Shown one piece after another: positions 1-64,000 of a DNA stretch of 64,000 nt. The stretch lies in the NCBI GenBank assembly GCA_012727955.1, contig JAAYGB010000005.1, positions 41,800 through 105,799 on the forward strand, in the 5' to 3' direction. Source of the DNA: Bacillota bacterium. Lineage in GTDB: Bacteria > Bacillota > Limnochordia > DTU087 > JAAYGB01. How positions within the stretch are numbered: position 1 is the first letter of the stretch; each line of letters opens with the position of its first letter. A model generated the notes under the pieces. The model was not told the DNA's origin. It was given only the letters and a program-made list of their open reading frames with translations, and searched no databases. The translations under genes and the position numbers were made by a program.

Positions 1-43
1 GCACTTACAGTCCACCAGTGTGTGAAAGGGATGAGGTGAGGCT

Positions 44-1552
44 ATGGCTATCAGGCCAGAAGAGATCAGCTCTATTCTGAAAAAACAGCTGCAGGAATTC
101 CAGATGGAAGTTGAAGTCAGCAGCGTTGGTTCTGTACTTAGTGTTGGAGACGGAATTGCCAGAGTCTGGGGTTTGCAGGATGCCATGTCCAATGAGCTCC
201 TGGAGTTTCCCAATGGACTCTATGGAATCGCACTAAACCTCGAAGAAGAGAATATCGGTTGTGTTCTCCTTGGGCCCTACGATCAAGTTAAGGAAGGGGA
301 TCCCGTCAAGCGCACCGGTCGGATTGTCGAGGTGCCTGTGGGCGAAGCGCTGATTGGCAGGGTAGTCAATCCCTTGGGTCAGCCCTTGGATGGTAGGGGC
401 GAGATTAATGCCACCAAGTTTAGACCCATTGAATCTGAGGCACCGGGAATCGTTGATCGTCGTGGTGTACATGAGCCTCTACAGACGGGACTCAAGGCCA
501 TTGACTCCTTGGTTCCCATCGGTCGAGGTCAGCGTGAACTGATTATCGGTGACCGGCAAACGGGGAAAACCAGCTTAGCGGTAGATACGATCATCAACCA
601 AAGGGGCGAAGATGTGATCTGTATCTATGTGGCTATCGGCCAAAAGGCCTCCACCGTCGCCGGTGTAGTTAATGTTCTAAAGGAATACGGCGCGATGGAT
701 TACACCATCGTAGTGGCAGCCACGGCTTCAGAGCCTGCGCCGTTGTTGTATATTGCGCCCTATGCCGGTTGTGCTATGGGTGAAGAGTTTATGTATCAGG
801 GTAAACACGTCCTGATTGTCTACGACGATCTGACCAAACACGCTGCCGCCTACCGTGAGTTGTCTCTCTTGTTGCGGCGTCCGCCGGGTCGTGAAGCCTT
901 TCCAGGCGACGTCTTCTATCTCCACTCCCGTCTCTTGGAGCGGTCCGCTAAGTTAAGCGATGAACTGGGAGGGGGATCCTTGACGGCTCTACCTATCGTT
1001 GAGACCCAGGCCGGGGATATTTCCGCCTACATTCCAACTAACGTTATTTCAATTACCGACGGACAAATCTTCTTGGAGTCCGACCTGTTCTACTCTGGTA
1101 TTCGTCCAGCCATCAGCGTCGGTCGTTCTGTGTCCCGGGTCGGTGGTTCTGCCCAGATTCCAGCGATGAAGCAAGTGGCTGGACCACTGCGCTTAGACCT
1201 ATCGCAATATCGGGAGTTAGCTGCCTTTGCCCAATTCGGTTCCGATTTGGATCGGGCTACCAGAGCGCGCCTCACCCGTGGTGAGCGGGTCACGGAAATC
1301 CTCAAGCAGGGTGAGCATGTGCCGATGCCCATTGAGGAGCAGGTAGTGTCCATCTTTGCCGCGACCAACGGCTACTTGGATGATATCGCAACGGAGAATG
1401 TCGGTAAGTTCGAACAGGGCTTGCTCAACTATATGCGCAATCAGAAGGCTGATCTGTTGTCGGCGATTAAGAACGAAGGCAAGATGAGCGGCGAGCGATT
1501 GGCAGAGCTCAGGCAGGCCGTGGAGGAGTTTAAGGAGCTCTTTACCGACTAA
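44..1552 (+). CDS. atpA: F0F1 ATP synthase subunit alpha
   Basis: 502-aa ORF; Walker A 'GDRQTGKT', typical alpha-subunit motifs; followed by gamma, beta, epsilon in canonical order. Confidence 0.97.
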
Positions 1553-1565
1553 GGGGGGGGCGACC

Positions 1566-2462
1566 ATGGCAGGACAATCGATGCGGCATATCAAGCGCCG
1601 GATAAACAGTATTAATAGCATTCAACAGATTACTCGAGCGATGGAGATGGTCGCTGCGTCAAAGTTGCGACGAGCCCAACAACGGGTTAATTCTTCCCGA
1701 CCCTTCACCCAAGGGTTGAGTCAGGTGTTGGCGCAGCTGGTGGCCAGCGAAGCCTCGAGCTATGGACAAAGGGCTCTCGGCGACCTGCATCCTTTGTTGG
1801 CCTTGAGGGAAGGCGATAAGGTATGTTACCTTGTTGTCACCTCAGATCAAGGGCTGGCAGGGGGGTTCAATACAAATATCACCCGGTATGTGGAACGCAA
1901 GTTGGCAGAGAATCCCAGTTCTAGTCTCGCAATAGTGGGACGTGTCGGTCGGGATTATTTTGCCCACCGGGGAGTGGAAAGGGTCGGAGAGTGGGTGCAG
2001 CTGGGAGATGAACCCTCGACCACGGTGGCCCGGGTGATTAGTGACCGATTGGTCAGCGGGTATCTGGCTGAAGAATTCGATGAGATTCGCCTCGTGTACA
2101 CCGTGGCCAAGTCAGCGATTAGTCAGGAGTTGGTGGATGAACAACTCCTACCCATCGACGTTGAGAAGGTCACGGCATCGCAGCCAGAAGCGGACTGGCG
2201 AAAGGAATACATCTATGAGCCTTCTACCCGGGAGATATTTTACCACATTTTCCCCAGATATGTGGAGAATGTCATTTATAGAGCACTGGTGGAATCGAAG
2301 GCCAGTGAATTGGCAGCTCGGAGAACGGCGATGCGTAACGCCAGCGATAACGCTCAGGAAATGATCGATGAGCTGACCATATCCTTCAACCGGGCGCGTC
2401 AAGCCGGTATTACTACCGAGATTTCCGAAATTGTCGGTGGCGCCGAGGCACTGAAGGGGTAA
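1566..2462 (+). CDS. atpG: F0F1 ATP synthase subunit gamma
   Basis: 298 aa; N-term 'IKRRINSINSIQQITRAMEMVAASKLRRAQ' and C-term 'MIDELTISFNRARQAGIT' are gamma-subunit hallmarks; operon position. Confidence 0.95.
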   Translation: MAGQSMRHIKRRINSINSIQQITRAMEMVAASKLRRAQQRVNSSRPFTQGLSQVLAQLVASEASSYGQRALGDLHPLLALREGDKVCYLVVTSDQGLAGGFNTNITRYVERKLAENPSSSLAIVGRVGRDYFAHRGVERVGEWVQLGDEPSTTVARVISDRLVSGYLAEEFDEIRLVYTVAKSAISQELVDEQLLPIDVEKVTASQPEADWRKEYIYEPSTREIFYHIFPRYVENVIYRALVESKASELAARRTAMRNASDNAQEMIDELTISFNRARQAGITTEISEIVGGAEALKG

Positions 2463-2505
2463 CAGGATTTTAAGGAACAGTTGCAAGACTAGTCACTTTC
2501 GATGA

Positions 2506-3945
<1,440 letters not shown>

Positions 3946-3947
3946 TA

Positions 3948-4364
3948 ATGATCGCCGAAGGGCCAATTCGGTTGCAGATTCTCACCCCCCAACGATTGTT
4001 AATCGAGACGCAAGTGGAATGCATCTTGGCGCCCAGCATTGACGGAGCCTTGATGGTACTGAAGGACCACGCACCGATGGTAGCAGCCTTAGATGTTGGT
4101 GTTTTTGAGTTTGGGACTCGGGAGGACCGACGAATAGCTGCTGTCAGCGGGGGAGTTATGCTGGTCCAAGACAACGAGGTCGTGGTTCATGCCGATAGTG
4201 CGGAATTGGCTGCAGACATCGATGTTGCCAGAGCCCGGAGGGATCTTGAAAAAGCCAGAGAAAGTCTGCGAACCCGTACCTCGGAGCGAGAGGCCAGAAT
4301 GGCTGAATTAGAGCTGCGAAAGGCAGTCAATCGCTTGAAAGTGGCCGGAGAGCCCATTCCATAA
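3948..4364 (+). CDS. atpC: F0F1 ATP synthase subunit epsilon
   Basis: 138 aa; beta-sandwich N-term plus helical C-term; immediately after atpD; followed by terminator. Confidence 0.93.
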   Translation: MIAEGPIRLQILTPQRLLIETQVECILAPSIDGALMVLKDHAPMVAALDVGVFEFGTREDRRIAAVSGGVMLVQDNEVVVHADSAELAADIDVARARRDLEKARESLRTRTSEREARMAELELRKAVNRLKVAGEPIP

Positions 4365-4384
4365 AGAAAATGCTTGTTGATGTA

Positions 4385-4415
4385 CAGGCTGCGCTTAGTG
4401 CGCAGCCTTTTTTTG
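4385..4415 (+). terminator. rho-independent terminator after atp operon
   Basis: stem aggctgcgc/gcgcagcct (4386-4394/4400-4408), loop ttagt, then T7 run. Confidence 0.8.
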
Positions 4416-4481
4416 TATAACGGGCCCTTGCCTGGCAATAATGGGGATGGAAGCGAAATTTTGCCAGAAGGGGGTAGGCCC

Positions 4482-5426
4482 ATGTGGTGGCAAAGGCAGC
4501 GATTCAGGGAGGATCAGCCAGACTACCCGCAGTGGGAGCTCATCGAGGAAGACTCTCTGGGGTTGGGGCGCCAGAGGCTGACGGTAGAATGGCAGCACTG
4601 GCGCAGCCGAGGGTACAGGCTTCTTGCTGGGTATTGTCGACGATTGCTTCTGGTCTGGATGTTCCTCTTCTTGCTTACCTACCAATTCTCTGTAGTTGAT
4701 GCCGGTTTGCTGGAGTACAATCCCATTGCTGTGGCTTTGGATGCCGCCAAGGTGCAGTCCGATGCCTACCAGCTGACCGTTTGGAGTACTCGCCATCTAC
4801 CGGGTCAGCAGCCTGACCGGGAATTGTTGAGCCAAGGTGCAATGCTGTTGGTCGAAAAGGCCAATTTCACTGCGGTCGGTGAGTCGAGATGCTATCCCGT
4901 GGAAGGAGCTTGGGTCTGCGAAGTTGGTGCAAAGAAAAAGCACCAGGAACTCACGGTAATTAGCCGTTGGGAACCGGCCACCGGTAAGGAACACAAAAAC
5001 CACCTGACGGTCCTTCAGGTTCGAGGTCTATCCAGGGAGGAGATGCAGGAAAACTCCCGCCGCTATACCCATCTGGTCTCGGCGCTAACGGGATCTTCCG
5101 CCCAATGTGCCGTGACAGCTGCCGGGATTGTCCCAGAGAGAGTTCTTTCGGAATTGATCGGGGAAATGCAAAGGACCTTGACCCGGCATCGTTTTTGGCC
5201 GGTGGAGCTCAGCGTGCCCACGGCCAATGTCTCGCCGGCCAAGGATGGTGTTTGTCTGTTGGTAGGAAGGGCTCGGGTGCCCAAAAACCGGGTGCTGACC
5301 TTTGAGATTGGTCGGGCAGGAACCGGCAGCCCTCCTCGGATTTGGGCCTCCGTCTATCCGGCAACAAAAATGCCGGAAAAAGTGGAGTCCCTTACATATG
5401 TGACCAGTAAGTGGACAGAATACTAG
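4482..5426 (+). CDS. hypothetical membrane-anchored protein in the position of Bacillus ywmB
   Basis: ORF 4374..5426 trimmed to the internal ATG at 4482 (GGGGG RBS upstream) because the 5' part overlaps the atp terminator; one hydrophobic segment (LLLVWMFLFLL); no recognisable catalytic motif; function unknown. Confidence 0.35.
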   Translation: MWWQRQRFREDQPDYPQWELIEEDSLGLGRQRLTVEWQHWRSRGYRLLAGYCRRLLLVWMFLFLLTYQFSVVDAGLLEYNPIAVALDAAKVQSDAYQLTVWSTRHLPGQQPDRELLSQGAMLLVEKANFTAVGESRCYPVEGAWVCEVGAKKKHQELTVISRWEPATGKEHKNHLTVLQVRGLSREEMQENSRRYTHLVSALTGSSAQCAVTAAGIVPERVLSELIGEMQRTLTRHRFWPVELSVPTANVSPAKDGVCLLVGRARVPKNRVLTFEIGRAGTGSPPRIWASVYPATKMPEKVESLTYVTSKWTEY

Positions 5427-5430
5427 GGAG

Positions 5431-6300
5431 GTGGTGAAAATGAATCAAAGGGATCAGGAAGAGAAGAAACTGCGACAGGAGCAAAAGCAAGGGGAAAAGC
5501 GGCAAGAAGTAGAGCAAACCAGCTGGCTAAATTCTATCATGAAGTCTGCCGCTGTTACCCTGGAAAGAGTGCAGAGAAGGACCAGGGCCTTTTTCTCTCA
5601 AGGGGCACGGAAGCGGCAGGTGGTTCAGTTCTTTGCCGTGGTGGCGGTGGCAATTCTAACGGGAGCCGCGCTTTGGCTGAACTCAACTAGGGTGCTGGAG
5701 CACTACAGCCAAGAGATGACCGCCAGCTTGGATGGGGGACAAGCATCGGTTACCTTTGAATCGGAAGACGGCTTCTCCACCGGTGGAGTGACCTTGGGCC
5801 TGAGTCCAGAAGAATTGGCTGCAGCGATACCTTCAGAGGCCTCTCCGCAGGTGGAGCCGGCGCTAGCCAGCCCTCCAGAAAGGATGTCCCCGGAAGCACT
5901 GGCGGCAATGAATCTGTCTAAACTGCAGTGGCCAGTGCAGGGGGAGGTCGTCACCGAATACGGCTGGTGGCGTCATCCGATGTACCATGATTGGCGGATG
6001 CATCCAGGGATCGCCATCGCTACTCCCGTTAACAACCCGGTGAAGGCCGCACTTCCAGGACGGGTTGAAGAAATCTATCATGACAATTATCTTGGAACCG
6101 TTGTGGTAATTGAACACGGTGGCAGTGTGCGGACAGTCTACGGCAATGTCCAAGACGTGCCTTCTCTTGGCAGTCCCGTTGCCCAGGGGCAGGTGATCGG
6201 AAAAACAGCCTCCAGGAGGGGTGATGGGCAGAGGGGGCAGCTGTATTTTGAGGTTCGACATAATGGCGATGCCCTAGACCCTCTGGCCTATTTACGGTAA
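5431..6300 (+). CDS. LytM/M23-domain protein with degenerate active-site motifs, SpoIIQ-like by position
   Basis: 289 aa; charged N-term then TM helix. C-terminal M23 fold ('HPGIAIATPVNNPVKAALPGRV...GTVVVIEHGGSVRTVYGNV...GQLYFEVRHNGDALDP'): the HxxxD Asp is replaced by Ala, and HxH is replaced by Q-L-Y. Lies directly upstream of spoIIID-mbl, as spoIIQ does in Clostridia. Confidence 0.6.
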   Translation: MVKMNQRDQEEKKLRQEQKQGEKRQEVEQTSWLNSIMKSAAVTLERVQRRTRAFFSQGARKRQVVQFFAVVAVAILTGAALWLNSTRVLEHYSQEMTASLDGGQASVTFESEDGFSTGGVTLGLSPEELAAAIPSEASPQVEPALASPPERMSPEALAAMNLSKLQWPVQGEVVTEYGWWRHPMYHDWRMHPGIAIATPVNNPVKAALPGRVEEIYHDNYLGTVVVIEHGGSVRTVYGNVQDVPSLGSPVAQGQVIGKTASRRGDGQRGQLYFEVRHNGDALDPLAYLR

Positions 6301-6338
6301 TTGCCCACAACTTATCTGAGAAAGGATATTGATTTGGT

Positions 6339-6370
6339 GGCAGTCTGCAGCTTTGGACTGCCCTTTTTTG
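6339..6370 (+). terminator. rho-independent terminator
   Basis: stem ggcagtc/gactgcc followed by cttttttg. Confidence 0.65.
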
Positions 6371-6472
6371 TGTTTAAAGCTTAATACATCACCGGTTTGC
6401 ACCGGTACGCCCCTGACATACTCTGCCCAAACCCGCATATATATGTCAATAAAAGTGCGAGGGGGTCAGGGG

Positions 6473-6751
6473 ATGAGGGACTACATCCGCAAACGGGTAC
6501 TGGACGTGAGCCAGTTTATTATAGATACCGATTCCACTATTCGCCACGCGGCCAAGGTGTTTGGTGTAAGCAAGAGTACTGTGCATAAGGATGTAACGGA
6601 GAGGTTGCCCAAGATTGATGAGGAGCTGGCAAAGCTGGTGAAGAAGGTGTTGGAGAAAAACAAGGCTGAACGCCATCTCCGGGGAGGGGAAGCCACTAAG
6701 CGAAAATACCGCAGCCAAAGGCGAAAGGCCTCACCGGCAGAACCGATATAA
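6473..6751 (+). CDS. spoIIID: stage III sporulation protein D (SpoIIID transcription regulator)
   Basis: ORF 6329..6751 trimmed to ATG 6473 (RBS gagggggtcagggg). 92 aa 'MRDYIRKRVLDV...AKVFGVSKSTVHKDVTERLPKIDEELAKLVKKVLEKNKAERHLRGGEATKRKY' aligns along its whole length with the B. subtilis SpoIIID HTH protein. Confidence 0.9.
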   Translation: MRDYIRKRVLDVSQFIIDTDSTIRHAAKVFGVSKSTVHKDVTERLPKIDEELAKLVKKVLEKNKAERHLRGGEATKRKYRSQRRKASPAEPI

Positions 6752-6874
6752 ATCACATTATGAGTGTCTTATTCCCATTCTGATGCAGGATCTCGGGGCA
6801 CCAACTGCGAACACTTGCTAGTACGCCAATAGTTACCAGAGGATGGCTATTTCAGAGGGGAGTAACGATACATC

Positions 6875-7885
6875 ATGCCAGATATTGGAATCGATCTTGG
6901 GACAGCGAATGTCTTAGTCTATGCACGGGGGAAAGGGATTGTCATTCAGGAACCTTCTGTGGTGGCCATGGACAGGGATAGCAATAAGATTCTGGCGGTG
7001 GGTGAAGAGGCCCGTCAGATGTTGGGGCGCACCCCGGGAAACATCCTTGTGATTCGTCCCGTAAAGAGCGGAGTTATCGCCAAATACGACGTAACAGAAA
7101 CCACATTGAAATATTTTATCCATAAGGTCTGTGGTAAACGACCACTGTTTCGCCCTCGGGTTGTAGTGTGCGTACCTTCCGGGATCACCACGGTAGAACA
7201 GCGGGCTGTTGTCGATGCCTGTACCCGGGCCGGGGCGAAAAAGGTTTTTCTCATTTCAGAGCCGATGGCAGCGGCCATCGGAGCTGGCCTACCCATCGAA
7301 ACGGCCAGTGGGAATATGGTCGTAGATATCGGTGGGGGAACCACCGACGTAGCAGTCATTTCCCTGGGTGGAATCGTAGTCAGTGAATCCCTACGCATCG
7401 GGGGCGATGATTTCGACGATGCTATCATTCGTTATGTTAAACGGGTGCACAACCTCGCAATCGGCCTGAGGACCGCGGAGTCAATCAAAATCGATTTGGC
7501 TCGGGCCCTGTCGGATTGGGAGCCGGCGACCATGTCTATTCGCGGCCGCGACTTGGTGTCGGGTTTGCCCAAGACCATCGACCTGTCCTCCGCAGAAGTG
7601 TATACTGCGATCAAAGAACATGTGATGGCAATAGCCTCGGTAATCAAGACGGTTCTAGAGACCACCCCACCGGAGTTGTCCGCGGATATTATCGAACAGG
7701 GAATTACCTTGACCGGTGGCGGAGCTTTGCTGCGGGGGATGGATCAACTGATTACCGCTGAGACAGGGATTAGGACCTTTGTAGCTGAGGATCCAACCAC
7801 CTGTGTCGGTATGGGAACGGGAATCGTCCTGGAATCCCTGGACAAGTGGGCACGCTCTCCCGTTCTCAGTTCCTACTCGGCGTGA
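6875..7885 (+). CDS. mreB: rod-shape-determining actin homologue MreB/Mbl
   Basis: 336 aa; 'IGIDLGTANVLVY', 'VVDIGGGTTDVAVIS' actin-fold phosphate motifs; sits after spoIIID, as Bacillus mbl does. Confidence 0.93.
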   Translation: MPDIGIDLGTANVLVYARGKGIVIQEPSVVAMDRDSNKILAVGEEARQMLGRTPGNILVIRPVKSGVIAKYDVTETTLKYFIHKVCGKRPLFRPRVVVCVPSGITTVEQRAVVDACTRAGAKKVFLISEPMAAAIGAGLPIETASGNMVVDIGGGTTDVAVISLGGIVVSESLRIGGDDFDDAIIRYVKRVHNLAIGLRTAESIKIDLARALSDWEPATMSIRGRDLVSGLPKTIDLSSAEVYTAIKEHVMAIASVIKTVLETTPPELSADIIEQGITLTGGGALLRGMDQLITAETGIRTFVAEDPTTCVGMGTGIVLESLDKWARSPVLSSYSA

Positions 7886-7910
7886 TTTTTTCCCGACAAG
7901 TGATGGACAA

Positions 7911-7955
7911 GCCTCTACTTAGACTAAATTGGTCTTAAGTAGAGGCCTTTTCTTG
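7911..7955 (+). terminator. rho-independent terminator after mreB/mbl
   Basis: 14-bp stem (7911-7924/7932-7946, one bulge) followed by cttttcttg. Confidence 0.7.
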
Positions 7956-8015
7956 CCGATATAAACTATGAGGTACTATCTTTAGAAACCACCCTTTTGG
8001 AGAAGGGAGGGACAG

Positions 8016-8789
8016 GTGTTGCTCCGAGGGATATATACTGCGGCTTCCGCGATGCTAGTGGACCAGGCGAGAATGGACGTGACCAGCAATAATCTCGCCA
8101 ATGTTAACACTGCCGGCTTCAAGCAGGATCAGGTTGTGGTGGAGTCCTTTCGGCAAATGTGGCTCCATGCCCTCGAAGGCGATGGTACTCCCGTTCAACG
8201 GCAGACCCATCGTCCCGTAGGTGCCCTGGGAACCGGGGCTGAGGTGGTTCGCAGCTACACTAGGTTCACACCGGGGGCGCTACAGCATACCGGTAATTCC
8301 CTGGATGTAGCCATCGTCGGCGATGGTTTTTTCACCGTTGACACTCCCCAGGGGGTGCGATACACCAGGAATGGCAGGTTCACCGCGAATGAAGAGGGCC
8401 TTTTGGTGACTTCGTCGGGGGATCCTGTACTGGGAGTAAACGGGCCCATCACCATAGCCGGTAACACCGTGGATATCGATAGTGATGGGCAGGTGTTCGT
8501 TAACAACCAGTTGGTGGACAGGCTTCGAATTGTCACCTTTGCCAACAACGCCGGGCTGATCAAACATGCCGGGCAGTACTTTGAAGCCCTAGAGGCTGCT
8601 GGCCTAGCCCAAGAGGCGACGGGGGTGACCGTTAGCCAAGGCGATTGGGAGCAATCCAATGTCAACGTCATCAGTGAGATGGTGAACATGATTAATGCCA
8701 CTCGCAGCTATGAAGCGAGTCAAAGGGCGATTCAGGCCCAGGATGAAGCTTTGGGTAAAGTGGTCAACGAAGTGGGAAGGTTAGCATAA
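8016..8789 (+). CDS. flgF: flagellar basal-body rod protein, FlgF/FlgG family (FlhO-like)
   Basis: 257 aa; N-term '[32 protein letters not shown]' and C-term 'NVNVISEMVNMINATRSYEASQRAIQAQDEALGKVVNEV' rod-protein signatures. Confidence 0.8.
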   Translation: MLLRGIYTAASAMLVDQARMDVTSNNLANVNTAGFKQDQVVVESFRQMWLHALEGDGTPVQRQTHRPVGALGTGAEVVRSYTRFTPGALQHTGNSLDVAIVGDGFFTVDTPQGVRYTRNGRFTANEEGLLVTSSGDPVLGVNGPITIAGNTVDIDSDGQVFVNNQLVDRLRIVTFANNAGLIKHAGQYFEALEAAGLAQEATGVTVSQGDWEQSNVNVISEMVNMINATRSYEASQRAIQAQDEALGKVVNEVGRLA

Positions 8790-8876
8790 TCATCTTGACA
8801 TCGGGCTGGACTGCCGACTAGCAGGGGCCCGAGGCGGCTGACCGATTGAGGCCGCCGGATTCGGGAGGAATATGAA

Positions 8877-9668
8877 ATGATGCGTTCGTTGTGGACTGCC
8901 GCATCGGGCATGATGGGGCAGCAGTTGAGTATCGATACCATGGCTAACAACCTCGCCAACGTCAATACCACCGGCTACAAAAAAAGCAGAGTGGATTTTC
9001 AGGATCTGTTGTATCAATCGTCCCGGTATGCCGGTACTCCGGTGGCTGCCGGTGCGCAGATTCCGACGGGAATTCAAACCGGTCACGGCGTCAGGCCAGT
9101 GGCGACCCAGAAGATTTTTACTCAAGGCACCTTTAAGCAGACGGACAACCCCTTAGATCTGGTGATTGAGGGAGAGGGCTTTTTCCAGGTGCTGCGTCCC
9201 GATGGCACCATTGCCTATACCCGAGATGGAGCCTTCAAGAAGGATGGCGAAGGCCGGATCGTTACCTCCGACGGCTTCCCCCTCTGGCCGGAAATTATTA
9301 TTCCCGATGATGCTGTGAGCGTGAATGTCGGAACCGATGGCACCGTGTCGGTACAGCGTGCAGGAATTGATGACGTTCCCCAGCGTGCGGGCCAAATCGA
9401 ACTGGTGAGATTTGTCAATCCCGCGGGATTGCGCAACTTGGGAAGAAACCTCTTGGCAGCCAGTGTTGCCTCCGGTCAACCCATCGTCGGCTATCCTGAC
9501 TTAGACGGTTTTGGAGCTATTGCCAACGGATATCTAGAAATGTCCAACGTGCAGGTAGTAGAAGAAATGGTGAATATGATCGTTGCTCAAAGGGCCTACG
9601 AGACCAACTCCAAGGCGATCCAGGCCTCTGACGACATGCTTCAAACCGCTAATAACCTGCGGAGGTAG
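8877..9668 (+). CDS. flgG: flagellar basal-body distal rod protein FlgG (FlhP-like)
   Basis: 263 aa; '[36 protein letters not shown]' ... '[39 protein letters not shown]'. Confidence 0.9.
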
Positions 9669-9675
9669 AGGGTAA

Positions 9676-10533
9676 TTGGTTGGTGTCAGAACCAAGGGGC
9701 AGCGGCGTAACCTCTCCGCGATGGGCTGGTGGTTAGCCTGTGTCATCGGATTCATCGTGCTTGGTGGGGTCTTCTCCCAACTAGCCAGTGCTAACTCGGT
9801 GGTAACCATCGTCATGCAGGATGGTGCCGTAGTCCATGACGATGACATCCTTTTAGGGGAAATTGCGGTCTTTGAAGGGGCTAATCCCTCCTTAGCCGAG
9901 GAATTGGCTGGCGTGGTGGTGGGCAGGGCTCCGATGCCGGGTTTGACCCGCCATCTCAGTCCCGGTCATGTTGAAGTGAGACTGCGGCGGGCTGGTTTTT
10001 CCCTGCAGGGCTTGAAAATAACCACTAATACCGAGCAGGAACGGATTGTCGTGTATCGCAGCGATCCGCCCGTGGCCCCGGAGACGGAAGAGTTGGCTCC
10101 AGGGCCAGAACAGCCCTTGGCCGATGTCCCCAAGCCTGAGGAGCTAGTTGAGGTTTGGGTGTTAGTGGAGGATGTTGGTAGAGGGGCACCGCTAAGGACC
10201 GACCTGTTGGCTCCAGCAACGGTATCTCCCCGCCGCTTTGTCGGAAGGGCAGTAACCGATCCCCAGACGGTGGAGGGAATGCGGGCCACCCGGTTTCTCC
10301 GCAGCGGGAAAGTGCTCACCGAGGGTGATCTTGAGCCCATCCCTCCAATAGTTGAGGGACAAAGGGTGACCATTGTCGCCTCCGGGGATGGGATTAGGAT
10401 TACTGCCGTTGGTCTTGCCCTGGAGGACGGCGATTGGGGCGAAGTGATACCTGTACGCAATGTGCAAAGCGACAGGGTTATCTTTGCCACGGTAACGGGA
10501 TTAGGTGTCGTCAGTGTTAGACTGTTTCCTTGA
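9676..10533 (+). CDS. flgA: flagellar P-ring assembly chaperone FlgA
   Basis: 285 aa; signal-peptide-like N-term (alternative start M at 9721 'MGWWLACVIGF'); SAF-like N-domain and FlgA C-terminal block 'GEVIPVRNVQSDRVIFATVTGLGVVSV'; sits upstream of flgH/flgI. Confidence 0.72.
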   Translation: MVGVRTKGQRRNLSAMGWWLACVIGFIVLGGVFSQLASANSVVTIVMQDGAVVHDDDILLGEIAVFEGANPSLAEELAGVVVGRAPMPGLTRHLSPGHVEVRLRRAGFSLQGLKITTNTEQERIVVYRSDPPVAPETEELAPGPEQPLADVPKPEELVEVWVLVEDVGRGAPLRTDLLAPATVSPRRFVGRAVTDPQTVEGMRATRFLRSGKVLTEGDLEPIPPIVEGQRVTIVASGDGIRITAVGLALEDGDWGEVIPVRNVQSDRVIFATVTGLGVVSVRLFP

Positions 10534-11168
10534 GGGGCGAGCTAATCTTTGAACTGAAGGTGGATTCAGTGATGGGAAAACCAAGATCACGGGTCTTTGG
10601 TGTGTTGTGCTTGATGGTACTGTTGTCCCTGCCGGCTGTCTGTGAGGTTCAGGCCCAGTCCCTGTGGAATACTCAAACTTCGGGCTCGTTGTTTAGCGAT
10701 CACAAGGCTTTGCAGGTAGGAGACTTGGTCACCATTATCATTGTTGAGCGGACGGAAGCCCGGTCCACAGCCCAGACCACTACCGGGCAATCGGCAGGAG
10801 TGGGGATTGGCCCCGGCGGAGGCCTTCTAGACTTCATCCCCTTGATTTCCGTTGACGGTAGCGAAGATTTCGAAGCTGGAGGCAGTACCACCCGGGGAGG
10901 AACCCTGTCCGCCAAATTGACCGCCATGGTCAAGGCCATCGAACCCAATGGTAACCTGCAAATCGAAGGCAAGCAAAGGATAATTGTCAACGGAGAAGAG
11001 CAGCAAATTACCGTATCAGGGACAATTCGGCCTCAGGATGTAGCTCGGGACAATAGTGTCTTGTCGACCTATGTGGCCAATGCTACCATTTCATACAGTG
11101 GTGAGGGTGCGTTGGGCTCCAAACAGGAGCCGGGAATACTTAGCCGGCTGCTCAATTGGTTGTTCTAA
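10530..11168 (+). CDS. flgH: flagellar L-ring protein FlgH
   Basis: 212 aa (probable true start M at 10572 'MGKPRSRVFGVLCLMVLL'); mature N-term 'SLWNTQTSGSLFSDHKALQVGDLVTIIIVERTEA' is the classical FlgH signature. Confidence 0.85.
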   Translation: MRGELIFELKVDSVMGKPRSRVFGVLCLMVLLSLPAVCEVQAQSLWNTQTSGSLFSDHKALQVGDLVTIIIVERTEARSTAQTTTGQSAGVGIGPGGGLLDFIPLISVDGSEDFEAGGSTTRGGTLSAKLTAMVKAIEPNGNLQIEGKQRIIVNGEEQQITVSGTIRPQDVARDNSVLSTYVANATISYSGEGALGSKQEPGILSRLLNWLF

Positions 11169-11202
11169 TTTCGGTTTTGTCAGTCGAGGGGGTAGTAATC
11201 CG

Positions 11203-12438
11203 TTGCTCATACAAAGTTGCCGATGGGTAGTTAGACCCATTTCAGTCGCCGCAATCCTGCTTCTGTGCCTGCTGATGCTTCCCCATCTTGGCTATGCTTC
11301 CGATGATGGATTACCGCAGGTATATGTTTTCCCGGTCCAAAGGGAGGAAAGTCCGCCGGCGCCGATGACTCCCCCTTCCCAAAAAATATCCTCCGATCTT
11401 GGCCAGCCCCAGATGCGAGTCAAGGATATCGCTCGGGTTGATGGGGTCAGGAGCAACCAATTAGTGGGGTTGGGATTGGTGGTGGGCTTGGCGGGAACGG
11501 GAGATAGCAGCGGGGCTAGTTTGCAGATGGTGGCCAATATGTTGGAGCGTTTTGGTCTGACCATTGCGGAAAGTGAGTTGCGGTCTCGCAATGCCGCGGC
11601 GGTGACCGTGACAGCGGAGTTGCCACCCTTTGCCAGGCCTGGTGATACCATTGATGTCACCGTTTCGTCCCTGGGGAGTGCCAGGAGTTTGGCCGGTGGC
11701 TTCTTGCTCCAGACACCTTTGCAGGCCGGAGATGGGCAGGTGTATGCCGTGGCCCAGGGTGCCGTGTCCATCGGGGGTTTTGAAGCTTCCGCCGGTGGCA
11801 GCAGCGCCGCGAGAAATCATGCAACCGTAGGCCGTATTCCCTCCGGTGCCATCGTCGAGGGTCGAGTGATCAGCGAAATAGGTGCCGATGGGAGGATCAC
11901 CTGGCTGTTGCATCAGCCGGATTTTACCACCGCCAGTCGTGTCGCGACAGCCATCAACGCAGAATTGGGAGATAATTTGGCTCAGGCCATCGATGGCAGT
12001 GCGGTGGAAGTAGTGATCCCCAGTCGGTATCAGGAGAGTTTGGTTGATTTCATCACGTTAATGGAAGAATTGCCGGTGGCTACGGACTCTATGGCTAGAG
12101 TGGTAATCAACGAACGAACGGGGACGGTAGTGATCGGACATCGGGTTCGTCTCGCCACGGTAGCGGTGTCCCATGGGGGCCTGACGGTAAGAGTGGGGAC
12201 CGAGGATGTGGTTTCCCAACCGCCTCCCTTCAGTGATGGTGAAACGGTGGTTACCCGTCAGACTCGTCTGCAGGTTGAGGAAGAGCCCGGTCAGCTGGCA
12301 GTCTTGCCGACGGGAGCCAGTGTAGAGGATCTGGTCAATGCGCTTAATGCCGTTGGTGCTTCGCCTCGGGATGTGATCGCCATTTTACAGGCTATCAAAG
12401 AGGCGGGGGCCCTATACGGGGAACTGGAGACAATATAG
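11203..12438 (+). CDS. flgI: flagellar P-ring protein FlgI
   Basis: ORF 11056..12438 overlaps flgH by >100 nt; a TTG near 11203, just after a GAGGGGG RBS, gives the signal peptide 'LIQSCRWVVRPISVAAILLLCLLMLPHLGYA'. Mature part 'MRVKDIARVDGVRSNQLVGLGLVVGLAGTGD' is the FlgI hallmark. Confidence 0.85.
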   Translation: MLIQSCRWVVRPISVAAILLLCLLMLPHLGYASDDGLPQVYVFPVQREESPPAPMTPPSQKISSDLGQPQMRVKDIARVDGVRSNQLVGLGLVVGLAGTGDSSGASLQMVANMLERFGLTIAESELRSRNAAAVTVTAELPPFARPGDTIDVTVSSLGSARSLAGGFLLQTPLQAGDGQVYAVAQGAVSIGGFEASAGGSSAARNHATVGRIPSGAIVEGRVISEIGADGRITWLLHQPDFTTASRVATAINAELGDNLAQAIDGSAVEVVIPSRYQESLVDFITLMEELPVATDSMARVVINERTGTVVIGHRVRLATVAVSHGGLTVRVGTEDVVSQPPPFSDGETVVTRQTRLQVEEEPGQLAVLPTGASVEDLVNALNAVGASPRDVIAILQAIKEAGALYGELETI

Positions 12439-12453
12439 TCTGGGGGATCGGGT

Positions 12454-12867
12454 ATGTCAGGTACGATGAAAATCGGAACTCACACCGCCTATAAATACGG
12501 AACTGATACTCGCCGCAATCTGGAGAGGGGCAGCGCCGAGGGTAGTCAATTCTCTGAAGTCCTGCAGTCTACCATGAAGCAGGACGAGTCCCAGCAGCCG
12601 CGGCAGAACAAGGCGGCGCTGATGGAGGCGGCCCGGGAACTGGAGGCCCTCTTTGCCCACCAATTGGTCAAGGCCATGCGACAGACGGTACCGGAATCTC
12701 AAGGAATGTTTGCCCGCAGTAACGCGGAAAAGGTCTGGCAGGACATGCTCGATGAAGAGCTGGCTGGGACCCTAGCTGAGACTAAGTCCCTGGGGCTGGC
12801 GGAGATGATCTACCAACAACTGGCTGGGCATGTTGCCGACGACCAAGATCCGGAGTCGAGAAAATAA
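12454..12867 (+). CDS. flgJ: FlgJ-like rod-binding protein (N-terminal Rod_binding domain only, no glucosaminidase)
   Basis: 137 aa; 'LEALFAHQLVKAMRQTVPESQGMFARSNAEKVWQDMLDEELAGTLAETKSLGLAEMIYQQL' matches the flagellar rod-assembly/FlgJ N-domain; sits after flgI. Confidence 0.7.
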   Translation: MSGTMKIGTHTAYKYGTDTRRNLERGSAEGSQFSEVLQSTMKQDESQQPRQNKAALMEAARELEALFAHQLVKAMRQTVPESQGMFARSNAEKVWQDMLDEELAGTLAETKSLGLAEMIYQQLAGHVADDQDPESRK

Positions 12868-12877
12868 CAGGAGCTTA

Positions 12878-12905
12878 ACACCCGGTTGATCATCGGGTGT
12901 TTTTG
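12878..12905 (+). terminator. rho-independent terminator after flagellar block
   Basis: stem acacccg/cgggtgt, loop 9 nt, then ttttg. Confidence 0.7.
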
Positions 12906-12948
12906 TATACTGGCATGTCTGAACTGCAGACGGACTGAGGGGGATAGG

Positions 12949-13311
12949 ATGCTGGACCTGAAAATATCTGAGATGATCGCAATGCAAAGGGACCTGCAGG
13001 AAAAGAATCAGGGGAAGTGGGCACCCCTTTCACCCAAGGAGGGGCGCAGCTACCTGTTGTGGATGCTGGAGGAGATGGGGGAGGCCATAGCCATTATCAA
13101 GAAACGGGGCGAGGGGGCCATTATGGATGAGCCCGGCGTGCGCGAAGCCTTCGTTGAGGAGCTTGTCGATGTGATGATGTACTACATCGATCTGTTGGCC
13201 TGTTTTGAGATTGATGCCCATGAGTTTTCCCAAGCTTTCATGAAAAAGTACTCCAAGAACATGGCCCGGGACTATGCGTCTGAGTACAAGGAGTACTTGC
13301 AGAGTAAATAG
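12949..13311 (+). CDS. MazG-like / dimeric-dUTPase-like nucleotide pyrophosphohydrolase
   Basis: ORF trimmed to ATG 12949 (upstream part overlaps terminator); 120 aa all-alpha protein with 'LWMLEEMGEAIAIIKKRG...EELVDVMMYYIDLLACFEIDAHEFSQAFMKKYSKNMAR', typical of the MazG/dUTPase_2 superfamily. Confidence 0.5.
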   Translation: MLDLKISEMIAMQRDLQEKNQGKWAPLSPKEGRSYLLWMLEEMGEAIAIIKKRGEGAIMDEPGVREAFVEELVDVMMYYIDLLACFEIDAHEFSQAFMKKYSKNMARDYASEYKEYLQSK

Positions 13312-13456
13312 AACCGGAGATGTTAGTACCTGCTACCTAATTTCCCGATAACTACCCCCTGCTCCTATGAAGGCTCTCCCCTTTATGCATAGACTGAAAG
13401 CGTATTCGGCTTTGTTGGTAAGACCGAGTCTTAGCATTCTAGAAGGGGGATACAGC

Positions 13457-13696
13457 ATGGCAGGTAGACCAAGGGTACCGGATGAATACGATGAGTATTA
13501 CTGGGGCATGGACCCGTGGGACAGAGGGTATGACCGTCGCAGACCCCCCGGTCGTGACGATCGGGTACTGGATGCCGTCAACCAAAATACCCGCTTGTTA
13601 CGGGAAATTCAGCGAACCACCAACACCACTTTACGCCTTACCAGAGATATCCACCGTTGGGTAGAGGAGATGTGGGAAGGCGACAGAAGGCGATAG
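13457..13696 (+). CDS. small Arg/Asp/Trp-rich hypothetical protein
   Basis: 79 aa from ATG 13457; no recognisable domain; followed by terminator. Confidence 0.3.
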   Translation: MAGRPRVPDEYDEYYWGMDPWDRGYDRRRPPGRDDRVLDAVNQNTRLLREIQRTTNTTLRLTRDIHRWVEEMWEGDRRR

Positions 13697-13705
13697 CTTA
13701 GCTTT

Positions 13706-13740
13706 CGGGGTAGGTCTTACACCTGCCCCGGATTTTTTTG
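13706..13740 (+). terminator. rho-independent terminator
   Basis: stem cggggtagg/cctgccccg, loop tcttaca, then gatttttttg. Confidence 0.8.
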
Positions 13741-13830
13741 GCAAGGGTAAGTCAAATATTACCTGGACCTTGGGACGGCAGGATTACCCAGGGAAAACAA
13801 GAAATAAACAGCCAGACGGGAGTGTGGTGT

Positions 13831-15300
13831 ATGGGTAAATTTGGCGACAGATTTTTCCAGACCAGGGGAATACTATTTCTCTTATTGATCTACATAAGTA
13901 TAGGTGCAGTGGTGACTCTTGGTGTATGGGACCAGGTGGCGGCCAAGGAACCAGCCGCGGGTAACAAGGGAGCCCACTTGCAGTCGGTCAGCGTTGACAG
14001 TGACACTGATGGACTTGTGGTGCAGCTAGGTCTTGAAGGACCTCTGTCCTATCGGGTGTGGAGCACCCCTTCCCCGAGCAAGGTGATTATCGATCTCCAT
14101 AATACCGTGGTAGGAACTGGGGTACAGGGTTTTGCCCTTGACGATGTCTTGGCAAAAAGGGTGCGGATCACTCAATACCCCAACTACTCTCGGGTAGTAG
14201 TTGATCTTGCTCATTCCGTCCCCACACCGATCCATGAAGTTCAGGGCAATACGTTAATGGTATATATCAACAGAAACTACCGTCAGGGATATGAGACGTT
14301 AGTTGCTCCCGGGGTGCGATACGGGCAGTTCCGGCAGGGTGGTGAGGCTGGCCAGGTGCTTGTCAACTACTTGCGGGTCTCTCCCCGCTCTCGGGCTTCG
14401 ATTCGTCCGGTATTGGCTAAGGGGGGAGCCGGCGGCTTGGAGACGGTAGACTCCATGGCCAAGGCCCACGATGCCATTGCGGCAGTCAACGGGAATTTCT
14501 TTGCCGGCAATGGAAAACCCCTGGGATTCTTGATGATCGATGGTGAGATTGCCGGTTATCCGATATATAATCGCAGTGCCTTTGGCATCACGGCAACGGG
14601 ACAAGTGCTGATTGATCAAGTGGACGCCGTCGGCTATTTTCAATGGGCCGATAGGGAGCCGATCACCATTTCCGGCGTCAACCGGGTCCGGCGGACCGAT
14701 GATCTCATCCTTTATACTCCCGAGTATGGCAAAACCACAGGAACCAACCACTTTGGACTGGAAGTAGTGGTAGAGCAGGGTGTGGTCATTGCTTGTTCCG
14801 AGGAGGGAAATTCCCTGATTCCTCCCCAGGGGTTTGTACTTTCTGCCCATGGAAATAGCCGGGAGCTCCTCTCTGATATAGCAGTCGGTGATCCCGTTAC
14901 CGCCCATTGGGAACTGCGGCCCGATTGGATTGAGATGGGAGTAGTGCACGCCGTCGGTGCCGGCCCGAGGTTGGTGAAGGATGGGAAAATCGCGATCAAT
15001 GGAGTGGAAGAGCGGTTTCAGTCCGATGTGCTTTATGGTCGGGCACCGAGAACCGGTTTCGGAGTAACTGAGACCGGGGAGATAGTACTCGTGACGGTTA
15101 ATGGCCGCAGAGGTGCCGTTAGCGTTGGCATGACGTTGCGGGAACTGGCGGAGTTGATGATTACCCTGGGAGCAGTGGATGCCATCAACCTCGATGGTGG
15201 AGGTAGTGCTACGTTAGTTGTCAGAGATAGGGTTCTCAACCTTCCTTCCGATGGACGGGAACGGCCGGTAGGGAGTGCTATCTTGGTATTGGCGGACTAA
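13831..15300 (+). CDS. AMIN-domain protein fused to a phosphodiester glycosidase (NAGPA-like) domain
   Basis: ORF trimmed to ATG 13831 (TM/signal 'ILFLLLIYISIGAVVTLGVW'). N-terminal AMIN-like beta domain ('VSVDSDTDGLVVQLGLEGPLSYRVWSTPSPSKVIIDLHNTVV...RVVVDL'). C-terminal 'AVNGNFF', 'GAGPRLVKDGK', 'GVTETGEIVLVTVNGRR...AINLDGGGSATLVV' is typical of the phosphodiester glycosidase (DUF2233) family. Confidence 0.65.
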   Translation: MGKFGDRFFQTRGILFLLLIYISIGAVVTLGVWDQVAAKEPAAGNKGAHLQSVSVDSDTDGLVVQLGLEGPLSYRVWSTPSPSKVIIDLHNTVVGTGVQGFALDDVLAKRVRITQYPNYSRVVVDLAHSVPTPIHEVQGNTLMVYINRNYRQGYETLVAPGVRYGQFRQGGEAGQVLVNYLRVSPRSRASIRPVLAKGGAGGLETVDSMAKAHDAIAAVNGNFFAGNGKPLGFLMIDGEIAGYPIYNRSAFGITATGQVLIDQVDAVGYFQWADREPITISGVNRVRRTDDLILYTPEYGKTTGTNHFGLEVVVEQGVVIACSEEGNSLIPPQGFVLSAHGNSRELLSDIAVGDPVTAHWELRPDWIEMGVVHAVGAGPRLVKDGKIAINGVEERFQSDVLYGRAPRTGFGVTETGEIVLVTVNGRRGAVSVGMTLRELAELMITLGAVDAINLDGGGSATLVVRDRVLNLPSDGRERPVGSAILVLAD

Positions 15301-15313
15301 GGGAGGTTACGGA

Positions 15314-17326
15314 TTGGAGAGGGCACGGGACTTTAGTCGACATAGGGTTTTTGTTTTCTCATTGATGCTCTGGCTCGGATTGATGGGAGCTGTGCTTTGG
15401 CAGTGGCCCGTGGCGGCAGCCGCCGTCGAAACCCAGAGTAGTGATGCCCGGTTCATGTCTGTTGGGCAACTAAGGGAAGGAATGAAGGGGGTTGCCAAGA
15501 CCGTTTTCCACGGAACCACCATTGAAGAATTTGATGTTGAGATCTTAAGCGTTCTTCCCGATGCGGGGGCTGGTGGCGACCTGATCCTCGGGAAGGTCAG
15601 CGATGAAGTAATTGAGCGAGCCGGTGGGGTTGTGCAGGGAATGAGCGGCAGTCCCGTATATGTTGATGGCAAACTGATTGGTGCCATCAGCGGTGCCTAC
15701 CGCAATAACCCCGATGGTTTGGCAGCCATTACCCCCATTGAAGATATGCTGCAGGTGCTGGACAGAGTCCAAGGCACGGAACCAATAGCGCTCAATCCCA
15801 GTACCATGGTAGCAGCGAAGACACCGCTGATGGCTTCGGGACTAAGTTCTCGGGCCCTCAATGTATTGGCGGAACAGACGGGTTCCTGGGGGATGTATCC
15901 CGTTGAAGGCGGGCAGATGGGTTCCGGCAAGGCAATTAATACCGAGGATGTGGAAATCGAGCCTGGAGCAGCCCTGGGATTACAGTGGGTTCGGGGTGAC
16001 GTCAATCTCACCTCCATTGGAACGGTGACCTATGTGGACGGCGATAATTTTGTCGCCTTTGGTCACACCGCGGGTAACTGGGGCAAGATCAATGCCTTCG
16101 CTTCCACTGCCTATGTCAATGCCATTGTCCGCAGTCGGGATATCGGATTTAAGCTGGCCTCTCCTATTGAGACGGTGGGCACCGTCTCCGAAGATCGGTG
16201 GGCAGGAATTGCCGGTACCATCGGGCAACTGCCTCCTGTAGTCCACTATGATGTTCGGGTGCGGGATAAAGACAGCGGCACTGAGTCCAACTATCAGTTT
16301 GATGTGGTTCGCAGTGAGCAGTTTACCAGCCAGTTCAGTTCCTCGGCCTTGCTGGGAGTCCTTGACCGGGGAATCGACCGCTTGGGTCCCGGCACCTCAA
16401 GGGTAGTGTATCGAGTCTATACCGATGATCTCGAGCCCATCATCCGTGATAATGTTTATTACAGCACCATTGATATTTCTGCAGTCTCTTTGAGTGAGCT
16501 GCTGGAAGTAACGCAGTTGCTACTGCGCAATGAGTTTAAGGCCGTCGATATCGAAAGGGTGGAACTGGAGGTGGACATTGACTCCAGTCGCCAGACGGCC
16601 ACGATTGAAAAGGCAAGGCCCGCTAGAACCACCGTGGCTCCCGGAGAGTCTGTCAACGTTGAAGTGGTGATTCGGCCCTACCGAGGAGAGCGGGAAACTA
16701 AGATCATCCGTTTAGATATTCCCGAGAATGCTCAACCCAGCTCTGTGCATGTTTCCGTTCGAGGCGGTGGCTACGGATACTTGTTTACCGATTACAGCCC
16801 CTATCACGATGGGGCTGATGCAGGGGGAGAGAATAAGTCTGAGGATCCGTCGCCCCCCAGCAATGCCGAGAGCCTCGATAAGTTGATCAAGGAAGTATCC
16901 CAACGGCCTCGCCATCAGGATCTGGTCGTTGAGTTTGTTCCCTATGTGAACTCCAAGCATGGGACAGAAGACGACGAGGCGGTTCCCGTTTTTGGTGAGC
17001 CGGAGATCCAGTTTGAGGATTTTGAGGATCCATCCGGTGCAAGTGGTCCCTTTGGCACCAGGGGTCTGGTACCGGTTACTGAAGGACGGGAGTTTGGTGA
17101 GAAGACAGCAGAGGATTCGTCACCTGCCTCCCCTTGGAATGGTCAATATGCTGAGCCTGTGAGAAGCACCCTAGCTACTCAATACTACCTGGAGGGTGAG
17201 ACTGGATTTGAATTGACCATCGTGGCTCCCCCTCAGCCCAGGGACCAAGAAGGTGCTGTCAAGTCCGATGCTCCACTGGAGACCGTCGAGGCTGAACCAA
17301 TAGAAGTAGAAGTAGAGGCTGAGTAA
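15314..17326 (+). CDS. SpoIVB-like S55 serine peptidase with apparently circularly permuted catalytic domain plus large C-terminal extension and acidic tail
   Basis: TTG 15314 after an AAGGGAGG RBS and a signal peptide. Residues ~60-150 ('[14 protein letters not shown]...[32 protein letters not shown]...IEDML') match the C-terminal Ser-box lobe of B. subtilis SpoIVB. Residues ~240-320 ('[20 protein letters not shown]...[17 protein letters not shown]') match the N-terminal His-box lobe. ~350 further aa of unknown fold end in a D/E-rich tail. Confidence 0.7.
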   Translation: [670 protein letters not shown]

Positions 17327-17375
17327 CCCATTAGCTGGTTGCTCCGGAGCCTATTAAGATATTTCATCGACTGAG

Positions 17376-17412
17376 CCCCGTTGGGAGTATCACTACTCCA
17401 GCGGGGTTTTGC
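17376..17412 (+). terminator. rho-independent terminator
   Basis: imperfect stem ccccgttgggagt/actccagcgggg then ttttgcttt. Confidence 0.6.
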
Positions 17413-17502
17413 TTTGTGGGTTGGATGATATCACCAAAGGTGACCTATTCACCGGTAGCCAACTATACAATATTGCGGGCAATGCAAAGGGGGTGACCTC
17501 AG

Positions 17503-20500
17503 ATGAGACAGCAACTGGCGCCCCACCGGCTGTTGACCATCGTGGCAGCACTGGTGGTTCTCTACGGATTGGCCTTGATTAGCTTTCCTTACCTAGTGAC
17601 TCAGTTGCCGGTACAGAGTTGGATTCGGGACCGAGTCCTAGCGCGGTGGGAAGAAAGACTGGGTATTACTATGGACTTTGCCGAGATGAGACCGGCGGGA
17701 CTTGGCCAGCTGGAAATTACCGATGTAACTTTGACGGCCGATGGCGCAGCTTTGGCCCAAGTAGAGAAGATTGTGATCAAGGCAGACCTGGCCGGTCTGC
17801 TGTTGGCTTTGTGGCAACCCACGGAGGTAATTAGTTGGGTCAAGCTGATCTCACCAGAAGTGACGGTGGATCGAGCCGACTTGAGTGCCTGGCAGGTGAT
17901 GATGAATGAGTTTGTCTCCTCTGAGGCTCAGACGATGTTGACGGGAAACTTACCCTTTGCAGTGACCGTCAGTCACGGCACCTTGGTGATCAAGCAGGGA
18001 CAAGGGATCGAGGCTAGGCTCCATGGGATTAATGGTCGGGCTCACCGCCGCATAGTAATCTACGATGGAGCATTGGCGGTAGCGGCCTTGCCCGAGGAGA
18101 TCACCGGATTGGCCGGGACCGTGGCTTGGGGCCCAGGGGGTATTTCCGCTAATTTGCAGGCCAAGTTCCTGGGGGACTCCATCACCGTTGTGGGAAGGAC
18201 CAGGGGTATGAAGGGGCCCCGCCTGGAAGTTGATACCTTAACCGTTACCGGTCTGGGAGGGAAAGTCCAGGGAGTGGGACATGTTCAGTTACCGAGCCTA
18301 AGGACCAAGGGACCCCAATCCCTTGACTATCACTTCGCCCTGGTTTTCGATAATTTGCAGTTAAGTCCTTGGCTGGGGAAGCTGGTTACTGCATCAATCA
18401 CAGAAGCCCCCCCGATCCCCCTACCGACCTTTGAGGCCCTTTCCGGCACCCTGCTCATTGGCGGGGGTGGCGGTGCTCCGGAATTCATCGGAGATCTGGC
18501 TGTTACAGATCTTGCCTGGCAGGAGGGGAAGTTTGAGCACCTTCGAACGGGAATGGTCCTGACCTCTCAAGGCCTGCACATCGATTATTTCAGTTTGCAG
18601 GGTCCCAGCGGCAGCGTTGATCTCCAGGGCCGGATAGGATTGGATAGGGAACTGGATTTCATCGTCACCGTTGATGGGCTCGAAGTTGGAGATCTGCAGC
18701 TGGTTCCAGAGCTAGCGGGAGAGGTGGCTGCCGAAGCTCGGTTATCGGGGCAGTATCCGCTAGTAGAAGTGGAAGGGGTGGTCGTTGGTGATGGAATCTC
18801 CTATCGAGACCACCACCTGGGTGGGGTGGAAACGGGCTTTCGCTGGCGCGACGGGAACTTGGTGCTCAGCGATGGCAAGCTCCGCCTGGCTCAGGAACAA
18901 CTGGACTTTTCTGGACAGGTTACCCTGGCAGATCAAGGGGCCTTGGATCTTCGGATTACCGCCGACCAACTGGACCTCGGAGAGCTCGCCACCCTTGTCG
19001 GTCAAGGGATACCCGTCACCGGGCAACTGGCAGGGGGCCTTGAGATAAAGGGATGGATAGACAACTTGAGGGGAGAGGGCACCCTAACGGTTACTGGCCT
19101 TGGGGCCTATGGGGTGACCGCGGATCAGGTGACCACCGAGTTTCATTGGCAGGACCAGACGATGGTTCTGGATAGTTTGGTGGCTCAGGTGGGTGGAGGT
19201 AGGGTATCGGCCGATGGAGTCATCGACCAGACCCAGGGATGGAACCTGTTGGTTCAGGCCCAGGGCGTTGACCTGGAGTCCCTCAACCTAACTTTACGGC
19301 AGAGGCAAGGGCTCCAGGGACTCCTGCAGGGGCAGGGGAAAGTGACCGGCGACTGGACTCAGCCGCGGATTAAAGCAGAGGTCACCGTCATTGACGGGGC
19401 TGTCGGTGGATATCGCCTGGATGAGCTCAATGGGCAGGTGGCCTTCGCCCAGGGAATCATCCACCTCCCCTCCGTCAGTTTGCGGCTGGGAGCCGATGTG
19501 TACCGGCTATCGGGGGAAGTAGATTTGAGCCAGAATCCAAGGGATCCCGCCCTTGACTTGCAGTTGGATCTAGCCCAGGCTTCCCTGGAGGGTTTGACCT
19601 TGCTGTTTCCAGAGGCTAAAGAGCTGGCTGTGGCAGGACCCGTTGCTGGTTATGCCCAGGTGTGGGGGAGAATTTCCGATCCTAGCGGCGAGGCCCAGGT
19701 GATGGTGCGCGATGGCAGGATGCTGGATCAGCCCCTTGCCGCCACCGTTGATCTGGCGCTGCAGGATGGCATTCTTACCCTCAAGGAATCCCAGGTTCAC
19801 TGGGGCGAGGCGACCCTAACGGGACAGGGACAGATCGCGAATTGGCAAGAGCTGGCACTGAAGTTTCAGGCTCGGCGGATCCCTTTGGAGCAATTGCCTG
19901 GGAGTCTGTCGGTACCCGCTCATCTGTCCGGGCAAATCGATGGGGACTTGATGATAACGGGAACTCGAACTAGACCGAAGGTTAGGGGGACTATCTCCTT
20001 GGCCGAGGCACAGTACCAGGGGCATCGGTTTACCCAAGGCTTCGGTGAGTTCTTCCTCGATGGGGCTCGGATGCATTTAGACAGGCTCACCCTGCAGTCG
20101 GCCCACCATACCTTGACCGCTAGGGGACAGGTGGATCTGGCCTTACCGATCTTAACCAGCCTTGGTATCGCCGAGGTCCAACCCCGTTCTCGGGCCCATG
20201 TTGATCTGAGGTTGACCGTTGCGCCGAATCAGCAGTCGCCGAAATCCGTCAATGTCATGGGTGCAGTTTTCCAGCAGCCTCGCCTAATGAGTGATGTGGT
20301 GGTTCAGGGGACATGGCAGGATCCGAAACTCGAGGGACAGGTGGAGTTTTTCAGCGCTGAAGTAGTCCATGGGAGTTTGCCGGAGCCAGCTAGGGGTGTC
20401 AAGCTGACAGTTGAACTGGCTGGGCACGAGGTTATCCTTCGCCGACTGGACTCTCAGATGGGTCGAGGCAAAGTCTTTGGATCCGGTGTTGTCTTCCTCG

Positions 20501-21429
20501 ATGGCCTTGTACCTGGGAAGTATGACCTAACCTTCCAGGTGGACGGAGTCAGCTTGGCCGGTGATTTTGGCTCTGGTCGATTCTTTGGCGAGTTAGGATT
20601 GGCGGGAACCTCCGCTGTTCCCGTGGTTCGGGGCAGCCTGCGGGTTGACGATGGCAGGGTAAACTTGAAACTTCCCCAGTCCCAAGGGGGATTGCCCAGG
20701 AACGTACACCTGGACATTCACCTGAGGGCAAAGGAGGATGTATTGGTCCAAGGCTTTGGGCTGGACATGGCGGTGCACGGAGATACCCGTCTCCAGGGAA
20801 CTTTGCAGGAGCCACAGCTGGATGGTACGGTAAAGCTAAGTCGAGGCAGCTTCAACTATCTTGGTACCCGATTCCAGCTCACCTCCGGTAGTTTGGTCTT
20901 TGCTCCCATCAATGGCTACATCCCTTGGGTAGATTTGCGGGCGGAGACCAATCTCACTGCCGGAGAAGTAATTCTCACCATGAGGGGCAGGGCTGATCAA
21001 CTGGACATCACCCTCCGATCGGATCAGGATCTATCCCAACAGGAGTTGATGGCCCAACTAGGGTGGCCTGAGAAAATGGGACAGGCCTTTGATGGTAGGC
21101 TGTGGGCCAATCTCGATTCCGAGGTGATGAGGCTGGTGGAGGGTGAATTTGTCAATCAGTTCCTGGGGGATTTGACCCGTTCCTTCAGGACCGCCCTGAG
21201 TCTGGACAAACTGGAGATTGAGCCGAGCTTCATCGATAAGAATCTTCGCTTTGAGGTGGGCAAGTATGTGGACGATCGGGTGTTTGTCACCTACTCCCGA
21301 AAGGTCTCTGATTCCTCGGAGCAGGAGATTGGAGTGGAGTACCGTCTTAACCCCAATGTGGTTTTCGCCACCACTTTGGACGGTAACGGTGAGAAGTGGT
21401 TTGGATTTCGGGGCCAGTTCCGCTTCTAA
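17503..21429 (+). CDS. tamB: translocation and assembly module protein TamB (AsmA-like, DUF490 C-terminus)
   Basis: 1308 aa; N-terminal membrane anchor; long repetitive beta-rich 'GxV/GxL' body; C-terminal 'FEVGKYVDDRVFVTYSRKV...GVEYRLNPNVVFATT' DUF490-type domain; directly upstream of bamA, as in diderm Firmicute OM clusters. Confidence 0.8.
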   Translation: MRQQLAPHRLLTIVAALVVLYGLALISFPYLVTQLPVQSWIRDRVLARWEERLGITMDFAEMRPAGLGQLEITDVTLTADGAALAQVEKIVIKADLAGLLLALWQPTEVISWVKLISPEVTVDRADLSAWQVMMNEFVSSEAQTMLTGNLPFAVTVSHGTLVIKQGQGIEARLHGINGRAHRRIVIYDGALAVAALPEEITGLAGTVAWGPGGISANLQAKFLGDSITVVGRTRGMKGPRLEVDTLTVTGLGGKVQGVGHVQLPSLRTKGPQSLDYHFALVFDNLQLSPWLGKLVTASITEAPPIPLPTFEALSGTLLIGGGGGAPEFIGDLAVTDLAWQEGKFEHLRTGMVLTSQGLHIDYFSLQGPSGSVDLQGRIGLDRELDFIVTVDGLEVGDLQLVPELAGEVAAEARLSGQYPLVEVEGVVVGDGISYRDHHLGGVETGFRWRDGNLVLSDGKLRLAQEQLDFSGQVTLADQGALDLRITADQLDLGELATLVGQGIPVTGQLAGGLEIKGWIDNLRGEGTLTVTGLGAYGVTADQVTTEFHWQDQTMVLDSLVAQVGGGRVSADGVIDQTQGWNLLVQAQGVDLESLNLTLRQRQGLQGLLQGQGKVTGDWTQPRIKAEVTVIDGAVGGYRLDELNGQVAFAQGIIHLPSVSLRLGADVYRLSGEVDLSQNPRDPALDLQLDLAQASLEGLTLLFPEAKELAVAGPVAGYAQVWGRISDPSGEAQVMVRDGRMLDQPLAATVDLALQDGILTLKESQVHWGEATLTGQGQIANWQELALKFQARRIPLEQLPGSLSVPAHLSGQIDGDLMITGTRTRPKVRGTISLAEAQYQGHRFTQGFGEFFLDGARMHLDRLTLQSAHHTLTARGQVDLALPILTSLGIAEVQPRSRAHVDLRLTVAPNQQSPKSVNVMGAVFQQPRLMSDVVVQGTWQDPKLEGQVEFFSAEVVHGSLPEPARGVKLTVELAGHEVILRRLDSQMGRGKVFGSGVVFLDGLVPGKYDLTFQVDGVSLAGDFGSGRFFGELGLAGTSAVPVVRGSLRVDDGRVNLKLPQSQGGLPRNVHLDIHLRAKEDVLVQGFGLDMAVHGDTRLQGTLQEPQLDGTVKLSRGSFNYLGTRFQLTSGSLVFAPINGYIPWVDLRAETNLTAGEVILTMRGRADQLDITLRSDQDLSQQELMAQLGWPEKMGQAFDGRLWANLDSEVMRLVEGEFVNQFLGDLTRSFRTALSLDKLEIEPSFIDKNLRFEVGKYVDDRVFVTYSRKVSDSSEQEIGVEYRLNPNVVFATTLDGNGEKWFGFRGQFRF

Positions 21430-21586
21430 TTTTCAGTGGAGATCTCTGCCAGTACTGTCAAGATGTATGGTTATTTACACCAACTACATGACAACAGACA
21501 GCAGGGAAGTGCCTCTAGGAGATCGAATTGAGTCTTAAGGAAGCTGAGCTTGGACAACTTTGCTAACGGGGAAGCAGGGAGGTTTT

Positions 21587-23269
21587 ATGGTGACGATTAC
21601 AGTACGACCGGCGTTGCTTGTCGGAACTTTGCTCTCATTATTACTTGTTTTTTCTCTTACCTTATCTGGTACTGTGTATGCTGCGGAACCCATCGTCAAG
21701 GCCATTGTCTTTCAAGGCAACCAGCAGCTGGATGATGTCGAGTTGATGCAGTATATTACCGCAACGAAGCTGGGCGAACCCCTGGATGAAGAGGCGGTGG
21801 AAGCCGACCGCAAGGCGTTGTTTGACTCCGGGTATTTTTGGAGTGTGCAGCCCGCGGAGGTCAGCTTTGTTCCCGGCGGTGTGCACTTGATTTTCAAAGT
21901 GGTGGAAAACCCCGTGGTGGAACGGGTAACCATCGAGACCACTGCTTTGCCGGTGGAAGAATTCCTTGGTGCCCTGTACACTCAGCCCGGTAAAGTTCTC
22001 AACGTCAATGGCCTGCGGGATGACCTGAATCAAGTGATTCCTGAGAAGGCGATGACCGATTATGGCATTCCCGTTCGAGTGAGTGATGCCAGTGTCTCCC
22101 CGGAGACGGGAGAGGTAAATATCGTTCTCGAAGCCCAGATTGTGTCGGAAATCAAGATCTCTGGTAACGAGAAGACCAATGACCATGTCATTACCAGGGA
22201 ATTGGGGATTAAGCCCGGCGATGTTCTCAATCTCAACACCATCAACCAGGGTCTGCATCGGGTTCTGATGCTAGGATACTTTGATGAAATCAGTCGAGAG
22301 ATCTTGCCCGGTGAAAAGGACGATGAGGTGATTCTGCATATTCGAGTGGCGGAACGCAAGACCGCGGTGTTCACCGGTGGTGTGGGCTACAGCTCCCATG
22401 AAGGGCTGATCGGATATGTAGATGTTGCCGATGAAAACTTCCGAGGAAATGGCCAACGGGTCAACTTCCGCTGGGAGTTCGGGAAGAATCGCACTTCCTA
22501 CGATATTGGTTTCTATGAGCCCTACCTGGGCGAAGATGGGAGAAACTCCATCGGTGCCAATATCTATCGAACCACACGAGAGTACAAGCACCAAAATCCA
22601 GAGATAGGAATCTATGAAGCCAAGTCTACCGGGGCCAGTGTCACCTTGGGCCGTCGGTTGACGCCAAACACTCGGGGATACTTGGTGCCCAAGATGGAGA
22701 AAGTATCGGACTGGGAGGGCGAATACACCACTAGGAGTTTGCGTCTGACCACGGTAACCGATACCTCGAACCACCCCTTCTTCCCGACTACCGGTAACAA
22801 GCTGCGCTTGTCCGCAGAATTTGCCGGTGGCCTATTGGGAGGAGACAGTCAGTTTAGTGACTACCAGGCGGATTACAGCAAGTACTTCCCTCTGGGACGG
22901 CGAAACCAGACCCTGGCCTTCCGGCTCTCCGGTGGTGTCTTGACTGGTGACAATATTCCAGACCCAGAACGTTACCGTGTGGGTGGGTCTGAGTCCCTGC
23001 GAGGATACAAATATGGGGAGTTTGAGGGAGACCGGAAGCTGGTGCTGAACAGTGAGTACCGGTTCCAGATTAAGGACGCCTTCCATGGTGTACTCTTTGC
23101 CGACATCGGTAATGCTTGGGATTCAGGAGAATCCATCAGTATGAAGGATCTGAACGTAGGATATGGTGCCGGATTGCGCATTGACACCCCCTTAGGGGTA
23201 CTGCGATTTGACTATGGTTTTGGCGATGACGGCGGCAACTTCTACTTCAGCATCGGTCAAATGTTCTAG
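21587..23269 (+). CDS. bamA: outer membrane protein assembly factor BamA (Omp85)
   Basis: ATG 21587 after a GGGAGG RBS; signal peptide; POTRA-like repeats; C-terminal 16-strand-barrel signatures ('RGYKYGEFEGDRK', 'DIGNAWD') ending in ...GQMF. Confidence 0.88.
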   Translation: MVTITVRPALLVGTLLSLLLVFSLTLSGTVYAAEPIVKAIVFQGNQQLDDVELMQYITATKLGEPLDEEAVEADRKALFDSGYFWSVQPAEVSFVPGGVHLIFKVVENPVVERVTIETTALPVEEFLGALYTQPGKVLNVNGLRDDLNQVIPEKAMTDYGIPVRVSDASVSPETGEVNIVLEAQIVSEIKISGNEKTNDHVITRELGIKPGDVLNLNTINQGLHRVLMLGYFDEISREILPGEKDDEVILHIRVAERKTAVFTGGVGYSSHEGLIGYVDVADENFRGNGQRVNFRWEFGKNRTSYDIGFYEPYLGEDGRNSIGANIYRTTREYKHQNPEIGIYEAKSTGASVTLGRRLTPNTRGYLVPKMEKVSDWEGEYTTRSLRLTTVTDTSNHPFFPTTGNKLRLSAEFAGGLLGGDSQFSDYQADYSKYFPLGRRNQTLAFRLSGGVLTGDNIPDPERYRVGGSESLRGYKYGEFEGDRKLVLNSEYRFQIKDAFHGVLFADIGNAWDSGESISMKDLNVGYGAGLRIDTPLGVLRFDYGFGDDGGNFYFSIGQMF

Positions 23270-23287
23270 AATGTAAATGTAAGCATT

Positions 23288-23327
23288 GGGCTGTTCTTTC
23301 CTTTCCTGGGAGGAACAGCCCTTTTTC
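23288..23327 (+). terminator. rho-independent terminator after bamA
   Basis: stem gggctgttc/gaacagccc then ttttt. Confidence 0.75.
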
Positions 23328-23445
23328 TGCCTTTCGAGCCGAAAAGTGCTTCAGGTGGTAGGTTCCTGTCATTGTCCCAGGGTAGCCTCCGTTGGTATAA
23401 TTGTGCATGCTAATTTGAGAAGATAACCCACCTAAGGAGGGATAA

Positions 23446-23895
23446 GTGATGCAGCGTACCTGGTTGTACGGGGTGGCACTGGTGGTAGCAGCTCTGGGAC
23501 TGCTCGCGGCGATCACGATGCTGTCCGGTGATGTGGTTGGGGTGGTAGATTCCCAACGGATAATGGAGGAATTTGTCGTTGCCAGGGTACAGAAATCCTT
23601 GGAGGAGGAAGCCGAGAGGCTGCAGTCGGAACTGGATCAAGCCATTGCCGAGACCGCCGAGCTACCCGTGGAGGAGCGAGTCCCTAAGGTGGATGAACTA
23701 AAGGAAGAGTATCAACGGCGCCTGGACGAGTACAAGACCCAGTTGGTGGAACCAAAGATTCAGCAGGTTAAGACTGTCATTAAAGAGGTGGCAAGCGCTC
23801 GCCGGGTGGATATGGTCATCGACAATGCCAGTCAGTTGGTTTTGTACGGCGGAGTTGATCTGACCGATGAGGTACTGGAAGAGCTTGGTAAGTGA
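23446..23895 (+). CDS. skp: OmpH/Skp-like periplasmic chaperone
   Basis: 149 aa; signal/TM then coiled coil; C-term 'ARRVDMVIDNASQLVLYGGVDLTDEVLEEL' is the typical Skp/OmpH ending; follows bamA. Confidence 0.75.
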   Translation: MMQRTWLYGVALVVAALGLLAAITMLSGDVVGVVDSQRIMEEFVVARVQKSLEEEAERLQSELDQAIAETAELPVEERVPKVDELKEEYQRRLDEYKTQLVEPKIQQVKTVIKEVASARRVDMVIDNASQLVLYGGVDLTDEVLEELGK

Positions 23896-23929
23896 AGTGC
23901 CAGGGCCGGATAGGGGGGGAGTGAGGAAG

Positions 23930-25045
23930 ATGCCAAGAACTTATCGGAGCTTTGCCGTGATTTCATTCCTGATTTTGGGCGCTGCCCTCACAGTCGCAGC
24001 AGTGATCTGTATCGAACTCGGGATCGGGGCAGCTGCTTCCCTGGGATATGTGGATATGGAGCGGGCGATGACGCAACACCCCCTCTATTCAGAGCTGGTG
24101 GAGCTGCAGAAGCAGATCCAAGAGGAAGAACAGCGTTGGGATCGCTATGTCGGGCAGGTTCTGGCGACCTCAGACCCCCAGGCCTATCAGGAGTGGGTGG
24201 CGACCCTGTATGGCTCTGGAGTATCGACCCTGCAGGAGGAGAATCATCGGCAGATTGCCCAGCGCCAAGAGAAGATTGAAGCCCAGTTGGCGCAAGAGCT
24301 AGAGAGGCTGCAGCAAGAGGCGCTAACCAGCTGGGAGCAGACCCAGGAGAATCATCGGCAGCTCTTTGCCCAGAAGCAAGAGGAGTTAGCCACTGCCATC
24401 GAAGCAGAGCTTAACGCTGAGGCAGAGCTGGTCCGGAAGTCTTACCAGCGGGAGATCCTCAACCTCCAGGTGGAACTGCTGCTGCAAAACAGCCTAACCT
24501 CCCAGGAGCGATTGGAAAAGACAGCGCAGCTGGAAGAACTTCAGGATGAGATGCAGGATAGACTCCAGGAATTGAGCGGGGCCTACACCGCTCTGTTGGA
24601 GGATAGGATCGCGGAGCTGGCCCAGCAGATGGAAAGGGATCTCAAGTCCCTGGAAGACGAGGCCAACAACAGGCTAGAGGCACAGATTAAAGAGGCTGAA
24701 GCTCTGGCGCAACAGGAGCTAGATCGCTACCTGCGTGCTAAGGAGGAAAGCATGGTCGCTGCATTGACCACCCGCGAGGAAACTTTGGCGCGGATGCAAG
24801 GCCCCTTACTGGACACCCTGATCCAGCAGGGCCTGGTGTCGGAGCAGAGTCGGCAGATGCAAAGCTTCATCGAAGGGGAATTGCAGACCAAGGCCCAGCG
24901 TTTGTTAGAGACAATCCACGGAGACATTCAGGCCGCTGCAACCCAAGTTGCCCAGAGGCAAAGGCTGCAGGTGGTTTTGACCGACAGTGAGTTTTCCGAG
25001 GACCTGATTGACGTAACTGACAGTGTGATTGATGCAATGCGATAA
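23930..25045 (+). CDS. extended OmpH/Skp-like coiled-coil protein
   Basis: 371 aa from ATG 23930; N-terminal TM; ~300 aa Q/E/L-rich coiled coil; OmpH-like C-terminus 'LQVVLTDSEFSEDLIDVTDSVIDAM'. Confidence 0.55.
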   Translation: MPRTYRSFAVISFLILGAALTVAAVICIELGIGAAASLGYVDMERAMTQHPLYSELVELQKQIQEEEQRWDRYVGQVLATSDPQAYQEWVATLYGSGVSTLQEENHRQIAQRQEKIEAQLAQELERLQQEALTSWEQTQENHRQLFAQKQEELATAIEAELNAEAELVRKSYQREILNLQVELLLQNSLTSQERLEKTAQLEELQDEMQDRLQELSGAYTALLEDRIAELAQQMERDLKSLEDEANNRLEAQIKEAEALAQQELDRYLRAKEESMVAALTTREETLARMQGPLLDTLIQQGLVSEQSRQMQSFIEGELQTKAQRLLETIHGDIQAAATQVAQRQRLQVVLTDSEFSEDLIDVTDSVIDAMR

Positions 25046-25060
25046 AGCTCTTGTTTACGT

Positions 25061-25120
25061 CCTGAAGTTCCCTGCTGGCGAGAGGATTCTATGTCCAGCA
25101 GCGGAACTTCAGGTGGTTTT
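25061..25120. terminator. bidirectional terminator hairpin between convergent genes
   Basis: ~18-bp stem cctgaagttccctgctgg / ccagcagcggaacttcagg; T-run on the + strand side; minus-strand gene 25120..25749 ends immediately adjacent. Confidence 0.7.
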
Positions 25121-25749
25121 TAGCCCATCAAAAGGCGAGGAATTGGTCCAAGGGTACAGAGATTCATGTCGAGATCTTCATAGGGGATGGGGAACTCCAG
25201 GATACCTGCTGAATAGGGAGCAATCTCATAGAGTTGGAAATAAATCACCAAGTCCCTTGGGGTCAAATAGAAATCCTGGTCTGGAGAGATTTGCTCAAAG
25301 GGCTTCAAGAGTGGAATATCTCGGGCTTCAATTTCCGCTGCGATAATGGCCGACAACTCCGCTACATAGTCGAATCCCGGTCGGAAAAGATCCGCCAGCT
25401 CATACTTATATCCAGTGATTGTTTCGAAGGTGAGGGAGCGTTGAAAGGTCATCGGATGGGCTGCCTGAGGCGGAAATCCAAAATTGGTAAAGACGATGCT
25501 TAACAGGCCTTGCTGATTGAGTTCGACGGTGTAGTCTCCGGTGATCTTAGGAACTACTCCGGGAGCCCAAGCCGCCCTTTGTTCCTTGATCATCTTATAA
25601 ACCAAGCGTTGTATGGATCGGTTCATCCTCTGTTGAGCCAGACTGTTGGTACCACCAACTACTTCCGGGTAGAGGATATCCACCATCGGTTCCAGGATTC
25701 TTGCCTGTCGTAGCCTCACGGACCGCCGTTGTTCATGCTCCATACACAC
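25120..25749 (-). CDS. DUF4163/DUF3298-like (RsiV C-terminal-domain-like) protein
   Basis: 209 aa; pattern 'ILYPEVVGGTNSLAQQRMNRSIQRLV...YTVELNQQGLLSIVF' and 'DLVIYFQLYEIAPYSAGILEFPIPY' resembles the DUF4163+DUF3298 pair; function unknown. Confidence 0.45.
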   Translation of the reverse strand: MCMEHEQRRSVRLRQARILEPMVDILYPEVVGGTNSLAQQRMNRSIQRLVYKMIKEQRAAWAPGVVPKITGDYTVELNQQGLLSIVFTNFGFPPQAAHPMTFQRSLTFETITGYKYELADLFRPGFDYVAELSAIIAAEIEARDIPLLKPFEQISPDQDFYLTPRDLVIYFQLYEIAPYSAGILEFPIPYEDLDMNLCTLGPIPRLLMG

Positions 25750-25922
25750 TCCTCCTTCCTGATGGGTTCCTGTCAGTGTATGTTTTGAGGGAGGAAAAGG
25801 TGCTCTGGCCAGCTTGCCTCAAGATGCGGTGAGAAAGTTGTCCGCGAACCCCCGAGGGCAAGGGGAAAGGCAAAGGGACAGAGAATCTGTTATATATCTC
25901 ACTAATTGTTGGGAGGATTAGC

Positions 25923-27218
25923 ATGCCTAAAATCACCTTCTTGGGGGCCGGTAGCACAGTTTTTGCCAAGAGCGTCTTGGGGGACTGTATGCTGACCCCA
26001 GCACTACGGGACTCTCACATCGCTCTGTATGATATCGATTTGCAGCGGCTGAAGGATTCCGAAAGAATGCTGCAAAACATCAATGCCAACAATGGTAATC
26101 ATGCGACCATCGTGGCCTATACCGATCGGAAAAAGGCCTTAGAGGGAGCAGATTATGTAGTTAACGCCGTTCAAATCGGAGGATATGAACCCTGTACCGT
26201 TATTGACTTTGAGGTTCCCAAAAAGTATGGACTGCGGCAGACCATTGGTGACACCTTGGGGATCGGTGGGATCTTCCGGGCATTGAGGACAATTCCAGTG
26301 ATGCTGGATTTTGCCCGGGACATGGAAGAAGTCTGCCCCGACTCGTGGTTCTTGAATTACACTAATCCCATGGCTATCCTTACCGGCGCTATGCTCCGAG
26401 CGACGGATATTAAGACGGTAGGTTTGTGCCACAGCGTTCAGGTCTGTGCCACCCACCTGCTAGAGGGACTGGGGATGGAGACCGACAATATCCAATGGAA
26501 AATTGCCGGAATCAACCATATGGCCTGGTTGTTAGAGATTACCCGGGATGGGGTAGACTTGTATCCGGAGATTAAGCGTCGGGCCCTAGAGCGGGAGACT
26601 CCCCATAATGACATGGTCCGCTATGAAATCATGAAGCGCTTTGGTTACTATGTCACCGAATCCAGTGAGCACAATGCTGAGTACATGCCCTACTTCATCA
26701 AGAGCCAGTACCCGGAGTTAATCGAGCAGTTTAACATTCCCCTCGATGAGTATCCTCGACGGTGCGTGGCGCAGATTGCCGGCTGGGAGAAAATGAGAGA
26801 GCAGCTGGTGGAGAACAAAGACATCGAGCATCGGCGGTCCCATGAGTATGCCTCCTATATCATGGAAGCGATGGAAACCGACAAGCCTTACAAGATCGGC
26901 GGCAACGTGATGAACACCGGCTTGATCACCAATCTGCCCGAGGAGGCCTGTGTAGAAGTGCCCTGTCTGGTGGACGCCAGTGGCGTCACTCCCTGTTACG
27001 TAGGGGCGCTGCCACCCCAGTTAGCGGCTTTGAATATGACCAACATCAATGTTCAGTTGTTGACCATTGAGGCGGCCTTGACTGGGAAGAAGGAATACAT
27101 CTACCATGCGGCAATGCTCGATCCCCACACTTCCTCGGAGCTGACCATTGACCAGATCTACAACCTCGTTGATGACCTCATCGAGGCCCACGGTGACTGG
27201 CTGCCGAAGTACAAGTAA
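25923..27218 (+). CDS. glycoside hydrolase family 4 (NAD/Mn-dependent alpha-glucosidase/alpha-galactosidase/6-phospho-glycosidase)
   Basis: 431 aa; N-terminal Rossmann 'KITFLGAGSTVFAKSVLGD'; 'NYTNPMAILTGAM' and 'GLCHSVQ' GH4 motifs. Confidence 0.88.
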   Translation: MPKITFLGAGSTVFAKSVLGDCMLTPALRDSHIALYDIDLQRLKDSERMLQNINANNGNHATIVAYTDRKKALEGADYVVNAVQIGGYEPCTVIDFEVPKKYGLRQTIGDTLGIGGIFRALRTIPVMLDFARDMEEVCPDSWFLNYTNPMAILTGAMLRATDIKTVGLCHSVQVCATHLLEGLGMETDNIQWKIAGINHMAWLLEITRDGVDLYPEIKRRALERETPHNDMVRYEIMKRFGYYVTESSEHNAEYMPYFIKSQYPELIEQFNIPLDEYPRRCVAQIAGWEKMREQLVENKDIEHRRSHEYASYIMEAMETDKPYKIGGNVMNTGLITNLPEEACVEVPCLVDASGVTPCYVGALPPQLAALNMTNINVQLLTIEAALTGKKEYIYHAAMLDPHTSSELTIDQIYNLVDDLIEAHGDWLPKYK

Positions 27219-27304
27219 ACCTGCTTTAGGCTTGAGTTGGCCCCATAGTTAGCAACAAGTGGCATTTGGTTCGATGTAAATAATCAGGGAAAATTTGGTT
27301 AGAC

Positions 27305-27338
27305 TAAGGGTGAGGCGTAGGCTTCACCCTTGGTTTTT
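27305..27338 (+). terminator. rho-independent terminator after GH4 gene
   Basis: stem aagggtgagg/cttcaccctt then tggttttt. Confidence 0.7.
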
Positions 27339-27373
27339 ATCACTTAGTGTAGCTACTTGTTGGGAGGGAAACT

Positions 27374-27808
27374 ATGGTGCAGTCAAAGGCTTGGTTACGT
27401 TGGGGGTTACTAATCATCGCAGCAGTCGCTTTGCTGATTATCGGTGGCTGCAGGGCTGGCAATACCACTGCTGACGTCGGTGTGATTGACATCTCCAAGA
27501 TAGTGGCCAAGAGCTCGAAGGCTCAAGCCTATCAGCAGCAGTTGGTGGATAAGCTTGAGGAGCTCGAGACCCGTCTCGAGGAGGAAACGGCGGATCTTGA
27601 TGAGGAGGAAGCCCAACAAAAACAGAAGGAAATCTACAGCGAGTACCTAACCTTGAAGCAGGAATTGGAAGGAAAACTAGAGAACGAAATCAACGAAGCT
27701 CTGAAAAAAGTAGTCGATAAGCGAAACCTAGATCTGGTACTGTATCGAGAAAGTGTCCGGTACGGAGGGGTAGATATCACGGATTCTATTATCGAAGAGT
27801 TGGACTAG
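27374..27808 (+). CDS. skp: OmpH/Skp-like periplasmic chaperone (third copy)
   Basis: 144 aa; signal peptide, coiled coil; C-term 'VDKRNLDLVLYRESVRYGGVDITDSIIEELD' typical OmpH ending; immediately upstream of lpxD. Confidence 0.75.
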   Translation: MVQSKAWLRWGLLIIAAVALLIIGGCRAGNTTADVGVIDISKIVAKSSKAQAYQQQLVDKLEELETRLEEETADLDEEEAQQKQKEIYSEYLTLKQELEGKLENEINEALKKVVDKRNLDLVLYRESVRYGGVDITDSIIEELD

Positions 27809-27817
27809 ATTAGTTAG

Positions 27818-27848
27818 GGAACCGGAGCTGTTCCGGTTCTTTTTTTTG
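27818..27848 (+). terminator. rho-independent terminator/attenuator between skp and lpxD
   Basis: stem gaaccggag/ttccggttc followed by T8. Confidence 0.7.
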
Positions 27849-27866
27849 AAGGAAAGGGTGAAGGAC

Positions 27867-28910
27867 ATGTATACGCTTGCAGAACTGGCGGAGTTGGTGG
27901 GCGGAGAAGTTCACGGTCCGGGAGATTTGCCGATTCAAGGGATAGCTTCCCTGGAGGATGCCACCCTCAATGATATCAGTTTTGTCGATTCAACCAAGCA
28001 CCTACCTCAGGCGCTGGATAGTGCAGCCAAGGCCTTGATCGTGGGTCAAGATATTGCCCTTGAGGAGTTAGACAAGCCGGTGATTCGCACGGAAAACCCC
28101 CGGTTAGCCTTTGCGACCCTCTTGGAGCATTTTGCCCCGGTGTTGTCTGTGGAACTGGGGGTTCATCCCAGTGCCGTTATCGGTGAGGGAGTCCAGCTCG
28201 GTGAGGGTTGTTCCATCGGAGCCCATGTGGTCATTGAAGCCGATGCCACCATTGGTGACAATGTGATTGTTTACCCCGGCACCTATATTGGACAAGGGTC
28301 AGTCATCGGTGACAATACAATTATCTATCCCAACGTAGTGATCCGGGAGTATGTAGAAATCGGTGCCAACGTGATCATTCAACCCGGGGCGGTTTTAGGG
28401 GGCGACGGCTTTGGCTTTGTCACCGTCAAAGGCAAGCATCACAAGGTACCTCATATTGGCAAGGTGATTATTGAAGACGATGTGGAAATTGGAGCCAATG
28501 TTACCATTGACCGAGCCACCTGTGGTCGAACCGTCGTTGGTCGGGGAACAAAGATCGATAATCTGGTGCAGCTGGGTCACAACGTAGTTGTGGGAGAGGA
28601 CTGTCTCATCGTGGCCATGGTTGGAATCGCAGGCAGCGCGCCCATCGGCAACCGTGTCACCGTGGCGGGGCAAGCGGGAATTGCCGGGCACTTGCAGGTT
28701 GGCGACGATACTGTAGTTGCCGCTCGGTCTTTGGTTATTGGTAGTGTGCCGCCTCGTCAATTCGTTTCCGGCTCGCCGGCCCGTGACCATGGCGAATCGA
28801 TGCGGGCCATCGCTGCCCAGCGGCGAGTTCCCGATTTAATCAAACGGGTTAGAGCGCTAGAGAAGGAGTTAGAAGCCCTCAAGACGCAGCTGGCTGGCCA
28901 ATGGGACTAG
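27867..28910 (+). CDS. lpxD: UDP-3-O-(3-hydroxyacyl)glucosamine N-acyltransferase LpxD
   Basis: ATG 27867 (RBS gaaggaaagggtgaagg); N-term 'MYTLAELAELVGGEVHGPGDLPIQGIASLEDAT' LpxD N-domain; long left-handed beta-helix hexapeptide repeats; C-terminal helix. Confidence 0.9.
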   Translation: MYTLAELAELVGGEVHGPGDLPIQGIASLEDATLNDISFVDSTKHLPQALDSAAKALIVGQDIALEELDKPVIRTENPRLAFATLLEHFAPVLSVELGVHPSAVIGEGVQLGEGCSIGAHVVIEADATIGDNVIVYPGTYIGQGSVIGDNTIIYPNVVIREYVEIGANVIIQPGAVLGGDGFGFVTVKGKHHKVPHIGKVIIEDDVEIGANVTIDRATCGRTVVGRGTKIDNLVQLGHNVVVGEDCLIVAMVGIAGSAPIGNRVTVAGQAGIAGHLQVGDDTVVAARSLVIGSVPPRQFVSGSPARDHGESMRAIAAQRRVPDLIKRVRALEKELEALKTQLAGQWD

Positions 28911-29071
28911 GACCAAAGTCGAATTGGATACAACTGCCAGTTTAGGCAACAGGAAAAGACAAGCCAAACGCAGAACTCATGAAAAGCTCCTGCCCCTCGC
29001 CAATTCCTGTATAGCTTAACGATCTTTTCGTAGGCAAAATCCTGAACTCAACGAGTATAGGGAGGAAAATC

Positions 29072-29719
29072 ATGAAGGGTAAATACTTAATTGTGACTGC
29101 ATTATTGGTGGCCACCGTCTGGTTTGGCCTTGTCGGCCTGGGCTCGGCGGCAACGACCACGTGGGGACCAACGGGGTTAATTAATGTCCCCACCGCGGAT
29201 GTCAACGTTCCCGGTCGCTTAGATTTGGCGATGCATCATTTGAAGAGTCGAACATCCTTAGTCGCCAGCTACGGCGTCTTGGACACCTTGGAGGCCGGCA
29301 TCGGAGTGCACAACCTAGGCGGCGACAGTGAGTTGTCCATTAACGTCAAGGGTGTTCTGATCGAAGAGACTGCGGACCTACCGGCCCTGGCCCTGGGTCT
29401 CAGCGGCGTTGAGGATACCACCTATTACATGGTGGCCAGCAAGAGTTTGCCGGGCTTGGGCATTCGGGGACACCTGGGTATCGGTAGCGGAAGGGTCGAC
29501 GGCCTGTTCATCGGGGCTGAGAAGGTACTCAATCCCGTGACGGTTACCACTTCCGGACAGGGAATGAGAATCCCGGTAACGACTTTGATGGCCGAGTGGG
29601 ATGGTTCCGACCTCAATATCGGTGCCGACTTCGCCTTCAGCTATGGCCTGAAGGTCAGGGTCATGATCAATGACATGGATTCCCTGGGTGTCGGTTTGCA
29701 GCTCAGTGCTCAACTCTAG
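29072..29719 (+). CDS. putative small outer-membrane beta-barrel protein
   Basis: 215 aa; signal peptide 'MKGKYLIVTALLVATVWFGLVGLGSA'; mature N-term 'TWGPTGLINVPTADV' (an OMP plug/N-term-like motif); alternating amphipathic beta-strand pattern, Gly-rich; inside the LPS/OM cluster. Confidence 0.4.
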   Translation: MKGKYLIVTALLVATVWFGLVGLGSAATTTWGPTGLINVPTADVNVPGRLDLAMHHLKSRTSLVASYGVLDTLEAGIGVHNLGGDSELSINVKGVLIEETADLPALALGLSGVEDTTYYMVASKSLPGLGIRGHLGIGSGRVDGLFIGAEKVLNPVTVTTSGQGMRIPVTTLMAEWDGSDLNIGADFAFSYGLKVRVMINDMDSLGVGLQLSAQL

Positions 29720-29794
29720 AGGTAACTTCTGCTAACTCCAGCGTGCCCTTCGGGAGTTGTCCGTTAGGGGGCGAGAAGACTGAGTTGGAGCCGG

Positions 29795-30613
29795 TTGCGG
29801 TTGTGGTGCCGGTCCCTGGTGATGGTGCCCTTGCTTCTAGCATGGTGGCAAGGGGCCCATCCAGCGGTAGCTGCCGGCATGATATCCGCTCGGGTGGCTG
29901 GCATGGCAGATGCGGCAGTGGCCTTGCCTGGGATTGAGGCGCTGTGGAGTAACCCCGCCGGAATGATTGCCCATCCCCAATTAAGTGTGGGCTTATCGGC
30001 TATGGTGGCCGACGGAGGGGTCAGGAGACGGTCGGGGCTGTATTTTCAGCCAGACAACGGCCTAGGAGCCGGAGCCTTAGGTTGGCGCCGCAGTCGCTGG
30101 AACCCTGGGGAGGGCATAGATCAGATTCAGTATACCTTGGCGATTTCCCATCACGTCTGGTCCTTCGGCGGTACCATCGGTTGGGTCGATTACAAAACAG
30201 CTGACGGTACCGGTGACGCTGGAGCGGTTGTGGATTTCGGTGTTCAATTCGCTCCTGGTGCAGAGGTGGTGGTGGGGGCAGCGATTAACCGAGTCTATTC
30301 TACATTGTCCGATGGGTTGGCTATTGCCAGACCCCAGGCCAGCCTCGGTGTTAGCACCACTGCTGTCCCAGACTTAACACTGGCCCTGGAGCTAGCGGAT
30401 TTAACGGGACCGGAAGTGGGGCTCAAGGTTGGAGTAGAGTATCGCTTGACTGAGGCGATGGCAACTCGATTGGGTACCTATCGAGGCCTTAGCCGGGGCT
30501 GGGAAAGCTGGACAGCGGGATTGGGCTGGCATCAGGACAATTGGTTAGTCGATTGGGCCCTTGTCCTTGATGCTGGAATCACCCATTGGATTGGCATAGG
30601 ATGGAATCTATAG
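29795..30613 (+). CDS. putative outer-membrane beta-barrel protein (FadL/PorV-like N-terminal motif)
   Basis: 272 aa; signal-like N-term; 'ISARVAGMADAAVALPGIEALWSNPAGM' resembles the FadL/OmpP1-family N-terminal motif; beta-rich; ends in an aromatic-rich ...HWIGIGWNL. Confidence 0.4.
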   Translation: MRLWCRSLVMVPLLLAWWQGAHPAVAAGMISARVAGMADAAVALPGIEALWSNPAGMIAHPQLSVGLSAMVADGGVRRRSGLYFQPDNGLGAGALGWRRSRWNPGEGIDQIQYTLAISHHVWSFGGTIGWVDYKTADGTGDAGAVVDFGVQFAPGAEVVVGAAINRVYSTLSDGLAIARPQASLGVSTTAVPDLTLALELADLTGPEVGLKVGVEYRLTEAMATRLGTYRGLSRGWESWTAGLGWHQDNWLVDWALVLDAGITHWIGIGWNL

Positions 30614-30635
30614 CCAAGGTAGATCAGGGGATAGG

Positions 30636-30670
30636 TTGGCAACTGTAGGCGGTCTGCAGTTGCCTTTCTC
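30636..30670 (+). terminator. probable terminator hairpin
   Basis: stem ggcaactg/cagttgcc with weak T tract (cctttctcatt). Confidence 0.45.
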
Positions 30671-30709
30671 ATTGGTGGTAGAAGCATCAGCCGCTACGGG
30701 GGAGGAGTT

Positions 30710-31795
30710 ATGGGGATAAAGCTGCTGGACAAATACGCCGTCAAGGAGTTTTTGGGTCCCTTTGTTGCCTGTGTGGGCGGCATTACCATTTTACTCATCA
30801 GTGGATATTTGTTTGAGCTGTCAGATTTGGTGTTTGTCAAGCGGGTGCCCTTTGCTGTTGTGTTACAGTTGTTGGGATACCGCATCCCTGCGGTCCTGAC
30901 ATTAACCCTACCCATTGGTGTACTCTTTGCTACCTTTCTCAGTCTGGGTCGATTTGTTAAGGATAATGAGCTGACGGTGATGCTCTGTGCCGGCCATCGG
31001 TTGGCTCGCTTTGCCCTTCCCTACCTGGTGATTGGCTTGGCGGTTAGTGGGATCACCCTGGCGGCCAACGAGCATCTGGTACCCTATACCAATCATCGGG
31101 AGGCCAATATCCTTCGCCGGTTGGTCTTGCAGGATGGGCTGCCGGTGATTGAGGAAAAGGTGTTCTTTAAGGATCCTGATAATCGCTTTTTCTATATCAA
31201 TCGCGTTGATCGCGACCGCAACCTGCTGTCAGAGGTGATGATCTACGTTCCCAATCCCGAGTCGGATTTTCCCACTTTAATCACCGCCAGGACCGGAGAG
31301 TTTCGCGACAACCTTTGGCACCTGCAAAATGGCATTCAGCGGGAATTTGACTCCCAGGGATATTTGCGACGGGAAGTGGTTTTTGCCACCTTGGATATTG
31401 TCACCGAAGAACCCGCCGAAGCCTACCTTGGCAAACAAAAAACCACTGAAGAAATGAATCGTAGGGAATTGCGGGAACACATCGCCGTCTTCGAAGCCAG
31501 TGGAATCAAAGTGGACTCCTTTGTCGTTGATTATCATCTTAAGTTGGCGCTGCCCGGGGCCAGCTTGATATTTGTCCTATTGGCGGTGCCCTTTGGCTTT
31601 CACAGTGGTCGGGGCGGTCGGTTCTTTGCGGTCTTGGTGGGGTTGGGAATCGTATTTCTGTATTACGCTGCCACTTCTATTTTTCGATCCATGGGAGCCA
31701 ATGGGATCCTTGCCACTGGCCCGGCGGCGTGGCTGAGCAATATTCTCTTTGGAGGCGTCGGGGCAGCAGCCATCCTTTGGCTGGAAAGGCGATAG
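30710..31795 (+). CDS. lptF: LPS export ABC permease LptF/LptG family (YjgP/YjgQ)
   Basis: 361 aa; 3 N-terminal TM, periplasmic beta-jellyroll region, 3 C-terminal TM; 'LDKYAVKEFLGPF' is a typical LptF/G start. Assignment F vs G is arbitrary. Confidence 0.8.
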   Translation: MGIKLLDKYAVKEFLGPFVACVGGITILLISGYLFELSDLVFVKRVPFAVVLQLLGYRIPAVLTLTLPIGVLFATFLSLGRFVKDNELTVMLCAGHRLARFALPYLVIGLAVSGITLAANEHLVPYTNHREANILRRLVLQDGLPVIEEKVFFKDPDNRFFYINRVDRDRNLLSEVMIYVPNPESDFPTLITARTGEFRDNLWHLQNGIQREFDSQGYLRREVVFATLDIVTEEPAEAYLGKQKTTEEMNRRELREHIAVFEASGIKVDSFVVDYHLKLALPGASLIFVLLAVPFGFHSGRGGRFFAVLVGLGIVFLYYAATSIFRSMGANGILATGPAAWLSNILFGGVGAAAILWLERR

Positions 31796-31938
31796 CCACC
31801 AAGGGGAGCAAAATTGCCCAAGAGGAACTGACTGGGGCTGCATGGAAGTTGATGTAATGCAAGTGGAAATACAATCGGTGGAGGGAAAGGCGGTCCCCCA
31901 TGCAGCAGGATAGATTCCAGAGAAACCTTGAAAAATCT

Positions 31939-34179
31939 ATGATCACGATTGTTATCCTTTTCTTAGCGGTAACCATCTTGACGGCTGTCAGCTTTGCCCA
32001 GGAGAAGATCTCTTTGCAGGCGGAAGGGCAGCTGGTTTTCGATATTACAACGGGAAACGTATACGCCGAAGAGGGTGTAGAGCTAGAGTATCAAGACCTA
32101 GTGTTACTGGCTGACAGTGCTCGCTACGACAGTGAGAACAGGATGGCTTATCTGGTGGGCAATGTTGAGCTTATTGAACCGGATCGGGTGGTCAGGGGAC
32201 AGGCCTTGACCTATGACTTTACTTCACAGGTCAGCTATATGGACGATGTGAGAACGGAAGTCACCGGCACAGGAATGCAGGGTCTAGCCTATCTGACGGG
32301 GCAAAGGGTGACCAACACCTCACAGGTGATGCATATCGATAACGGTACCATCACTACCTGTGATCTCGAGGATCCCCATTATCATTTGGCCAGCAAGTCC
32401 ATCGATATTTATCCCGGGGATCGCATCGTAGTTCGCCATGTGGTCTACTATGAGGGCAAGATTCCTTTGTTTTATTGGCCTTATTTGGTGATCCCAATCA
32501 GAAAGACCGCCGCAGGTACCAGTGTATTCGAGTTTCCCCGGGTAGGGCGGAATGAGTCCGATGGCTGGTATGTCAAGACGGCCTATAACTACTACCGCGG
32601 TCCCGAAGCCTATGGTAAGGTGCATCTGGATTGGTTTCAGAAAAAGGGGATTGGAAAAGGAGTGGATCACACCTACCAAGACGATGAGCAGGGGTACGGT
32701 GAAATTTCTTTGTATCATCTAGGAGGTAGTGATTGGGGTCAGTCCATCACCGCGGGTTGGACTCAGCAACTGCAACTGGGTCAAGCCTGGGAGTTTGCCA
32801 GCGATGTGGAGTATGTCACCCGGAACTTGACTGCAGGAGACTCCTCGGATTTTCTTGCCAATCTCGCTCTGTCTCGGCAGGCAGCGGACTCCCGGTTGAG
32901 TGCCACCTTAGATTATGAAGGGAATGCCTTTGCCGATGACACGGGAGAGTCGGACCTGTTGGGGCGGGTCAGTTATTCTCGTTCCTTCGGTCAGGGGTTA
33001 GGGGTTCGCCTGGGGGCGGACCTGCGTCGACTGGGGGAATACACCGATGGGGCCAGTGAAATAGAGCAATATGAAGGCTACTTGGGTGAAATCACCTTGA
33101 CCCAACCCCGGTACCAAGTGGGTGTTGCCCTGGAGCAGAAACTTAATCCAGAATTTCTGCGTTCGGAGATCGGCAGTGTCAAATGGGTCACCGCCAAGGA
33201 TGCTCCCCGCCTATTCTGGAGAAGCCGCAATTGGCGCTGGTTTAACGGTTACCTGCCAATGCTCTTTACCGGATCCTATAGCCGCTACTCTGAAGTGTAT
33301 CCCAACGGGTCGACCCAGGCCGGGCAGGTGGCAACGGTTACCGGGGGAATCAACAACAAGGTGTGGAATCTCAACCCGCAAACCCGGGTCACCTTAAGCA
33401 GCACTTTGCAGCAGGATTGGTACAGGGATCTCAGCAAGGAAAGCCCGGTTGGAGGGATACCGGCGGTAGAGACCCAAGGGGACCTGTCCCGCCTAAGCCT
33501 CCGATCCCGAAGTTCCCTGCGGTACAAGCCCTCCGAGCCCTGGACCCTGACCTTAGGTTATACCGATGATTGGGTGATCGCGGGGGAGACTCCCTTTGTG
33601 CGGGATCAGATCGACAACAAGGAGCTGCTTACCGGCAGAGTCCAATACCAGCAAAAGGCCGTTGCCGCTTCCCTGTCTACGGGATATGATTTTTATGCTG
33701 GGAAATATGAAGATGTCGTTGGTCAACTGGGGTATCGGCCCAGTGACAAGCTCCAGTTGGATCTGCAGGCCAATTACGATGTGCAATTGGGGGAAGTTAC
33801 CAATCTCTACACTTTAGCCAAGGCAGCCCCCTTGACGGGGTGGCAGGTGCAGTTTGGATCTGGCTACGATCTGCTAGAGGAGCGGTGGGAACGTCTGGAT
33901 GCTGCCACTACCGCCCAGCTGCCCTGGGGTTTGACCCTGCAGCACTTGATTAGCTACGATGGGGCCACGGATTCCTTAACCTACAACGACATTGCCTTGA
34001 CCAAGGATCTGCATTGTCGGGAACTGACCCTGCGGTACAGCGCGGTTCGGGAGGAGATTTGGCTGGAGTTTAGCCTTAATGCCTTCCCACGGACCAAGCT
34101 GTTGGCCGGGACCGCAGAGGACAAATTACTCTTCGATGCCCAGGGCATCGAAGAATTGGTGGATGTCATCACTGATTAG
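31939..34179 (+). CDS. lptD: LPS assembly outer-membrane protein LptD (OstA)
   Basis: ATG 31939; signal peptide; N-terminal OstA-like domain ('VYAEEGVELEYQDLVLLADSARYD...AYLVGNVEL'); 'TTCDLEDPHYHLASKSIDIYPGDRIVVRHVVYYEGKIPLFYWPYLVIPI' is a conserved LptD block; large C-terminal beta-barrel. Confidence 0.85.
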   Translation: MITIVILFLAVTILTAVSFAQEKISLQAEGQLVFDITTGNVYAEEGVELEYQDLVLLADSARYDSENRMAYLVGNVELIEPDRVVRGQALTYDFTSQVSYMDDVRTEVTGTGMQGLAYLTGQRVTNTSQVMHIDNGTITTCDLEDPHYHLASKSIDIYPGDRIVVRHVVYYEGKIPLFYWPYLVIPIRKTAAGTSVFEFPRVGRNESDGWYVKTAYNYYRGPEAYGKVHLDWFQKKGIGKGVDHTYQDDEQGYGEISLYHLGGSDWGQSITAGWTQQLQLGQAWEFASDVEYVTRNLTAGDSSDFLANLALSRQAADSRLSATLDYEGNAFADDTGESDLLGRVSYSRSFGQGLGVRLGADLRRLGEYTDGASEIEQYEGYLGEITLTQPRYQVGVALEQKLNPEFLRSEIGSVKWVTAKDAPRLFWRSRNWRWFNGYLPMLFTGSYSRYSEVYPNGSTQAGQVATVTGGINNKVWNLNPQTRVTLSSTLQQDWYRDLSKESPVGGIPAVETQGDLSRLSLRSRSSLRYKPSEPWTLTLGYTDDWVIAGETPFVRDQIDNKELLTGRVQYQQKAVAASLSTGYDFYAGKYEDVVGQLGYRPSDKLQLDLQANYDVQLGEVTNLYTLAKAAPLTGWQVQFGSGYDLLEERWERLDAATTAQLPWGLTLQHLISYDGATDSLTYNDIALTKDLHCRELTLRYSAVREEIWLEFSLNAFPRTKLLAGTAEDKLLFDAQGIEELVDVITD

Positions 34180-34210
34180 CTTGAAACTAGTCTGAAGGGA
34201 GGATTGGGCA

Positions 34211-34912
34211 GTGAAGAGATTGCGTCGGCACCCCTGGTGGGGGGTGGCTTTGATTGTCTTGGTTATCCTGGGTTTGGGATGGTATCGGCAGGTCAGGCAG
34301 GACGATACCCCGGCCATGGAGAAGCCTCAGATTATCGATGACAGTGACCTGGCTGCCCAGTTCTCCACAGTCCATCTTGTGGGCCATCGGTTAGGGGTAA
34401 AGGAGTATGATTTCCGCTTTGATCTGGTGGAACAGATCGGGGGAGAAACTCCCCATATTGTGTTCTCTAATCTGGTGGACGGCAAACTCTATGGACAGGA
34501 CGGAAAGCTGCAGTATCGGATCGATGCCGGCTGGGGTAAGTGGTATGAGAAGACCGAGGAGCTGGAGCTGGAACAGGGTGTGACGCTGTTGACGGCCAAG
34601 GATGAGGTAGTGGTTGGTCCCGGATTTCTGTGGCGATCCAGCCCCAATACCCTTGAGTCTCGGGGCCGGGTGACCATTGAGACCCCATCGGTAGCCATTG
34701 CTGCCGACCATTTGTGGGCAGAGCTAGGCAGCGATGAGTCGGTGTTAACGGATAATGTCGTAATTTCCGATCACCGTGGTTCTACCCTGATTGGTGACAA
34801 GGCGGTGTATCGGGGGCAAGAGGAAATCATTGAAGTGGTGGGACCAGCTGAGATCGTAGTGCTGATAGGCGGTGGAGAACATGATCAGAAGGAAAGGAAA
34901 TCCCAGGGTTAA
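34211..34912 (+). CDS. lptC: LptC-like membrane-anchored periplasmic LPS transport protein
   Basis: 233 aa; single N-terminal TM; beta-rich OstA-like periplasmic domain; lies between lptD and lptA. Confidence 0.55.
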   Translation: MKRLRRHPWWGVALIVLVILGLGWYRQVRQDDTPAMEKPQIIDDSDLAAQFSTVHLVGHRLGVKEYDFRFDLVEQIGGETPHIVFSNLVDGKLYGQDGKLQYRIDAGWGKWYEKTEELELEQGVTLLTAKDEVVVGPGFLWRSSPNTLESRGRVTIETPSVAIAADHLWAELGSDESVLTDNVVISDHRGSTLIGDKAVYRGQEEIIEVVGPAEIVVLIGGGEHDQKERKSQG

Positions 34913-35615
34913 AAGGGTTTTAGGGTTGTGGCTGTTATGCTTGTGTGTGGCGGGTTCCGGGCTGGGCTTGGCCCAGGAATCTCGGGATAGAGTATTGATT
35001 AAGATCTTTGAATCCGATCCCGAGGCGAAGACTACTTCCTATAGTTTGGCTACCAATGAGCTGCATATTGAGCCTCCCTCTGGCTACGTCGAATTGATTC
35101 GGGACAACACTACCTTGGAGGCTAAGCAGGTAGACTATGCCCAGGAGAGTCAGGTCGCGGTGCTGCAGCGGGACGTAAAGGTCACGGACCCGGAAATTGA
35201 TCTGTGGACCGACAAGTTGACGGTGCAGTTTAACGACGATCTGTACATCGCCGAGGGAAAGGTGCGCCTGATGCAGTGGGAAGTTGATGCCCAGGGTGAG
35301 CGAGGGGCGCAAGAGCTCTACCTTACCGCGGACAAGGTAACTATTAACGATGCAGCGAAGACGGTACAGGCTCAAGGTAGGGTTTACGTGGAAGAGGCGG
35401 ATCGACGGGTCTGGTCGGAAACCATGGATTATGATCAGCAGCGGGAGATCATGGTCTTTACCGGCGATGTGCGAATGGAGACGGAGTCGGGAAACCGCCT
35501 GCAGGGGAATCGAGTTGTGGTGGATTTGGCCACCGATGAGGTCACGGTTTTTGGTCCCGTAACGGGCGAGTTTATCCTTGAAACTGAAGAAGAGGCCGAG
35601 CCGGTAGGAGATTAA
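34872..35615 (+). CDS. lptA: periplasmic LPS transport protein LptA (OstA-like)
   Basis: 247 aa (true start probably ATG 34881 or later); signal peptide 'VLGLWLLCLCVAGSGLGLAQE'; repeated OstA-like beta-jellyroll segments 'VTVFGPVTGEF'. Confidence 0.7.
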   Translation: MENMIRRKGNPRVKRVLGLWLLCLCVAGSGLGLAQESRDRVLIKIFESDPEAKTTSYSLATNELHIEPPSGYVELIRDNTTLEAKQVDYAQESQVAVLQRDVKVTDPEIDLWTDKLTVQFNDDLYIAEGKVRLMQWEVDAQGERGAQELYLTADKVTINDAAKTVQAQGRVYVEEADRRVWSETMDYDQQREIMVFTGDVRMETESGNRLQGNRVVVDLATDEVTVFGPVTGEFILETEEEAEPVGD

Positions 35616-35815
35616 AGCTCGGTGCTTTTCGATGAAGCATAAATAGAGCATACATAGGAAGGGACGTGTTCCAGTCATCGGTGTTCCGGTGGCTAGGGTG
35701 CGTCCCTTCCCTGGTCTTGGGAGGATGTAAACTCTGCCAGGGCCACCAAAGGGAACAACTCGGGCCATAACCTAACAATTGATGCAAGAATTATCTGTAT
35801 ATTTACCGAGAGTGT

Positions 35816-35826
35816 CATGTTATAAT
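35816..35826 (+). promoter_or_regulatory. putative extended -10 promoter (TGtTATAAT) upstream of ftsX-like gene
   Basis: 'catgttataat' at 35816-35826, ~27 nt upstream of the ATG at 35853; no good -35. Confidence 0.3.
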
Positions 35827-35852
35827 TGCCATGCTGGGAGGTGAAGTAGGCA

Positions 35853-37979
35853 ATGATGACACTGTTTCGTGACGGTTTTGGCCGAGATCTGGTGGTCTTA
35901 ATGATCGTTAGTATCGTGGCGGGAACAATTCTGTCTACCGGAATTGCTAAGGCCGTTGATGCCTATTTTGGCGATACCATCAATGGTTTGATCGGTGATT
36001 TCGGTGAATATGATCTTATTCTACACATTAGAGAAGATGCCAAGGAAGCGGCGATGACAGAGCTGAAGGCCTTGGCAGAGAATCGACTACCGGGAATGAA
36101 GATGAGTGACGGAGTGACTATTGCGGGTAAGGTCAATGTCTTTATCGCTATCCCGGAGGAAGAGAAAACGAAAGAGACCTTAGAGAACCTGGACAATATT
36201 TTCGGAGACATCCCAGGTCAGTCAGGGTTTACCCTGATGATAGAGCCAACGGTCGTCGTGCAAGGCACCCACTCCGCGGTCAGGGGAAGATTGATTGAGG
36301 AGATCGAGGCGGTACCGGGAGTGAGCTTTGTCTTTCGGGATGGAGGCAGTTTGTATGCTGTTCTAGAGTCTGTGGACAAGTCTACTGAAGTAAATGAAGC
36401 GGTCAAGAACATCTTGCAGCAGTATCAACTACTAGAGATTAGTTTTCCCATGGGACAGGAGACAGAGGATGTGGCTTCCACCGGTGCGGTGGTAATTGCG
36501 GAGCTGGAGAATAGGTATGCTCCCAGTCTAATCGAAAACATCACCCTGTCGCAGGATACCGAGAACTATCAAGCCTTTGTGAAGACCTTGGCAGAGATGA
36601 AGCTGTTTCTGGAAAACTACGCGACTAAGGTGACCATCCCCATCGAGGGTCTGGAGCCGCTGAATGTCGGCAATCGGGTAGTGGTCCTCACCGCCGAGGA
36701 TAATCTGGCGGAGGGAGAACCCGTTGGGGAAGAACAGCTGGTGATCGAGGTTACCTCTATTACCGGTAGCGAGGCCAAGGGCTTGATTATCCAGGGTGAT
36801 ATCAGTGACGTTGAGGGCCAAGGGGAGCTAAATGGTTACCGGGTGCGAGCCGGTAAGGTAGGTTCCCGGGTCGGGTCTGTGATCTTGGAGAATGATCGCT
36901 ATCGACTAATTCGAGCCATTGACGAAAGTATCGCCCTGTTGACCCAGCTGGACAGTCTGTCCGGTACGGCCGATGAGGCGGTGGAGAACGCGCAGGAGAC
37001 CCTGGAGCTCTTCCAGGAATCGCTGGTGAAGCTGGAAGAATTGCAGACCCAGATTGAGGAGTTGAATCGAAGCCTCAATGGTGGTCCCGATGCCGGCGCG
37101 GGTAATGTGGTTCTGTCGATGCTGATCAGCCAGGTGATGCGGGGCCTAGTGGGAGATAAGTCCGAGGAAAGTGCCGGTAATCTCCAGGATCTCGATATTG
37201 CAGCGATGCAGGAGACTTTGGCTGCTCTAGCGGGACAATTGAAAAACGTTGAAACCGTGGATGTGCAGCTGATTATTGATCAGATTCAACAGGTCAAGGA
37301 GTCCTTGCCTCAGCTGCGGGACGAAGAGATTGGCCAGTCGATTCAGCTGATCAACAGCTATATCCAGGGACAAGTGATTCCCGGAGAAAAGATTCAGCTG
37401 TTGCTGGATGGCGACTCGGTATCGGCCGAGGAGGCTCAAGGGGTGATTCGGGAGGTTCTGGACAACCAGTACCTGTCGGTATACTCCTCGCCGGTGGGGA
37501 TTGTTAACCCCAACGCAAGAGCTGAGCTATTTCGAGTGTTGAGCGAAGTGAGGGCAACTATCGCCGGGATGTTGGCGATATTCTTTACCCTTCTCTTCTT
37601 GATTTTGGACTACTCGACGGTGATGAGTGTGATGAAGCAGCTAGAGTCGAGAATCACCAGTCGGTCACTGTGGAAGCGAGTATTTAGTCCCGTTAAATTC
37701 ATCGGAGTTGCCCTGGGGGCAATCCTGTTATTTACCATTTATCTGGCCAGCCGAGCGCAGATTCCCTATGTAGCTCCTTGGCATATGCTGATCCTCGGTG
37801 GTATCTTGGGGGGCTTGGCTGCTATTTTGTGCGACCGATTCAGCCCCGTCAATGAGGATGAAATGATGGCCGGTGAGGCCCTGGGATTGACCTACGTTCA
37901 GATCATGCGTAATATCGTTATTCCAGAGAGTCGTCCCGGTTTGCTCAATCTGCTAAATGGCTGGAAGAAGACCTTCTAA
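35853..37979 (+). CDS. FtsX/MacB-type (type VII) ABC permease with very large (~530 aa) periplasmic coiled-coil domain
   Basis: 708 aa. Topology is TM1 (res 13-33), a huge extracytoplasmic alpha/beta + coiled-coil region, then 3 TM at the C-terminus (FtsX-like 1+3 arrangement). Immediately followed by an FtsE-type ATPase. Confidence 0.6.
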   Translation: MMTLFRDGFGRDLVVLMIVSIVAGTILSTGIAKAVDAYFGDTINGLIGDFGEYDLILHIREDAKEAAMTELKALAENRLPGMKMSDGVTIAGKVNVFIAIPEEEKTKETLENLDNIFGDIPGQSGFTLMIEPTVVVQGTHSAVRGRLIEEIEAVPGVSFVFRDGGSLYAVLESVDKSTEVNEAVKNILQQYQLLEISFPMGQETEDVASTGAVVIAELENRYAPSLIENITLSQDTENYQAFVKTLAEMKLFLENYATKVTIPIEGLEPLNVGNRVVVLTAEDNLAEGEPVGEEQLVIEVTSITGSEAKGLIIQGDISDVEGQGELNGYRVRAGKVGSRVGSVILENDRYRLIRAIDESIALLTQLDSLSGTADEAVENAQETLELFQESLVKLEELQTQIEELNRSLNGGPDAGAGNVVLSMLISQVMRGLVGDKSEESAGNLQDLDIAAMQETLAALAGQLKNVETVDVQLIIDQIQQVKESLPQLRDEEIGQSIQLINSYIQGQVIPGEKIQLLLDGDSVSAEEAQGVIREVLDNQYLSVYSSPVGIVNPNARAELFRVLSEVRATIAGMLAIFFTLLFLILDYSTVMSVMKQLESRITSRSLWKRVFSPVKFIGVALGAILLFTIYLASRAQIPYVAPWHMLILGGILGGLAAILCDRFSPVNEDEMMAGEALGLTYVQIMRNIVIPESRPGLLNLLNGWKKTF

Positions 37980-38016
37980 GGGAGCTTATGCGGGATTTTG
38001 GGATGGAGGTGAAGCA

Positions 38017-38745
38017 GTGATCGAAATCTATGATCTGAAGAAAACCTACGGCAAGACAGTAGCCCTTGATGGGATGAGTCTCAAAGTTCGCAAGGGCGAA
38101 ACAGTGGTGATTATGGGTCCCAGCGGGTGCGGAAAGTCCACGTCTATCCGTTGTATCAATCGGTTGACGGAGCCTGATTCCGGGAAAATCCTTTTCAACG
38201 GCCAGTCGATTTTGGATATGAGCCACAGAGAGCTCTTGGCCTATCGCCAACAGGTGGGCTTTGTGTTTCAGAAGTTCAACCTGATCAATCGGATGACGGT
38301 GAAGGAGAATGTGATGTTGGCACCGGTACTAAATGGACTCAACCGCAGTGAGGCTGAGTCCTTGGCAGAGCGGGCCTTGGCCAGAGTAGGGCTGAGTTCC
38401 GCTGCCCATAAGCGTCCCCATGAGATGTCCGGTGGAGAGCAACAACGGGTTGGAATTGCCAGAGCCTTGGTTAACAACCCCCAGCTGGTTCTCTGGGATG
38501 AGCCCACTGCTTCATTGGATCCGATTTTGGTGCGAGAAGTTCTAGAAGTGATGGAGGACTTGGTGAACACCACTCAAACTACGTCAATCATCGTGACCCA
38601 CGAAGTGGACTTTGCTTTGCGGGTGGCAGACCGGATTGTACTCATGGATGGCGGCCGGGTAGTTGAGGAGGGTTCACCGGAAACGATATTCGTGGATCCG
38701 AAGTCGGAGATTGGAGATAAATACAAGAAACTGATTGCAGCTTAG
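38017..38745 (+). CDS. FtsE/LolD/MacB-type ABC transporter ATP-binding protein
   Basis: GTG 38017 after a GGAGGTGAAG RBS; Walker A 'GPSGCGKST'; signature 'MSGGEQQRVGIARALVNNPQLVLWDEPTASLDP' (the SGGEQQRV + NNP form typical of the FtsE/LolD family); 242 aa without C-terminal regulatory domain. Confidence 0.85.
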   Translation: MIEIYDLKKTYGKTVALDGMSLKVRKGETVVIMGPSGCGKSTSIRCINRLTEPDSGKILFNGQSILDMSHRELLAYRQQVGFVFQKFNLINRMTVKENVMLAPVLNGLNRSEAESLAERALARVGLSSAAHKRPHEMSGGEQQRVGIARALVNNPQLVLWDEPTASLDPILVREVLEVMEDLVNTTQTTSIIVTHEVDFALRVADRIVLMDGGRVVEEGSPETIFVDPKSEIGDKYKKLIAA

Positions 38746-38749
38746 TCGC

Positions 38750-38776
38750 GGCCAGGGAGTGATCCCTGGCTTTTTT
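38750..38776 (+). terminator. rho-independent terminator
   Basis: stem gccaggga/tccctggc, loop gtga, T6. Confidence 0.85.
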
Positions 38777-38896
38777 GTTAGAGAGAGTGGTATGATAAGA
38801 TTTTAGATAAGGTACTTTTGTCTCGATTTGGGCAGGAATGATGAGACAAAACAAGAAAAAGTGATTCTAATGGATAGGAGCGGGAGGGAGTAGCAT

Positions 38897-39730
38897 TTGC
38901 AGTCACAACGGACGCTGGCGAAATCCATCAGTTATGAAGGCCTTGGGCTTCATACTGGACGAACTATTCGGATGTCAATTCACCCGGCATCTCCCGACTC
39001 TGGCGTGGTGTTTCGGCGGGTAGATTTGCCCGAGAGGCTCGAAATTCCGGCTAGGCTGGAGAACGTAGTTGATACCAGGTTGAACACTACTTTGGGTATT
39101 GGTACCGTCAAGGTTATGACGGTGGAACATCTTCTGGCTAGTCTGTCAGGGATGGGCGTCGACAACGCTATTGTCGAGTTAGATGGCGGTGAAGTTCCCG
39201 TCGGGGATGGCAGCGCCGAGTTGTTTTGTCGCTTGATCCAAGAGGCGGGAGTCGTCGATCAGCCACAGGCTCGAGTCTATCGGGGTTTATCATCGCCGGT
39301 CAGTGTCTCCGACAAGGGCCGGTATATGGTTGCCTTACCTGCCGATGAGTTCAGGATATCCTTTACCTTTGTTACCGATCATCCCGTAATCGGTACCCAG
39401 TACGCCGATTATGCAATTACCGAGGAGGTATTTCGGGAGCAGCTGGCTGCGGCCCGAACCTTTGCCTTTGCTCATCAAGTCGAAGAGATGCGGCGACAGG
39501 GAAGGGCTCTGGGGGGAAGTTTGGATCTGGCTGTGGTGGTGGGGGACGAAGGATACGTGAACGAACTGAGATTCCCCGACGAGATTGTCCGGCATAAGAT
39601 TCTGGATATTGTGGGTGACCTGGCTTTGCTGGGGCCGATGAAGATGCATATCATTGCCATCAAGTCCGGTCATCAGCTGGATGCCTGGTTGGCACAGCGA
39701 ATTTCCGAAGTAGCAGTTGGATGGAATTGA
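38897..39730 (+). CDS. lpxC: UDP-3-O-acyl-N-acetylglucosamine deacetylase LpxC
   Basis: 277 aa; 'QRTLAKSISYEGLGLHTGRTIRMSIHPASPDSGVVFRRVDL' and 'TVEHLLASLSGMGVDNAIVELDGGEVPVGDGSA' are canonical LpxC blocks; HKxLD-like 'VRHKILDIVGDL'. Confidence 0.92.
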   Translation: MQSQRTLAKSISYEGLGLHTGRTIRMSIHPASPDSGVVFRRVDLPERLEIPARLENVVDTRLNTTLGIGTVKVMTVEHLLASLSGMGVDNAIVELDGGEVPVGDGSAELFCRLIQEAGVVDQPQARVYRGLSSPVSVSDKGRYMVALPADEFRISFTFVTDHPVIGTQYADYAITEEVFREQLAAARTFAFAHQVEEMRRQGRALGGSLDLAVVVGDEGYVNELRFPDEIVRHKILDIVGDLALLGPMKMHIIAIKSGHQLDAWLAQRISEVAVGWN

Positions 39731-39819
39731 CAGGAATAGAGGAGGCGACCTTGTCTCAATAATGTATGTGAGGGATGTTTTTCCTCAGAGTACAAATATT
39801 TACTAAGGAGGTCAACTCT

Positions 39820-40803
39820 TTGCGCGCAATTCTGCCTTTAGCCGGGATCGGTAGCCGATTGCGACCTCATACCCACACCCTACCTAAATCCTTGGTACCG
39901 GTAGCGGGCAAACCTATCTTGGGACATATTCTCGACCGGTTGATTCCCGTTGGAGTAAGTGAAGTGGTCTTGATCGTCGGTCAGATGGGTGACATGATCG
40001 TAGACTACGTCAGTGAGAACTATAATTTTGTCGTCCGCGTGGTCAATCAGGAGGAGAGACGGGGTCTTGGTCATGCCGTCTACCTATCTCGAGAACATGT
40101 CGACCCGGCGGAGCCGGTGCTGATTGTTTTGGGCGACACCATCGTCGAAGCTGATTTGGCAGCGGTGGTCAGAAGTCCCCACAGCGTCTTGGGGGTACGG
40201 GAGGTGGACAATCCCCAAAGTTTCGGCGTTGTCTCTTTGGAAGGAGATCGTATCGCTGACCTGGTGGAGAAGCCAGCCAACCCGCCGTCGAACCTAGCAG
40301 TGGTGGGGGTCTATTACATCAAGAACACTGCTCTGTTGCTTAATTGTCTGGAATACATAATCGATCAGGGAATTACCTTGAAGGGCGAATTTCAGCTCAC
40401 CGATGCCCTGCGCCGGATGATTAAACTGGGCGAACCCATGGGTGTTTTCCCAGTGGAAAGCTGGTTTGACTGTGGTAATCCCGAGAGCCTGTTGGCCACC
40501 AATCGATATCTCTTGGACCGGGATGGAGCCGTTAGTGCTCCCCTGCAAAATACGGTGGTAATTCCCCCAGTACATATTGCCAGAACTGCTAGGGTAGCCA
40601 ACAGTGTCGTCGGCCCCTATGTGTCGGTAGCTGATCATGCCGTGGTGGAGAACTGCCTGATCAGGGACAGCATCCTCAACGAAGGCGCAGTTGTGCGGGA
40701 CATTACCTTAGATGGGTCTTTAATCGGACATAACGCTGTCGTCACTGGTCGGTACACTAAGCTGAATATCGGGGACTCTTCGGAGATCATTTCCGGTTCC
40801 TAG
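39820..40803 (+). CDS. sugar-1-phosphate nucleotidyltransferase with C-terminal hexapeptide (LbH) domain
   Basis: TTG 39820 after an AAGGAGGT RBS; 'AILPLAGIGSRLRPHTHTLPKSLVPVAGKPIL' is the NTP_transferase G-rich loop; 'LVEKP' motif; C-terminal hexapeptide repeats. Confidence 0.75.
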   Translation: MRAILPLAGIGSRLRPHTHTLPKSLVPVAGKPILGHILDRLIPVGVSEVVLIVGQMGDMIVDYVSENYNFVVRVVNQEERRGLGHAVYLSREHVDPAEPVLIVLGDTIVEADLAAVVRSPHSVLGVREVDNPQSFGVVSLEGDRIADLVEKPANPPSNLAVVGVYYIKNTALLLNCLEYIIDQGITLKGEFQLTDALRRMIKLGEPMGVFPVESWFDCGNPESLLATNRYLLDRDGAVSAPLQNTVVIPPVHIARTARVANSVVGPYVSVADHAVVENCLIRDSILNEGAVVRDITLDGSLIGHNAVVTGRYTKLNIGDSSEIISGS

Positions 40804-40872
40804 GGGGCAGAGTCCGGGAAACCGACGAGAAAAAACAGGATGGGATGGCAGTTGTTATTCCCATCCATTAGC

Positions 40873-40901
40873 TTGACACGTCTACGGGCGCAGGGTACAA
40901 T
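40873..40901 (+). promoter_or_regulatory. consensus sigma-70/sigma-A promoter (TTGACA-17-TACAAT) upstream of fabZ-lpxA
   Basis: ttgaca 40873-40878, 17-nt spacer, tacaat 40896-40901; fabZ ATG at 40966. Confidence 0.6.
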
Positions 40902-40965
40902 GGTAGCAGCCTTGCTTCCAGGTACTAATTTGTGCCCGAACAAATTGGTAAAGGAAGATTTTCAT

Positions 40966-41409
40966 ATGTTAGATATTCTTGAAATCCAAAACAGAATTCC
41001 CCATCGCTTTCCCTTTTTGATGGTGGATCGAGTCCTGGAGTTGGAGCCAGGTATTCGGGCAGTTGGATTGAAGAACTTGACCATCAACGAGCAATTCTTC
41101 TCTGGTCATTATCCCCAGCGCCCTATTATGCCAGGGGTTCTGATGCTTGAGGCTATGGCTCAAGTCGGGGGATTGGCGGTGATCAAGGATGGAGTGGCCA
41201 GCGGTCAGGTTCCTTTGTTAACCGGGATCGACAAAGCTCGCTTTCGGCGAGTCGTGGTTCCCGGCGACCAACTTCGCATTGAAGTTGAAGTCACTCAGTT
41301 GCGCAGGTCCTTGGCCAAGTGCAAGGGCTATTGTTATGTAGAAGATGAGCTGGCTGCCGAAGCGGATTTGATGTTTGTGGTGGCCCCTGCCGACAAGGTC
41401 GGACAGTAA
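40966..41409 (+). CDS. fabZ: 3-hydroxyacyl-ACP dehydratase FabZ
   Basis: ATG 40966 (RBS aaaggaag); 'MLDILEIQNRIPHRFPFLMVDRVLELEPG...FFSGHYPQRPIMPGVLMLEAMAQVGG' is the hot-dog FabZ signature. Confidence 0.92.
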   Translation: MLDILEIQNRIPHRFPFLMVDRVLELEPGIRAVGLKNLTINEQFFSGHYPQRPIMPGVLMLEAMAQVGGLAVIKDGVASGQVPLLTGIDKARFRRVVVPGDQLRIEVEVTQLRRSLAKCKGYCYVEDELAAEADLMFVVAPADKVGQ

Positions 41410-41476
41410 CGGTCACCTGTACAAACTTAAGCTGACTTTGGGGATTGTGCCATGGGCAGCCGGAAGGGGAACAGGA

Positions 41477-42295
41477 ATGAGCACAAAGGAAAAGCCGGGA
41501 AATAATGTCATCCCTTTGCGTCAGAAGATACACGAGACTGCGATTGTTCATCCCAATGCAGTGATTGGTTCCGGCGTTACTATCGGTCCCTATTCGATTA
41601 TTGGTGAAAATGTAGAGATCGGTGACGGGACAGAGATCGGAGCCCACGTGGTTATAGAGGGATGGACGACGATTGGTAAGAATAATAAAATTTATACCGG
41701 TGCAATTATAGGAAATGAGCCCCAGGATCTGAAGTTCAAAGGGGAAAAAAGCTATCTCTTCATTGGAGATAACAACATCATTCGGGAGTATGCTACCATC
41801 AGCCGAGGTACCGAAGGTGGTGGAGGCGAAACTCGAATTGGCAACAGTTGCTTGATCATGTCTTACGTTCACGTGGCCCATGATTGTCAGATCGGGAATA
41901 ATGTCATCATTGCTCATGGCACTGGAATAGCCGGCCACGTTACCGTTGAGGACAGTGCTGTTTTTGGTGGGTTAGTTGGAGTCCATCAGTTCACCAAAGT
42001 CGGGCGGATGGCGATGATCGGCGCCCATACCATGGTAACCAAAGATGTGCCTCCATACCTTCTCGTCGATGGAAATCCCGCTAAAGCCTACGGTATCAAT
42101 ATAGTTGGCTTGAGACGCAATGGATTAAGTCCCGAGGTTAGAGCCGAAATTAAGCGCGCCTATAAGATTTTGTACCGTTCTAATTTGACTATATCCGAGG
42201 CCATCGAACAAATGGAGCAGGAGTTGGCCGGTTCTCCAGAAATCGATCATTTCCTCCGCTTCTTGAGATCCGTGGATCGTGGTATTTGTCGTTAG
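41477..42295 (+). CDS. lpxA: acyl-ACP--UDP-N-acetylglucosamine O-acyltransferase LpxA
   Basis: ATG 41477 (RBS ggaagggga); 'IHETAIVHPNAVIGSGVTIGPYSIIGENVEIGDGTEIGAHVVI' hexapeptide repeats with LpxA-type C-terminal helical domain 'GLRRNGLSPEVRAEIKRAYKILYRS'. Confidence 0.9.
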   Translation: MSTKEKPGNNVIPLRQKIHETAIVHPNAVIGSGVTIGPYSIIGENVEIGDGTEIGAHVVIEGWTTIGKNNKIYTGAIIGNEPQDLKFKGEKSYLFIGDNNIIREYATISRGTEGGGGETRIGNSCLIMSYVHVAHDCQIGNNVIIAHGTGIAGHVTVEDSAVFGGLVGVHQFTKVGRMAMIGAHTMVTKDVPPYLLVDGNPAKAYGINIVGLRRNGLSPEVRAEIKRAYKILYRSNLTISEAIEQMEQELAGSPEIDHFLRFLRSVDRGICR

Positions 42296-42313
42296 GATAA
42301 GGTAGGAGATCTT

Positions 42314-42928
42314 ATGACCCAGTCAAAAAGCGTGTTCCTAAGGGCAAAGGAGTGCGCCTCCCTGTCGTTGCCTGAAACGCTGTACAAGATCCGGGGGATC
42401 CTGCCTTTGCCTCTACTGTTACTCAGCATCCTGTGGTCTCGTCCGAATCCCCAGTCCTTGACCTGGGGTTTGGTCCTGGTTGCAGGGGGAGAACTAGTTC
42501 GCCTCTGGGTAGCGGGGTTTCTCGGTGGACAGCCAATAGAGCAACGGGACGGGTTGCCCTTAGTGGAGCATGGTCCCTATAGTTTGATGCGGCATCCCCG
42601 CCAGATTGGGAATTTCCTCATTGGGATGGGATTAAGTGTCGCTGCAAACTGGTGGATCGGATACCTGCTCTATTTCGGCTATTGCCTCCTTGTGATTCGG
42701 GTATTGATTCCCGTGGAAGAGGATGTCTTGGTGGCCAGCTATGGTGATGAGTATCGCCAATATTGTGCTAGGGTACATCGCTTTCGTCCGAAGGTTAGCA
42801 AGGCCATCCTTAGCCGAGAGGGTTTTGCCGGGAAAGATGCCTTTGCCAGCGAGCGGTCGATGCTGTTCTTCATCGCTGCTATTGGGGCATGTTTTGCTGC
42901 AAAATGTTTGTTTCTGGTAACGGGATAG
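42314..42928 (+). CDS. integral-membrane SAM-dependent methyltransferase of the ICMT/PEMT family
   Basis: 204 aa; 4-5 TM; 'GPYSLMRHPRQIGNF' (G-x-Y-xxx-RHP-x-Y-x-G-like) and the C-terminal 'EEDVLVASYGDEYRQYCARVHRFRP' (EE..L...FG.EY..Y...V.R) motifs; nested between lpxA and lpxI. Confidence 0.6.
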   Translation: MTQSKSVFLRAKECASLSLPETLYKIRGILPLPLLLLSILWSRPNPQSLTWGLVLVAGGELVRLWVAGFLGGQPIEQRDGLPLVEHGPYSLMRHPRQIGNFLIGMGLSVAANWWIGYLLYFGYCLLVIRVLIPVEEDVLVASYGDEYRQYCARVHRFRPKVSKAILSREGFAGKDAFASERSMLFFIAAIGACFAAKCLFLVTG

Positions 42929-42948
42929 GTTGTCCTTTGCCGGTATGG

Positions 42949-42975
42949 GCCACTGGTTTCCAGTGGCTTTTTCTT
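42949..42975 (+). terminator. rho-independent terminator
   Basis: stem gccactgg/ccagtggc then ttttt. Confidence 0.7.
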
Positions 42976-43012
42976 TACCAATCTTCGCTTAGGTGGGACA
43001 GGGGGAAGTGAA

Positions 43013-43840
43013 ATGAAAATAGGTTTGCTGGCCGGTGAAGGGTTACTACCCTTTGCCTTTGCCGAGAATGCGAAAGCTATGGGGCACAGTGTGGTGGCGA
43101 TTCAGATCTTTGCTGCCAGGCCGGAACTTGCCTCCCACGTGGACAAGTTGCTGCAGATCCCGGTGGGGCAGTGGGGAAAGATTCTCAGTACCCTGCAGCA
43201 AGAGGCTGTTGATCGGGTGTATATGGTAGGGAAGGTTCCCAAGGGTCTGATGTACACCTCCATGGAATTTGATGCTCGTTTTCGGCAAATCATGGGGTCC
43301 CTGGCAGCCCGCAACGACGACGCTGTGGTGTTGGCCTTTATCGCGGACTTGGCTGCCCATGGACTTGAGGTTGGCTCCCAACTGGATATTCTGGAACCCT
43401 TGTTGGTTCGTCCTGGCGTCTTAACCGACCAGGCCCCTACTCCAGAGCAGTGGCAGGACATTGGATTTGGTTTTCCCATGGCTAAGGGCATCGGGCGCCT
43501 GGACATTGGACAGACGGTGGTGGTCAAGCATGCCGCGGTGGTGGCCGCTGAAGCCGTGGAGGGAACCGATGAGGCCATCCTGCGGGGAGGAGCTCTGGCC
43601 GGCCCCGGTACAGTAGTGGTGAAAGTGGCCAAACCCCATCAGGATCTTCGCTTTGATATCCCTACGGTGGGGGAGAGAACCCTGCAGTATATGGTTCGGG
43701 CCCAAGCCTCGGTACTGGCGGTGGAGGCCGGTGCCGTATTGATTGTTGAGGAGCCGCAGTTTGTTCGCCAGGCCAACGAACTAGGTATCGCCATCGTAGG
43801 CGTTTCCGATCAGGATGGGCAGGCAGGTGCTGACCAATGA
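43013..43840 (+). CDS. lpxI: UDP-2,3-diacylglucosamine hydrolase LpxI (DUF1009)
   Basis: 275 aa; N-term 'MKIGLLAGEGLLPFAFAENAKAMGHSVVAIQIF' and C-term 'DIGQTVVVKHAAVVAAEAVEGTDEAILRG...VVVKVAKPHQDLRFDIPTVGERT' match the LpxI family; overlaps lpxB start by 4 nt. Confidence 0.82.
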   Translation: MKIGLLAGEGLLPFAFAENAKAMGHSVVAIQIFAARPELASHVDKLLQIPVGQWGKILSTLQQEAVDRVYMVGKVPKGLMYTSMEFDARFRQIMGSLAARNDDAVVLAFIADLAAHGLEVGSQLDILEPLLVRPGVLTDQAPTPEQWQDIGFGFPMAKGIGRLDIGQTVVVKHAAVVAAEAVEGTDEAILRGGALAGPGTVVVKVAKPHQDLRFDIPTVGERTLQYMVRAQASVLAVEAGAVLIVEEPQFVRQANELGIAIVGVSDQDGQAGADQ

Positions 43841-44991
43841 AGGGCTACAAGGTGATGATCGTTGCGGGAGAAGCCTCGGGAGATCTCCACGGTTCCTACT
43901 TGGTCCAGAGCCTGAGGCGGCAAAATCCCGATATCCAGTTCTTCGGGATGGGTGGTCGCTTGATGCAAGAGGCCGGCGTTGAGCTGCTCTTTGATCCCAC
44001 CCAAATGTCCACCATTGGATTTGTGGAGGCGCTGAAAAGTTATCGGGTGCTAAAACGGGTTTTGTCCCGGCTGCGGGATGCCTTAGTGGAACGACGGCCC
44101 GATGTCCTAGTACTCATCGATTTTGGCGGCTTCAACATGCGCCTGGGTCCCATGGCCAAGGCAGCTAACATTCCTGTGGTCTACTACATTAGCCCAGCGG
44201 CATGGGCCTATGCCGAAGGCCGGGCCAAGAAGGTAGCCGCCTTTGCCGACAAAGTGGTGTCCATCTTTCCCTTTGAGTACGATGTATACAAGAAGGCTGG
44301 GGCCAACGTGGAGTTCGTCGGCCATCCCCTGTTGGATATCGTGCAGGTGGATGGCAGTAAAGCTGAGCTTTGCTCCCGACTGGACCTAGATCCGGAAAAT
44401 CCCATTATTGGACTTTTGCCGGGAAGCAGAGAGCAGGAGCTAAAGTCACTGTTTCCCAAGATGCTGGCTGCTGCCAGACTCATTGCCCAGGAGATTGCCG
44501 ATGTCCAATTCGTGGTTCCCCTGGCGTCCACGGTGTCTGACGTGGCGGCAGCCATCCTCGATGACTTGGATGCAAGGGATCTGAACCTAAGGATAGTGAC
44601 CGGTGAGGCCTATAGTGTGATGGCAGTCAGCGACTTGGCGGTGATCGCCTGCGGAACGGCTACCTTGGAGGCCGCGATCCTCGACACTCCCCAAGTGGCG
44701 ATTTACCAGGTGGCGCCGGTGACGGCCTTTATTGTACGGCGGGTGGTGCGCATCTCCCACTTTGCTCTGCCGAATATCATCATGGAGAAAGAGATTATTC
44801 CTGAGTTGATTCAGGAAGAGGTAACTACTGACAACATCGCTGGGACGGTACTGGAGCTGTGGAATCAGCCCGACCAAATAGCACAGATCCGTCGGGATTA
44901 TCAGGCGATGCGGACCAGACTGGGCAGTTCCGGAGCGGTGGACAGAGCTGCCGCTGCGGTACTACAGGCAGCCCGGCAAAGCTCACGGTAA
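43837..44991 (+). CDS. lpxB: lipid-A-disaccharide synthase LpxB
   Basis: 384 aa; 'KVMIVAGEASGDLHGSYLVQSL...IQFFGMGGRLMQEAGVELLFD' is the classical LpxB N-terminus; GT-B fold length. Confidence 0.92.
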   Translation: MKGYKVMIVAGEASGDLHGSYLVQSLRRQNPDIQFFGMGGRLMQEAGVELLFDPTQMSTIGFVEALKSYRVLKRVLSRLRDALVERRPDVLVLIDFGGFNMRLGPMAKAANIPVVYYISPAAWAYAEGRAKKVAAFADKVVSIFPFEYDVYKKAGANVEFVGHPLLDIVQVDGSKAELCSRLDLDPENPIIGLLPGSREQELKSLFPKMLAAARLIAQEIADVQFVVPLASTVSDVAAAILDDLDARDLNLRIVTGEAYSVMAVSDLAVIACGTATLEAAILDTPQVAIYQVAPVTAFIVRRVVRISHFALPNIIMEKEIIPELIQEEVTTDNIAGTVLELWNQPDQIAQIRRDYQAMRTRLGSSGAVDRAAAAVLQAARQSSR

Positions 44992-45117
44992 CTTGCTGCG
45001 AAGGACTGGTATGCCGGGATCTGGCTCTAGTGGTAGGGTTTGCGTAGAGGTATCCATGGGAAAATAGCGAATTTTGTTGTAGGGACAGGTATTCAGTTTG
45101 ATGAGGGAGAGTTTGTT

Positions 45118-45837
45118 TTGACCATCGTAGCCCAGGATCTGGTGAAGTCCTATCGCGGTCGAAGAGTTGTAGATCGAGTCTGTCTCGAGGTAGCTCGAGG
45201 TGAAGTAGTAGGCTTACTGGGGCCAAACGGGGCAGGGAAGACTACTACTTTTTACATGATCGTGGGATTAGAAAGGCCGGACTCTGGGAGCGTCCAGATC
45301 GACGGACAGGAGATTACCCCCTTACCGATGTATCGGCGCGCCCGGTTGGGAATTGGTTATCTGCCCCAGGAAGCATCGATTTTTCGCAAGTTGACGGTGA
45401 CGGAGAATATCTTAGCGATTTTAGAAGTTATGGGGTTGGATAAAAGACAACGACAGCAGCGCCTGGAGGAGCTGTTGGAGGAATTTGACCTGGGGCATGT
45501 CAGGAATCAGCAGGGCGTGATGTTGTCCGGGGGAGAGCGGCGTCGAGTGGAAATCGCTCGGGCTCTGGCAACAAACCCGGCTTTCATCCTGTTGGATGAA
45601 CCCTTCGCCGGGGTCGACCCCATCGCGGTGGCCGATATCCAGACGATAGTGGCTTACCTGAAGAAGCGGGGTTTGGGGGTATTGATCACCGATCATAACG
45701 TGAGAGAGACCCTGGCCATCACCGATCGAGCCTATATTATGCATCAGGGCAAGATCCTAGTTTCTGGCTCCGCCGAGGAAATCGCCACCAACGAGACTGC
45801 CCGCAAGTTTTACCTGGGAGAGCGGTTTAGCCTATGA
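45118..45837 (+). CDS. lptB: LPS export ABC transporter ATP-binding protein LptB
   Basis: TTG 45118 after a GGAG RBS (the longer ORF from 45040 is unlikely); Walker A 'GPNGAGKTT', '[15 protein letters not shown]', LptB-type C-terminal '[33 protein letters not shown]'. Confidence 0.85.
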
Positions 45838-46919
45838 GAATTCTAGATAAATATATAGCCAAGGAGACCATTTTGCCCGTCTTGTTTGGGATTGCCGCCT
45901 TCACCAGTATCTTCGTTGGCACCGAATTGATCGATATGGCTAAGTTGGTGGTCCGATATGGGGCACCGCTGAGTAAGGCGGTTTTGGTTTTCCTGTATAA
46001 TCTGCCGCAGATCTTTACCTACACCTTTCCGATGTCGGTACTTCTGGCAACGCTGTTGTCGATGAGTCGGCTGTCTTCTACCAGTGAGATTGTGGCAATG
46101 CAGGCCGGTGGCGTCAGCTTTCGGCGGATTATTGCACCGGTGTTGGTGGTGGCAGTAATCGTCACGGGAATGAGTTTTTTTATTAGTGAGAAGGTGGCCC
46201 CTAGGGCCAATGAACGCAGCGCCCTGTTGATGCTGGAGATTCGGGGTGGAAGTATCCCCACGGTGACCAGAAACGTTATTCTGCAGACGCACGAGCGGGG
46301 AATAATGAATTGGTTCCTGTATGCCGCCCGCTTTGACGCTAAGACTCAAATCATGCATGATGTGACGATTGTATCCCTAGACAACGGCAAGCCCGTTGAG
46401 AACACCTATGCGGAGCAGATTGTGTGGGATGAGACAGGATGGTATATGGAGAATGGAGTGACCAATCGCTTCAATGCCGATGGCCAGGTGGTGACGGTGA
46501 ACTTCGCTGGAGCCCGCCAGCCCGTGGATATCGGTCAGAAGCCGCAGGACATCGTTCGGGCCCAAAAGGACCCCGAAGAGATGAATATTCGGGAATTGTC
46601 GCAGCATATCAATATCCTAGCCAGTCAAGGCCGCAATGTCCGCGAGTTGCAGGTGAAGTGGCACTCGAAGTTAGCCATGCCCTTTGCTAGCCTGATCTTT
46701 GCTTTGGTGGGAGCTCCTTTGGGAATTCAGCCCCATAGATCGGCGACCTCCATTGGATTTGGGCTGTCAATTGTAGTTATTTTTATCTATTACGTGATTA
46801 TGACGGCGGGAGAGGCTCTAGCCCAAGGGGGATATCTGCCCCCGGTTGTCGGTGGTTGGATCGCCAATATTTTCTTTGTTGTTCTGGGATTGGGGTTGTT
46901 GTTTCGTTCTTCTCGGTGA
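45834..46919 (+). CDS. lptG: LPS export ABC permease LptF/LptG family (YjgP/YjgQ)
   Basis: 361 aa; '[27 protein letters not shown]' is a typical LptF/G start; 3+3 TM with a periplasmic domain; translationally coupled to lptB. Confidence 0.82.
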
Positions 46920-46948
46920 GGATCAAGGCGCTAAATTAAGCAGGAAGG

Positions 46949-48442
46949 GTGGTGACCGCGGTGTATGGACTTGGGTTAATTCTCACACTGGTGTTGTCCG
47001 GTGGAGTGATTGCCTATATCGGTGACAAGATTGGAATGAAGATCGGTCGCAAGCGGCTTAGCCTCTTTGGCCTTCGCCCCAAGTATACATCCATCGTGAT
47101 TACCATTGTCACCGGGATCCTGATTGCCGCGGCGTCCCTGGCAGTGCTGACCATTGCTTCTGCCGATGTGCGAACCGCCCTATTTCACATGAAGGAGATT
47201 CAAACGGCCCTAGCAACCAGTGAAGTCCGCTTTAATGCCAGCCAACAACGGCTCTTTGAAGTGGAACAGGAGCTAGCTGCCCAGGAAGCCCAAGTGCAGT
47301 CCTTGGCTGAGGAGATTCAACGGAAAACCCTCGAGTATGAGGAGCTAAGCCACCAGCTGCTAGAGGTGGTTGAGCAGAGAGATGCCGCCAAGGTGGAACT
47401 GGAGTCCGCACAGGCGGAAGCTGCGGAAATGGAACGGCAGTTTGCCGACTTACAAGCGGACTATGAGAATATGATGACAAACTTTGAATTGATCAAAACG
47501 GAGTATCAAGAGATGAATGCCGCCTACACCGCCATCGCACAGCAATACGAAACTGCCTTGGCCCAGTACAATCAAGCCCGGTCGGATTTGGCTGCCACAG
47601 AAGAGGAGCTAGAGGAGACCCGCAGGTCCTTGGCACTGGAGAAACAGCGGCTAGAGGATATGAAGGAGATCAATCAGCTGTTCCAAGCCAAGATCGACGA
47701 ACTGAGACAGACTGAAGAGGAAATGAAGACCCATATGCAGGCCCTGACCCAGGAGTACAATCTGATGGTCAGCCTGCAGAACGAGCTGATTCAAGAAAAA
47801 CAGACTGAGCTGGAACTGATTAAATCCAGTAATTTTGTCTTTCAGGCCAATGAGATTATTCTGGCCACGGTGATGGAAGGAAGCCGAGATATAGAGGATA
47901 TGCGGCAGGAGATTATTACCTTCCTAAACCAGGCTAATCAGATTGCCCTAAGGCGTGGGGTGATGGATAAGGCTACCTCGAGGGCTGCCCTTGTGATTGA
48001 AAATGAGCATCTCCAGGAAGTATTGCATTATCTGGAACGGGCTGAGGGCAAACACGTGATTCGCGCCCTGGCTGCCAGCAACACGCTACCCGGTGAGCCC
48101 GTGGAGGTTCGGCTGGTCTATCTGCCTAATACTCTGATCTATAAGAAGGGCGAGATTATTCTCAGTCGTGAGATCGACTTGTCGGCACCGGGAGTGAATG
48201 TGGAAGATGAAATCGCGGCAATGCTCAGCCGGATCAACGATATTGGGATTTCCCGGGGAATGATCACCTATGCCGATGGTACCCTGGGTACCGCCCTTAC
48301 CGGCGATGAGTTCATGGCTACACTCCGGCAGATGCGCCAGCACGATAGTATGATTGAGGTGCAGGCAGTAGCCCGCCATGATATTTGGAATGCCGTAGGT
48401 CCCCTCAGCATCGATTTGAAGGTGGTGCCCTTAGACTCATAG
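46949..48442 (+). CDS. DUF3084-like membrane-anchored long coiled-coil protein
   Basis: 497 aa; N-term 'GDKIGMKIGRKRLSLFGLRPKYTSIVITIVTGILIAAASLAVL' resembles the DUF3084 N-terminal block; ~250 aa of Q/E-rich coiled coil; C-terminal alpha/beta domain. Confidence 0.45.
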   Translation: MVTAVYGLGLILTLVLSGGVIAYIGDKIGMKIGRKRLSLFGLRPKYTSIVITIVTGILIAAASLAVLTIASADVRTALFHMKEIQTALATSEVRFNASQQRLFEVEQELAAQEAQVQSLAEEIQRKTLEYEELSHQLLEVVEQRDAAKVELESAQAEAAEMERQFADLQADYENMMTNFELIKTEYQEMNAAYTAIAQQYETALAQYNQARSDLAATEEELEETRRSLALEKQRLEDMKEINQLFQAKIDELRQTEEEMKTHMQALTQEYNLMVSLQNELIQEKQTELELIKSSNFVFQANEIILATVMEGSRDIEDMRQEIITFLNQANQIALRRGVMDKATSRAALVIENEHLQEVLHYLERAEGKHVIRALAASNTLPGEPVEVRLVYLPNTLIYKKGEIILSREIDLSAPGVNVEDEIAAMLSRINDIGISRGMITYADGTLGTALTGDEFMATLRQMRQHDSMIEVQAVARHDIWNAVGPLSIDLKVVPLDS

Positions 48443-48476
48443 CCGTCAGGCTAGCTCCCAAAAGGAGGAAGGGGCA

Positions 48477-49289
48477 GTGGGACATCCTTGGCTAGTTGTT
48501 ATCCTTGTCGCCGTGGTGATGTGTAGTTCCTGGGCAATAGTGGGTGAAGCCCAGACCTTTTCAGATTTGCCGCCAAACCATTGGGGTTACGAGGGGCTGC
48601 GGGACTTAGTCAGAGCAGGTCTAGTAGAGGAATATCAACAGGGGCAGGCCTTGCTTGGCCCCGTGAGTCTATCCCGCTATGAGGTAGCCCTTCTGGTGGG
48701 TAAAGTTCACCAGAGATTGGACCACTATCAACGGAAATTAGTAGAAAAACAACTGATGCTAGGTACAAGTATGAGTGATGCCAATGTTGCCCAAGCACTT
48801 GCTGCCCTGGATTACACCCTATGGGAGCAAGTGTTTAATTTTACCTTGGAGCACCCTCCCGGCGATTTGACGGGGGGAAGAAGCCGGCAAGAGGTGGCGG
48901 AACTCAGGAGACTGACGGCAAGAGCCGCTCAGTCCCTGGAAAATCTAACCCGGGAGTTTGCCGAGGAGATGGAACTGATGGGGTTGTACTCTCGTCCCCG
49001 GGACACTGAATCTCGACGCCTGGCAATTCCGAAGCTGACCAGGGAGTTGAGTCCCACGCCAGAACCCTCGGCCAAGGAGCAGTCCCCGGTTGTGGGACAG
49101 TTGGGCCTAAGCCGGATCGGAGGACACTCCAAGGAGTGGAAAGCCGAGGCGTTGTGGCTGTGGCCGGGGCTGGAAGTTTGGGTTACAAGGCCCTTTTCGG
49201 AGACCGAAAAAATACCCATCAGCCTTCCTGCAAGGGGAGGATCCGGGAAAGGGTTTGACCCTACCAATGGCGAAGAATATCTTGAATAA
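48477..49289 (+). CDS. SLH-domain protein (no beta-barrel)
   Basis: 270 aa; signal peptide; one S-layer-homology motif 'FSDLPPNHWGYEGLRDLVRAGLVEEY...LSRYEVALLVGKV'; helical remainder. Confidence 0.6.
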   Translation: MGHPWLVVILVAVVMCSSWAIVGEAQTFSDLPPNHWGYEGLRDLVRAGLVEEYQQGQALLGPVSLSRYEVALLVGKVHQRLDHYQRKLVEKQLMLGTSMSDANVAQALAALDYTLWEQVFNFTLEHPPGDLTGGRSRQEVAELRRLTARAAQSLENLTREFAEEMELMGLYSRPRDTESRRLAIPKLTRELSPTPEPSAKEQSPVVGQLGLSRIGGHSKEWKAEALWLWPGLEVWVTRPFSETEKIPISLPARGGSGKGFDPTNGEEYLE

Positions 49290-49335
49290 CTTTGAATTGG
49301 TACATAACCTTCGGTACCCATAGGAAATTCCCATG

Positions 49336-49366
49336 AAATCTTCCTTTGAATCGGGAAGGATTTTTC
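49336..49366 (+). terminator. probable rho-independent terminator
   Basis: stem atcttcc/ggaaggat (one bulge) then tttttc. Confidence 0.5.
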
Positions 49367-49579
49367 AGCTTGTGCCAGAAAGTTCTTCCTCAACAGTGTC
49401 TTTCTATCTATTCACGGTGCAGGTGGTGGGAAAGGAGGTGCCAGACCCAGGTTGACCACGACTGCGCTGGGAAAGGCGTTTCGCTCGAAGGAATGCTGTC
49501 CGGTGCTGAACTGTTTTTTCGGCGGGCGAGTATTACCTTCGAGATCAAATAAAGAGAAACCAACCAGGGGGGAAATGGA

Positions 49580-51340
49580 ATGAAACAGAAAATAACGGCC
49601 CTTTTAGTTCTTGCGATGATCTGGGCGATGGCAGTCCCGGCCATTGCTGCTAGTCCCTTTGGCGATGTCGATCCTGATCACTGGGCATATGACTCCGTGA
49701 CCAGATTGGCCGCTGCTGGGCTGATTATCGGGTATCCCGATGGGACCTTCGGTGGACAACGTAGCTTTACCCGCTATGAAATGGCAATGGTTTTTGCTCG
49801 GGTCTTGGATCGTTTAGAGATCTGGATTGACGATCAATTTGCCGGTGCCAGTGACCAGCTGAAGGCAGACATCTATGACGAGATCCTCGCTGTGATGGAC
49901 AGCCGTCTCGCTGAGGTAAGAGCTGAGATTCCTGAGGTTGTTGAGCAACCGGTTCGTCAGGTAATCGAGACCACCGTCGTAGAGAAGCCCTTTGAGTTGA
50001 CCGATGAGGCTAAGGCTGTATTGGCTCAGTTCGTAGCCGAGCGGGTGACTGAAGAAGCCGCCGCCATTGCTGAGGCTGCTGGCAAGAAGGCTGACGCTGC
50101 CTTTAGGCTGGCTACGCAGAATACCAGCAACCTGACTCAGACCCAGGCTGCGATTGCTGCCTTGCAGGGCGATATGGATTACGTAAAGTCCTATATCGAG
50201 ACTGAAGTGGCTACCATCAGCGCTGATGTGGCTGCTTTGACCGATGAGTTTGGCGGTGAACTTGAGGTTCTCGGATTTAGACTGGACAACCTCGAGTCTG
50301 TATTCTTCAAGGTCTATGACAGAGTTGCCACTCTGCAGCGGGATGTTGCTGATCATGCTGCCAGAATCGAAGCCCTAGAGGCTCAGGGCGAAGACATTGA
50401 CGCTCTTAAGACTCAGGTAGCTGCCCTTGAGGCCGATGCCGAAGAGCTTTGGGCTGCAGACGCTGACCGCAATGCTCGGTTGGCAGAGCTTGAGGTGCAA
50501 AGCACCATCAACGAGATCCAGCTGTATCAGCTGAAGAACGAGAACACCTCCCAGGACGAGAGGATCGAGAGATTGACAGCTCGGGTTGAGGAGCTGGAGA
50601 ACGCTCGTCTCGAGGACCTGAACAAACAGCTGAAGGCTGTTCGCTTTGGTGGGTACTTAGACAATAAGTACACTGTTACTGAGGAAGCAGCCGGTAACAA
50701 CGAATTTGTGCAAGAGGCTAAGCTGGAGATGACGGTACCCACCGATCTGGCTACCTTGAAGACCAGCGTTACCGTGTCTGGAAGCTTGGTCGAAGATGCT
50801 CATGACGACACCAAGGTTGGCTTGGCAGTTCGGGCCCAGGACATCGATTTCCTGTCGCTGGATTGGTACGGTGAGCTCGCTCACTCCACCAATGTCTCCG
50901 ACGCTACAAATGTCGACTCCATTAACTTCAAGCTGGGCGTAGGCAAGGACTTCGAGTTTGCAGGGGCACCCCTCAGATTCGATGCCGCGAAGACCTTCAA
51001 CTTGAAGAAGAATGAAACAGATGATAACGACTTCACCCTGACCTTCAAGAAGTTCTTCGTCGACAATCTCAGTGCCAAGGCGAACTATGGCTTCAAGAAC
51101 AACTCCGACGCCTATGACTGGGGTACTGGGTTTACTCTGGCCTTGGATCCCGCGACCTTGAAGTTGGACTTCACCAATGCTGAGAATGACGAGGGCGTTG
51201 TAACCAAGACCACTGAGCTTGGTGTTACCGTCCCGGTACTCAACGATGCCGTTGACCTCAGCCTGAAGGCTGCTCAGGTGGATAAGGAAACTGAGGATAC
51301 CTACATGAAGTACACCGGTGGTATCAAGGTGAAGTTCTAG
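49580..51340 (+). CDS. OmpM-like outer-membrane protein (SLH domain + coiled coil + C-terminal porin-like beta-barrel)
   Basis: 586 aa; signal peptide 'MKQKITALLVLAMIWAMAVPAIA'; SLH motif 'FGDVDPDHWAYDSVTRLAAAGLIIGYPDGTF...FTRYEMAMVFARVL'; ~300 aa heptad coiled coil; C-terminal ~230 aa alternating beta-strands ending ...GGIKVKF (aromatic C-terminus of OMPs). Confidence 0.8.
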   Translation: MKQKITALLVLAMIWAMAVPAIAASPFGDVDPDHWAYDSVTRLAAAGLIIGYPDGTFGGQRSFTRYEMAMVFARVLDRLEIWIDDQFAGASDQLKADIYDEILAVMDSRLAEVRAEIPEVVEQPVRQVIETTVVEKPFELTDEAKAVLAQFVAERVTEEAAAIAEAAGKKADAAFRLATQNTSNLTQTQAAIAALQGDMDYVKSYIETEVATISADVAALTDEFGGELEVLGFRLDNLESVFFKVYDRVATLQRDVADHAARIEALEAQGEDIDALKTQVAALEADAEELWAADADRNARLAELEVQSTINEIQLYQLKNENTSQDERIERLTARVEELENARLEDLNKQLKAVRFGGYLDNKYTVTEEAAGNNEFVQEAKLEMTVPTDLATLKTSVTVSGSLVEDAHDDTKVGLAVRAQDIDFLSLDWYGELAHSTNVSDATNVDSINFKLGVGKDFEFAGAPLRFDAAKTFNLKKNETDDNDFTLTFKKFFVDNLSAKANYGFKNNSDAYDWGTGFTLALDPATLKLDFTNAENDEGVVTKTTELGVTVPVLNDAVDLSLKAAQVDKETEDTYMKYTGGIKVKF

Positions 51341-51366
51341 TAGGACTTCTATAGACAGGAAAAAAA

Positions 51367-51400
51367 CCTCTGGGTGGTTAATCCACTCAGGGGTTTTTCT
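51367..51400 (+). terminator. rho-independent terminator after OmpM-like gene
   Basis: stem cctctgggtgg/ccactcagggg (2 G-U), loop ttaat, then tttttct. Confidence 0.75.
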
Positions 51401-51447
51401 CATTGCTGGGGAACTTATAGGAATAGTGGTTGCTGCAGCAAAGGAGG

Positions 51448-51861
51448 ATGCACGTGCTGGTGTTAGCGGTAGATCCAGGAAGGGCTAAATGCGGCTTGGT
51501 GGTGATGGCTAGCTCAGGGGAAGTCTTGGTGCAGGAAGTGGTTCCTGCCGAGGAGTTGTTGGACCGGATTCGCCTGGAGGTGGAGTCTCGACCCATTGAC
51601 GTGGTCCTGCTGGGGGATGGTACGGGAGCCAAGGTTTTCCGGGAAAGGTTAGCCCAAGCGGGGATTGATAGGTTAGTGGATAGGGTTGAGCTGGTCGATG
51701 AACATCGTACCAGCGAACTGGCCCGCCGCAAGTACCTAGAGGAAAATCGCCGGGGATGGCGGAGGTTCTGGCCCCTTTCCCTGCAGTATCCCTCGGAACC
51801 CTATGATGACTACGTGGCCTTGATCTTGGCCCAGCGGTATCTGAGAAGTCAGGAAAGATAA
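51448..51861 (+). CDS. RuvX/YqgF-like RNase H-fold nuclease (putative Holliday-junction resolvase / pre-16S rRNA nuclease-like)
   Basis: ATG 51448 after an AAGGAGG RBS; 'VLAVDPGRAKCGLVVM', 'DVVLLGDGTGAK', 'VELVDEHRTSELARRKYLE' resemble the YqgF/RuvC-like resolvase motifs. Confidence 0.5.
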   Translation: MHVLVLAVDPGRAKCGLVVMASSGEVLVQEVVPAEELLDRIRLEVESRPIDVVLLGDGTGAKVFRERLAQAGIDRLVDRVELVDEHRTSELARRKYLEENRRGWRRFWPLSLQYPSEPYDDYVALILAQRYLRSQER

Positions 51862-51964
51862 AAGGTGTTACCTCCCCCTTGCTGAAAACTTAACTTGATA
51901 TTTCGATAATTTCGACGAAGGGGGGAGATAGACGGTCCCGTGATGCTGGATCGTCTGACACATT

Positions 51965-52885
51965 ATGGCCTATGATGTACTGGGGTTAGGTTTGTGTACC
52001 CACGATTACTTAGCCGTGGTTTCCCATATTCCGGAGTTCGAAAGTTCGGTGCATATGAGCGCTTCCAGTCAACAGGGCGGCGGTCCCGCCGCCACAGCGA
52101 TGGTGGCAGTGAGCCGCTTGGGAGCTAAAGCCGGGTTTATCGGTGTGGTGGGGGATGATGCCTCCGGGGAATTTATCCGGAAGGACTTTGCCCGCTATGG
52201 TGTCGATACCCAGCACCTGGTGGTGAGACCGAAGGCCACCTCGTGCTTTGTCGTGTGCCTAGTTGAGGAAGGCAGCGGAGACCGGGCCTTCATTCTCAGT
52301 AACAAGACGGCGACGCCCCTTCGACCTGAAGAGCTGGATGAGGAAGTGATTAACAGTGCCAAGTACCTCCATGTCGACGGGAATGAAATGGCGGCTTCCA
52401 TCGCTGCAGCCAAGATCGCCCGTCGGGCTGGGATTCCGGTGGTGATGGATGCCACTAATGCTCGGGGTATGGAGAACCTCTTGCCCCTAGTGGACATCCT
52501 CATCGCGTCGCGATTCTTCTATGAGGATATTGCCGATGGGCGAACTCCGATGCAGGTGGCCAAGGACCTGGTGGCGGAGGGCCAACATCAGGAGGTAATC
52601 ATCACCTTGGCCGAGCAAGGCTGTGTCTGCGCCAGTGGGGATGTCGCCGAAGCTGTCCCCGCCTTTGCCATCAGTCCCGTTGTCGATACCACTGGATGTG
52701 GCGATGTTTTTCACGGCGCCTACATCGTCGGTAAACTAAGGGGAATGGACATGTTAACGGCCGCTGAATTTGCCAGCGCCGCCGCAGGGCTCAAGGTTCG
52801 CAAACTCGGTGGCAGAGCGGGAATCCCCACCTACGATGAAGTGGTGGAATTTCTCCGGGAGCATTCCCCCAACCGGAATTGGTAG
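51965..52885 (+). CDS. PfkB-family sugar/sugar-phosphate kinase
   Basis: 306 aa; N-term 'VLGLGLCTHDYLAVV' and C-term 'DTTGCGDVFHGAYIVG' (PfkB signature 2). Confidence 0.85.
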   Translation: MAYDVLGLGLCTHDYLAVVSHIPEFESSVHMSASSQQGGGPAATAMVAVSRLGAKAGFIGVVGDDASGEFIRKDFARYGVDTQHLVVRPKATSCFVVCLVEEGSGDRAFILSNKTATPLRPEELDEEVINSAKYLHVDGNEMAASIAAAKIARRAGIPVVMDATNARGMENLLPLVDILIASRFFYEDIADGRTPMQVAKDLVAEGQHQEVIITLAEQGCVCASGDVAEAVPAFAISPVVDTTGCGDVFHGAYIVGKLRGMDMLTAAEFASAAAGLKVRKLGGRAGIPTYDEVVEFLREHSPNRNW

Positions 52886-52927
52886 GATTATTAGAACAAA
52901 TTGGCAGTCTGTGAGGAGGAAGAGGAA

Positions 52928-53776
52928 TTGAGTTTAGTCTCCCTGCAAAGCATTCTTACCGCGGCAGACCGGGGCGGATACGCCGTCGGTGCCTTTAATG
53001 CCTTTAATGTTGAGACCACGCAGGCGGTGGTTGCCGCCGCGGAGGCGGAAAAAAGCCCTGTCATTCTGTTGGTCTATGATGGGCACCAACGTCATTTTGG
53101 TATCGCTGAATCGGCAGCCATCGGCAGAGCCTTAGCCGAGGCCGCGTCAGTACCGGTGGCTTTACACCTGGATCATGGGGCTAGTTTTGAGATGGTCGTC
53201 AAGTGTCTACAGGCAGGGTATACCGGGGTGATGTTCGATGGCTCCCGTCTGCCCTACGAGGACAACGTTGCCATCACCAAAAGGGTGACGGAGGTTGCCC
53301 ACTTGTGTGGAGTCTCCGTGGAGGCAGAGCTGGGACAGGTCGGAGTGGCCGCTCGGGGCGATGGGGCGAAGGCGGATCTGATGACCGCCCCAGACCAGGC
53401 GGCGGACTTCGTGGCTCAGACCCAGGTAGATGCCCTGGCTGTAGCCATTGGCAATGCCCACGGTTTTTACACAGATACACCCAAGTTGGATTTTGAGCGG
53501 CTTGCGGCCATCAATGAGGCGGTATCGGTTCCCCTGGTGCTCCACGGTGGTACCGGGATTCCCGATGATGACCTTCGGCGAGCTATCGAATTGGGTATCC
53601 GCAAAGTGAACATTGGCACTGAGGTGATGACCGCCTTTGGCACCACCCTGCGAGAGGCTCTGAAAAACACTGAAGGCCCGATAGTGGGATTGGCAGAGCT
53701 GGCACAAGCCAAGAGAGCAATGCAAGAGAAAATTCAGGCGCGGATGCGGGTATTGGGCTCATCGGGTAAGGCCTAG
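52928..53776 (+). CDS. class II fructose/tagatose-bisphosphate aldolase family protein
   Basis: TTG 52928 after a GAGGAGGA RBS (ORF from 52901); 'GYAVGAFNAFNVETTQAVVAAAEAEKSPVILLV', 'LHLDHGASFEMVVKCLQAGYTGVMFDGS', 'HLCGVSVEAELGQVG' class II aldolase blocks. Confidence 0.85.
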   Translation: MSLVSLQSILTAADRGGYAVGAFNAFNVETTQAVVAAAEAEKSPVILLVYDGHQRHFGIAESAAIGRALAEAASVPVALHLDHGASFEMVVKCLQAGYTGVMFDGSRLPYEDNVAITKRVTEVAHLCGVSVEAELGQVGVAARGDGAKADLMTAPDQAADFVAQTQVDALAVAIGNAHGFYTDTPKLDFERLAAINEAVSVPLVLHGGTGIPDDDLRRAIELGIRKVNIGTEVMTAFGTTLREALKNTEGPIVGLAELAQAKRAMQEKIQARMRVLGSSGKA

Positions 53777-53935
53777 ATTGGATACTTTCACCAGTGAGAA
53801 TCGGGTCCATTCTCCCCTGGACAACGGCGCTACCGGCAGGGAATATGCCATTTTACCCCGAAATTATTAGTTATTAGCTAAGATGGAAATAGGGGCGAAA
53901 GTCATGGTTGATACACCGTTACCGGAGGGAGTGAT

Positions 53936-55432
53936 ATGATCAGGAAACTCAAGGGTTGCTTTATCATAGGCATTTTTCTCGCTCTTACACTGGCAGCATC
54001 AAATTTCCCGCCGGTGGTTGCCAAAGTCCAGGCTCAGGAACTTCCCGTGGAGCACTGGAGCTATTCCGCGGTTAGGTCCTTAGCCGAGACACCTTTGCTG
54101 GAGCCGACGGAGCTCAACTTTACCTACGGAGTGACCACCATTACCCGCTTTGAGATGGCCCTCTTGGTAAGTAAAGTTCTCAATCGGCTGGAGGCAATGG
54201 GTGGAACTGAATCGGTGACGGGGGTGGATCCTGACCTTTGGTTGGAATATGTCTTTGAACGAGCTATGGGAGCGGTGGATTCAAACCAAGAGCTGAACAA
54301 GACCCATCTGGAGTCGATTCGACGTCTAATCCAAGGTTTTGACTCTGAGTTGGAGTCCTTGGGGATTGTGGACCGGTTTCTGCCTTCAAAGGGGGCAACG
54401 GACCTATTCTGGAATCATTTTAGCTTTTCACCCTCGCAACAGTTGCTTCTCAAGAGCGAGCCTGAAAACGGTCTGTTTGCGCTTAAGGACAAGCAACACT
54501 ATCTCATCGGTGACAGCATCGTTCAACTAAACGATCGGGTGCATATCGGGGCTACCGTTGCCACCAGATCCAGAGGGGGCCTGCTCGAAGAGGAAACTAA
54601 GAGCATCGGTTCCATCGGTGGTACAATTCGGGTGGCGCCGGATTTTGTGATTTCTGGTGGATACGCCGGTGGAGCGGGAGAAGATCCATCGGACTCCGAA
54701 CTGAAGAATTTCGGAGCGGTATGGCAGATTGGAGACTTGGAGCTGGGAGCAAAGTATCGATCGGTTAATCCTGGGTCGGAGGCCTTGCTGGGCTTTGATT
54801 TCACCGAACAGATGCGGACCCGAGGTTACGACTTTACCGTTCGGGTTGGTGATATCCTAATTCGAACCTCTAGAGATACCGTGAATGCTTTAAATGATGA
54901 ATCTGCCCAACCCAATACTGTCCACTCCATGGGTGTGAGCTATGATGTTGGTTCCGACACGGTAATTCGAGCGGACTACAGCTTTAGCGATGTCAAAGTT
55001 CCATACTCGCCACCGCCTGCATCCGGTGGTCCTGGCACGGAACCCTCGGATCCCGGTGAAGAACCATCGTTGCCGGAGCCTGTTCCTCCTGAGTTTTCCA
55101 TCCGGCGCAGGGCTGCCATCGGCGTGGGAGTGGATACTCCCACAGGAAGTGTGGAATTTGGATTGAAGTACGAAGGAGACTCACAACTGGGCGGCGCTAA
55201 TCTCGGGAGCAGGGGTGCCAGTGCCGGAGTCAAATATCCCGTTGGCGAAGAGACAGTCATGCAAGCCGGGGTTGAAGTTGAAGAGGGTGCCGGTCAAAGT
55301 TCCAAAAGTCTCAGTCTGGGATTTGTTTTTCAGGCCGATACTTCACTTTTGGTCGGTTACAAAATGATTGACTTTGAGTCCAGCGCGGAGTCAGATAATG
55401 TAGCCACCGCGGAATTCTCCATCAGATTCTAG
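53936..55432 (+). CDS. second OmpM-like SLH-anchored outer-membrane beta-barrel protein
   Basis: 498 aa; signal peptide; SLH motif 'LPVEHWSYSAVRSLAETPLL...ITRFEMALLVSKVLNRLE'; short helical linker; C-terminal beta-barrel-like region ending ...AEFSIRF. Confidence 0.7.
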   Translation: MIRKLKGCFIIGIFLALTLAASNFPPVVAKVQAQELPVEHWSYSAVRSLAETPLLEPTELNFTYGVTTITRFEMALLVSKVLNRLEAMGGTESVTGVDPDLWLEYVFERAMGAVDSNQELNKTHLESIRRLIQGFDSELESLGIVDRFLPSKGATDLFWNHFSFSPSQQLLLKSEPENGLFALKDKQHYLIGDSIVQLNDRVHIGATVATRSRGGLLEEETKSIGSIGGTIRVAPDFVISGGYAGGAGEDPSDSELKNFGAVWQIGDLELGAKYRSVNPGSEALLGFDFTEQMRTRGYDFTVRVGDILIRTSRDTVNALNDESAQPNTVHSMGVSYDVGSDTVIRADYSFSDVKVPYSPPPASGGPGTEPSDPGEEPSLPEPVPPEFSIRRRAAIGVGVDTPTGSVEFGLKYEGDSQLGGANLGSRGASAGVKYPVGEETVMQAGVEVEEGAGQSSKSLSLGFVFQADTSLLVGYKMIDFESSAESDNVATAEFSIRF

Positions 55433-55483
55433 ACAGGAGGGGAAGGGTGCAGGCCTAGGCGATTGGGTAGGCCAGCCGAAACT

Positions 55484-56428
55484 ATGAATATGAAAAGGAT
55501 ACTCAGTCTAGCTTTAACGGCAGTAATGGTGTGGACCTTGGCAGTTCCCGTGGGCGTCAGTGCCCAAGCAAGTCCACTGCAGCAATTGACGGAGCTGGAG
55601 AAGCAGCTCTATGGGCGCCCTGTAGAAGAGGGGTCAATTATTGAACGGTTGGGTCGACTGGAAAACGATTTGTTTGGGCGGACAGAGAGGGGAGCCCTAT
55701 TGGTCCGGCTGGAGCGATTGCGCAGTTACGTCGATGCCACCGGCATCAATGGCAATTCTCTCACCGTTAAGTTGACGGCATTGGAGTGGATGATGTACCA
55801 AAGCGTCAATTCCGATAAGCCCCTTTTCGATCGAATCAAAGAATTAGAACTAGGGATTTTTGGTTCCACCAATACCGGGCCCGTTGAGAATCGGGTCCAG
55901 GAGCTGACCAATATTGTCTGGGGTGGCCGGGACATAGCTACCGCGGTTAGGGAAGTGCCCAGTTCGACGCTGGTGAAGATCCAGTTGTTGGCAGGGGTTT
56001 CTTCAGAGAAAAATAAAGTTAATGATCAGATCCCCTATGAGATTATCGAGGACATTATCGTCGACGGTACCCTGGTGATTCCCGCGGGTACCAAGGGAAC
56101 GGCGACGGTCACCGAAGCCAGAGAGGCCGGTAGATTGGGCCGTGACGGTGTGCTGCGACTGGATTTTGGTCGGGTTACTGCCATCGACGGCAGCAGAATC
56201 CGATTGGTCTTGTCGGAGCGAGCCAGTGAGGAGAACCAATCTCTGTATATGGCGGCAGGGGCCAGTATGCTCGGCGTGGTGCTGTTGGCGGGAAATCCCA
56301 TTGGTTTGGCTGGAGCCCTCTTGGTTAAGGGCAAGGATGTAAGCATCGACAGCAATGTGGAATTCTACGTAGAGGTGGCCACCGAAGCTAAGGTGAACGG
56401 CTTAGTTGTATCCTTGGGACAAAACTAG
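55484..56428 (+). CDS. secreted hypothetical protein with three ~40-aa 'L..LE..L(Y/F)G' repeats
   Basis: signal peptide 'MNMKRILSLALTAVMVWTLAVPVGVSAQA'; repeats 'ELEKQLYGR', 'RLENDLFGR', 'ELELGIFGS'; C-terminal beta-rich domain; no known family recognised. Confidence 0.4.
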   Translation: MNMKRILSLALTAVMVWTLAVPVGVSAQASPLQQLTELEKQLYGRPVEEGSIIERLGRLENDLFGRTERGALLVRLERLRSYVDATGINGNSLTVKLTALEWMMYQSVNSDKPLFDRIKELELGIFGSTNTGPVENRVQELTNIVWGGRDIATAVREVPSSTLVKIQLLAGVSSEKNKVNDQIPYEIIEDIIVDGTLVIPAGTKGTATVTEAREAGRLGRDGVLRLDFGRVTAIDGSRIRLVLSERASEENQSLYMAAGASMLGVVLLAGNPIGLAGALLVKGKDVSIDSNVEFYVEVATEAKVNGLVVSLGQN

Positions 56429-56461
56429 GTTGGGTTTTGTCTAGGGTGAGAAGTTAAACCT

Positions 56462-56488
56462 GGGGAAACCATAGGGTTTCCCCTTCAT
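56462..56488 (+). terminator. possible terminator hairpin
   Basis: stem ggggaaacc/ggtttcccc, weak U tract. Confidence 0.4.
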
Positions 56489-56533
56489 GTAATTGGCGGG
56501 ATAGGGACAGGTTGTACTGCTGCTTGCCCGGAG

Positions 56534-57601
56534 GTGACTGAGGTGGAGCATCAAATTGGTGAGTCAGGATTGGGTCAAGGCCGTGGACCGGATATCTTCG
56601 TCTCCAAGAGTGTGATTGCCCAGTTGCAACAGGTGGATTTGGGCAAGGTCTCTTCTCCTGTAGAGGGTCTTCTCGGGGGCCAGGTGGTCTTTAGTCAATT
56701 CCGACCGGTTTTGCTAATTGAGCATGTTTTCTTCTACCCCTTGGATCAGACTCCCAACCTACTCAGTGTGGATCATTGGCGGCGGGCGCAGGAGATGTTT
56801 GCAGATCAGTATCCCGAGGCCCGCATCCTCGGTTGGTTCGCCCTGAGGTTCCAGGGGCTTGACCTCACCAACGCCGACCGGGCTCGTAGCGCTAAGTTAT
56901 TCGGGGAGCATTGGCAAGTCTGCTGGTTGGTGGATAGTGACCGGAAGAATTGGCGAGTTTGGTCCTGGCAGGAGGGTCAGCTAAGACCTAGCCGGCGAGT
57001 TCGAGCCTTAGAGGCTAAGTCCGGGTTGAAGGCGGTGGAAGTTTCAGCTCAGCAAACCGATGCTTCCAGTTCAGTCCCCAACCCCAAGCTTCCCAGGGAG
57101 GAACTCTTGACGGAATTATTTGGCCAAGCTAATTTGGGGCCATGGTTTGCCGCTGTAGCAGGCATCTTGGTGATACTACTGATTATTTTCGGGGCGAAGG
57201 CCCTTTGGAACCAGAGACAACCGAAGTTTATTGACCTATTGTCCCAGCAACAGGAATCGGTGTCAGTTACCGCTGCCGTACCGGGGCAAGGGCAGGCCTT
57301 CGATGAAACTGTGGAGAGGCCTCCACAGGAGATTCTCGAGGCCGAGCCGCCGATTACCCCGGCACCGGATCCGGGGAATCGGGATGTCCTGTCGCTCCCG
57401 GAATCTGGGACAGAGTATACAGTCTATACCGTGGAACCCGGCGATACCCTGTGGCGGATCAGCGAGAAGCTGTGGGGTGACGGAAGTCGGTATCAAGAGA
57501 TTTGGAAGGCCAATCCCCAGATCAGCGATCCTCGGAAACTACAGACAGGGATGGCCCTTAGGATCCCACAGGGTCCCCAAGGGGAATTGCTCGGCGACTA
57601 G
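56534..57601 (+). CDS. membrane protein with N-terminal cytoplasmic (degenerate MPN/JAB-like) domain, one TM, Pro-rich linker and C-terminal LysM domain
   Basis: 355 aa; TM 'LGPWFAAVAGILVILLIIFGA'; C-terminal LysM 'YTVEPGDTLWRISEKLWGDGSRYQEIWKANPQISDPRKLQTGMALRIP'. Confidence 0.55.
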   Translation: MTEVEHQIGESGLGQGRGPDIFVSKSVIAQLQQVDLGKVSSPVEGLLGGQVVFSQFRPVLLIEHVFFYPLDQTPNLLSVDHWRRAQEMFADQYPEARILGWFALRFQGLDLTNADRARSAKLFGEHWQVCWLVDSDRKNWRVWSWQEGQLRPSRRVRALEAKSGLKAVEVSAQQTDASSSVPNPKLPREELLTELFGQANLGPWFAAVAGILVILLIIFGAKALWNQRQPKFIDLLSQQQESVSVTAAVPGQGQAFDETVERPPQEILEAEPPITPAPDPGNRDVLSLPESGTEYTVYTVEPGDTLWRISEKLWGDGSRYQEIWKANPQISDPRKLQTGMALRIPQGPQGELLGD

Positions 57602-57618
57602 TGTTAGTCGCTTTTTTT
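57594..57618 (+). terminator. rho-independent terminator overlapping stop codon
   Basis: stem gcgacta/tagtcgc, loop gtgt, T7. Confidence 0.75.
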
Positions 57619-57688
57619 GTACCTGTATGGCGGCGGTATTTCCGGGCAGGCTAAACTTAACTATGAGTCAAGGTAAGGGGATGGGATA

Positions 57689-59854
57689 GTGGGACAAGGT
57701 ACCGTTACGACTAATCGTCTGATCCATGAGCAAAGTCCATACCTACTCCAGCATGCCCACAATCCGGTGGATTGGTATCCCTGGGGCTCCGAGGCCTTGT
57801 CCAGGGCGAAGGCCGAGGATCGCCCTATTCTGCTCAGCTCCGGGTACAGTGCCTGCCATTGGTGTCATGTGATGGAGAGGGAATCCTTTACCAACCCAAG
57901 GATTGCCCAGATGATGAATGAGAACTTCGTTTGTATCAAGGTGGACCGGGAGGAACGCCCCGACCTCGATGAGACCTACCAAACCGCTTGTTTGCTCCTG
58001 ACGGGGCACGGTGGGTGGCCCCTAACGGTATTTTTGACCCCCGATCTAAAGCCCTTTTATGCCGGCACGTATTTTCCCCCAGAAGACAAATACGGGCGAC
58101 CGGGTTTTATTAGGATTCTCCAGACGGTAGCTCGGGTCTACAGGACAGAAAGGGAGCGGGTGGAGGCAATTGCCCAGGACATAGTCAAAGGGATGAAGGG
58201 GCAATTGCTGCCGGAAAATACGGAGCCTGGCATTTCCCTGGAGTCCTGGGATTGGACAGATCTGCCCCGGGAGGCGGTGTCTAGACTTAAGTATAGTTAC
58301 GATACCAGACATGGAGGTTTCGGCGATGCTCCCAAGTTCCCCACCACCAATCTGCTGCAGCTTTTTCTCCACGTTGGCTATGAGGCTGACCCCGCCAGCG
58401 TTGATATGGTGGTGGACACCCTGCTCCACATGGCTCGGGGTGGGATCCGGGACCATCTGGGCGGTGGGTTTCATCGCTATTCAACGGATGCCCGGTGGTT
58501 GGTTCCCCACTTTGAAAAAATGCTCTATGACAATGCCCTTCTGGTTCCGCTGTATCTTGCCGGGTACCAGCTGACCGGTGAACCGGAATTTCGCGAGGTC
58601 GTGGAGTCAACCCTTCAGTTTGTGGCCTCGGAAATGACTGCTCCCGGGGGAGGTTTCTATTCCAGCTTCGATGCCGACACCGAGGGAGAAGAAGGTCGGT
58701 ACTATGTGTGGCGTTATCAGGAGGTAATTGACCTTTTGGGAGAGGAGCCGGGCGAGATTCTCTGCGACTATTTCGGTATTTCCCCAGAGGGGAATTTCGC
58801 CAAGGGAACCAGTGTACTCCATCGGTCAACGGGCGAAGAACAGTTGGCTGACAAGTACCGATTAAGTCTCCCAGGGATACAGGACATCCTTGCCCAGGGC
58901 AGGGCGCAGATGCTCGCCCACCGAACTCACCGGGAGAAACCCTTTTGTGACACAAAGATTATTACCGCCTGGAACGGAATGATGATTTCCGCCTTTGCCC
59001 AGGCCGCGAGAATTCTCGATGTGCCAGGGTATGGTAAGCAGGCTGAGGCAGCTGCCCACTTTATCTTGGAGAACCTGATGGATGGTCGAGGCCGCTTGCT
59101 GCGCGCCTTCAAGGACAGACCTTCGCAAATCCCGGGATTTCTCTCAGACTATGGTTGGCTGATCAATGGATTATTGGATCTGCATGCCGCTACCTTTGAC
59201 CACTCCTGGTTGACCCAGGCCCGATCCTTGACGGAAGTGATGGTGGAGAGATTTTGGGATGAAGCCAATGGCGGCTGGTTTGATAGCGATGAGGAACATG
59301 ATTCACCCCTCTTAAGGACCAAGGGGATTACTGATCAGTCCTATCCCTCGGCCGCCAGCCAAGCGGTTTTGGCACTCATTCGGCTCGCGGAAGTAGATCA
59401 TCGGTTTCCTGCTCTCATCGACAGGACCTTCGATGTCTATGCCGATGAGATGGCCCACAACCCCTGGGGGTGTGCCGCGCTGCTGACGGCCTTGCAGTGG
59501 TGGCAGTCTACCAGTACGGAGGTTATGCTTCTTGGTGACAGCCAGCGGTCTGAATGGCAGCAAATGGTTGAATGTCTGAGGGCTCAGTTCATTCCCCGTC
59601 TGGTTCTCTTTGGGCTAACTCCAGGCTGGGAAGAGATTTGGCAGTCGCCACCTCAGGTGTGGGTTAGTCGGCAAGGGGCTCTTTCTTCGGAAGCTCCGGC
59701 GGTGGCCTTTGTTTGCCGAGAGGGCACCTGCAGCCCGCCCCTGACCAGTGCCCAAGATCTTGCCTTTCAGTTGGGGAAGGGATATGAAATCGACTCCCGT
59801 GGAAAGTTAGAAAGGAGATTCGACTTAGGAGCAAGGAGGGAAGTCGATGGCTAA
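57689..59854 (+). CDS. yyaL: YyaL/DUF255 thioredoxin-fold + six-hairpin glycosidase-like domain protein
   Basis: 721 aa; '[59 protein letters not shown]' is the DUF255/thioredoxin-like N-terminal hallmark (CxxC); long alpha/alpha-toroid-like C-terminal part. Confidence 0.85.
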
Positions 59855-60095
59855 CCAGGAGATCATGTGTACTGTGAGCAGCTGTCACTACTGGGCCCAG
59901 GGGAATCGTTGCGATGCTAACCAGATTCTCATCACCTCCAACGAGATGGCGGAATCCCTGGACGACAGTTTTGACGCACCCCAGGCCACCACGGCACAAC
60001 AAACCGAGGTGGCGGTGTGTGTTGATACCTGCTGCAAGACCTTTGTCTATCGGGATGCAGCGGAGATCGAAGATGACGGCGTCTATCGGGTGTAA
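59847..60095 (+). CDS. DUF1540-family small Cys-rich protein
   Basis: 82 aa; two repeats of C-x-V-x2-C-x-Y/H...C-x-A-x2-I ('[22 protein letters not shown]', '[11 protein letters not shown]'). Confidence 0.6.
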
Positions 60096-60120
60096 TTGCG
60101 TTTTCCAAGTAACAGGAAAG

Positions 60121-60156
60121 GCCCGGGTGGAAAAACCACTCCGGGCTTATTTTGTG
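60121..60156. terminator. bidirectional terminator between convergent genes
   Basis: stem gcccgggtgg/ccactccgggc (one bulge), loop aaaaa, then ttattttgtg. Confidence 0.7.
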
Positions 60157-60186
60157 TCGATGGTGTTCCCTGCCACCGGCGTCGGC

Positions 60187-61293
60187 TTAATGAAGGGATA
60201 GTTGGGGCACCGGGGTTTCGGTGACCTGACCGAGATAATCTGCCGTGGGATCCACGGTACAGACTCCACCGGTTTCCAGTGACGACAGGATGGCCAGGAC
60301 GGTAATTACATCACCATACTCCATCTCCGGGGGAACCGCGATGGCTTCTTGGCCCGTTAGGGCGTTATAGAAGTTGACAAACTCGTTGTAATACCCTTGG
60401 TAGGGGGTGTAGTACAATTGCTGTGAGGTGCCGTCAGGGTTAAAGACATTGACCACTCCACAGGCTCGATCCTCTAGGTAGATTACCCCCCTGGTCCCAA
60501 AGATGCGGGTGCCCAGCATCGGTCCTTGGCTGTCTTTACCACTGGGCCAATAGGCAAACTGACCGATGACTCCGCTCTTGAAGCCGATGTTGACGTGATA
60601 GGACAAGTAGGGACTGAAATCCCGTCTTTGGCGCCGCCCTAGGGCGTGAACCCGATCGATGGCACCGAAGATGTGGCGCATCGCGGCAATATCGTGCAGG
60701 GCCGCATCCAGGAAGTCTCCACCGGGATAATCGGGGTGTTGACGCCACTCTGTGGCGGCAAAGGTATCCTGGGTCATTTGACAGGGAAAACAGGAAACGG
60801 AGTTCCAGACAAAATAAACTATGTCGCCAATTCGCCCCTGGCGAACCAAGTCTCTGATCAGGTTGTACTCCTCATCGTAGCGGTAGTTCTCCGCGATGAG
60901 CACCTTGATATTGTACTTCTCCGGGAGGTCTCGGTGCAGTCGTGCTTCCCGCAGATTGGCTCCCATGGGTTTTTCGCAGATCATATCAAAACCGTGTTTG
61001 GCTACGTCCTCCGCGACGGAGTAGTTCTTGGCGATGGGAACCAGAACATCGATGGCATCAATGTCGTCCCGACGCAGCATCTCGCGGTAATCGGTGTAAA
61101 CCCGATCGGCACTAAGGCCAATCCCTTCGGCGGCCCGGTGGGCCCGGCTGGCGTCGATGTCAGCCACGGCCACTACTTCATACCTGTCCTGCAGTCTTTG
61201 TAGGGCCGGCCAATGCAAGCCCTCCCAGGCCAGGCCTGTTCCAATTACTCCAAGTCGAATCCTATGCACAGGCTCACTTCCTTTGCTGAACAT
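60187..61293 (-). CDS. Gfo/Idh/MocA-family NAD(P)-dependent oxidoreductase
   Basis: ORF 60187..61413 trimmed to ATG 61293 (alternative GTG at 61269 giving 'MHRIRLGVIGTG', preceded by aaggaag); Rossmann 'IRLGVIGTGLAWEGLHWPAL...YEVVAVAD'; 'EKPMGANLREA' motif. Confidence 0.85.
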   Translation of the reverse strand: MFSKGSEPVHRIRLGVIGTGLAWEGLHWPALQRLQDRYEVVAVADIDASRAHRAAEGIGLSADRVYTDYREMLRRDDIDAIDVLVPIAKNYSVAEDVAKHGFDMICEKPMGANLREARLHRDLPEKYNIKVLIAENYRYDEEYNLIRDLVRQGRIGDIVYFVWNSVSCFPCQMTQDTFAATEWRQHPDYPGGDFLDAALHDIAAMRHIFGAIDRVHALGRRQRRDFSPYLSYHVNIGFKSGVIGQFAYWPSGKDSQGPMLGTRIFGTRGVIYLEDRACGVVNVFNPDGTSQQLYYTPYQGYYNEFVNFYNALTGQEAIAVPPEMEYGDVITVLAILSSLETGGVCTVDPTADYLGQVTETPVPQLSLH

Positions 61294-61403
61294 GGTATGA
61301 GTTAGTATGGCCTTGTCCCGGGGAAACCTTGTAGCCACCGGAACTGTGTCCCTAGAGGAAAATCGCTCCTCCTGGGGAAACACACAGGGGAGGAGGCGAA
61401 GCA

Positions 61404-62423
61404 ATGAAGGCAAAGGATCTGCCGATTCTGGGAATCTCCATGGGGGATCCCGCGGGAATCGGTCCGGAAGTTGTGGTAAAGGCAGTTTTGGACGACAGGG
61501 TACAAGAGGCCTGTTGTCCCCTGGTGGTAGGTGATGCCCAGTGGCTGGATCGGACCCTCCAGGGGTGTCGATTGCCTGGAGAAGTCCGCGTGGTCGACGG
61601 AGTTGATGCTATCCAGCCTGGCCGGAAGGGGATCTGGGTATTGGACCTTGGTAACGTACCAGAGGGGCTTTCCCTGGGTAAGGTGCAAGGTGCGGCTGGT
61701 CAAGCGGCGCTGGAGTATGTCACCAAGGCCGTGGAGTTGGCCTTGCAGGGCCAAACCGATGGGATAGTTACGGCACCGCTGAATAAGGCTGCAGTCAACG
61801 CCGCCGGTCACCAGGGATTCACCGGCCACACTGAGTACATAGCTCAGTTAACGGGAGCCCCAGAGGTGGCAATGCTTCTAGCTCTGGATTCATTGTATAT
61901 CAGTCATGTCACTACCCATGCGGCACTGCGGGAAGTCCCAGATCTGGTAACTCCCCAGCGTTTGCAGCGAGTGCTGGAGTTAACCGCCGATATGGCTAGA
62001 ACCTTGGGACCAACCCACCATCCCATCGCTGTTGCCGGCCTTAACCCCCACTCCGGGGAAGAGGGCCTTTTCGGCGATGAGGAGGTAAAGGTCATCGTTC
62101 CGGTGATCGAGGCTGCAAGGGAGCGGGGGATGAAGGTTGTGGGGCCTCTTCCTCCCGATACTGTTTTTCTGCGGGCCCATCGCGGTGAGTTTTCCTTTGT
62201 GGTGGCGATGTACCATGATCAAGGCCATATCCCGGCAAAACTCTTGGGCTTTGAAACCGGCGTCAACGTGACCTTAGGTCTCCCGATAGTGCGTACCTCC
62301 GTGGACCATGGTACCGCCTTTGATATTGCCGGAACCGGCGTGGCCGATCCCGCCAGTATGATTGCAGCCATCCTTTTGGGAGCAAGACTAGCGAGGGGTT
62401 TAGATAAAAATGTGGGTATATAG
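61404..62423 (+). CDS. PdxA-family NAD-dependent 4-hydroxythreonine-4-phosphate / hydroxy-acid phosphate dehydrogenase
   Basis: 339 aa; '[20 protein letters not shown]', '[12 protein letters not shown]', '[22 protein letters not shown]' PdxA-family blocks; divergent from the oxidoreductase. Confidence 0.8.
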
Positions 62424-63564
62424 AGCTCTCAACTTTTGGGTGTTTGGTGCCGGTGCAGTGATGAGTCCCTTCCTCAGTGTCTACCTGCGAAATCAAGGCC
62501 TGTCGGGAACGGAGTTGGGGATGATTTGGGCGGTGGGTCCTTTGATCACTGTCCTGACGCAGCCGATCTGGGGTTTGGTAAGTGATGCCAAGGGTCGGAA
62601 GAAGATCCTGGTGTTTGCCCTGGGCATCAGTGTCGGTATGGTGCTTTTGTACCTGCCGGCATCGGTCTTTTGGCACTTTCTGGTGCTGGCGATTTTGATG
62701 GCCTTATTTCGCAGTCCCGTTGTGCCCATTACCGATAGCCTGGTGCTGGAGCAGTTGGAGCTTAGGGACCGGAAGGCTGATTATGGGAAGGTGAGGCTGT
62801 GGGGTGCCTTGGGCTGGTCCAGTCTCTCCTACGTCGGCGGTAGAGCCATTGCTGCCTTTGGACTTCCCATCATGTTTGTGTTGAACTCCTTGGGCAATTT
62901 CTTTACCCTACTTTTGGGTACCAGGGTGGAAGAGGTGAAACAGGAAGGGGCCCAGGAGCGCAGCGTCGATTTTAGTCAGGTGAAGGCCTTGATTGGGGAT
63001 CGCCGGCTGGTGCTATTCTTGCTGTGCATCCTACTGCTCCAATCCGCTTCCAGTCCGGTGTTTTCCTTCCTCTCAATTTACCTGGACAACATCGGCGCCT
63101 CTGCCACCATGATCGGTACGGCAACGCTGCTTGAGGGGTTAAGCGAAATTCCTCTCTTCTTGCTCTCCGGTTGGTTCATTCGCCGCATCGGCGCCAAATG
63201 GGGTGTTGTCATCGGAGCCGCTGCCTACGGTCTGCGCATGCTGGGTTATTCCCTGGTGCGGGTGCCGGAGCTGGCTTTGGCCTTTCAGCTGCTGCACGGG
63301 CTGTCCTTTTCCTTGATGTACGCCTCGGCGGTGAACTACGTTGACAGCCTGTGCCCCACCAATTTGCGCACCACGGGTCAATCGATGTTAGGTGCCGTTT
63401 ACTGGGGTCTAGGTTCGATTATTGGTAACACCGTCGGGGGACGACTGGTGGATCGCATTGGGATTTTTTCTATGTTTCAACTGGGCAGCGGCCTGGCCTT
63501 TATCACCGCGCTGCTGATGATAGTGCTCATCGATGGTAGTCCCGGTAAGACCGAGGCATCGTAG
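62410..63564 (+). CDS. major facilitator superfamily (MFS) transporter
   Basis: 384 aa; 12 predicted TM; '[15 protein letters not shown]' MFS loop 2-3 motif. Confidence 0.8.
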
Positions 63565-63617
63565 GTCTGATCCCTTCAGTTCCGGCATAGGTTTTACCAG
63601 AACTGGAGGGATTTTTC

Positions 63618-64000
63618 ATGGCGAGAACCAGAAGACCGGTGGTAGCCGGGGCCCTGTCACTGATGGCATCGGGATCTGTCTCTCGGGTGATCGGCGCAGT
63701 GTATCGCATTGCCCTCGTCAGAACCGCCGGGGAAGAGGTACTGGGTCTGTTTCAAATGACAATGCCCCTGTATCGATTGCTGATTGATGTGGCCGCCATC
63801 GGTTTTCACGTTGCTCTGGTACAGCTGGTTGCCGACAGTCTGGGTCGCCGGCGAGTCGACGATGCCAAGGGCTACATTCGCTTTGCCTTGGTTACCGTTA
63901 CCGCGCTCAGCTGCCTTCTGGCCACCTTGCTGTGGTTTACTGGTCCGACCCTGGCCCACACCCTTTATGGCGATCCCAGACTGGAAACGCCCCTGCGCTG
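63618..64000 (+). CDS. MOP-superfamily polysaccharide/lipid-II flippase (SpoVB/MurJ/Wzx-like), 5' partial (runs off window)
   Basis: ATG 63618; 'MARTRRPVVAGALSLMASGSVSRVIGAVYRIALVRTAGEEVLGLFQMTMPLY' is a typical SpoVB/polysaccharide-biosynthesis-protein N-terminus; no stop before the window end; not in the supplied ORF track. Confidence 0.6.
   Translation, partial: MARTRRPVVAGALSLMASGSVSRVIGAVYRIALVRTAGEEVLGLFQMTMPLYRLLIDVAAIGFHVALVQLVADSLGRRRVDDAKGYIRFALVTVTALSCLLATLLWFTGPTLAHTLYGDPRLETPLR

Follow-up and report, generated by a model that had tools for sequence, protein, structure and literature searches.

In the window, the whole 64,000-nucleotide stretch of DNA that was analysed, an S55-related gene occupies positions 15314-17326 of the forward (+) strand, on which all features described below also lie. 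The listing of open reading frames gives a single uninterrupted frame of 670 aa plus stop codon, and homologs together with a full-length AlphaFold2 model (pLDDT 83, pTM 0.79) point to a lobe-swapped S55-related serine protease as its product. Because a Shine-Dalgarno site, AAGGGAGG, can be read from the sequence at 15299-15306, 7 nt 5' of TTG 15314, this codon, also the start in the preliminary description, is favoured over an upstream start, GTG 15275, that would overlap the gene before it (end 15300). Residue numbers are nevertheless counted from the GTG; numbering from the TTG corresponds to these numbers minus 13. Residues 14-50 (15314-15424) have the features of a Sec-type signal peptide or signal anchor, with a basic n-region, a hydrophobic helix of ~20 residues (helix 16-42 in the model) and an A-A-A motif. 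The product is thus predicted to be an exported, periplasmic protein of ~70 kDa, from which the signal peptide may be cleaved.

The gene lies within an outer-membrane biogenesis locus. Upstream, at 13738-15300, Pfam identifies a protein with AMIN and NAGPA (phosphodiester glycosidase, formerly DUF2233) domains, the ortholog of Vpar_0519; downstream follow TamB, an AsmA-like lipid-transport bridge protein (17503-21429; Pfam TamB, 1.4e-41), and BamA, an Omp85 protein with POTRA domains (21560-23269; Pfam Omp85 1.5e-51, POTRA 1.9e-29). The gene order in the window is AMIN/NAGPA - S55 - TamB - BamA - Skp - LpxD. The AMIN/NAGPA neighbour is also found upstream in Pelorhabdus, in a JGI metagenome contig and in Veillonella parvula, and a metagenome-assembled genome labelled Betaproteobacteria has at this place a NAGPA protein without AMIN. 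S55 is followed by TamB in Armatimonadota too, and probably in Halanaerobiales, where a 1460-aa gene was matched by size only, while Negativicutes show S55 and then MlaEFD-TolC-TamB. A different neighbour, a beta-propeller/Ig protein instead of TamB or Mla, is found in Planctomycetota, Acidobacteriota, Gemmatimonadota and Latescibacterota.

The first folded part of the protein, residues 60-166 (15452-15772), corresponds to the Ser/oxyanion lobe of SpoIVB, including the helix that is C-terminal there, as judged from Pfam, HHalign and the model. Pfam Peptidase_S55 (PF05580) matches residues 56-148 with E=1.2e-16 and 61.8 bits (gathering cutoff 25), and the match is confined to profile positions 105-200 of 210. 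TIGR02860 covers residues 70-160, equivalent to profile positions 305-397 of 402. Against the sequence of B. subtilis SpoIVB, which was checked against PDB 9lnf, BLASTP gave 39% identity over 82 aa (E=9e-14); the 9lnf sequence itself matches the lobe with E=1e-9, and HHalign places the lobe on SpoIVB 314-419 over 105 columns with E=2e-21. The similarity of residues ~60-150 to the C-terminal lobe of SpoIVB, noted earlier from the sequence, is hence strong. In the model this barrel is built from strands 71-77, 83-98, 101-108, 127-130, 133-140 and 149-154, followed by a helix at 155-165. Its Ser box, G122-M-S124-G-S-P127 (15638-15655), is identical to the invariant G376-P381 box of SpoIVB and is conserved across 10 lineages representing 9 phyla. 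None of 90 family members departs from G, M, S, G and P; at S126, 85 have Ser and 5 have Thr. S124 is the predicted nucleophile, equivalent to S378 of SpoIVB.

The second barrel, residues 228-322 (15956-16240), was assigned as the His lobe from HHalign, shuffled controls and a model of the isolated segment. The evidence from single sequences is weak: pairwise BLASTP aligned only residues 293-318 with SpoIVB 276-301 (E=0.3), and phmmer of residues 201-375 against the PDB sequences returned nothing relevant. In a Pfam scan of the isolated segment, S55 profile positions 8-38 fell on residues 238-268 with a sub-threshold E=0.076, the only hit at E<=10, and a scan of the downstream segment from 10 family members yielded two such sub-threshold His-box matches (E=0.076 and 0.12). 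With a narrow, Bacillus-only SpoIVB profile, HHalign split the lobe into two weak matches (E=0.026 and 0.18). When this profile was replaced by a diverse S55 profile, residues 244-322 aligned continuously with SpoIVB 214-305 in a comparison of the family profile with the whole S55 domain (78 columns, P=0.0011). Barrel 2 matched the S55 N-lobe, taken by itself, over 77 columns with P=2.5e-4, compared with just 0.025 over 7 columns for the C-lobe; the HHalign probability for the His lobe was only 20-45%. The score obtained with -norealign, 29.1, exceeded those of all 48 column shuffles (maximum 24.8, median 13) and of a reversed control (18). The homology of the His lobe to the S55 N-lobe therefore appears real but weak, and statistically modest. 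The proposal that residues ~240-320 resemble the N-terminal lobe of SpoIVB stands at the level of profile-profile comparison, whereas pairwise BLAST and Pfam leave it below significance.

The isolated segment was modelled as a six-stranded barrel with a pLDDT of 91.7; in the full-length model its strands span 233-316, and unusually long beta4-beta5 hairpins are seen. In Foldseek searches with barrel 2 alone, PA-clan proteases dominate the top neighbours, weakly (E>=0.04, TM 0.37-0.49), alongside generic PilZ-type and split barrels; 9lnf is absent from the top 50, and the matches, reported without target coordinates, do not distinguish an N-barrel from a C-barrel. The His box, G249-T250-x-T252...G263-H264 (16019-16066), was located by conservation and the sub-threshold Pfam match, and none of the 90 family members varies at G249, T250, T252, G263 or H264. 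H264, which sits after the third strand in the model, is the predicted general base, equivalent to SpoIVB H236, and its topological position would correspond to that of chymotrypsin His57.

In the published structure of SpoIVB, barrel 1 contains His236 and barrel 2 contains Ser378 (PMC12502668). Here, the order is reversed, with the Ser box at 122-127 preceding the His box at 249-264. The two HHalign alignments together tile SpoIVB 214-305 and 314-419, and the breakpoint is the inter-barrel loop of SpoIVB, as expected of a circular permutation. The reciprocal comparison agrees, as barrel 1 matches the S55 C-lobe with P=1.4e-25 and the N-lobe with only 0.053. The motifs of the second lobe keep their register: the SpoIVB pattern G219-T220-x-T222...G235-H236...G285-x4-N290-x3-G294-x2-G297 corresponds to G249-T250-x-T252...G263-H264...G302-x4-D307-x3-G311-x2-G314 in the family, with the invariants in register and nine invariant positions spaced identically or almost so, the complete G-x4-[N/D]-x3-G-x2-G hairpin among them. 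The full-length model shows two six-stranded barrels (strands 71-154 and 233-316). Solved chymotrypsin-fold proteases, including 9lnf, align sequentially to one barrel only, over ~115-125 columns with an rmsd of 3-5 Å; barrel 1 superposes on 9lnf, DegS, DegQ and 3C proteases within this range. A doubled-template test gave a 237-column alignment across the junction, with a score no higher than for the Ser lobe alone, and so contributes little.

A colinear full-length S55 alignment was sought with Pfam, TIGR02860 and HHalign, and none was obtained. A colinear S55 domain was rejected, as residues 56-148 match only profile positions 105-200 and the His lobe lies downstream. Among the 150 canonical S55 representatives listed, all show one colinear stretch of the profile, nearly all over the whole domain. 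The swapped order of the lobes, first noticed from the sequence, is supported by the reciprocal HHalign matrix, the motif register and the model; of the two non-colinear Peptidase_S55 matches anticipated from hmmsearch, the Ser part is clear (1.2e-16), while the His part stays below threshold (0.076).

The two catalytic motifs of S55 are present, the Ser in GMSGSP and the His in G-x-x-G-H, aligned to S378 and H236. For the third residue of the triad, D307 is the candidate. D307-R308 (16193-16198), in the beta5-beta6 turn of barrel 2, is invariant in 90/90 family members; HHalign aligns D307 with the invariant N290 of SpoIVB, and in the model it would occupy an Asp102-like position before beta6. 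D242 (nt 15998-16000), present in 88/90, is an alternative. The resulting order of residues is Ser124 ... (Asp242) His264 ... Asp307, different from the His, Asp, Ser order of the PA clan, and the positions of SpoIVB T393 and D363 are unconserved in the lobe-swapped family. A Ser-His-Asp triad of suitable geometry and a catalytic activity are predicted.

Between the canonical C- and N-termini lies a linker, residues 167-227 (15773-15955), delimited by the secondary structure of the model. At ~60 aa it is close to the ~70 aa given in the preliminary description; it carries a small beta-alpha-beta element at 183-211, P184 and G189 are nearly invariant, and HHalign found no match of the linker to the S55 profile. 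Full-length SpoIVB homologs carry a PDZ domain (PF17820, PF00595 or PF13180). In agreement with the earlier reading, a Pfam scan showed no PDZ match here at E<=1, nor any other significant Pfam domain. Residues 323-500 (16241-16774) form extra alpha/beta and Ig-like beta-sandwich domains, modelled with a pLDDT mostly above 90 and conserved across the whole family; weak, sub-threshold Pfam matches to DUF7363 and HYDIN/VesB-like Ig were found at 427-498. They are followed by a disordered acidic insertion, residues 501-628 (16775-17158; 27 D+E vs 9 K+R), with a pLDDT of 41-63 over most of its length, interrupted at 534-554 by a short helix and strand that are ordered (pLDDT >84). This insertion is lineage-specific, as most homologs have 580-620 aa and lack it. 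C-terminal beta-strands then return to the folded body (629-650) and lead into an acidic tail (together 17159-17323); the strands at 629-649 reach a pLDDT of about 97, with the family consensus K..L.T.YVI.G.....L.I, and the last 28 residues contain 10 D+E. The extra C-terminal region with its acidic tail, put at ~350 aa from the sequence alone, amounts to ~360 aa.

More than 833 homologs were found at E<=1e-3, each with a partial PF05580 match, and the lobe-swapped family occurs in at least 596 species genomes from about ten phyla, so that orthologues with the same permutation do recur. The order Ser-then-His is kept in every homolog examined, and the same motif order with invariant S/H/D is found in 9 phyla. 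The family includes members from Acidobacteriota, Planctomycetota, Gemmatimonadota, Synergistota and Armatimonadota. It is not restricted to endospore formers, as it extends to these phyla and to the non-sporulating Veillonella. Assignment to a sporulation signalling family, as first suggested, does not hold; the family is pan-diderm, belongs to an outer-membrane biogenesis locus and includes many non-sporulating phyla. Identity as a SpoIVB ortholog was likewise rejected; the TIGR02860 score is 57.8 bits against an equivalog cutoff of 305, the lobes are reversed and the PDZ domain is missing.

We consider it probable, at about three chances in four, that the S55-related protein is a SpoIVB-type PA-clan serine endopeptidase whose barrels are encoded in reverse order. 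In such a protein the nucleophile/oxyanion barrel (GMSGSP, S124) with the SpoIVB-terminal helix would come first (60-166), a linker of ~60 residues would bridge the former termini, and the general-base barrel (FGH, H264) would come second (228-322), followed by the alpha/beta and then the Ig-like domain. S124, H264 and an invariant Asp would meet where the two barrels face each other and make up the active site. To our knowledge, all recognised PA-clan proteases have the catalytic order His-Asp-Ser, and a literature search for a described permuted PA-clan protease or an S55 lobe swap found nothing. The architecture is unusual for the PA clan, as was suggested; it is not rare, given the number of species genomes.

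Unlikely, in our view, is the alternative that barrel 1 alone derives from S55 and was joined to an unrelated barrel with a convergent His, in which case the protein would be no permutant and may still be a Ser/His protease. Such a recruitment would fit the weak BLASTP and Pfam evidence for the His lobe, the weak Foldseek matches, some of them to PilZ or split barrels, with 9lnf outside the top 50, and the long hairpins of barrel 2. It is at odds with the colinear profile alignment of 77-78 columns, which picks out the S55 N-lobe (P=2.5e-4) over the C-lobe, with the registered nine positions and their complete hairpin, with the S55 His box as sole Pfam match of the isolated segment, and with an HHalign score above that of every shuffle. 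Far less probable is an inactive scaffold that uses the fold only to bind partners such as BamA or TamB. The lack of conservation at the T393 and D363 positions and the large extra domains, which suggest binding functions, speak in its favour. Against it, S124, H264 and D307, together with the complete GMSGSP oxyanion motif, show no variation in 90/90 members and are also kept across 9 phyla, as is typical of active enzymes; in pseudo-enzymes these residues are usually lost. That a frameshift, a misassembly or a gene fusion has juxtaposed fragments of a colinear S55 gene has a negligible chance, and nothing was found in its favour. Frameshift and misassembly were rejected because every homolog examined keeps the order; further, the frame is uninterrupted, the full-length model is confident, no colinear S55 alignment could be obtained, and the same architecture recurs in the >833 homologs and in no fewer than 596 species genomes, among them isolates of Veillonella parvula, Propionispora, Megasphaera and Colibacter.

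The likeliest role of this putative lobe-swapped endopeptidase would be to process envelope or outer-membrane assembly components by proteolysis, or to control their quality, in the vicinity of BamA, TamB and Mla. We know of no BAM accessory lipoproteins in diderm Firmicutes, and a putative active protease beside TamB and BamA, in the core outer-membrane biogenesis locus of these bacteria, is therefore a testable candidate for outer-membrane assembly or quality control. If true, a widespread natural barrel swap would be a textbook-level case of circular permutation, in an enzyme fold that is among the best studied, and it would explain the 'half' S55 domain annotations in hundreds of genomes. 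A wider reading is tentative and, to us, rather doubtful: an ancient chymotrypsin-fold permutant across diderms, acting as a proteolytic partner of BamA, TamB and Mla in Terrabacteria-type diderms, with SpoIVB as its sister or derivative. On this view, a protease of sporulation signalling and an ancestral protease of envelope biogenesis would be connected. The wider reading has a side result: conservation across the two families would single out D213/D242 and N290/D307 as partners of the catalytic His in S55, in place of D363 or T393. The lobe comparison offers a testable prediction for SpoIVB, whose third catalytic residue is disputed.

In annotations the family already appears, as the 'peptidase S55 domain-containing protein' of the outer-membrane cluster of diderm Firmicutes. 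The protein encoded here is orthologous to Vpar_0521 of V. parvula and F7NM31 of Acetonema longum. A 660-aa homolog from V. parvula MCC755 matches residues 13-499 with 33% identity (tblastn, E=3e-76) and carries all three motifs in an unchanged order. V. parvula shares the synteny (Mbl - AMIN/NAGPA - small ORF - S55 - MlaEFD - TolC - TamB), and the accessions F7NM22-F7NM31 of A. longum run in an order that would fit the same arrangement; in this window, in contrast, no Mla-TolC genes separate S55 from TamB. The C-terminal region also differs, being low-complexity and Lys/Glu-rich in Veillonella (called DUF1090) and acidic here. Published descriptions of Vpar_0521 and F7NM31 mention an N-terminal 'SpoIVB' half-domain only, not a complete lobe-swapped protease, and a literature search for 'SpoIVB-like' proteins and for follow-up of Vpar_0521 found nothing. 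Vpar_0521 was detected in the outer-membrane fraction of V. parvula and is described as conserved in diderm Firmicutes, its function not known (PMC5491611). F7NM31 was one of just two proteins co-purified with BamA after cross-linking, with 3 peptides in one co-IP, and the authors concluded that no accessory proteins were detected (PMC13018214). Together with the gene neighbourhood, these 3 peptides would suggest a functional link to BamA.

SpoIVB (MEROPS S55) is the sigma-K checkpoint protease of endospore formers and cleaves SpoIVFA. It shares with the new family the GMSGSP Ser box and its lobe, the His box IGTxT...GH, the beta5-beta6 hairpin motif and a predicted export into an inter-membrane compartment. 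Neither seems to have the classical Asp arrangement that was once assumed, D363 being unconserved in the new family (PMC12502668). The new family differs from SpoIVB in the reversed order of the lobes, the lack of a PDZ domain and the additional C-terminal domains of ~360 aa; D307 stands where SpoIVB has its invariant N290, and the SpoIVB residues T393/H394 are unconserved here. The HtrA proteins DegP, DegS and DegQ (MEROPS S1C) resemble the protein in their chymotrypsin-type barrel, giving the best one-barrel Foldseek matches (3-5 Å rmsd), in their periplasmic location and in a plausible role in envelope protein quality control. Unlike it, they follow the canonical His-Asp-Ser order and carry PDZ domains at the C-terminus; no sequence similarity is detectable beyond the fold, and the structural match comprises half of the domain.

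The longest open reading frame of the S55-family gene runs from a GTG at 15275 to 17326 on the forward strand (683 aa). The start favoured in the preliminary description, TTG 15314 (670 aa), is the likely one, since a strong Shine-Dalgarno site, AAGGGAGG (15299-15306, forward strand), lies 7 nt upstream of it and the preceding gene ends at 15300. Residues are numbered here from the GTG; the earlier numbering is lower by 13. A 99%-identical database protein, P0001, is called as 615 aa, starting ~55 residues downstream of the TTG and without a signal peptide; its start in the public record is probably mis-called.

The proposed similarity of the first lobe (barrel 1) to the C-terminal, Ser-bearing lobe of S55 peptidases is beyond doubt. 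Pfam Peptidase_S55 matches residues 56-148 (E=1.2e-16), with profile positions 105-200 of 210 only, and the SpoIVB equivalog profile TIGR02860 matches residues 70-160 with positions 305-397 of 402; the score of 57.8 bits is far under the equivalog cutoff of 305 bits. BLASTP against B. subtilis SpoIVB, whose sequence was checked residue by residue against PDB entry 9lnf, aligned 82 aa at 39% identity (E=9e-14), and SpoIVB 9lnf is the sole relative by sequence in the PDB (E=1e-9). When HHalign profiles of 90 family members and of 141 mutually diverse canonical SpoIVB representatives were compared, family residues 60-166 aligned with SpoIVB 314-419 over 105 columns, terminal SpoIVB helix included (E=2e-21).

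The similarity of the second lobe (barrel 2) to the N-terminal, His-bearing lobe is real but weak. The sole pairwise BLAST match, of residues 293-318 to SpoIVB 276-301, has E=0.3. Of the two non-colinear partial matches expected from a Peptidase_S55 scan, the Ser lobe was returned, while the His box appeared only with the downstream segment alone, as its single Pfam match at E<=10 (profile positions 8-38, residues 238-268, E=0.076); the same segment of a second family member gave the same match (E=0.12). With HHalign, residues 244-322 and SpoIVB 214-305 form one continuous alignment of 78 columns (P=0.0011). The score against the N-lobe profile alone was 29.1 (P=2.3e-4, -norealign), whereas 48 column-shuffled nulls reached at most 24.8 (median 13.0) and a reversed control 18.0.

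A reciprocal HHalign matrix of barrels against lobes was clean. Barrel 1 (50-175) matched the S55 C-lobe with P=1.4e-25 and the N-lobe with P=0.053, barrel 2 (176-350) matched the N-lobe with P=2.5e-4 over 77 columns and the C-lobe with P=0.025 over 7 columns, and a control domain (346-500) gave P=0.17 for the N-lobe and 0.62 for the C-lobe. The Ser lobe hence precedes the His lobe, the swapped order relative to SpoIVB that had been described. Together the two alignments tile nearly the whole SpoIVB protease domain, and the breakpoint (SpoIVB ~306-313) falls within the loop between the barrels, where the alignments would be expected to break in a circular permutation. The invariant register of SpoIVB, G219-T220-x-T222 ... 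G235-H236 ... G285-x4-N290-x3-G294-x2-G297, is matched in the family, at corresponding spacing, by G249-T250-x-T252 ... G263-H264 ... G302-x4-D307-x3-G311-x2-G314. We estimate a probability of about 0.75 that the protein is a complete, lobe-swapped chymotrypsin-fold protease. This motif register and the specific alignment of 77-78 columns to the S55 N-lobe speak against an unrelated second barrel that supplies the His convergently, which we consider unlikely.

Family members with the same lobe order were found in ten lineages of nine phyla, and a scan in which one genome stood for each species identified the family in at least 596 genomes, with matches spanning both lobes in every case. A frameshift, a fault of assembly and a colinear S55 domain are refuted. 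Homologs number more than 833 at E<=1e-3, and their length is mostly 580-700 aa; a partial PF05580 match is present in all but one of 120 among the matches listed. The genomes identified include Limnochordia, Negativicutes (with isolates of Veillonella parvula, Megasphaera, Propionispora and Colibacter), Halanaerobiales, Armatimonadota, Atribacterota, Planctomycetota (Kuenenia, Brocadiales), Acidobacteriota, Gemmatimonadota, Latescibacterota, Synergistota, Melainabacteria, Riflebacteria and Poribacteria. S124, D242, H264, K293, G302 and D307-R308 are kept in all ten lineages compared, G249-T250 is altered in the melainabacterial protein only (GTA), and in six of the ten a strict motif regex picked up all three motifs, in the same order. 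G122, M123, S124, G125, P127, G249, T250, T252, G263, H264, D307 and R308 are invariant in the 90-sequence alignment, which argues for an active enzyme and makes an inactive scaffold very improbable. Two loci encode longer versions, each with a start that may be over-extended by the ORF caller: a 1617-aa ORF with the S55-family module in an Obscuribacterales (melainabacterial) MAG (L074, 5713-10566), and an 881-aa ORF in Latescibacterota (L064, 5176-7821), whose Ser box, at residue 368, lies ~280 residues deeper into the ORF than in other members.

The family also bears on the catalytic residues of SpoIVB, for which D363 was historically and T393 recently proposed as the third member, D363 lying ~24 Å from His236 in the crystal structure (PMC12502668). 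Neither has a conserved counterpart in the family vs SpoIVB alignment. SpoIVB D213 (D in 128/142) and N290 (N in 141/142) align with D242 (nt 15998-16000, forward strand) and D307 (nt 16193-16195, forward strand), respectively; as these positions, and not D363 and T393, are conserved in both families, their conservation suggests that N290 or D213 partners His236 in SpoIVB.

The AlphaFold2 model, based on the 90-sequence alignment, is confident, with a pLDDT of 83.3 (mostly >90 for residues 60-500) and a pTM of 0.79. Its first element is a signal helix (16-42). Strands 71-154 form barrel 1 and are followed by helix 155-165; the inter-lobe linker of ~60 residues (about 167-227) then holds a small beta-alpha-beta element (183-211), and barrel 2 consists of six strands (233-316). 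In barrel 2, H264 comes directly behind strand three and D307 lies in the turn that leads into strand six; topologically, these places would correspond to those of His57 and Asp102 in chymotrypsin. Beyond the barrels lie alpha/beta and beta-sandwich domains, and C-terminal strands (629-649, pLDDT ~97) fold back. As previously described, a PDZ domain is absent, with neither this nor another domain detected in a Pfam scan of the protein, and the extra C-terminal region, of ~360 aa by this analysis, ends in an acidic tail; it also holds a disordered acidic insert (501-628). Foldseek searches of the PDB with the full model returned SpoIVB 9lnf, HtrA, DegS, DegQ, MucD, Rv3671c and 3C proteases, with an rmsd of 3-5 Å only over 114-125 columns, i.e. 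one barrel, and of 12-26 Å in all longer alignments. Superposing one barrel only is the outcome that sequential alignment produces on a permuted fold of two barrels, such as the one predicted. Barrel 2 predicted alone (222-330) is again a confident six-stranded barrel (pLDDT 91.7); its top PDB neighbours are mostly of the PA clan (V8, Esp, SplA/B/F, norovirus and FMDV 3C, factor D), with a few PilZ-type barrels among these weak matches (E>=0.04, TMq 0.37-0.49).

The gene belongs to the outer-membrane biogenesis locus of a diderm member of the Bacillota. An AMIN+NAGPA protein (phosphodiester glycosidase, formerly DUF2233; 13738-15300) lies directly upstream of the S55-family gene, and TamB (17503-21429) and BamA (21560-23269) lie downstream, all on the forward strand, followed by an OmpH/Skp-like protein, a YjbH-like small OMP and LpxD. 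In the OmpH/Skp-like protein (23867-25045, forward strand, 392 aa) only residues 250-391 match OmpH, under the gathering score, and the N-terminal ~250 aa are without assignment. In the equivalent operon of Acetonema longum, the newly named SonA and SonB adjoin BamA and Skp. Further upstream are genes for ATP synthase alpha, gamma and beta, M23 peptidase, MreB/Mbl, FlgF/G, FlgA, FlgH and FlgI; those preceding the flagellar rod/ring genes occupy 4374-6300 and 6875-7885 (forward strand) and include, between ATP synthase and M23 peptidase, a 350-aa ORF without a Pfam match. We take the ATP synthase - M23 - Mbl stretch to resemble the Bacillus spoIID - spoIIQ - spoIIID - mbl - flhOP region. SpoIIID precedes Mbl in homologous loci, and by analogy a sporulation-capable diderm Bacillota is suggested as the source; the closest named homologs among the matches listed come from Limnochordales and Firmicutes MAGs. 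Nearly all long ORFs of the window (1-64000) are on the forward strand and its GC skew is positive throughout, the cumulative skew rising monotonically, in keeping with a leading-strand segment of one replichore.

The order SpoIIID - Mbl - FlgFG - FlgA/H/I - AMIN/NAGPA - small ORF - S55 - (MlaEFD - TolC) - TamB - BamA is kept in V. parvula, where the AMIN+NAGPA gene is Vpar_0519, in Negativicutes and in other Bacillota MAGs. The small ORF, in Negativicutes of ~95-105 aa with a weak biotin-lipoyl/BSH-like match, is absent from the window. TamB follows the S55 gene in Armatimonadota and probably, as a 1460-aa gene, in Halanaerobiales, and MlaE does so in Synergistota and Riflebacteria. In Planctomycetota (Kuenenia), Acidobacteriota, Gemmatimonadota and Latescibacterota (loci L059 7718-9958, L070 7709-9952, L071 7694-9796 and L064 7914-9983), a beta-propeller protein of ~690-750 aa with Reg_prop and SGL-like repeats, and Ig-like domains in Kuenenia, takes the place of TamB or Mla and may be an alternative conserved partner.

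The protein is a member of the annotated, uncharacterised Vpar_0521/F7NM31 family. Vpar_0521 has an N-terminal 'SpoIVB' domain, is conserved in diderm Firmicutes, was found in the outer-membrane fraction, as was its DUF2233 (NAGPA) neighbour Vpar_0519, and was described as an important target without a known function (Poppleton et al. 2017, PMC5491611). After cross-linking, F7NM31 was one of just two proteins to co-purify with BamA (PMC13018214). It is very probably the A. longum ortholog, because the accession order (F7NM22 SonA, M23 BamA, M24 SonB, M27 TolC, M28 MlaD ... M31) agrees with the synteny. The Pfam S55 gathering threshold is passed as a half-domain only, and SpoIVB orthology is rejected, since the protein lacks the colinear His-to-Ser order, the PDZ domain, the equivalog score and the restriction to sporulating bacteria that define SpoIVB. 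As to the unusual permuted protease of the sporulation signalling family first described, the permuted order stands; the family is not rare, and the protein is placed outside sporulation signalling. What is new is the view of this structurally notable and phylogenetically broad family as a complete, lobe-swapped chymotrypsin-fold protease. The searched literature, whose coverage is incomplete, mentions neither a second lobe nor a permutation for this family and describes no naturally permuted PA-clan protease, which is absence of evidence only.

The sequence begins with a Sec signal, in which a basic n-region is joined by a hydrophobic core of 20 residues and an AAA motif; it would send the protein to the periplasm and presumably be cleaved. 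Nucleophile S124 and, through the GMSGSP motif, the oxyanion hole would come from barrel 1, and H264 and probably D307 (or D242) from barrel 2. The linker would join the former C- and N-termini of canonical SpoIVB, the new termini arising from the former inter-barrel loop, and the extra alpha/beta and Ig-like domains with the back-folding C-terminal strands probably bind a partner or substrate. Judged from gene neighbourhood, outer-membrane-fraction localisation and BamA co-purification, the protein most likely processes components or clients of outer-membrane assembly or controls their quality, a role in which we are less confident than in the architecture. The family bears on the question of which factors help BamA and TamB in diderm Firmicutes and in other Terrabacteria. 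SpoIVB acts in the inter-membrane space of the forespore, and the proposed role at the outer membrane would be analogous.

Follow-up and report, generated by a model that had tools for sequence, protein, structure and literature searches.

An outer-membrane biogenesis cluster adjoining sporulation and flagellar genes in an uncultured Limnochordia genome

The DNA analysed here (a stretch of 64,000 nucleotides, hereafter the window) very probably carries the outer-membrane (OM) biogenesis cluster of a diderm (two-membraned) Firmicute belonging to the class Limnochordia, inherited with the chromosome and adjoining sporulation and flagellar genes. Its genome is an uncultured Limnochordia metagenome-assembled genome (MAG; proteins NLV90966-NLV91006). 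An earlier note had located an OM/lipopolysaccharide (LPS) cluster at 17503-46919; the plus-strand open reading frames (ORFs) that it named all exist, and profile searches back most of the calls, with tamB, bamA, two skp copies, lpxD, lpxC, lpxA, lpxI, lpxB, fabZ, lptF, lptA, lptB and lptG above curated Pfam or NCBIfam cut-offs. Its description of the region as a hallmark locus of diderm Firmicutes also holds, gene content and order matching the locus of PMC5007114, including the DUF3084 and COG0816/RuvX-like unknowns. Such a one-locus arrangement has already been described for diderm Firmicutes, and Limnochordia, the third of three LPS-diderm Firmicute clades (bioRxiv 10.1101/2021.05.31.446380), are already known to have it.

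The lineage was placed by means of AtpD, a vertical marker whose best named relatives are from Limnochordales, Limnochordia and Limnochorda (78-82% identity). L007, the nearest related locus ('Limnochordia bacterium' by label), is collinear over the part between the GH4 gene and lptG, with protein identities of 55-91%. The lineage had been thought possibly poorly sampled; it is uncultured but not rare, since related loci are present in many biogas-reactor MAGs.

Gene content of the window

Upstream of the OM part, profile searches identified atpAGDC, an M23 peptidase, SpoIIID, Mbl, two FlgF/G genes, FlgA, FlgH, FlgI and a FlgJ-like gene, in agreement with the atp-spoIIID-mbl-flhO-flhP synteny proposed before. 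The features of this part and of the following tamB-bamA-skp section are (strand in brackets; TM, transmembrane segment):

5431..6300 (+): membrane-anchored M23/LytM protein, SpoIIQ-like by position; Pfam Peptidase_M23 71.9 bits, one N-terminal TM
6329..6751 (+): spoIIID, mother-cell sporulation regulator; NCBIfam TIGR02844 134.9 bits (cut-off 111.5), Pfam SpoIIID 133.7
9676..12867 (+): diderm-type flagellar genes, namely flgA, flgH (L-ring) and flgI (P-ring), with a rod-binding flgJ-like gene; Pfam ChapFlgA 89.7, FlgH 173, FlgI 444.3, Rod-binding 66.5 bits
17503..21429 (+): tamB, 1308 aa; Pfam TamB 143.5 bits, C-terminus
21560..23269 (+): bamA, Omp85 barrel and POTRA domains; Pfam Omp85 176.3, POTRA 102.6 bits
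23446..23895 (+): skp/ompH copy 1; Pfam OmpH 54.7 bits, N-terminal signal or anchor
23867..25045 (+): long coiled-coil protein, possible skp copy 2; weak C-terminal OmpH match
25120..25749 (-): DUF3298/PdaC-like gene, part of an insertion, non-OM; Pfam DUF3298 72.2 bits
25923..27218 (+): GH4 alpha-galactosidase, part of the insertion, non-OM; Pfam Glyco_hydro_4 and 4C, NCBIfam PRK15076 695 bits (cut-off 486)
27374..27808 (+): skp/ompH copy 3; Pfam OmpH 48.5 bits
29072..29719 (+): small YjbH-domain OM protein (OMP) candidate; Pfam YjbH 42.4 bits, signal peptide
29795..30613 (+): secreted protein of no assigned family, possible small barrel; no Pfam match

With its score above the cut-off, spoIIID is the only firm sporulation marker in the window, whereas the M23 protein, also put forward earlier as a sporulation gene, resembles SpoIIQ by position but not by score (top NCBIfam match SpoIIQ, 56.6 bits, far under the cut-off of 250). 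The genes flgA, flgH and flgI, which the earlier note had not counted, belong to the OM cluster, as they do in the diderm-Firmicute locus (PMC5007114); FlgH and FlgI would form flagellar rings that are needed only with an outer membrane.

BamA, the Skp proteins and TamB would be parts of the machinery that folds barrel proteins into the outer membrane. At the NCBIfam level the TamB match (70.5 bits) is under its cut-off, and the top match of bamA is BamA (254.8 bits, cut-off 297). Three skp/ompH genes had been called, of which copies 1 and 3 stand; the second reaches 24.2 bits with Pfam OmpH (cut-off 32.4), in residues 250-391 only, and the real start of its ORF probably lies downstream of 23867. 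The gene list had also overlooked that the cluster is interrupted by the minus-strand DUF3298 gene and the GH4 gene, the latter found at the same place in L007 (91% identity). As for the two small beta-barrel candidates, the YjbH-domain gene is conserved beside lpxD or lptF in >30 loci, and a 213-aa YjbH-domain protein of Acetonema longum is a predicted 12-strand OMP (PMC13018214). The product of 29795..30613 is a possible barrel, with a weak PorV/PorQ match (25.7 bits, cut-off 90) and relatives only in L007, L009, L013, L015 and L016.

Beyond lptG, the following features were found:

46949..48442 (+): DUF3084 membrane-anchored coiled-coil protein; Pfam DUF3084 107.5 bits
48477..49289 (+): secreted protein, N-terminus SLH-like but degenerate, no barrel; Pfam SLH E 0.056 only, signal peptide
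49580..51340 (+): OmpM-type tether with SLH, coiled coil and C-terminal barrel ending in Phe; Pfam SLH 42.4 bits
51430..51861 (+): COG0816/RuvX-like small protein; Pfam RuvX E 0.0083, weak
53936..55432 (+): second OmpM-like protein, degenerate SLH and barrel ending in Phe; Porin_4 22.8 bits, under cut-off

OmpM-type SLH-barrel proteins would tie the outer membrane to the cell wall. That OmpM-like tethers follow the cluster is clear at 49580..51340, whose SLH region matches the Veillonella parvula OmpM structures 8bys, 8bz2 and 8bym (E 1.6e-17 for 8bys to 4e-16), and weak at 53936..55432 (8bz2, E 0.058); the gene directly after lptG is that for DUF3084, which follows lptG or lptB in many loci. 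The SLH-like motif of 48477..49289 was noticed by eye. The RuvX-like gene is conserved downstream of DUF3084 or OmpM in >20 loci (36-50% identity), and together with DUF3084 it represents the two conserved unknowns of the diderm-Firmicute locus (PMC5007114).

The genes may be split into transcription units comprising tamB-bamA; skp; lpxD with the small OMPs; lptF-lptD-lptC-lptA with an ABC pair; lpxC to the methyltransferase; and lpxI to DUF3084. Five intergenic gaps hold terminator-like hairpins, namely those that follow bamA and skp3, the genes for the ABC ATPase and the methyltransferase, and the 272-aa gene, but this operon structure is a guess, because the counts of terminator-like and promoter-like elements are about those of shuffled sequence.

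LPS transport and the ABC pair

The lpt genes lie on both sides of the lpxC-lpxB region, and an ABC-type pair follows lptA:

30710..31795 (+): lptF-type LPS export permease; Pfam LptF_LptG 288.3 bits
31900..34179 (+): lptD homologue, N-terminal beta-jellyroll and large beta-barrel; structure model
34211..34912 (+): lptC (probable), between lptD and lptA; NCBIfam LptC 30.5 bits (cut-off 38), one N-terminal TM
34872..35615 (+): lptA; Pfam LptD_N/OstA 44.5 bits (cut-off 20.4), signal peptide
35853..37979 (+): membrane protein of 708 aa, family undescribed; no Pfam or NCBIfam match
37957..38745 (+): ABC ATPase partner of the 708-aa protein; Pfam ABC_tran 139.5 bits
45040..45837 (+): lptB; NCBIfam TIGR04406 380.6 bits (cut-off 240)
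45834..46919 (+): lptG-type LPS export permease; Pfam LptF_LptG 318.6 bits, NCBIfam LptG 238.3 (cut-off 240)

LptB with the LptF- and LptG-type permeases, LptC, LptA and LptD would form the bridge that moves LPS from the inner to the outer membrane. By sequence, LptD is matched weakly (LptD_N 20.9 bits; NCBIfam LptD E 1.5e-12), and NCBI names the product LptD. The previous call is upheld by the fold: an AF2 model (pLDDT 85.5, about 26-30 strand elements) retrieved LptD in all of its top 37 Foldseek matches in the PDB (best 4q35_A, E 1.4e-23, TM ~0.5), at 9-13% sequence identity to the solved LptD structures, while LptC remains a probable assignment. Exactly two cysteines are present (154 and 706), conserved in 22/22 and 21/22 relatives, at positions that we take to be comparable to those of the Escherichia coli disulfide between N-domain and barrel. 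The parts list and the LptD fold are those of the E. coli Lpt machine (LptB2FGC-LptA-LptDE), the difference being that no LptE was found in the window and that lptD directly follows lptF (the two often overlapping in relatives) instead of being placed with surA.

Judged by sequence, the cluster also has a conserved member not described before, the 708-aa protein with its ATPase, which could not be matched to any described system. The protein consists of TM1, an extracytoplasmic domain of ~525 aa with a coiled coil, three TMs and a C-terminal EAA-like loop; its relatives are few, with 46 among 5.8 billion proteins and 243 among 1.84 billion representatives. In its AF2 model (pLDDT 75; pTM 0.45, so that the domain arrangement is uncertain) the periplasmic part comprises ferredoxin-like modules and the coiled coil. 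The ATPase gene lies immediately 3' of the 708-aa homologue in 62/62 related loci; LpxB or LptB is encoded within <8 kb in 44/45 loci, LpxC within <2.5 kb in 37/52, and an LptD-like gene lies upstream in 32/49. It could be, as a low-confidence guess, that the pair works as an ATP-powered machine of the envelope, handling a lipid or another OM component by way of a periplasmic coiled-coil stalk.

The former label of an FtsX/FtsE-type pair was not sustained, the permease having no Pfam or NCBIfam match and the ATPase scoring higher as GlnQ (240 bits), ProV (235) or TcyN (227) than as FtsE (185), each below its own cut-off. The 708-aa protein does share with Type VII ABC systems (MacB, LolCDE, FtsEX) its four TMs, a large extracytoplasmic domain separating TM1 from TM2, 'porter'-type modules of ferredoxin-like fold and a separate ATPase. 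With this layout and the long coiled coil built into the protein, the pair might be an FtsEX-like regulator, in which ATP-driven movement of the periplasmic coiled coil switches a cell-wall hydrolase or tether on and off without transport. We regard this as unlikely: the protein lacks any FtsX match in Pfam, even at E 0.01, or MacB_PCD signal, an EAA loop of the importer type, placed at the very C-terminus, is its coupling element, the ATPase is nearer to GlnQ-, ProV- and PhnC-type enzymes than to FtsE, and the linked genes are lpt and lpx, with no hydrolase gene linked.

On the other hand, the GlnQ match and the weak likeness to Type I importer permeases (the MetI EAA loop can be aligned with the C-terminal GEALGLTYVQIMRNIVIPESRPGLL, E ~0.05, and BPD_transp_1 is matched at profile positions 15-113 of 184) would suit an ordinary importer of nutrients to which an extracytoplasmic binding domain is fused, comparable to GlnPQ and present in the cluster by chance. 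This is very unlikely, since neither Pfam nor NCBIfam detects a solute-binding-protein domain, the 525-aa insert is made up of ferredoxin-like modules and a coiled coil, no binding protein accompanies the pair, the protein stops ~20 residues past the EAA loop so that the usual two following TMs are missing in 28/28 aligned members, and linkage to lpt/lpx genes, which holds in 62/62 loci even where identity falls to 26-35%, is not accounted for by chance. Likeness to MmpL4/MmpL5, the mycobacterial RND lipid/siderophore exporters with a periplasmic coiled coil, and to MlaE/YrbE lipid-transport permeases is modular and does not imply a common fold, because global TM-scores are ~0.1; MmpL proteins differ moreover in being proton-driven with 12 TMs, and no MCE protein is linked to the pair.

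Lipid A genes

The lpx genes, with fabZ and two further genes lying among them, are as follows:

27846..28910 (+): lpxD; NCBIfam TIGR01853 360.3 bits (cut-off 242.5)
38897..39730 (+): lpxC; NCBIfam TIGR00325 259.5 bits (cut-off 187.25)
39775..40803 (+): sugar-1-phosphate nucleotidyltransferase with hexapeptide tail; Pfam NTP_transferase 107.7 bits, top NCBIfam rmlA_long 218.7 (under cut-off)
40840..41409 (+): fabZ; NCBIfam PRK00006 180.6 bits (cut-off 113)
41375..42295 (+): lpxA; NCBIfam PRK05289 377.7 bits (cut-off 226)
42314..42928 (+): PEMT/ICMT-family membrane methyltransferase; Pfam PEMT 36.2 bits
43013..43840 (+): lpxI; Pfam LpxI_N 107.6, LpxI_C 158.5 bits
43837..44991 (+): lpxB; NCBIfam TIGR00215 318.4 bits (cut-off 190.25)

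By homology, LpxA, LpxC, LpxD, LpxI and LpxB, with FabZ, would be the first five enzymes of lipid A synthesis. The genes lpxK, waaA/kdtA, kdsA-D and msbA had been reported missing from the window and are indeed absent from its ORFs; they had been expected nearby, but neither these nor a late acyltransferase or msbA-type flippase gene was found in the window, in 10 kb upstream or in ~2.6 kb downstream. A complete Kdo2-lipid A pathway is undemonstrated for this genome because the late genes are missing from the window and its flanks.

Alternatively, the cell may have an outer membrane whose outer leaflet contains a lipid other than classical Kdo2-lipid A LPS, the late steps being absent genome-wide. 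Their absence over the ~77 kb examined, the related loci L018-L030 and L035, in which no lpxC, lpxA, lpxD or lpxI matches occur near the bamA-lpt genes, and the methyltransferase amid the lpx genes, with a weak LmtA_Leptospira match (34.8 bits, cut-off 325), would fit such a lipid. We consider it distinctly improbable: the five early lpx genes are intact and reported above equivalog cut-offs, and the relatives L006 and L046 carry kdsA/B/C/D, a lipid A acyltransferase and an MsbA-type exporter beside the same cluster. The group therefore has the late genes, which in this genome may lie elsewhere.

Continuity of the replicon and comparison with known loci

The packing of the genes at one locus would make them easy to move, and a single-membraned Firmicute could have gained the whole cluster recently from a classical Gram-negative phylum. 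This is highly improbable, since composition shows no break (GC 0.50-0.59, GC skew positive in 32/32 windows across the stretch, tetranucleotide correlation of 0.91-0.96 between the sporulation part and the OM parts, similar GC3), no tRNA gene was found within the window, the syntenic locus recurs in ~60 related species at graded identity, and the cluster has Firmicute-specific traits, namely OmpM in place of Lpp or Pal, the DUF3084 and COG0816-like genes, and lpx genes adjoining tamB-bamA-skp. A mis-join of a Gram-negative piece (17-47 kb) and a Firmicute one (0-17 kb) during metagenome assembly has a practically negligible probability: although the source is a MAG, and sporulation beside LPS genes appears contradictory at first, the join that the earlier note wished to see checked is real, as indicated by the uniform composition and by an independent ENA assembly from another sample (ERZ2647963 NODE_147) with the same 62-kb arrangement and spacing and 99.7-99.9% identity at both ends, while diderm-type flgAHI already lie within the 'Firmicute' part and AtpD and the OM genes both indicate Limnochordia.

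Taib et al. (2020) reportedly extended the conserved OM locus to Limnochordia. With the Negativicutes/Halanaerobiales locus (Antunes et al. 2016, PMC5007114) the window shares tamB-bamA-skp, lpxD, lpxC-fabZ-lpxA-lpxI-lpxB, lptC/A/B/F/G, OmpM copies, flgA-flgH-flgI, the two unknowns and a Firmicute sporulation background. It differs in having two divergent LptF/G paralogues (28% identical to each other), where the 2016 paper found one, and a clear LptD homologue of full size, encoded after lptF and ahead of lptC, where that paper found none, as well as in the 708-aa protein and ATPase pair, the GH4/DUF3298 insertion, the lack of msbA, waaA, lpxK and kds genes, and the lack of a COG0750 protease among the genes seen in the window. 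The sonA and sonB genes that flank bamA in Negativicutes are also absent, the gap between bamA and skp1 being 177 bp.

Acetonema longum, a sporulating diderm Firmicute (PMC13018214, 2026), likewise has BamA, TamB, Skp, OmpM and a small YjbH-domain OMP, and no LptE. In that species the assigned LptD is 16-stranded and LptF/G forms a homodimer, in contrast to the ~26-30 strand elements and the two permease paralogues of the window, whose LptD homologue may correspond to the second, 729-aa OstA-like protein of A. longum. From its genes, we infer that the cell represented by this MAG would bear a genuine LPS and would be endospore-forming.

Gene content and borders of the cluster

The outer-membrane and LPS gene cluster that an earlier note had read from the sequence alone is confirmed by profile searches, which agree with its gene list position by position, and its interpretation as the locus of a diderm Firmicute, a cluster already known in kind, is supported with corrections. 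Almost all genes of the window lie on the forward strand. The tamB, bamA and skp genes form one block at 17503-23895 (Pfam TamB, Omp85/POTRA and OmpH), and the OMP-assembly locus also holds lpxA, lpxC, lpxD, lpxB and fabZ, all within 27.8-45.0 kb and all encoding proteins that, like LptB, pass their NCBIfam equivalog cut-offs. Profile searches find the early Raetz steps complete in the window (LpxA, LpxC, LpxD, LpxI and LpxB). The gene identities are established by these matches, and the activities, as predicted from sequence, would follow from what is known of the Raetz pathway, Lpt, Bam/Tam and OmpM.

The corrections concern the borders and the continuity of the locus. The cluster had been taken to start at 17503 and to contain three skp/ompH genes listed without interruption. 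The cluster is there, but the outer-membrane theme begins earlier, with flagellar genes; two of the three skp genes encode clear OmpH/Skp proteins and one long protein matches weakly; and the second and third are split by two inserted genes.

9676-12867: flgA, flgH (L-ring), flgI (P-ring) and a flgJ-like gene
25120-25749, minus strand: DUF3298/PdaC-like gene between the second and third skp, unrelated to the envelope
25923-27218: GH4 alpha-galactosidase gene between the second and third skp, unrelated to the envelope

In L007, the closest relative, the GH4 gene (91% identity) occupies the identical site, which makes the insertion older than the species of the window. Past lptG the outer-membrane theme continues with a DUF3084 protein (COG4372; clear, 107.5 bits), an SLH-like protein, an OmpM-type protein, a COG0816/RuvX-like protein and a second OmpM-like protein. 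The OmpM-like SLH tethers described as following the cluster are thus present, but the DUF3084 protein precedes them. The OmpM-type protein (49580-51340) combines an SLH domain (Pfam SLH, 42.4 bits), a coiled coil and a C-terminal barrel ending in Phe, and its SLH domain matches solved OmpM structures of Veillonella parvula (E 1.6e-17); it fits the tether expected of diderm Firmicutes instead of Lpp or Pal. The COG0816/RuvX-like gene gives a weak match (E 0.0083) at a position conserved across loci, and no COG0750 protease was found in the window.

Several neighbouring genes deserve mention in their own right. A 321-aa secreted protein (55463-56428) matches no family; eight or more related loci encode homologues, at 35-41% identity, in the position after the COG0816-like gene, and it may be a further, unnamed member of the cluster. 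Directly 5' of tamB (13738-17326) two unusual proteins are encoded, one of 520 aa with AMIN and phosphodiester glycosidase (NAGPA) domains, and one of 683 aa, membrane-anchored, with a partial SpoIVB S55 peptidase match only. A small DUF1540 protein (59847-60095, 51.5 bits), encoded after a 721-aa thioredoxin-like DUF255 protein, is unrelated to the cluster. The PEMT/ICMT-family membrane methyltransferase at 42314-42928, whose position between lpxA and lpxI is kept in L007, L008, L010, L013, L014 and L017, matches Leptospira LmtA, the lipid A 1-phosphate methyltransferase, weakly (34.8 bits; cut-off 325), a hint that lipid A may be methylated. An RmlA/GlmU-like sugar-1-phosphate nucleotidyltransferase gene (39775-40803) stands between lpxC and fabZ, as it does in L007, L008, L009, L010, L013, L014 and L017; elsewhere among the relatives, a gene like it stands after an MsbA-type exporter.

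Contig integrity and lineage

A mis-join between the sporulation and outer-membrane parts, which the earlier note had named as one observation that would overturn it, was addressed with a second assembly and with composition. The window belongs to a 108,662-bp contig from a metagenome-assembled genome, on which its proteins run from NLV90966 to NLV91006. On a 107,930-bp contig in ENA (ERZ2647963 NODE_147) the AtpA and MFS ends of the window both recur, equally far apart, with 99.92% and 99.72% identity, respectively, over 11.6 kb at the two ends. GC content is even (0.50-0.59), GC skew is positive in every 2-kb part, third-position GC is alike, and the tetranucleotide correlation between the sporulation part and the outer-membrane parts is 0.91-0.96. 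Given this collinearity and uniform composition, an assembly chimera is very unlikely.

The background is that of a Firmicute, with a SpoIIID above the equivalog cut-off, the gene order atp-spoIIID-mbl-flgFG and an AtpD, the ATP synthase beta subunit, whose nearest named relatives belong to Limnochordia. These ('Limnochordales bacterium', 'Limnochordia bacterium' and Limnochorda) reach 78-82%, and unnamed metagenome proteins reach 85-89%. Of the two sporulation genes put forward earlier, spoIIID stands, but the SpoIIQ-like match, like a SpoIVB-like one, falls far below its cut-off. Among species representatives, 'Limnochordia bacterium 15dZY3.bin.114' (L007) has the closest cluster, collinear with the window from the GH4 gene to lptG at protein identities of 55-91%. 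Limnochordia have been described as the third LPS-diderm Firmicute clade, the cluster being unique to diderm Firmicutes (bioRxiv 10.1101/2021.05.31.446380), and are counted as sporulating and diderm in a curated survey (PMC7924749). A Firmicute-type locus (lpxD, a YjbH-like gene, lptF, the LptD homologue, the ABC pair described below, and lpxC to lpxB) is also carried by a MAG labelled 'Betaproteobacteria bacterium' (L042, JBLNCC010000089.1), the label or binning of which is probably wrong.

No tRNA or tmRNA genes and no Rfam families were found in the window. Promoter-like sites show no excess in 17-37 kb (13 vs 12.2 in shuffled sequence) and are modestly higher in 37-57 kb (22 vs 13.7, sd 3.5); terminator-like counts are only modestly above those of shuffled sequence. 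Of the intergenic hairpins, the strongest alone were used, by way of inference.

Lpt machinery and late lipid A genes

An Lpt ATPase with its permeases is present, namely LptB (380.6 bits; cut-off 240) and two LptF_LptG proteins, which at 28% mutual identity are true paralogues. LptA passes Pfam LptD_N (44.5 bits), and LptC scores 30.5 bits (cut-off 38), with its transmembrane anchor and position as expected. The 759-aa LptD homologue (31900-34179) is weak by sequence and was therefore modelled from an alignment of 22 relatives. The AF2 model (pLDDT 85.5) has an N-terminal jellyroll followed by a barrel with roughly 26-30 strand elements, and in a fold search its top 37 PDB matches are all LptD (best 4q35_A, E 1.4e-23, TM about 0.5). 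The protein has exactly two Cys residues, one per domain, conserved in 22/22 and 21/22 relatives, a pair that we take to recall the interdomain disulfide of E. coli LptD. General Pfam and NCBIfam scans of the window ORFs gave no match to LptE.

In two related loci (L004, 5868-9239; L005, 5087-8467), one from a Halanaerobiaceae MAG and the other from a Bacillota MAG, a single ORF of about 1100 aa encodes both LptF permease and LptD homologue. This could be a real fusion, which would join a permease of the inner membrane to a barrel of the outer membrane in a single polypeptide, or an assembly frameshift. As a general feature the fusion was rejected, being found in 2/34 loci as possible assembly errors; lptF and lptD are separate, adjacent or overlapping, in the 32 others.

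The genes lpxK, waaA, kdsA-D and msbA had been reported as missing from the window and expected nearby. They are indeed absent from its ORFs, as is a late acyltransferase gene, but none was found either in the 10 kb upstream, which hold prfA, prmC, a sua5-type gene, rpiB, upp, a GT4 gene, a wecB-type gene and atpF/H, or in the ~2.6 kb downstream, which hold a polysaccharide flippase-type gene. The window thus suggests that late lipid A and Kdo genes can stand detached from the cluster. Related biogas MAGs (L018-L030 and L035) keep bamA, skp, a YjbH-like OMP gene, lptF, the LptD homologue, the ABC pair, fabZ, true lpxB, lptB and DUF3084, with no lpxC, lpxA, lpxD or lpxI within 10 kb on each side and no lptG after lptB. 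The missing genes may lie at other sites of these genomes, or these lineages may have a reduced lipid A synthesis.

A single outer-membrane locus with flgAHI, OmpM and the conserved unknowns DUF3084 and COG0816 was described for Negativicutes and Halanaerobiales by Antunes et al. (2016), who reported LptD as absent and LptF/G as one protein (PMC5007114). For Acetonema longum, work published in 2026 describes an atypical LptD of 16 strands, a further OstA-like protein of 729 aa, homodimeric LptF/G, a 213-aa YjbH-domain OMP and the absence of LptE (PMC13018214). In contrast to the known diderm-Firmicute locus, the window has two permease paralogues and a canonical-size LptD homologue directly after lptF (30710-31795), as well as a sugar-hydrolase insertion, and its late-pathway genes are apparently detached.

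An ABC pair inside the lpt-lpx block

Between the lpt genes and lpxC lie genes for a 708-aa membrane protein (35853-37979) and an ABC ATPase (37957-38745), both on the forward strand, for which a limited literature search returned no description. Neither Pfam nor NCBIfam matches the 708-aa protein at E up to 0.01, and a PDB sequence search with its family profile gave coiled-coil noise and a weak MetI match only. Hydropathy, with which the AF2 secondary structure agrees, places four transmembrane segments (8-35, 562-581, 609-635 and 640-661), so arranged that an N-terminal segment is followed by a large extracytoplasmic domain of about 525 residues, three further segments and a short cytoplasmic tail. 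In the AF2 model (pLDDT 75, pTM 0.45) the extracytoplasmic part is built from ferredoxin-like alpha/beta modules, one beta-rich module and long helices. Two length classes of the coiled coil prevail among the 28 aligned family members, 85-91 residues (18 members) and 189-206 (nine), and the remaining member has 147. The MetI EAA coupling loop aligns with the tail 'GEALGLTYVQIMRNIVIPESRPGLL' (E about 0.05), BPD_transp_1 gives a weak match there (E 0.022), and the EAA-like motif is kept in 28/28 members. Every aligned member ends, like this protein, ~20 residues past the loop and lacks the two transmembrane segments that follow it in a BPD_transp_1 importer, which has at least five. The membrane part may be seen as a reduced permease of the importer type (three transmembrane segments and a C-terminal EAA loop), to which ferredoxin-like porter modules and a coiled-coil stalk in the periplasm have been added.

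The family is small, with 46 matches in 5.8 billion proteins and 243 representatives in 1.84 billion at E up to 0.001. Its carriers are nearly all uncultured Bacillota, including 'Ca. Darwinibacter acetoxidans' and a Hydrogenispora MAG, together with one Halanaerobiaceae MAG and, among Negativicutes, Anaerospora hongkongensis DSM 15969 and Sporomusaceae UBA1887. The ATPase gene follows directly 3' in all 62 testable loci. LpxB or LptB is encoded within 8 kb of the pair in 44/45 loci, LpxC within 2.5 kb in 37/52, and the LptD homologue upstream in 32/49. The pair is genetically locked to lptF-lptD-lptC-lptA and lpxC in Limnochordia, in no fewer than two genomes of Sporomusaceae and in at least one MAG of Halanaerobiaceae. 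Tentatively, and with more doubt than confidence, we propose that it is a lineage-restricted, as yet undescribed ABC machine in the envelope of diderm Firmicutes.

Such a lock to lpt and lpx genes suggests that the pair could move or sense outer-membrane lipid. Mla has been reported absent from Halanaerobiales and most Limnochordia (PMC10665443), which makes it a possibility that the pair has the role in phospholipid/LPS homeostasis that Mla has elsewhere. With low confidence, the pair would be an ATP-driven envelope machine that uses its periplasmic stalk to act on a lipid or another component of the outer membrane. The chief rival explanation, close to the FtsX/FtsE label first given to these genes, is that of an FtsEX-like mechanical regulator. 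The 708-aa protein shares with FtsX the layout of four transmembrane segments, the large extracytoplasmic domain lying between the first and the second. The ATPase does match FtsE (185.2 bits), but below the cut-off of 264.85 and behind GlnQ (240), ProV (235) and TcyN (227), and FtsX itself is ruled out for the 708-aa protein at the sequence level, there being no match to PF02687; with 243 relatives among 1.84 billion representatives, the profile falls short of the very large FtsX/MacB families. A substitute for MsbA was rejected, since the relative L046 carries, besides the pair, a standard ABC_membrane and ABC_tran exporter 3' of lpxB, and a flippase role alone thus does not account for the pair.

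The loss of the outer membrane in Gram-positive bacteria is modelled mainly on two-membraned Firmicutes, whose signature is the single-locus cluster. The window is one more Limnochordia example and alone changes nothing. Its interest is modest and resides mainly in the arrangement of a canonical-size LptD with two LptF/G paralogues, where the first survey of diderm Firmicutes had found no LptD and a single permease, and in an unnamed ABC pair conserved inside the lpt-lpx block of about 60 species, the role of which is experimentally approachable, since a cultured carrier exists in Anaerospora hongkongensis DSM 15969.

Follow-up and report, generated by a model that had tools for sequence, protein, structure and literature searches.

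The described systems closest to the locus presented here are: (i) type I ABC importers of the polar-amino-acid family (permeases MetI, ArtQ, HisQM and GlnP, with Pfam BPD_transp_1; nucleotide-binding domains, NBDs, ArtP, GlnQ and HisP); (ii) Type VII ABC systems (MacB, FtsEX, LolCDE and YbbAP); (iii) the MlaFED system of diderm Firmicutes; (iv) the FtsEX-EnvC and FtsEX-PcsB complexes; and (v) the MmpL4 and MmpL5 proteins. The permeases of type I importers have a core of at least five transmembrane segments (TMs), two of which follow the EAA coupling loop and line the translocation path. In Type VII systems, instead, the major coupling helix lies in the cytoplasmic loop between TM2 and TM3 (PMC5985334). 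As for MlaFED, the Veillonella parvula MlaEFD contains a long helical MlaD (PMC10665443).

The gene pair described below shares features with all of these groups. It consists of a 708-aa membrane subunit, here called BIG, and an ABC ATPase.

The gene pair and its surroundings

In the window (the whole stretch of DNA analysed, 64,000 nucleotides), both ORFs were confirmed on the + strand where an earlier note on this DNA had placed them. The following features can be distinguished:

35818-35843, + strand: candidate extended -10 promoter and Shine-Dalgarno sequence, inside the 237-nt spacer between lptA and BIG
35853-37979, + strand: BIG gene, encoding the 708-aa membrane subunit (ORF, translation, 80 orthologous loci, family alignment, AF2 model)
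38017-38745, + strand: ABC ATPase gene, 242 aa from the probable GTG start at 38017 (the longest ORF runs from the ATG at 37957)
38750-38781, + strand: intrinsic terminator, a 9-bp GC-rich stem plus TTTTTGTT, ending the two-gene unit ahead of lpxC
Outer-membrane (OM) cluster of the window: LptF/G 30710, LptD-like 31900, LptC 34211, LptA 34872, the BIG pair, LpxC 38897

The pair has its own terminator and its own Shine-Dalgarno sequences. That of BIG, GGGAGGTG (35836-35843), is strong as read from the sequence. Since GGAGGTG lies 6 nt upstream of the GTG at 38017 and the orthologue in locus L001 is 242 aa long, this GTG is probably the real ATPase start and the ATG at 37957 an unlikely one; the two genes would therefore be 37 nt apart, without overlap. 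Upstream of BIG, TGTTATAAT (35818-35826) might be an extended -10 promoter, which a consensus promoter scan missed because it has no good -35.

BIG is no chance ORF, as it has an identical sequence in NCBI (NLV90996.1) and full-length orthologues, 27-72% identical, in 80 genome loci. It belongs to a small family, with 245 clusters among 1.84 billion proteins, which, as the earlier note had supposed, corresponds to no described one: its members have no Pfam or NCBIfam model and are annotated as "hypothetical". The family was found in Limnochordia-like Bacillota and in Halanaerobiales (the latter at L068, L075, L076 and L079), with Negativicutes-type labels on only two of the 80 loci (L038 and L039).

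The ATPase gene directly follows BIG in 71 of 71 loci. In addition, all seven members of 932-996 aa, which are Limnochordales-type, are single-chain fusions of BIG and NBD; in the two whose NBDs were compared with the ATPase of the window (P0151, P0159), identity is 47-48%. One such fusion (WP_324716177) belongs to Carboxydochorda subterranea, a cultured bacterium that is diderm by TEM (PMC11456536).

As the earlier note had also stated, the pair sits inside an Lpt/Lpx cluster, between lptA and lpxC, in an arrangement typical of diderm Firmicutes; FabZ, LpxA, LpxI and LpxB are encoded downstream of LpxC. The condition that the earlier note had set for its own refutation does not hold: the homologues are not mainly monoderm genes unlinked to lpt/lpx, since lipid-A genes follow the pair within 4.5 kb in 60 of 61 loci, and lpt/lpxD genes precede it in 50 of 60. 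The one remaining locus examined (L073) has waaA/kdsA upstream rather than lpt/lpxD, and in L038, from a MAG labelled Selenomonadales, the pair lies away from any lpx/lpt genes. The OM cluster of the window also contains peptidoglycan (PG)-related genes (NAGPA/AMIN, SpoIVB-like and LysM).

Regarding possible partners, no adjacent conserved gene other than the ATPase gene was found at the BIG loci, and no LolA-like gene is linked to BIG. Among the window ORFs scanned, neither a TolC gene nor Mla genes (next to tamB or elsewhere) were found. Solute-binding-protein Pfam domains were absent from BIG, from the 31 members searched and from those window ORFs, located from 11 to 54 kb, that were scanned.

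Membrane domain and partner ATPase

Within BIG, five parts can be differentiated:

35889-35957, + strand: TM1, aa 13-35 (hydropathy, DSSP of the model, conservation)
35958-37556, + strand: periplasmic domain, aa 36-568 (AF2 secondary structure, Foldseek, domain coverage across members)
36894-37364, + strand: coiled-coil hairpin within that domain, aa 348-504 (AF2 model, alignment, hydropathy)
37557-37835, + strand: TM2-TM4, aa 569-661 (hydropathy, BPD_transp_1 alignments, PotC/PotB alignments over TM-TM-EAA)
37860-37943, + strand: C-terminal EAA-type coupling loop, aa 670-697 (profile-to-PDB matches, residue frequencies)

By Kyte-Doolittle hydropathy, BIG has four hydrophobic segments (aa 13-35, 569-592, 616-635 and 643-661). 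TM1 and TM2 are separated by 533 aa of strongly acidic character (38 K+R versus 90 D+E), and the TM2-TM3 loop holds six K/R; hydropathy and charge distribution fit an N-in protein with 1+3 TMs and a periplasmic domain. The helices of the AF2 model agree with this 4-TM topology, which the earlier note had proposed.

The same note had read the permease as FtsX/MacB-type. HMM searches led elsewhere: neither the window protein nor any of the 31 members matches FtsX or MacB_PCD (PF02687, PF12704) at E<=1, whereas BPD_transp_1 (PF00528) is the commonest Pfam match, in 10 of the 31 members (best E 2.7e-5), all ten being below the gathering threshold (best member 24.4 bits versus a cutoff of 26.4). 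These matches are limited to profile positions 15-119 of 184 (P0046, residues 650-773, aligns to positions 15-111; P0163, residues 660-723, to positions 56-119), so that TM2-TM4 of BIG correspond to the N-terminal ~110 positions of the profile. The window protein itself gave no PF00528 match in the Pfam search; on its own, it matches the EAA region of MetI with E 0.022. A PDB search with a profile built from the last 160 aa of BIG gave 11 matches, nine of them to MetI, PotC, PotB, an ArtQ-like permease and SugB, which align with BIG in register at the EAA loop. Foldseek found nothing significant for the C-terminal model (best OppB, E 0.86, and MalG, E 1.2; TM-score ~0.35).

The EAA motif of BIG reads E670-x-(M/E)672-A673-G674-x3-G678-x9-I688-x-I690-P691-x3-P695-G696, and its spacing is exactly that of the importer coupling motif, EAA-X3-G-X9-I-X-L-P. 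Its A, G and P positions are conserved in at least 97% of members (A673 in 155, G678 and P691 in 158, and P695 in all of 159), and the fused member P0159 has a literal 'EAARAFG'. In TM2, Asp586 is invariant (159/159). BIG ends 11 residues past the motif, and every full-length member examined stops, or turns into the NBD, some 10-50 residues after it; the two TMs that usually follow the EAA loop are missing from all of them. Judged by sequence, TM2-TM4 and the C-terminus are a truncated type I importer permease of the BPD_transp_1 family.

Thus, BIG has in common with type I importers the canonically spaced EAA motif and the TMs preceding it. It differs from them in: (i) the lack of the two post-EAA TMs; (ii) the 530-aa periplasmic insertion between TM1 and TM2; (iii) the invariant Asp in TM2; (iv) the absence of a binding-protein gene; (v) the location in an LPS/OM cluster; and (vi) the TMD-NBD fusion found in Limnochordales.

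The catalytic motifs of the ATPase are all intact (Walker A GPSGCGKST, signature SGGEQQRV, NNP and Walker B LWDEPT). The earlier note had considered it FtsE/LolD-type, but its best model matches are GlnQ (240 bits), ProV and TcyN, compared with 185 bits for FtsE and 181 for LolD. Among PDB chains, the NBDs of ArtP and of other amino-acid importers score best (E 1e-64 to 1e-62), with 7e-54 for HisP and 7e-44 for the MacB homologue 5xu1. By these comparisons the ATPase belongs to the importer clade and is of the polar-amino-acid-importer type, most similar to ArtP, GlnQ and HisP, and not FtsE/LolD or LptB. LptB was also considered and ruled out: its model (TIGR04406) is not among the best 25 for this ATPase, and the true LptB is encoded at 45040-45837 (380.6 bits), adjoining a second lptF/G in the window.

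Periplasmic domain

The periplasmic domain is as oversized and helical as the earlier note had described, with ~530 aa and a long coiled-coil hairpin. Its AF2 model is of moderate quality (pLDDT 75.7, pTM 0.46). In this model, helix 9-47 includes TM1 and projects some 12 residues beyond it as a periplasmic stalk, after which conservation reveals a near-invariant G48/G51-E-Y-D54 motif; the TM1 and TM2 helices reach 12-14 residues past the membrane. The domain then comprises: (i) ferredoxin-like alpha/beta modules (aa 55-260); (ii) a beta-rich module (aa 275-346), dispensable, as it is missing from the 575-650-aa subfamily; (iii) the hairpin, in which the long helices 348-409 and 449-504 pair; and (iv) a beta-alpha-beta module (aa 513-552) before the second stalk helix, which starts at 555. 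Beta-alpha-beta modules lie next to both stalks.

The hairpin arms are ~60 residues each, which at 1.5 A per residue makes them about 9 nm long, and in relatives of 780-905 aa the hairpin is 100-200 aa longer. Its tip (aa 404-447), modelled with low confidence, combines a Gly-rich loop with a hydrophobic amphipathic helix (416-433). In the family alignment, the tip is poorly conserved and the best-conserved parts are membrane-proximal.

Searches found no Pfam, NCBIfam or PDB sequence relatives of the domain, and the lipoyl and beta-barrel domains that flank the alpha-hairpin in membrane-fusion/adaptor proteins (HlyD, MacA, AcrA; HlyD-family Pfam models) were not detected in BIG. Foldseek gave only weak matches to ACT/ferredoxin, RND-porter (including AcrB porter regions) and MmpL5 structures; the top match, the MmpL5 complex, is not significant (E 1.4e-3, prob 0.47, TM 0.11), and MmpL4, with a 'long coiled-coil domain', also appears. 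Like BIG, MmpL4 and MmpL5 have ferredoxin-like porter-type modules with an inserted long coiled coil, but they are proton-driven 12-TM RND proteins without sequence relationship to it.

Type VII systems have a comparable layout (PMC5985334): like them, BIG is an N-in protein with four TMs, the first two of which are separated by a large periplasmic domain; it has extended stalks, both with alpha/beta modules at their side, as in the Porter subdomain, and is found in an envelope-biogenesis setting. In contrast to them, apart from lacking FtsX/MacB_PCD homology, BIG has its conserved coupling element in the C-terminal EAA-type loop and not in a TM2-TM3 helix, its NBD belongs to a different clade, and a coiled-coil hairpin takes the place of the Sabre subdomain.

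Mode of action and function

The explanation that we favour, and hold to be probable though far from assured, is that BIG works together with the ATPase encoded downstream as a single ABC machine, presumably BIG2-ATPase2: a dimeric mechanotransducer built from a truncated importer permease, serving OM lipid or LPS biogenesis and resembling MacB, FtsX and LolC by convergence. Its membrane domain would descend from a type I importer permease that retained TM1, three more TMs and the EAA loop, lost the two TMs after this loop, and gained the ~530-aa insertion between TM1 and TM2. When ATP drives the ArtP/GlnQ-like NBD dimer to close, the movement would pass through the EAA helices to TM4/TM2, from there to the TM1/TM2 stalk helices and, finally, to the coiled-coil arm and to those alpha/beta modules that lie near the membrane, so that work would be done in the periplasm, as in the 'mechanotransmission' of MacB, FtsX and LolC, yet via convergence and not common descent.

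Given that the C-terminal TM pair of the importer fold is gone, solute passage across the inner membrane is unlikely, even though an 8-TM BIG dimer could still make some pathway. A shortened importer permease with a 530-residue periplasmic arm therefore probably performs mechanical work in the periplasm rather than nutrient import. In how it works, the machine most likely resembles Type VII mechanotransducers above all; the earlier note's idea of a mechanotransmission-type envelope ABC system gains support as an inferred mode of action.

The fixed place of the pair before lpxC-fabZ-lpxA-lpxI-lpxB and behind lptFG-lptD-lptC-lptA ties this work to OM lipid/LPS biogenesis. As to the specific role, our preference is tentative: the machine might contribute to OM lipid homeostasis by extracting or handling a lipid (a phospholipid or LPS intermediate) on the periplasmic side of the inner membrane, possibly standing in for MlaFED where this system is absent. 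Mla is reportedly missing from Halanaerobiales and restricted to a few members of the Limnochordia, a distribution roughly complementary to that of BIG (PMC10665443); BIG may hence be a stand-in, on the basis of this literature statement and the locus scan rather than of a genome-by-genome profile. Both are ABC systems that have a helical extension in the periplasm and are encoded in an OM cluster of Firmicutes. Unlike MlaFED, BIG is expected to be a dimer and not a hexamer, has no C-terminal OM beta-barrel, and would be functionally equivalent by hypothesis; MlaE (PF02405) and MCE (PF02470) are absent from the matches of BIG and from the 25 commonest of the 78 families matched by the 31 members. 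Moreover, a dimeric hairpin, unlike the hexamers of MCE or MFP proteins, cannot enclose a lipid conduit.

BIG could also be a regulator in the manner of FtsEX-EnvC or FtsEX-PcsB, in which an ABC ATPase is likewise coupled to a periplasmic coiled-coil hairpin with a possible distant conformational relay. The hairpin of FtsEX-EnvC reportedly serves as a long-range lever. An ATP-moved coiled coil would then toggle a periplasmic enzyme or assembly factor (a PG hydrolase, an LPS/OM assembly protein or LpxC control), with no lipid handling. The variable hairpin length, a hydrophobic tip that could be a docking site, a dimeric stoichiometry better suited to a lever than to a conduit, and the PG-related genes of the cluster agree with this proposal. 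Nevertheless, we consider it unlikely, if credible: the coiled coil of BIG lies within the membrane subunit, with no LytM or CHAP effector domain and another TMD family; the ATPase gene is the only adjacent conserved partner found; conservation is strongest near the membrane and not at the hairpin tip; and the invariant Asp586, embedded in the membrane, suggests chemistry in or at the membrane.

An envelope-spanning export system or tether is improbable. The hairpin would here be a built-in adaptor (similar to MacA, AcrA, EmrA or MmpL4/5) docking on a TolC-like channel, LptD, BamA or TamB, as the MmpL5 and MmpL4 matches might suggest. The order of a beta-rich module and then a helical hairpin would also fit adaptor proteins, and an arm of ~9 nm plus base is enough to approach the wall or the OM. 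However, those matches are not significant, no TolC gene was seen among the window ORFs scanned, two hairpins cannot build a closed duct, and the beta module is dispensable.

The earlier note had also suggested a Lol replacement, that is, an extractor by which diderm Firmicutes devoid of LolCDE would release their lipoproteins from the inner membrane. The 4-TM layout resembles that of LolC/E, and Lol has been reported as absent from Terrabacteria in general (PMC10665443) and from Negativicutes (PMC5007114). This idea is weakened because the Halanaerobiales, which have BIG, also have a LolA-LolCDE cluster (PMC5007114). Furthermore, only two of the 80 loci are Negativicutes-labelled, despite the lack of Lol in this group, no LolA-like gene is linked, and the synteny is with lipid-A synthesis instead of lipoprotein maturation, all of which makes such a role very improbable.

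In GlnPQ-type systems of Firmicutes, binding domains are fused to the permease. This precedent, the GlnQ/ArtP-like NBD and the EAA signature would accord with a conventional polar-amino-acid-type importer of small solutes with a permease-fused receptor. But the post-EAA TMs are missing in every full-length member examined, with the NBD directly next in the fusions; no solute-binding-protein domain was found in BIG or in the neighbouring ORFs scanned; a coiled coil of 150-350 aa has no role in a binding protein; and deep lineages strictly keep the pair in synteny with lipid-A and Lpt genes. We hold little belief in this possibility. Least credible is a divergent Type VII member with an FtsE/LolD-type ATPase, which, for all the likeness in topology, stalks and porter-like modules and the weak AcrB matches, is largely refuted at the sequence level by the BPD_transp_1 matches, the C-terminal coupling loop and an NBD whose scores with importer NBDs exceed those with FtsE, LolD or MacB, as well as by a TM2-TM3 loop that is unconserved (0-56 aa across 160 members) precisely where MacB has its major coupling helix, and by the absence of any MacB, FtsX or LolC chain among 45 structural matches of the TM-domain model.

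The family bears on how diderm Firmicutes build and balance their OM. To our knowledge, they lack Lpp/Pal and, mostly, Lol, while the Halanaerobiales and most Limnochordia lack Mla as well. The BIG family is a concrete, testable candidate for one missing OM function, as it is conserved, ATP-driven, periplasm-reaching and present in two deep lineages; as Carboxydochorda subterranea, a diderm already in culture, has the single-chain form (WP_324716177), biochemistry and cryo-EM are feasible. In its fullest form, the proposal is of a new ABC architecture, an importer chassis cut to four TMs and used as a periplasmic mechanotransducer, which would be an ancestral OM-biogenesis component of diderm Firmicutes and would act in lipid (phospholipid or LPS) trafficking or homeostasis, replacing MlaFED in Halanaerobiales and most Limnochordia. 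So complete a picture is speculative and rather doubtful. If true, the 'mechanotransmission' design of four TMs with a large periplasmic domain would have arisen twice, from the FtsX/MacB fold and by truncation of an importer permease, and the known range of ABC membrane-domain architectures would be wider.

The outer-membrane cluster and its gene pair

The window is a classical outer-membrane cluster of the diderm Firmicutes, in which the genes are ordered as follows: FlgI, NAGPA/AMIN protein, SpoIVB-like peptidase, TamB, BamA, Skp-like proteins, LpxD, YjbH-like protein, PorV-like OMP, LptF/G, LptD-like protein, LptC, LptA, BIG (a 708-aa membrane protein), its adjoining ABC ATPase, LpxC, NTP-transferase, FabZ, LpxA, PEMT-like protein, LpxI, LpxB, LptB, a second LptF/G, a DUF3084 protein and an SLH-domain protein (possibly OmpM-like). 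Neither msbA nor genes for Mla, TolC or solute-binding proteins were found among the window ORFs scanned.

Features of the cluster (window coordinates)
29072-29719, YjbH-like protein, between lpxD and lptF/G
29795-30613, PorV/PorQ-like beta-barrel candidate, between lpxD and lptF/G
30710-31795, first lptF/G, upstream of lptD-lptC-lptA
35853-37979, + strand, BIG, ORF of 708 aa
37957-38745, + strand, ATPase, longest ORF
38750-38771, clean intrinsic terminator followed by a T-run, 3' of the ATPase
39775-40803, sugar-1-phosphate nucleotidyltransferase with a hexapeptide tail, between lpxC and fabZ
42314-42928, PEMT/ICMT-like membrane methyltransferase, between lpxA and lpxI
45040-45837, LptB (TIGR04406, 380.6 bits)
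45834-46919, second lptF/G, with lptB, 14 kb downstream, after lpxB

BIG is preceded by a strong SD (GGGAGGTG, 9 nt 5' of the start), and a possible extended -10 (TGTTATAAT) lies within the 237-nt lptA-BIG spacer. The most likely start of the ATPase is GTG 38017, because GGAGGTG stands 6 nt upstream and the orthologue at locus L001 is 242 aa long; with this start, the gap between both genes is 37 nt and they do not overlap. The SDs, the short gap and the terminator thus mark the pair as a compact bicistronic unit within the cluster. An antisense ORF of 277 aa (34935-35768, - strand), lying across lptA and the lptA-BIG spacer, is probably spurious, since the + strand genes there are conserved. 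An Rfam search of window 30-42 kb returned nothing real.

Regarding the rest of the cluster, the Lpt inner-membrane genes are split between two sites. A related locus (L081) carries an MsbA-like gene (ABC_membrane + ABC_tran) 3' of lpxB, a position at which an ABC-ATPase is matched in many other loci. The second lptF/G is directly followed by a gene for a membrane-anchored coiled-coil protein (DUF3084, COG4372; 46949-48442), which Antunes et al. (2016) highlighted as one of three conserved genes of unknown function in the OM cluster. Most related loci have the YjbH-like gene at the corresponding position; the PorV-like gene was detected in a few close relatives. The positions of the nucleotidyltransferase and the methyltransferase are conserved in several relatives and, in consequence, suggest a lineage-specific modification of lipid A or the envelope.

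In one clade of relatives, the BIG-ATPase spacer measures 270-380 nt (L002:6831-7160, L003:12134-12470, L008:12128-12440; also L004, L005, L009 and L011), versus 37 nt in the window (37980-38016). A third small gene was sought in these spacers of some 300 nt, and no conserved ORF was found; in its place they hold a conserved RNA-like stem, absent from the window. Two invariant blocks, GCGAAGGTAGTGCCTTTGCCTTCCA.CC and GGTTGG.AGGCA..GGGACTACCTTCGC, are mutual reverse complements and pair as a closing stem of ~27 bp just 5' of the ATPase SD (fold energy -114.6 kcal/mol, z -2.95). The element has no match in Rfam and may be a regulatory RNA, a processing RNA or an inserted repeat.

Membrane domain of BIG and its ATPase

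Hydropathy places four TMs in BIG (aa 13-35, 569-592, 616-635 and 643-661). Since the TM2-TM3 loop is K/R-rich and the 533-aa TM1-TM2 segment is acidic (net charge -52), BIG has its N-terminus inside, a 1+3 TM arrangement and a periplasmic domain. The 1+3 arrangement and an extracytoplasmic domain of ~530 aa had been noticed in the earlier note. The same note had called BIG an FtsX/MacB-type permease, and here the evidence points elsewhere. Pfam and NCBIfam assigned BIG to no family, with no match to FtsX, MacB_PCD or LolC; all they returned was coiled-coil noise and a MetI match over 29 aa. Among 31 aligned members, the family most often matched was BPD_transp_1, the type-I importer permeases (10/31, best E 2.7e-5), and FtsX was matched by none. 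FtsX-family membership was therefore rejected and must be regarded as highly improbable.

The BPD_transp_1 matches reach no further than the first ~110-120 of the 184 positions in the profile (P0046, residues 650-773 to positions 15-111; P0163, 660-723 to 56-119). Searched against all PDB sequences, a profile built on the C-terminal 160 residues gave 11 matches, nine of them type-I permeases, including MetI (E 0.034), PotC, PotB, an ArtQ-like permease and SugB, aligned in register over TM-TM-EAA; the full-length profile returned only coiled-coil noise together with MetI and PotC. The coupling motif of type-I permeases, the EAA loop, has the spacing EAA-X3-G-X9-I-X-L-P, which is fitted by (M/E)672-A673-G674-x3-G678-x9-I688-x-I690-P691 in BIG. 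Across 159 members, A673 is kept in 155, G678 and P691 in 158 each and P695 in all 159, and a divergent fused member (P0159) spells EAARAFG literally. BIG ends 11 residues past this motif, and the two TMs that follow the loop in importers are absent in every full-length member examined. In MacB, the major coupling helix lies in the TM2-TM3 loop (PMC5985334), whereas in the BIG family that loop is unconserved (0-56 aa) and the EAA loop is conserved. An isolated TM-domain model, of moderate quality (pLDDT 76.5), gave non-significant Foldseek matches headed by OppB, MalG and a PstSCAB chain, with no MacB or FtsX chain among them. Altogether, the TM region is likely homologous to BPD_transp_1, at a similarity below threshold.

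The ATPase has all its catalytic motifs intact. Its best models are GlnQ (240 bits), ProV, TcyN and ArtP, while FtsE (185) and LolD (181), the types to which it had been ascribed, score lower. Its nearest PDB chains are amino-acid importer NBDs (4u00 and ArtP 4yms/3c41/2olj, E 1e-64 to 1e-62), followed by HisP (7e-54) and a MacB homologue (5xu1, 7e-44). LptB was rejected as its identity because the real LptB is encoded at 45040-45837. An NBD of the importer clade fits the EAA-type coupling helix predicted in BIG. The ATPase follows BIG in 71/71 loci with enough sequence (of 80 genome loci), at 51-80% identity. Furthermore, BIG and an NBD are fused in all seven members of 932-996 aa, which identifies BIG as the membrane partner of the ATPase; the fused NBDs directly compared, those of P0151 and P0159, share 47-48% identity with the window ATPase, and the four fused members scanned match ABC_tran at E 1e-29 to 1e-36. 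One fusion (WP_324716177) belongs to Carboxydochorda subterranea / Limnochorda sp. L945t, a cultured organism, diderm by TEM (PMC11456536).

An AF2 model of BIG, built from the 31-sequence alignment, is of moderate quality (pLDDT 75.7, pTM 0.46). In this model, TM1 and TM2 belong to long helices (9-47 and 555-599) projecting 12-14 residues as stalks, and the following parts can be differentiated: (i) alpha/beta modules (55-260); (ii) a beta-rich module (275-346); (iii) a hairpin of long helices (348-409 and 449-504) whose low-confidence tip (404-447) includes a hydrophobic amphipathic helix; (iv) a beta-alpha-beta module (513-552); and (v) two short C-terminal helices (668-676 and 681-689). 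Foldseek found nothing in the PDB at E<1e-3; MmpL5, tandem ACT/ferredoxin folds and AcrB came first, non-significantly. This ranking suggests that the periplasmic part consists of ferredoxin-like porter-type modules bearing a coiled coil. Conservation is highest near the membrane (D36/Y38/F39, G48, G51-E-Y-D54, R556, D586 and the EAA loop), and the hairpin is variable. Asp586 (codon 37608-37610) lies inside TM2 (37557-37628) in the motif LILD-Y/H/Q and is present in 159/159 members; no counterpart is known to us from ordinary BPD_transp_1 permeases.

Family and genomic setting

A word-indexed search yielded 46 proteins, none with Pfam domains and all unnamed or "hypothetical" save one with an odd JGI label. 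When 1.84 billion representatives were searched exhaustively with a profile, only 245 family matches emerged (203 at E<=1e-10). The family occurs in Limnochordia-like Bacillota MAGs, in Hydrogenispora, Capillibacterium and Ca. Darwinibacter, and, among the Halanaerobiales, in Orenia metallireducens and in MAGs; Negativicutes-type labels occur at only 2/80 loci, in MAGs labelled Selenomonadales and Sporomusaceae. A "Firmicutes bacterium" MAG encodes a protein (NLV90996.1) identical to the window BIG. Four length classes can be distinguished: (i) 575-650 aa, without the beta module; (ii) ~700 aa, as in the window; (iii) 780-905 aa, with a longer coiled coil; and (iv) 930-1000 aa, fused to an NBD.

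The lpt/lpx setting pointed out in the earlier note holds across the family, whose members are not mainly unlinked genes of monoderm genomes: lipid-A genes (lpxC, fabZ, lpxA, lpxI, lpxB) or lptB lie <=4.5 kb downstream in 60/61 loci, and lptFG, lptD, lptC, lptA or lpxD lie upstream of BIG in 50/60. At L073, the sole other locus whose upstream region was examined, waaA, kdsA and glycosyltransferase genes precede BIG. In Orenia the order is that of the window, lptF-lptG-(LptD-sized ORF)-lptC-lptA-BIG-ATPase-lpxC, the LptD-sized ORF having no Pfam match. A short BIG form of 608 aa is also found in this type of cluster. The exception is L038, the only locus where the pair does not adjoin lpx/lpt genes and has unrelated neighbours (HD-GYP, Ada, MCP, NUDIX, Ddl and a collagen-repeat protein), on a 325-kb contig of a MAG labelled uncultured Selenomonadales. 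Another contig, JBLNCC010000089.1, is labelled "Betaproteobacteria bacterium MAG135", yet has a Firmicute-type cluster (LpxD-YjbH-LptFG-LptD-BIG-ATPase-LpxC-FabZ-LpxA-LpxI-LpxB) and is probably mis-binned or mislabelled.

Proposed working of the pair

Since NBDs act as dimers, a BIG2-ATPase2 complex would be expected, with the EAA helices of BIG docked in the NBDs. With the TMs after the EAA loop missing, an importer translocation path could hardly form, and ATP energy would instead pass through TM4/TM2 and the stalks to the periplasmic modules, including the hairpin of ~9 nm. This would amount to mechanotransmission, a term defined for MacB (PMC5985334), arrived at by convergence. Because the membrane-proximal parts are the most conserved and the hairpin varies, the event would be located at the outer face of the inner membrane, and the arm may serve as a lever, spacer or docking element.

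As to function, a role in phospholipid or LPS homeostasis is tentatively favoured, since (i) the pair is linked to lipid-A genes; (ii) Mla is reported as absent from Halanaerobiales and found in only a few Limnochordia (PMC10665443); and (iii) Negativicutes-type labels are so scarce among the loci. An FtsEX-EnvC-like regulator of a periplasmic enzyme is a more doubtful reading, and an adaptor or tether to an OM component is unlikely. A Lol-like extractor is more unlikely still, being weakened by the fact that Halanaerobiales also have LolA/LolCDE (PMC5007114). Even less probable is a genuine importer with a fused receptor.

None of the curated models covers the BIG family. The 2016 eLife paper on the OM cluster does not mention the pair in its main text or accessible supplements, and the family is likewise absent from the passages searched in the 2023 Mla paper (PMC10665443). 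No EAA-type mechanotransducer came up in a search of the literature. As an ABC system, the pair is not categorically new; what is new is a truncated type-I TMD joined to a giant periplasmic coiled-coil domain and dedicated to the outer-membrane cluster.
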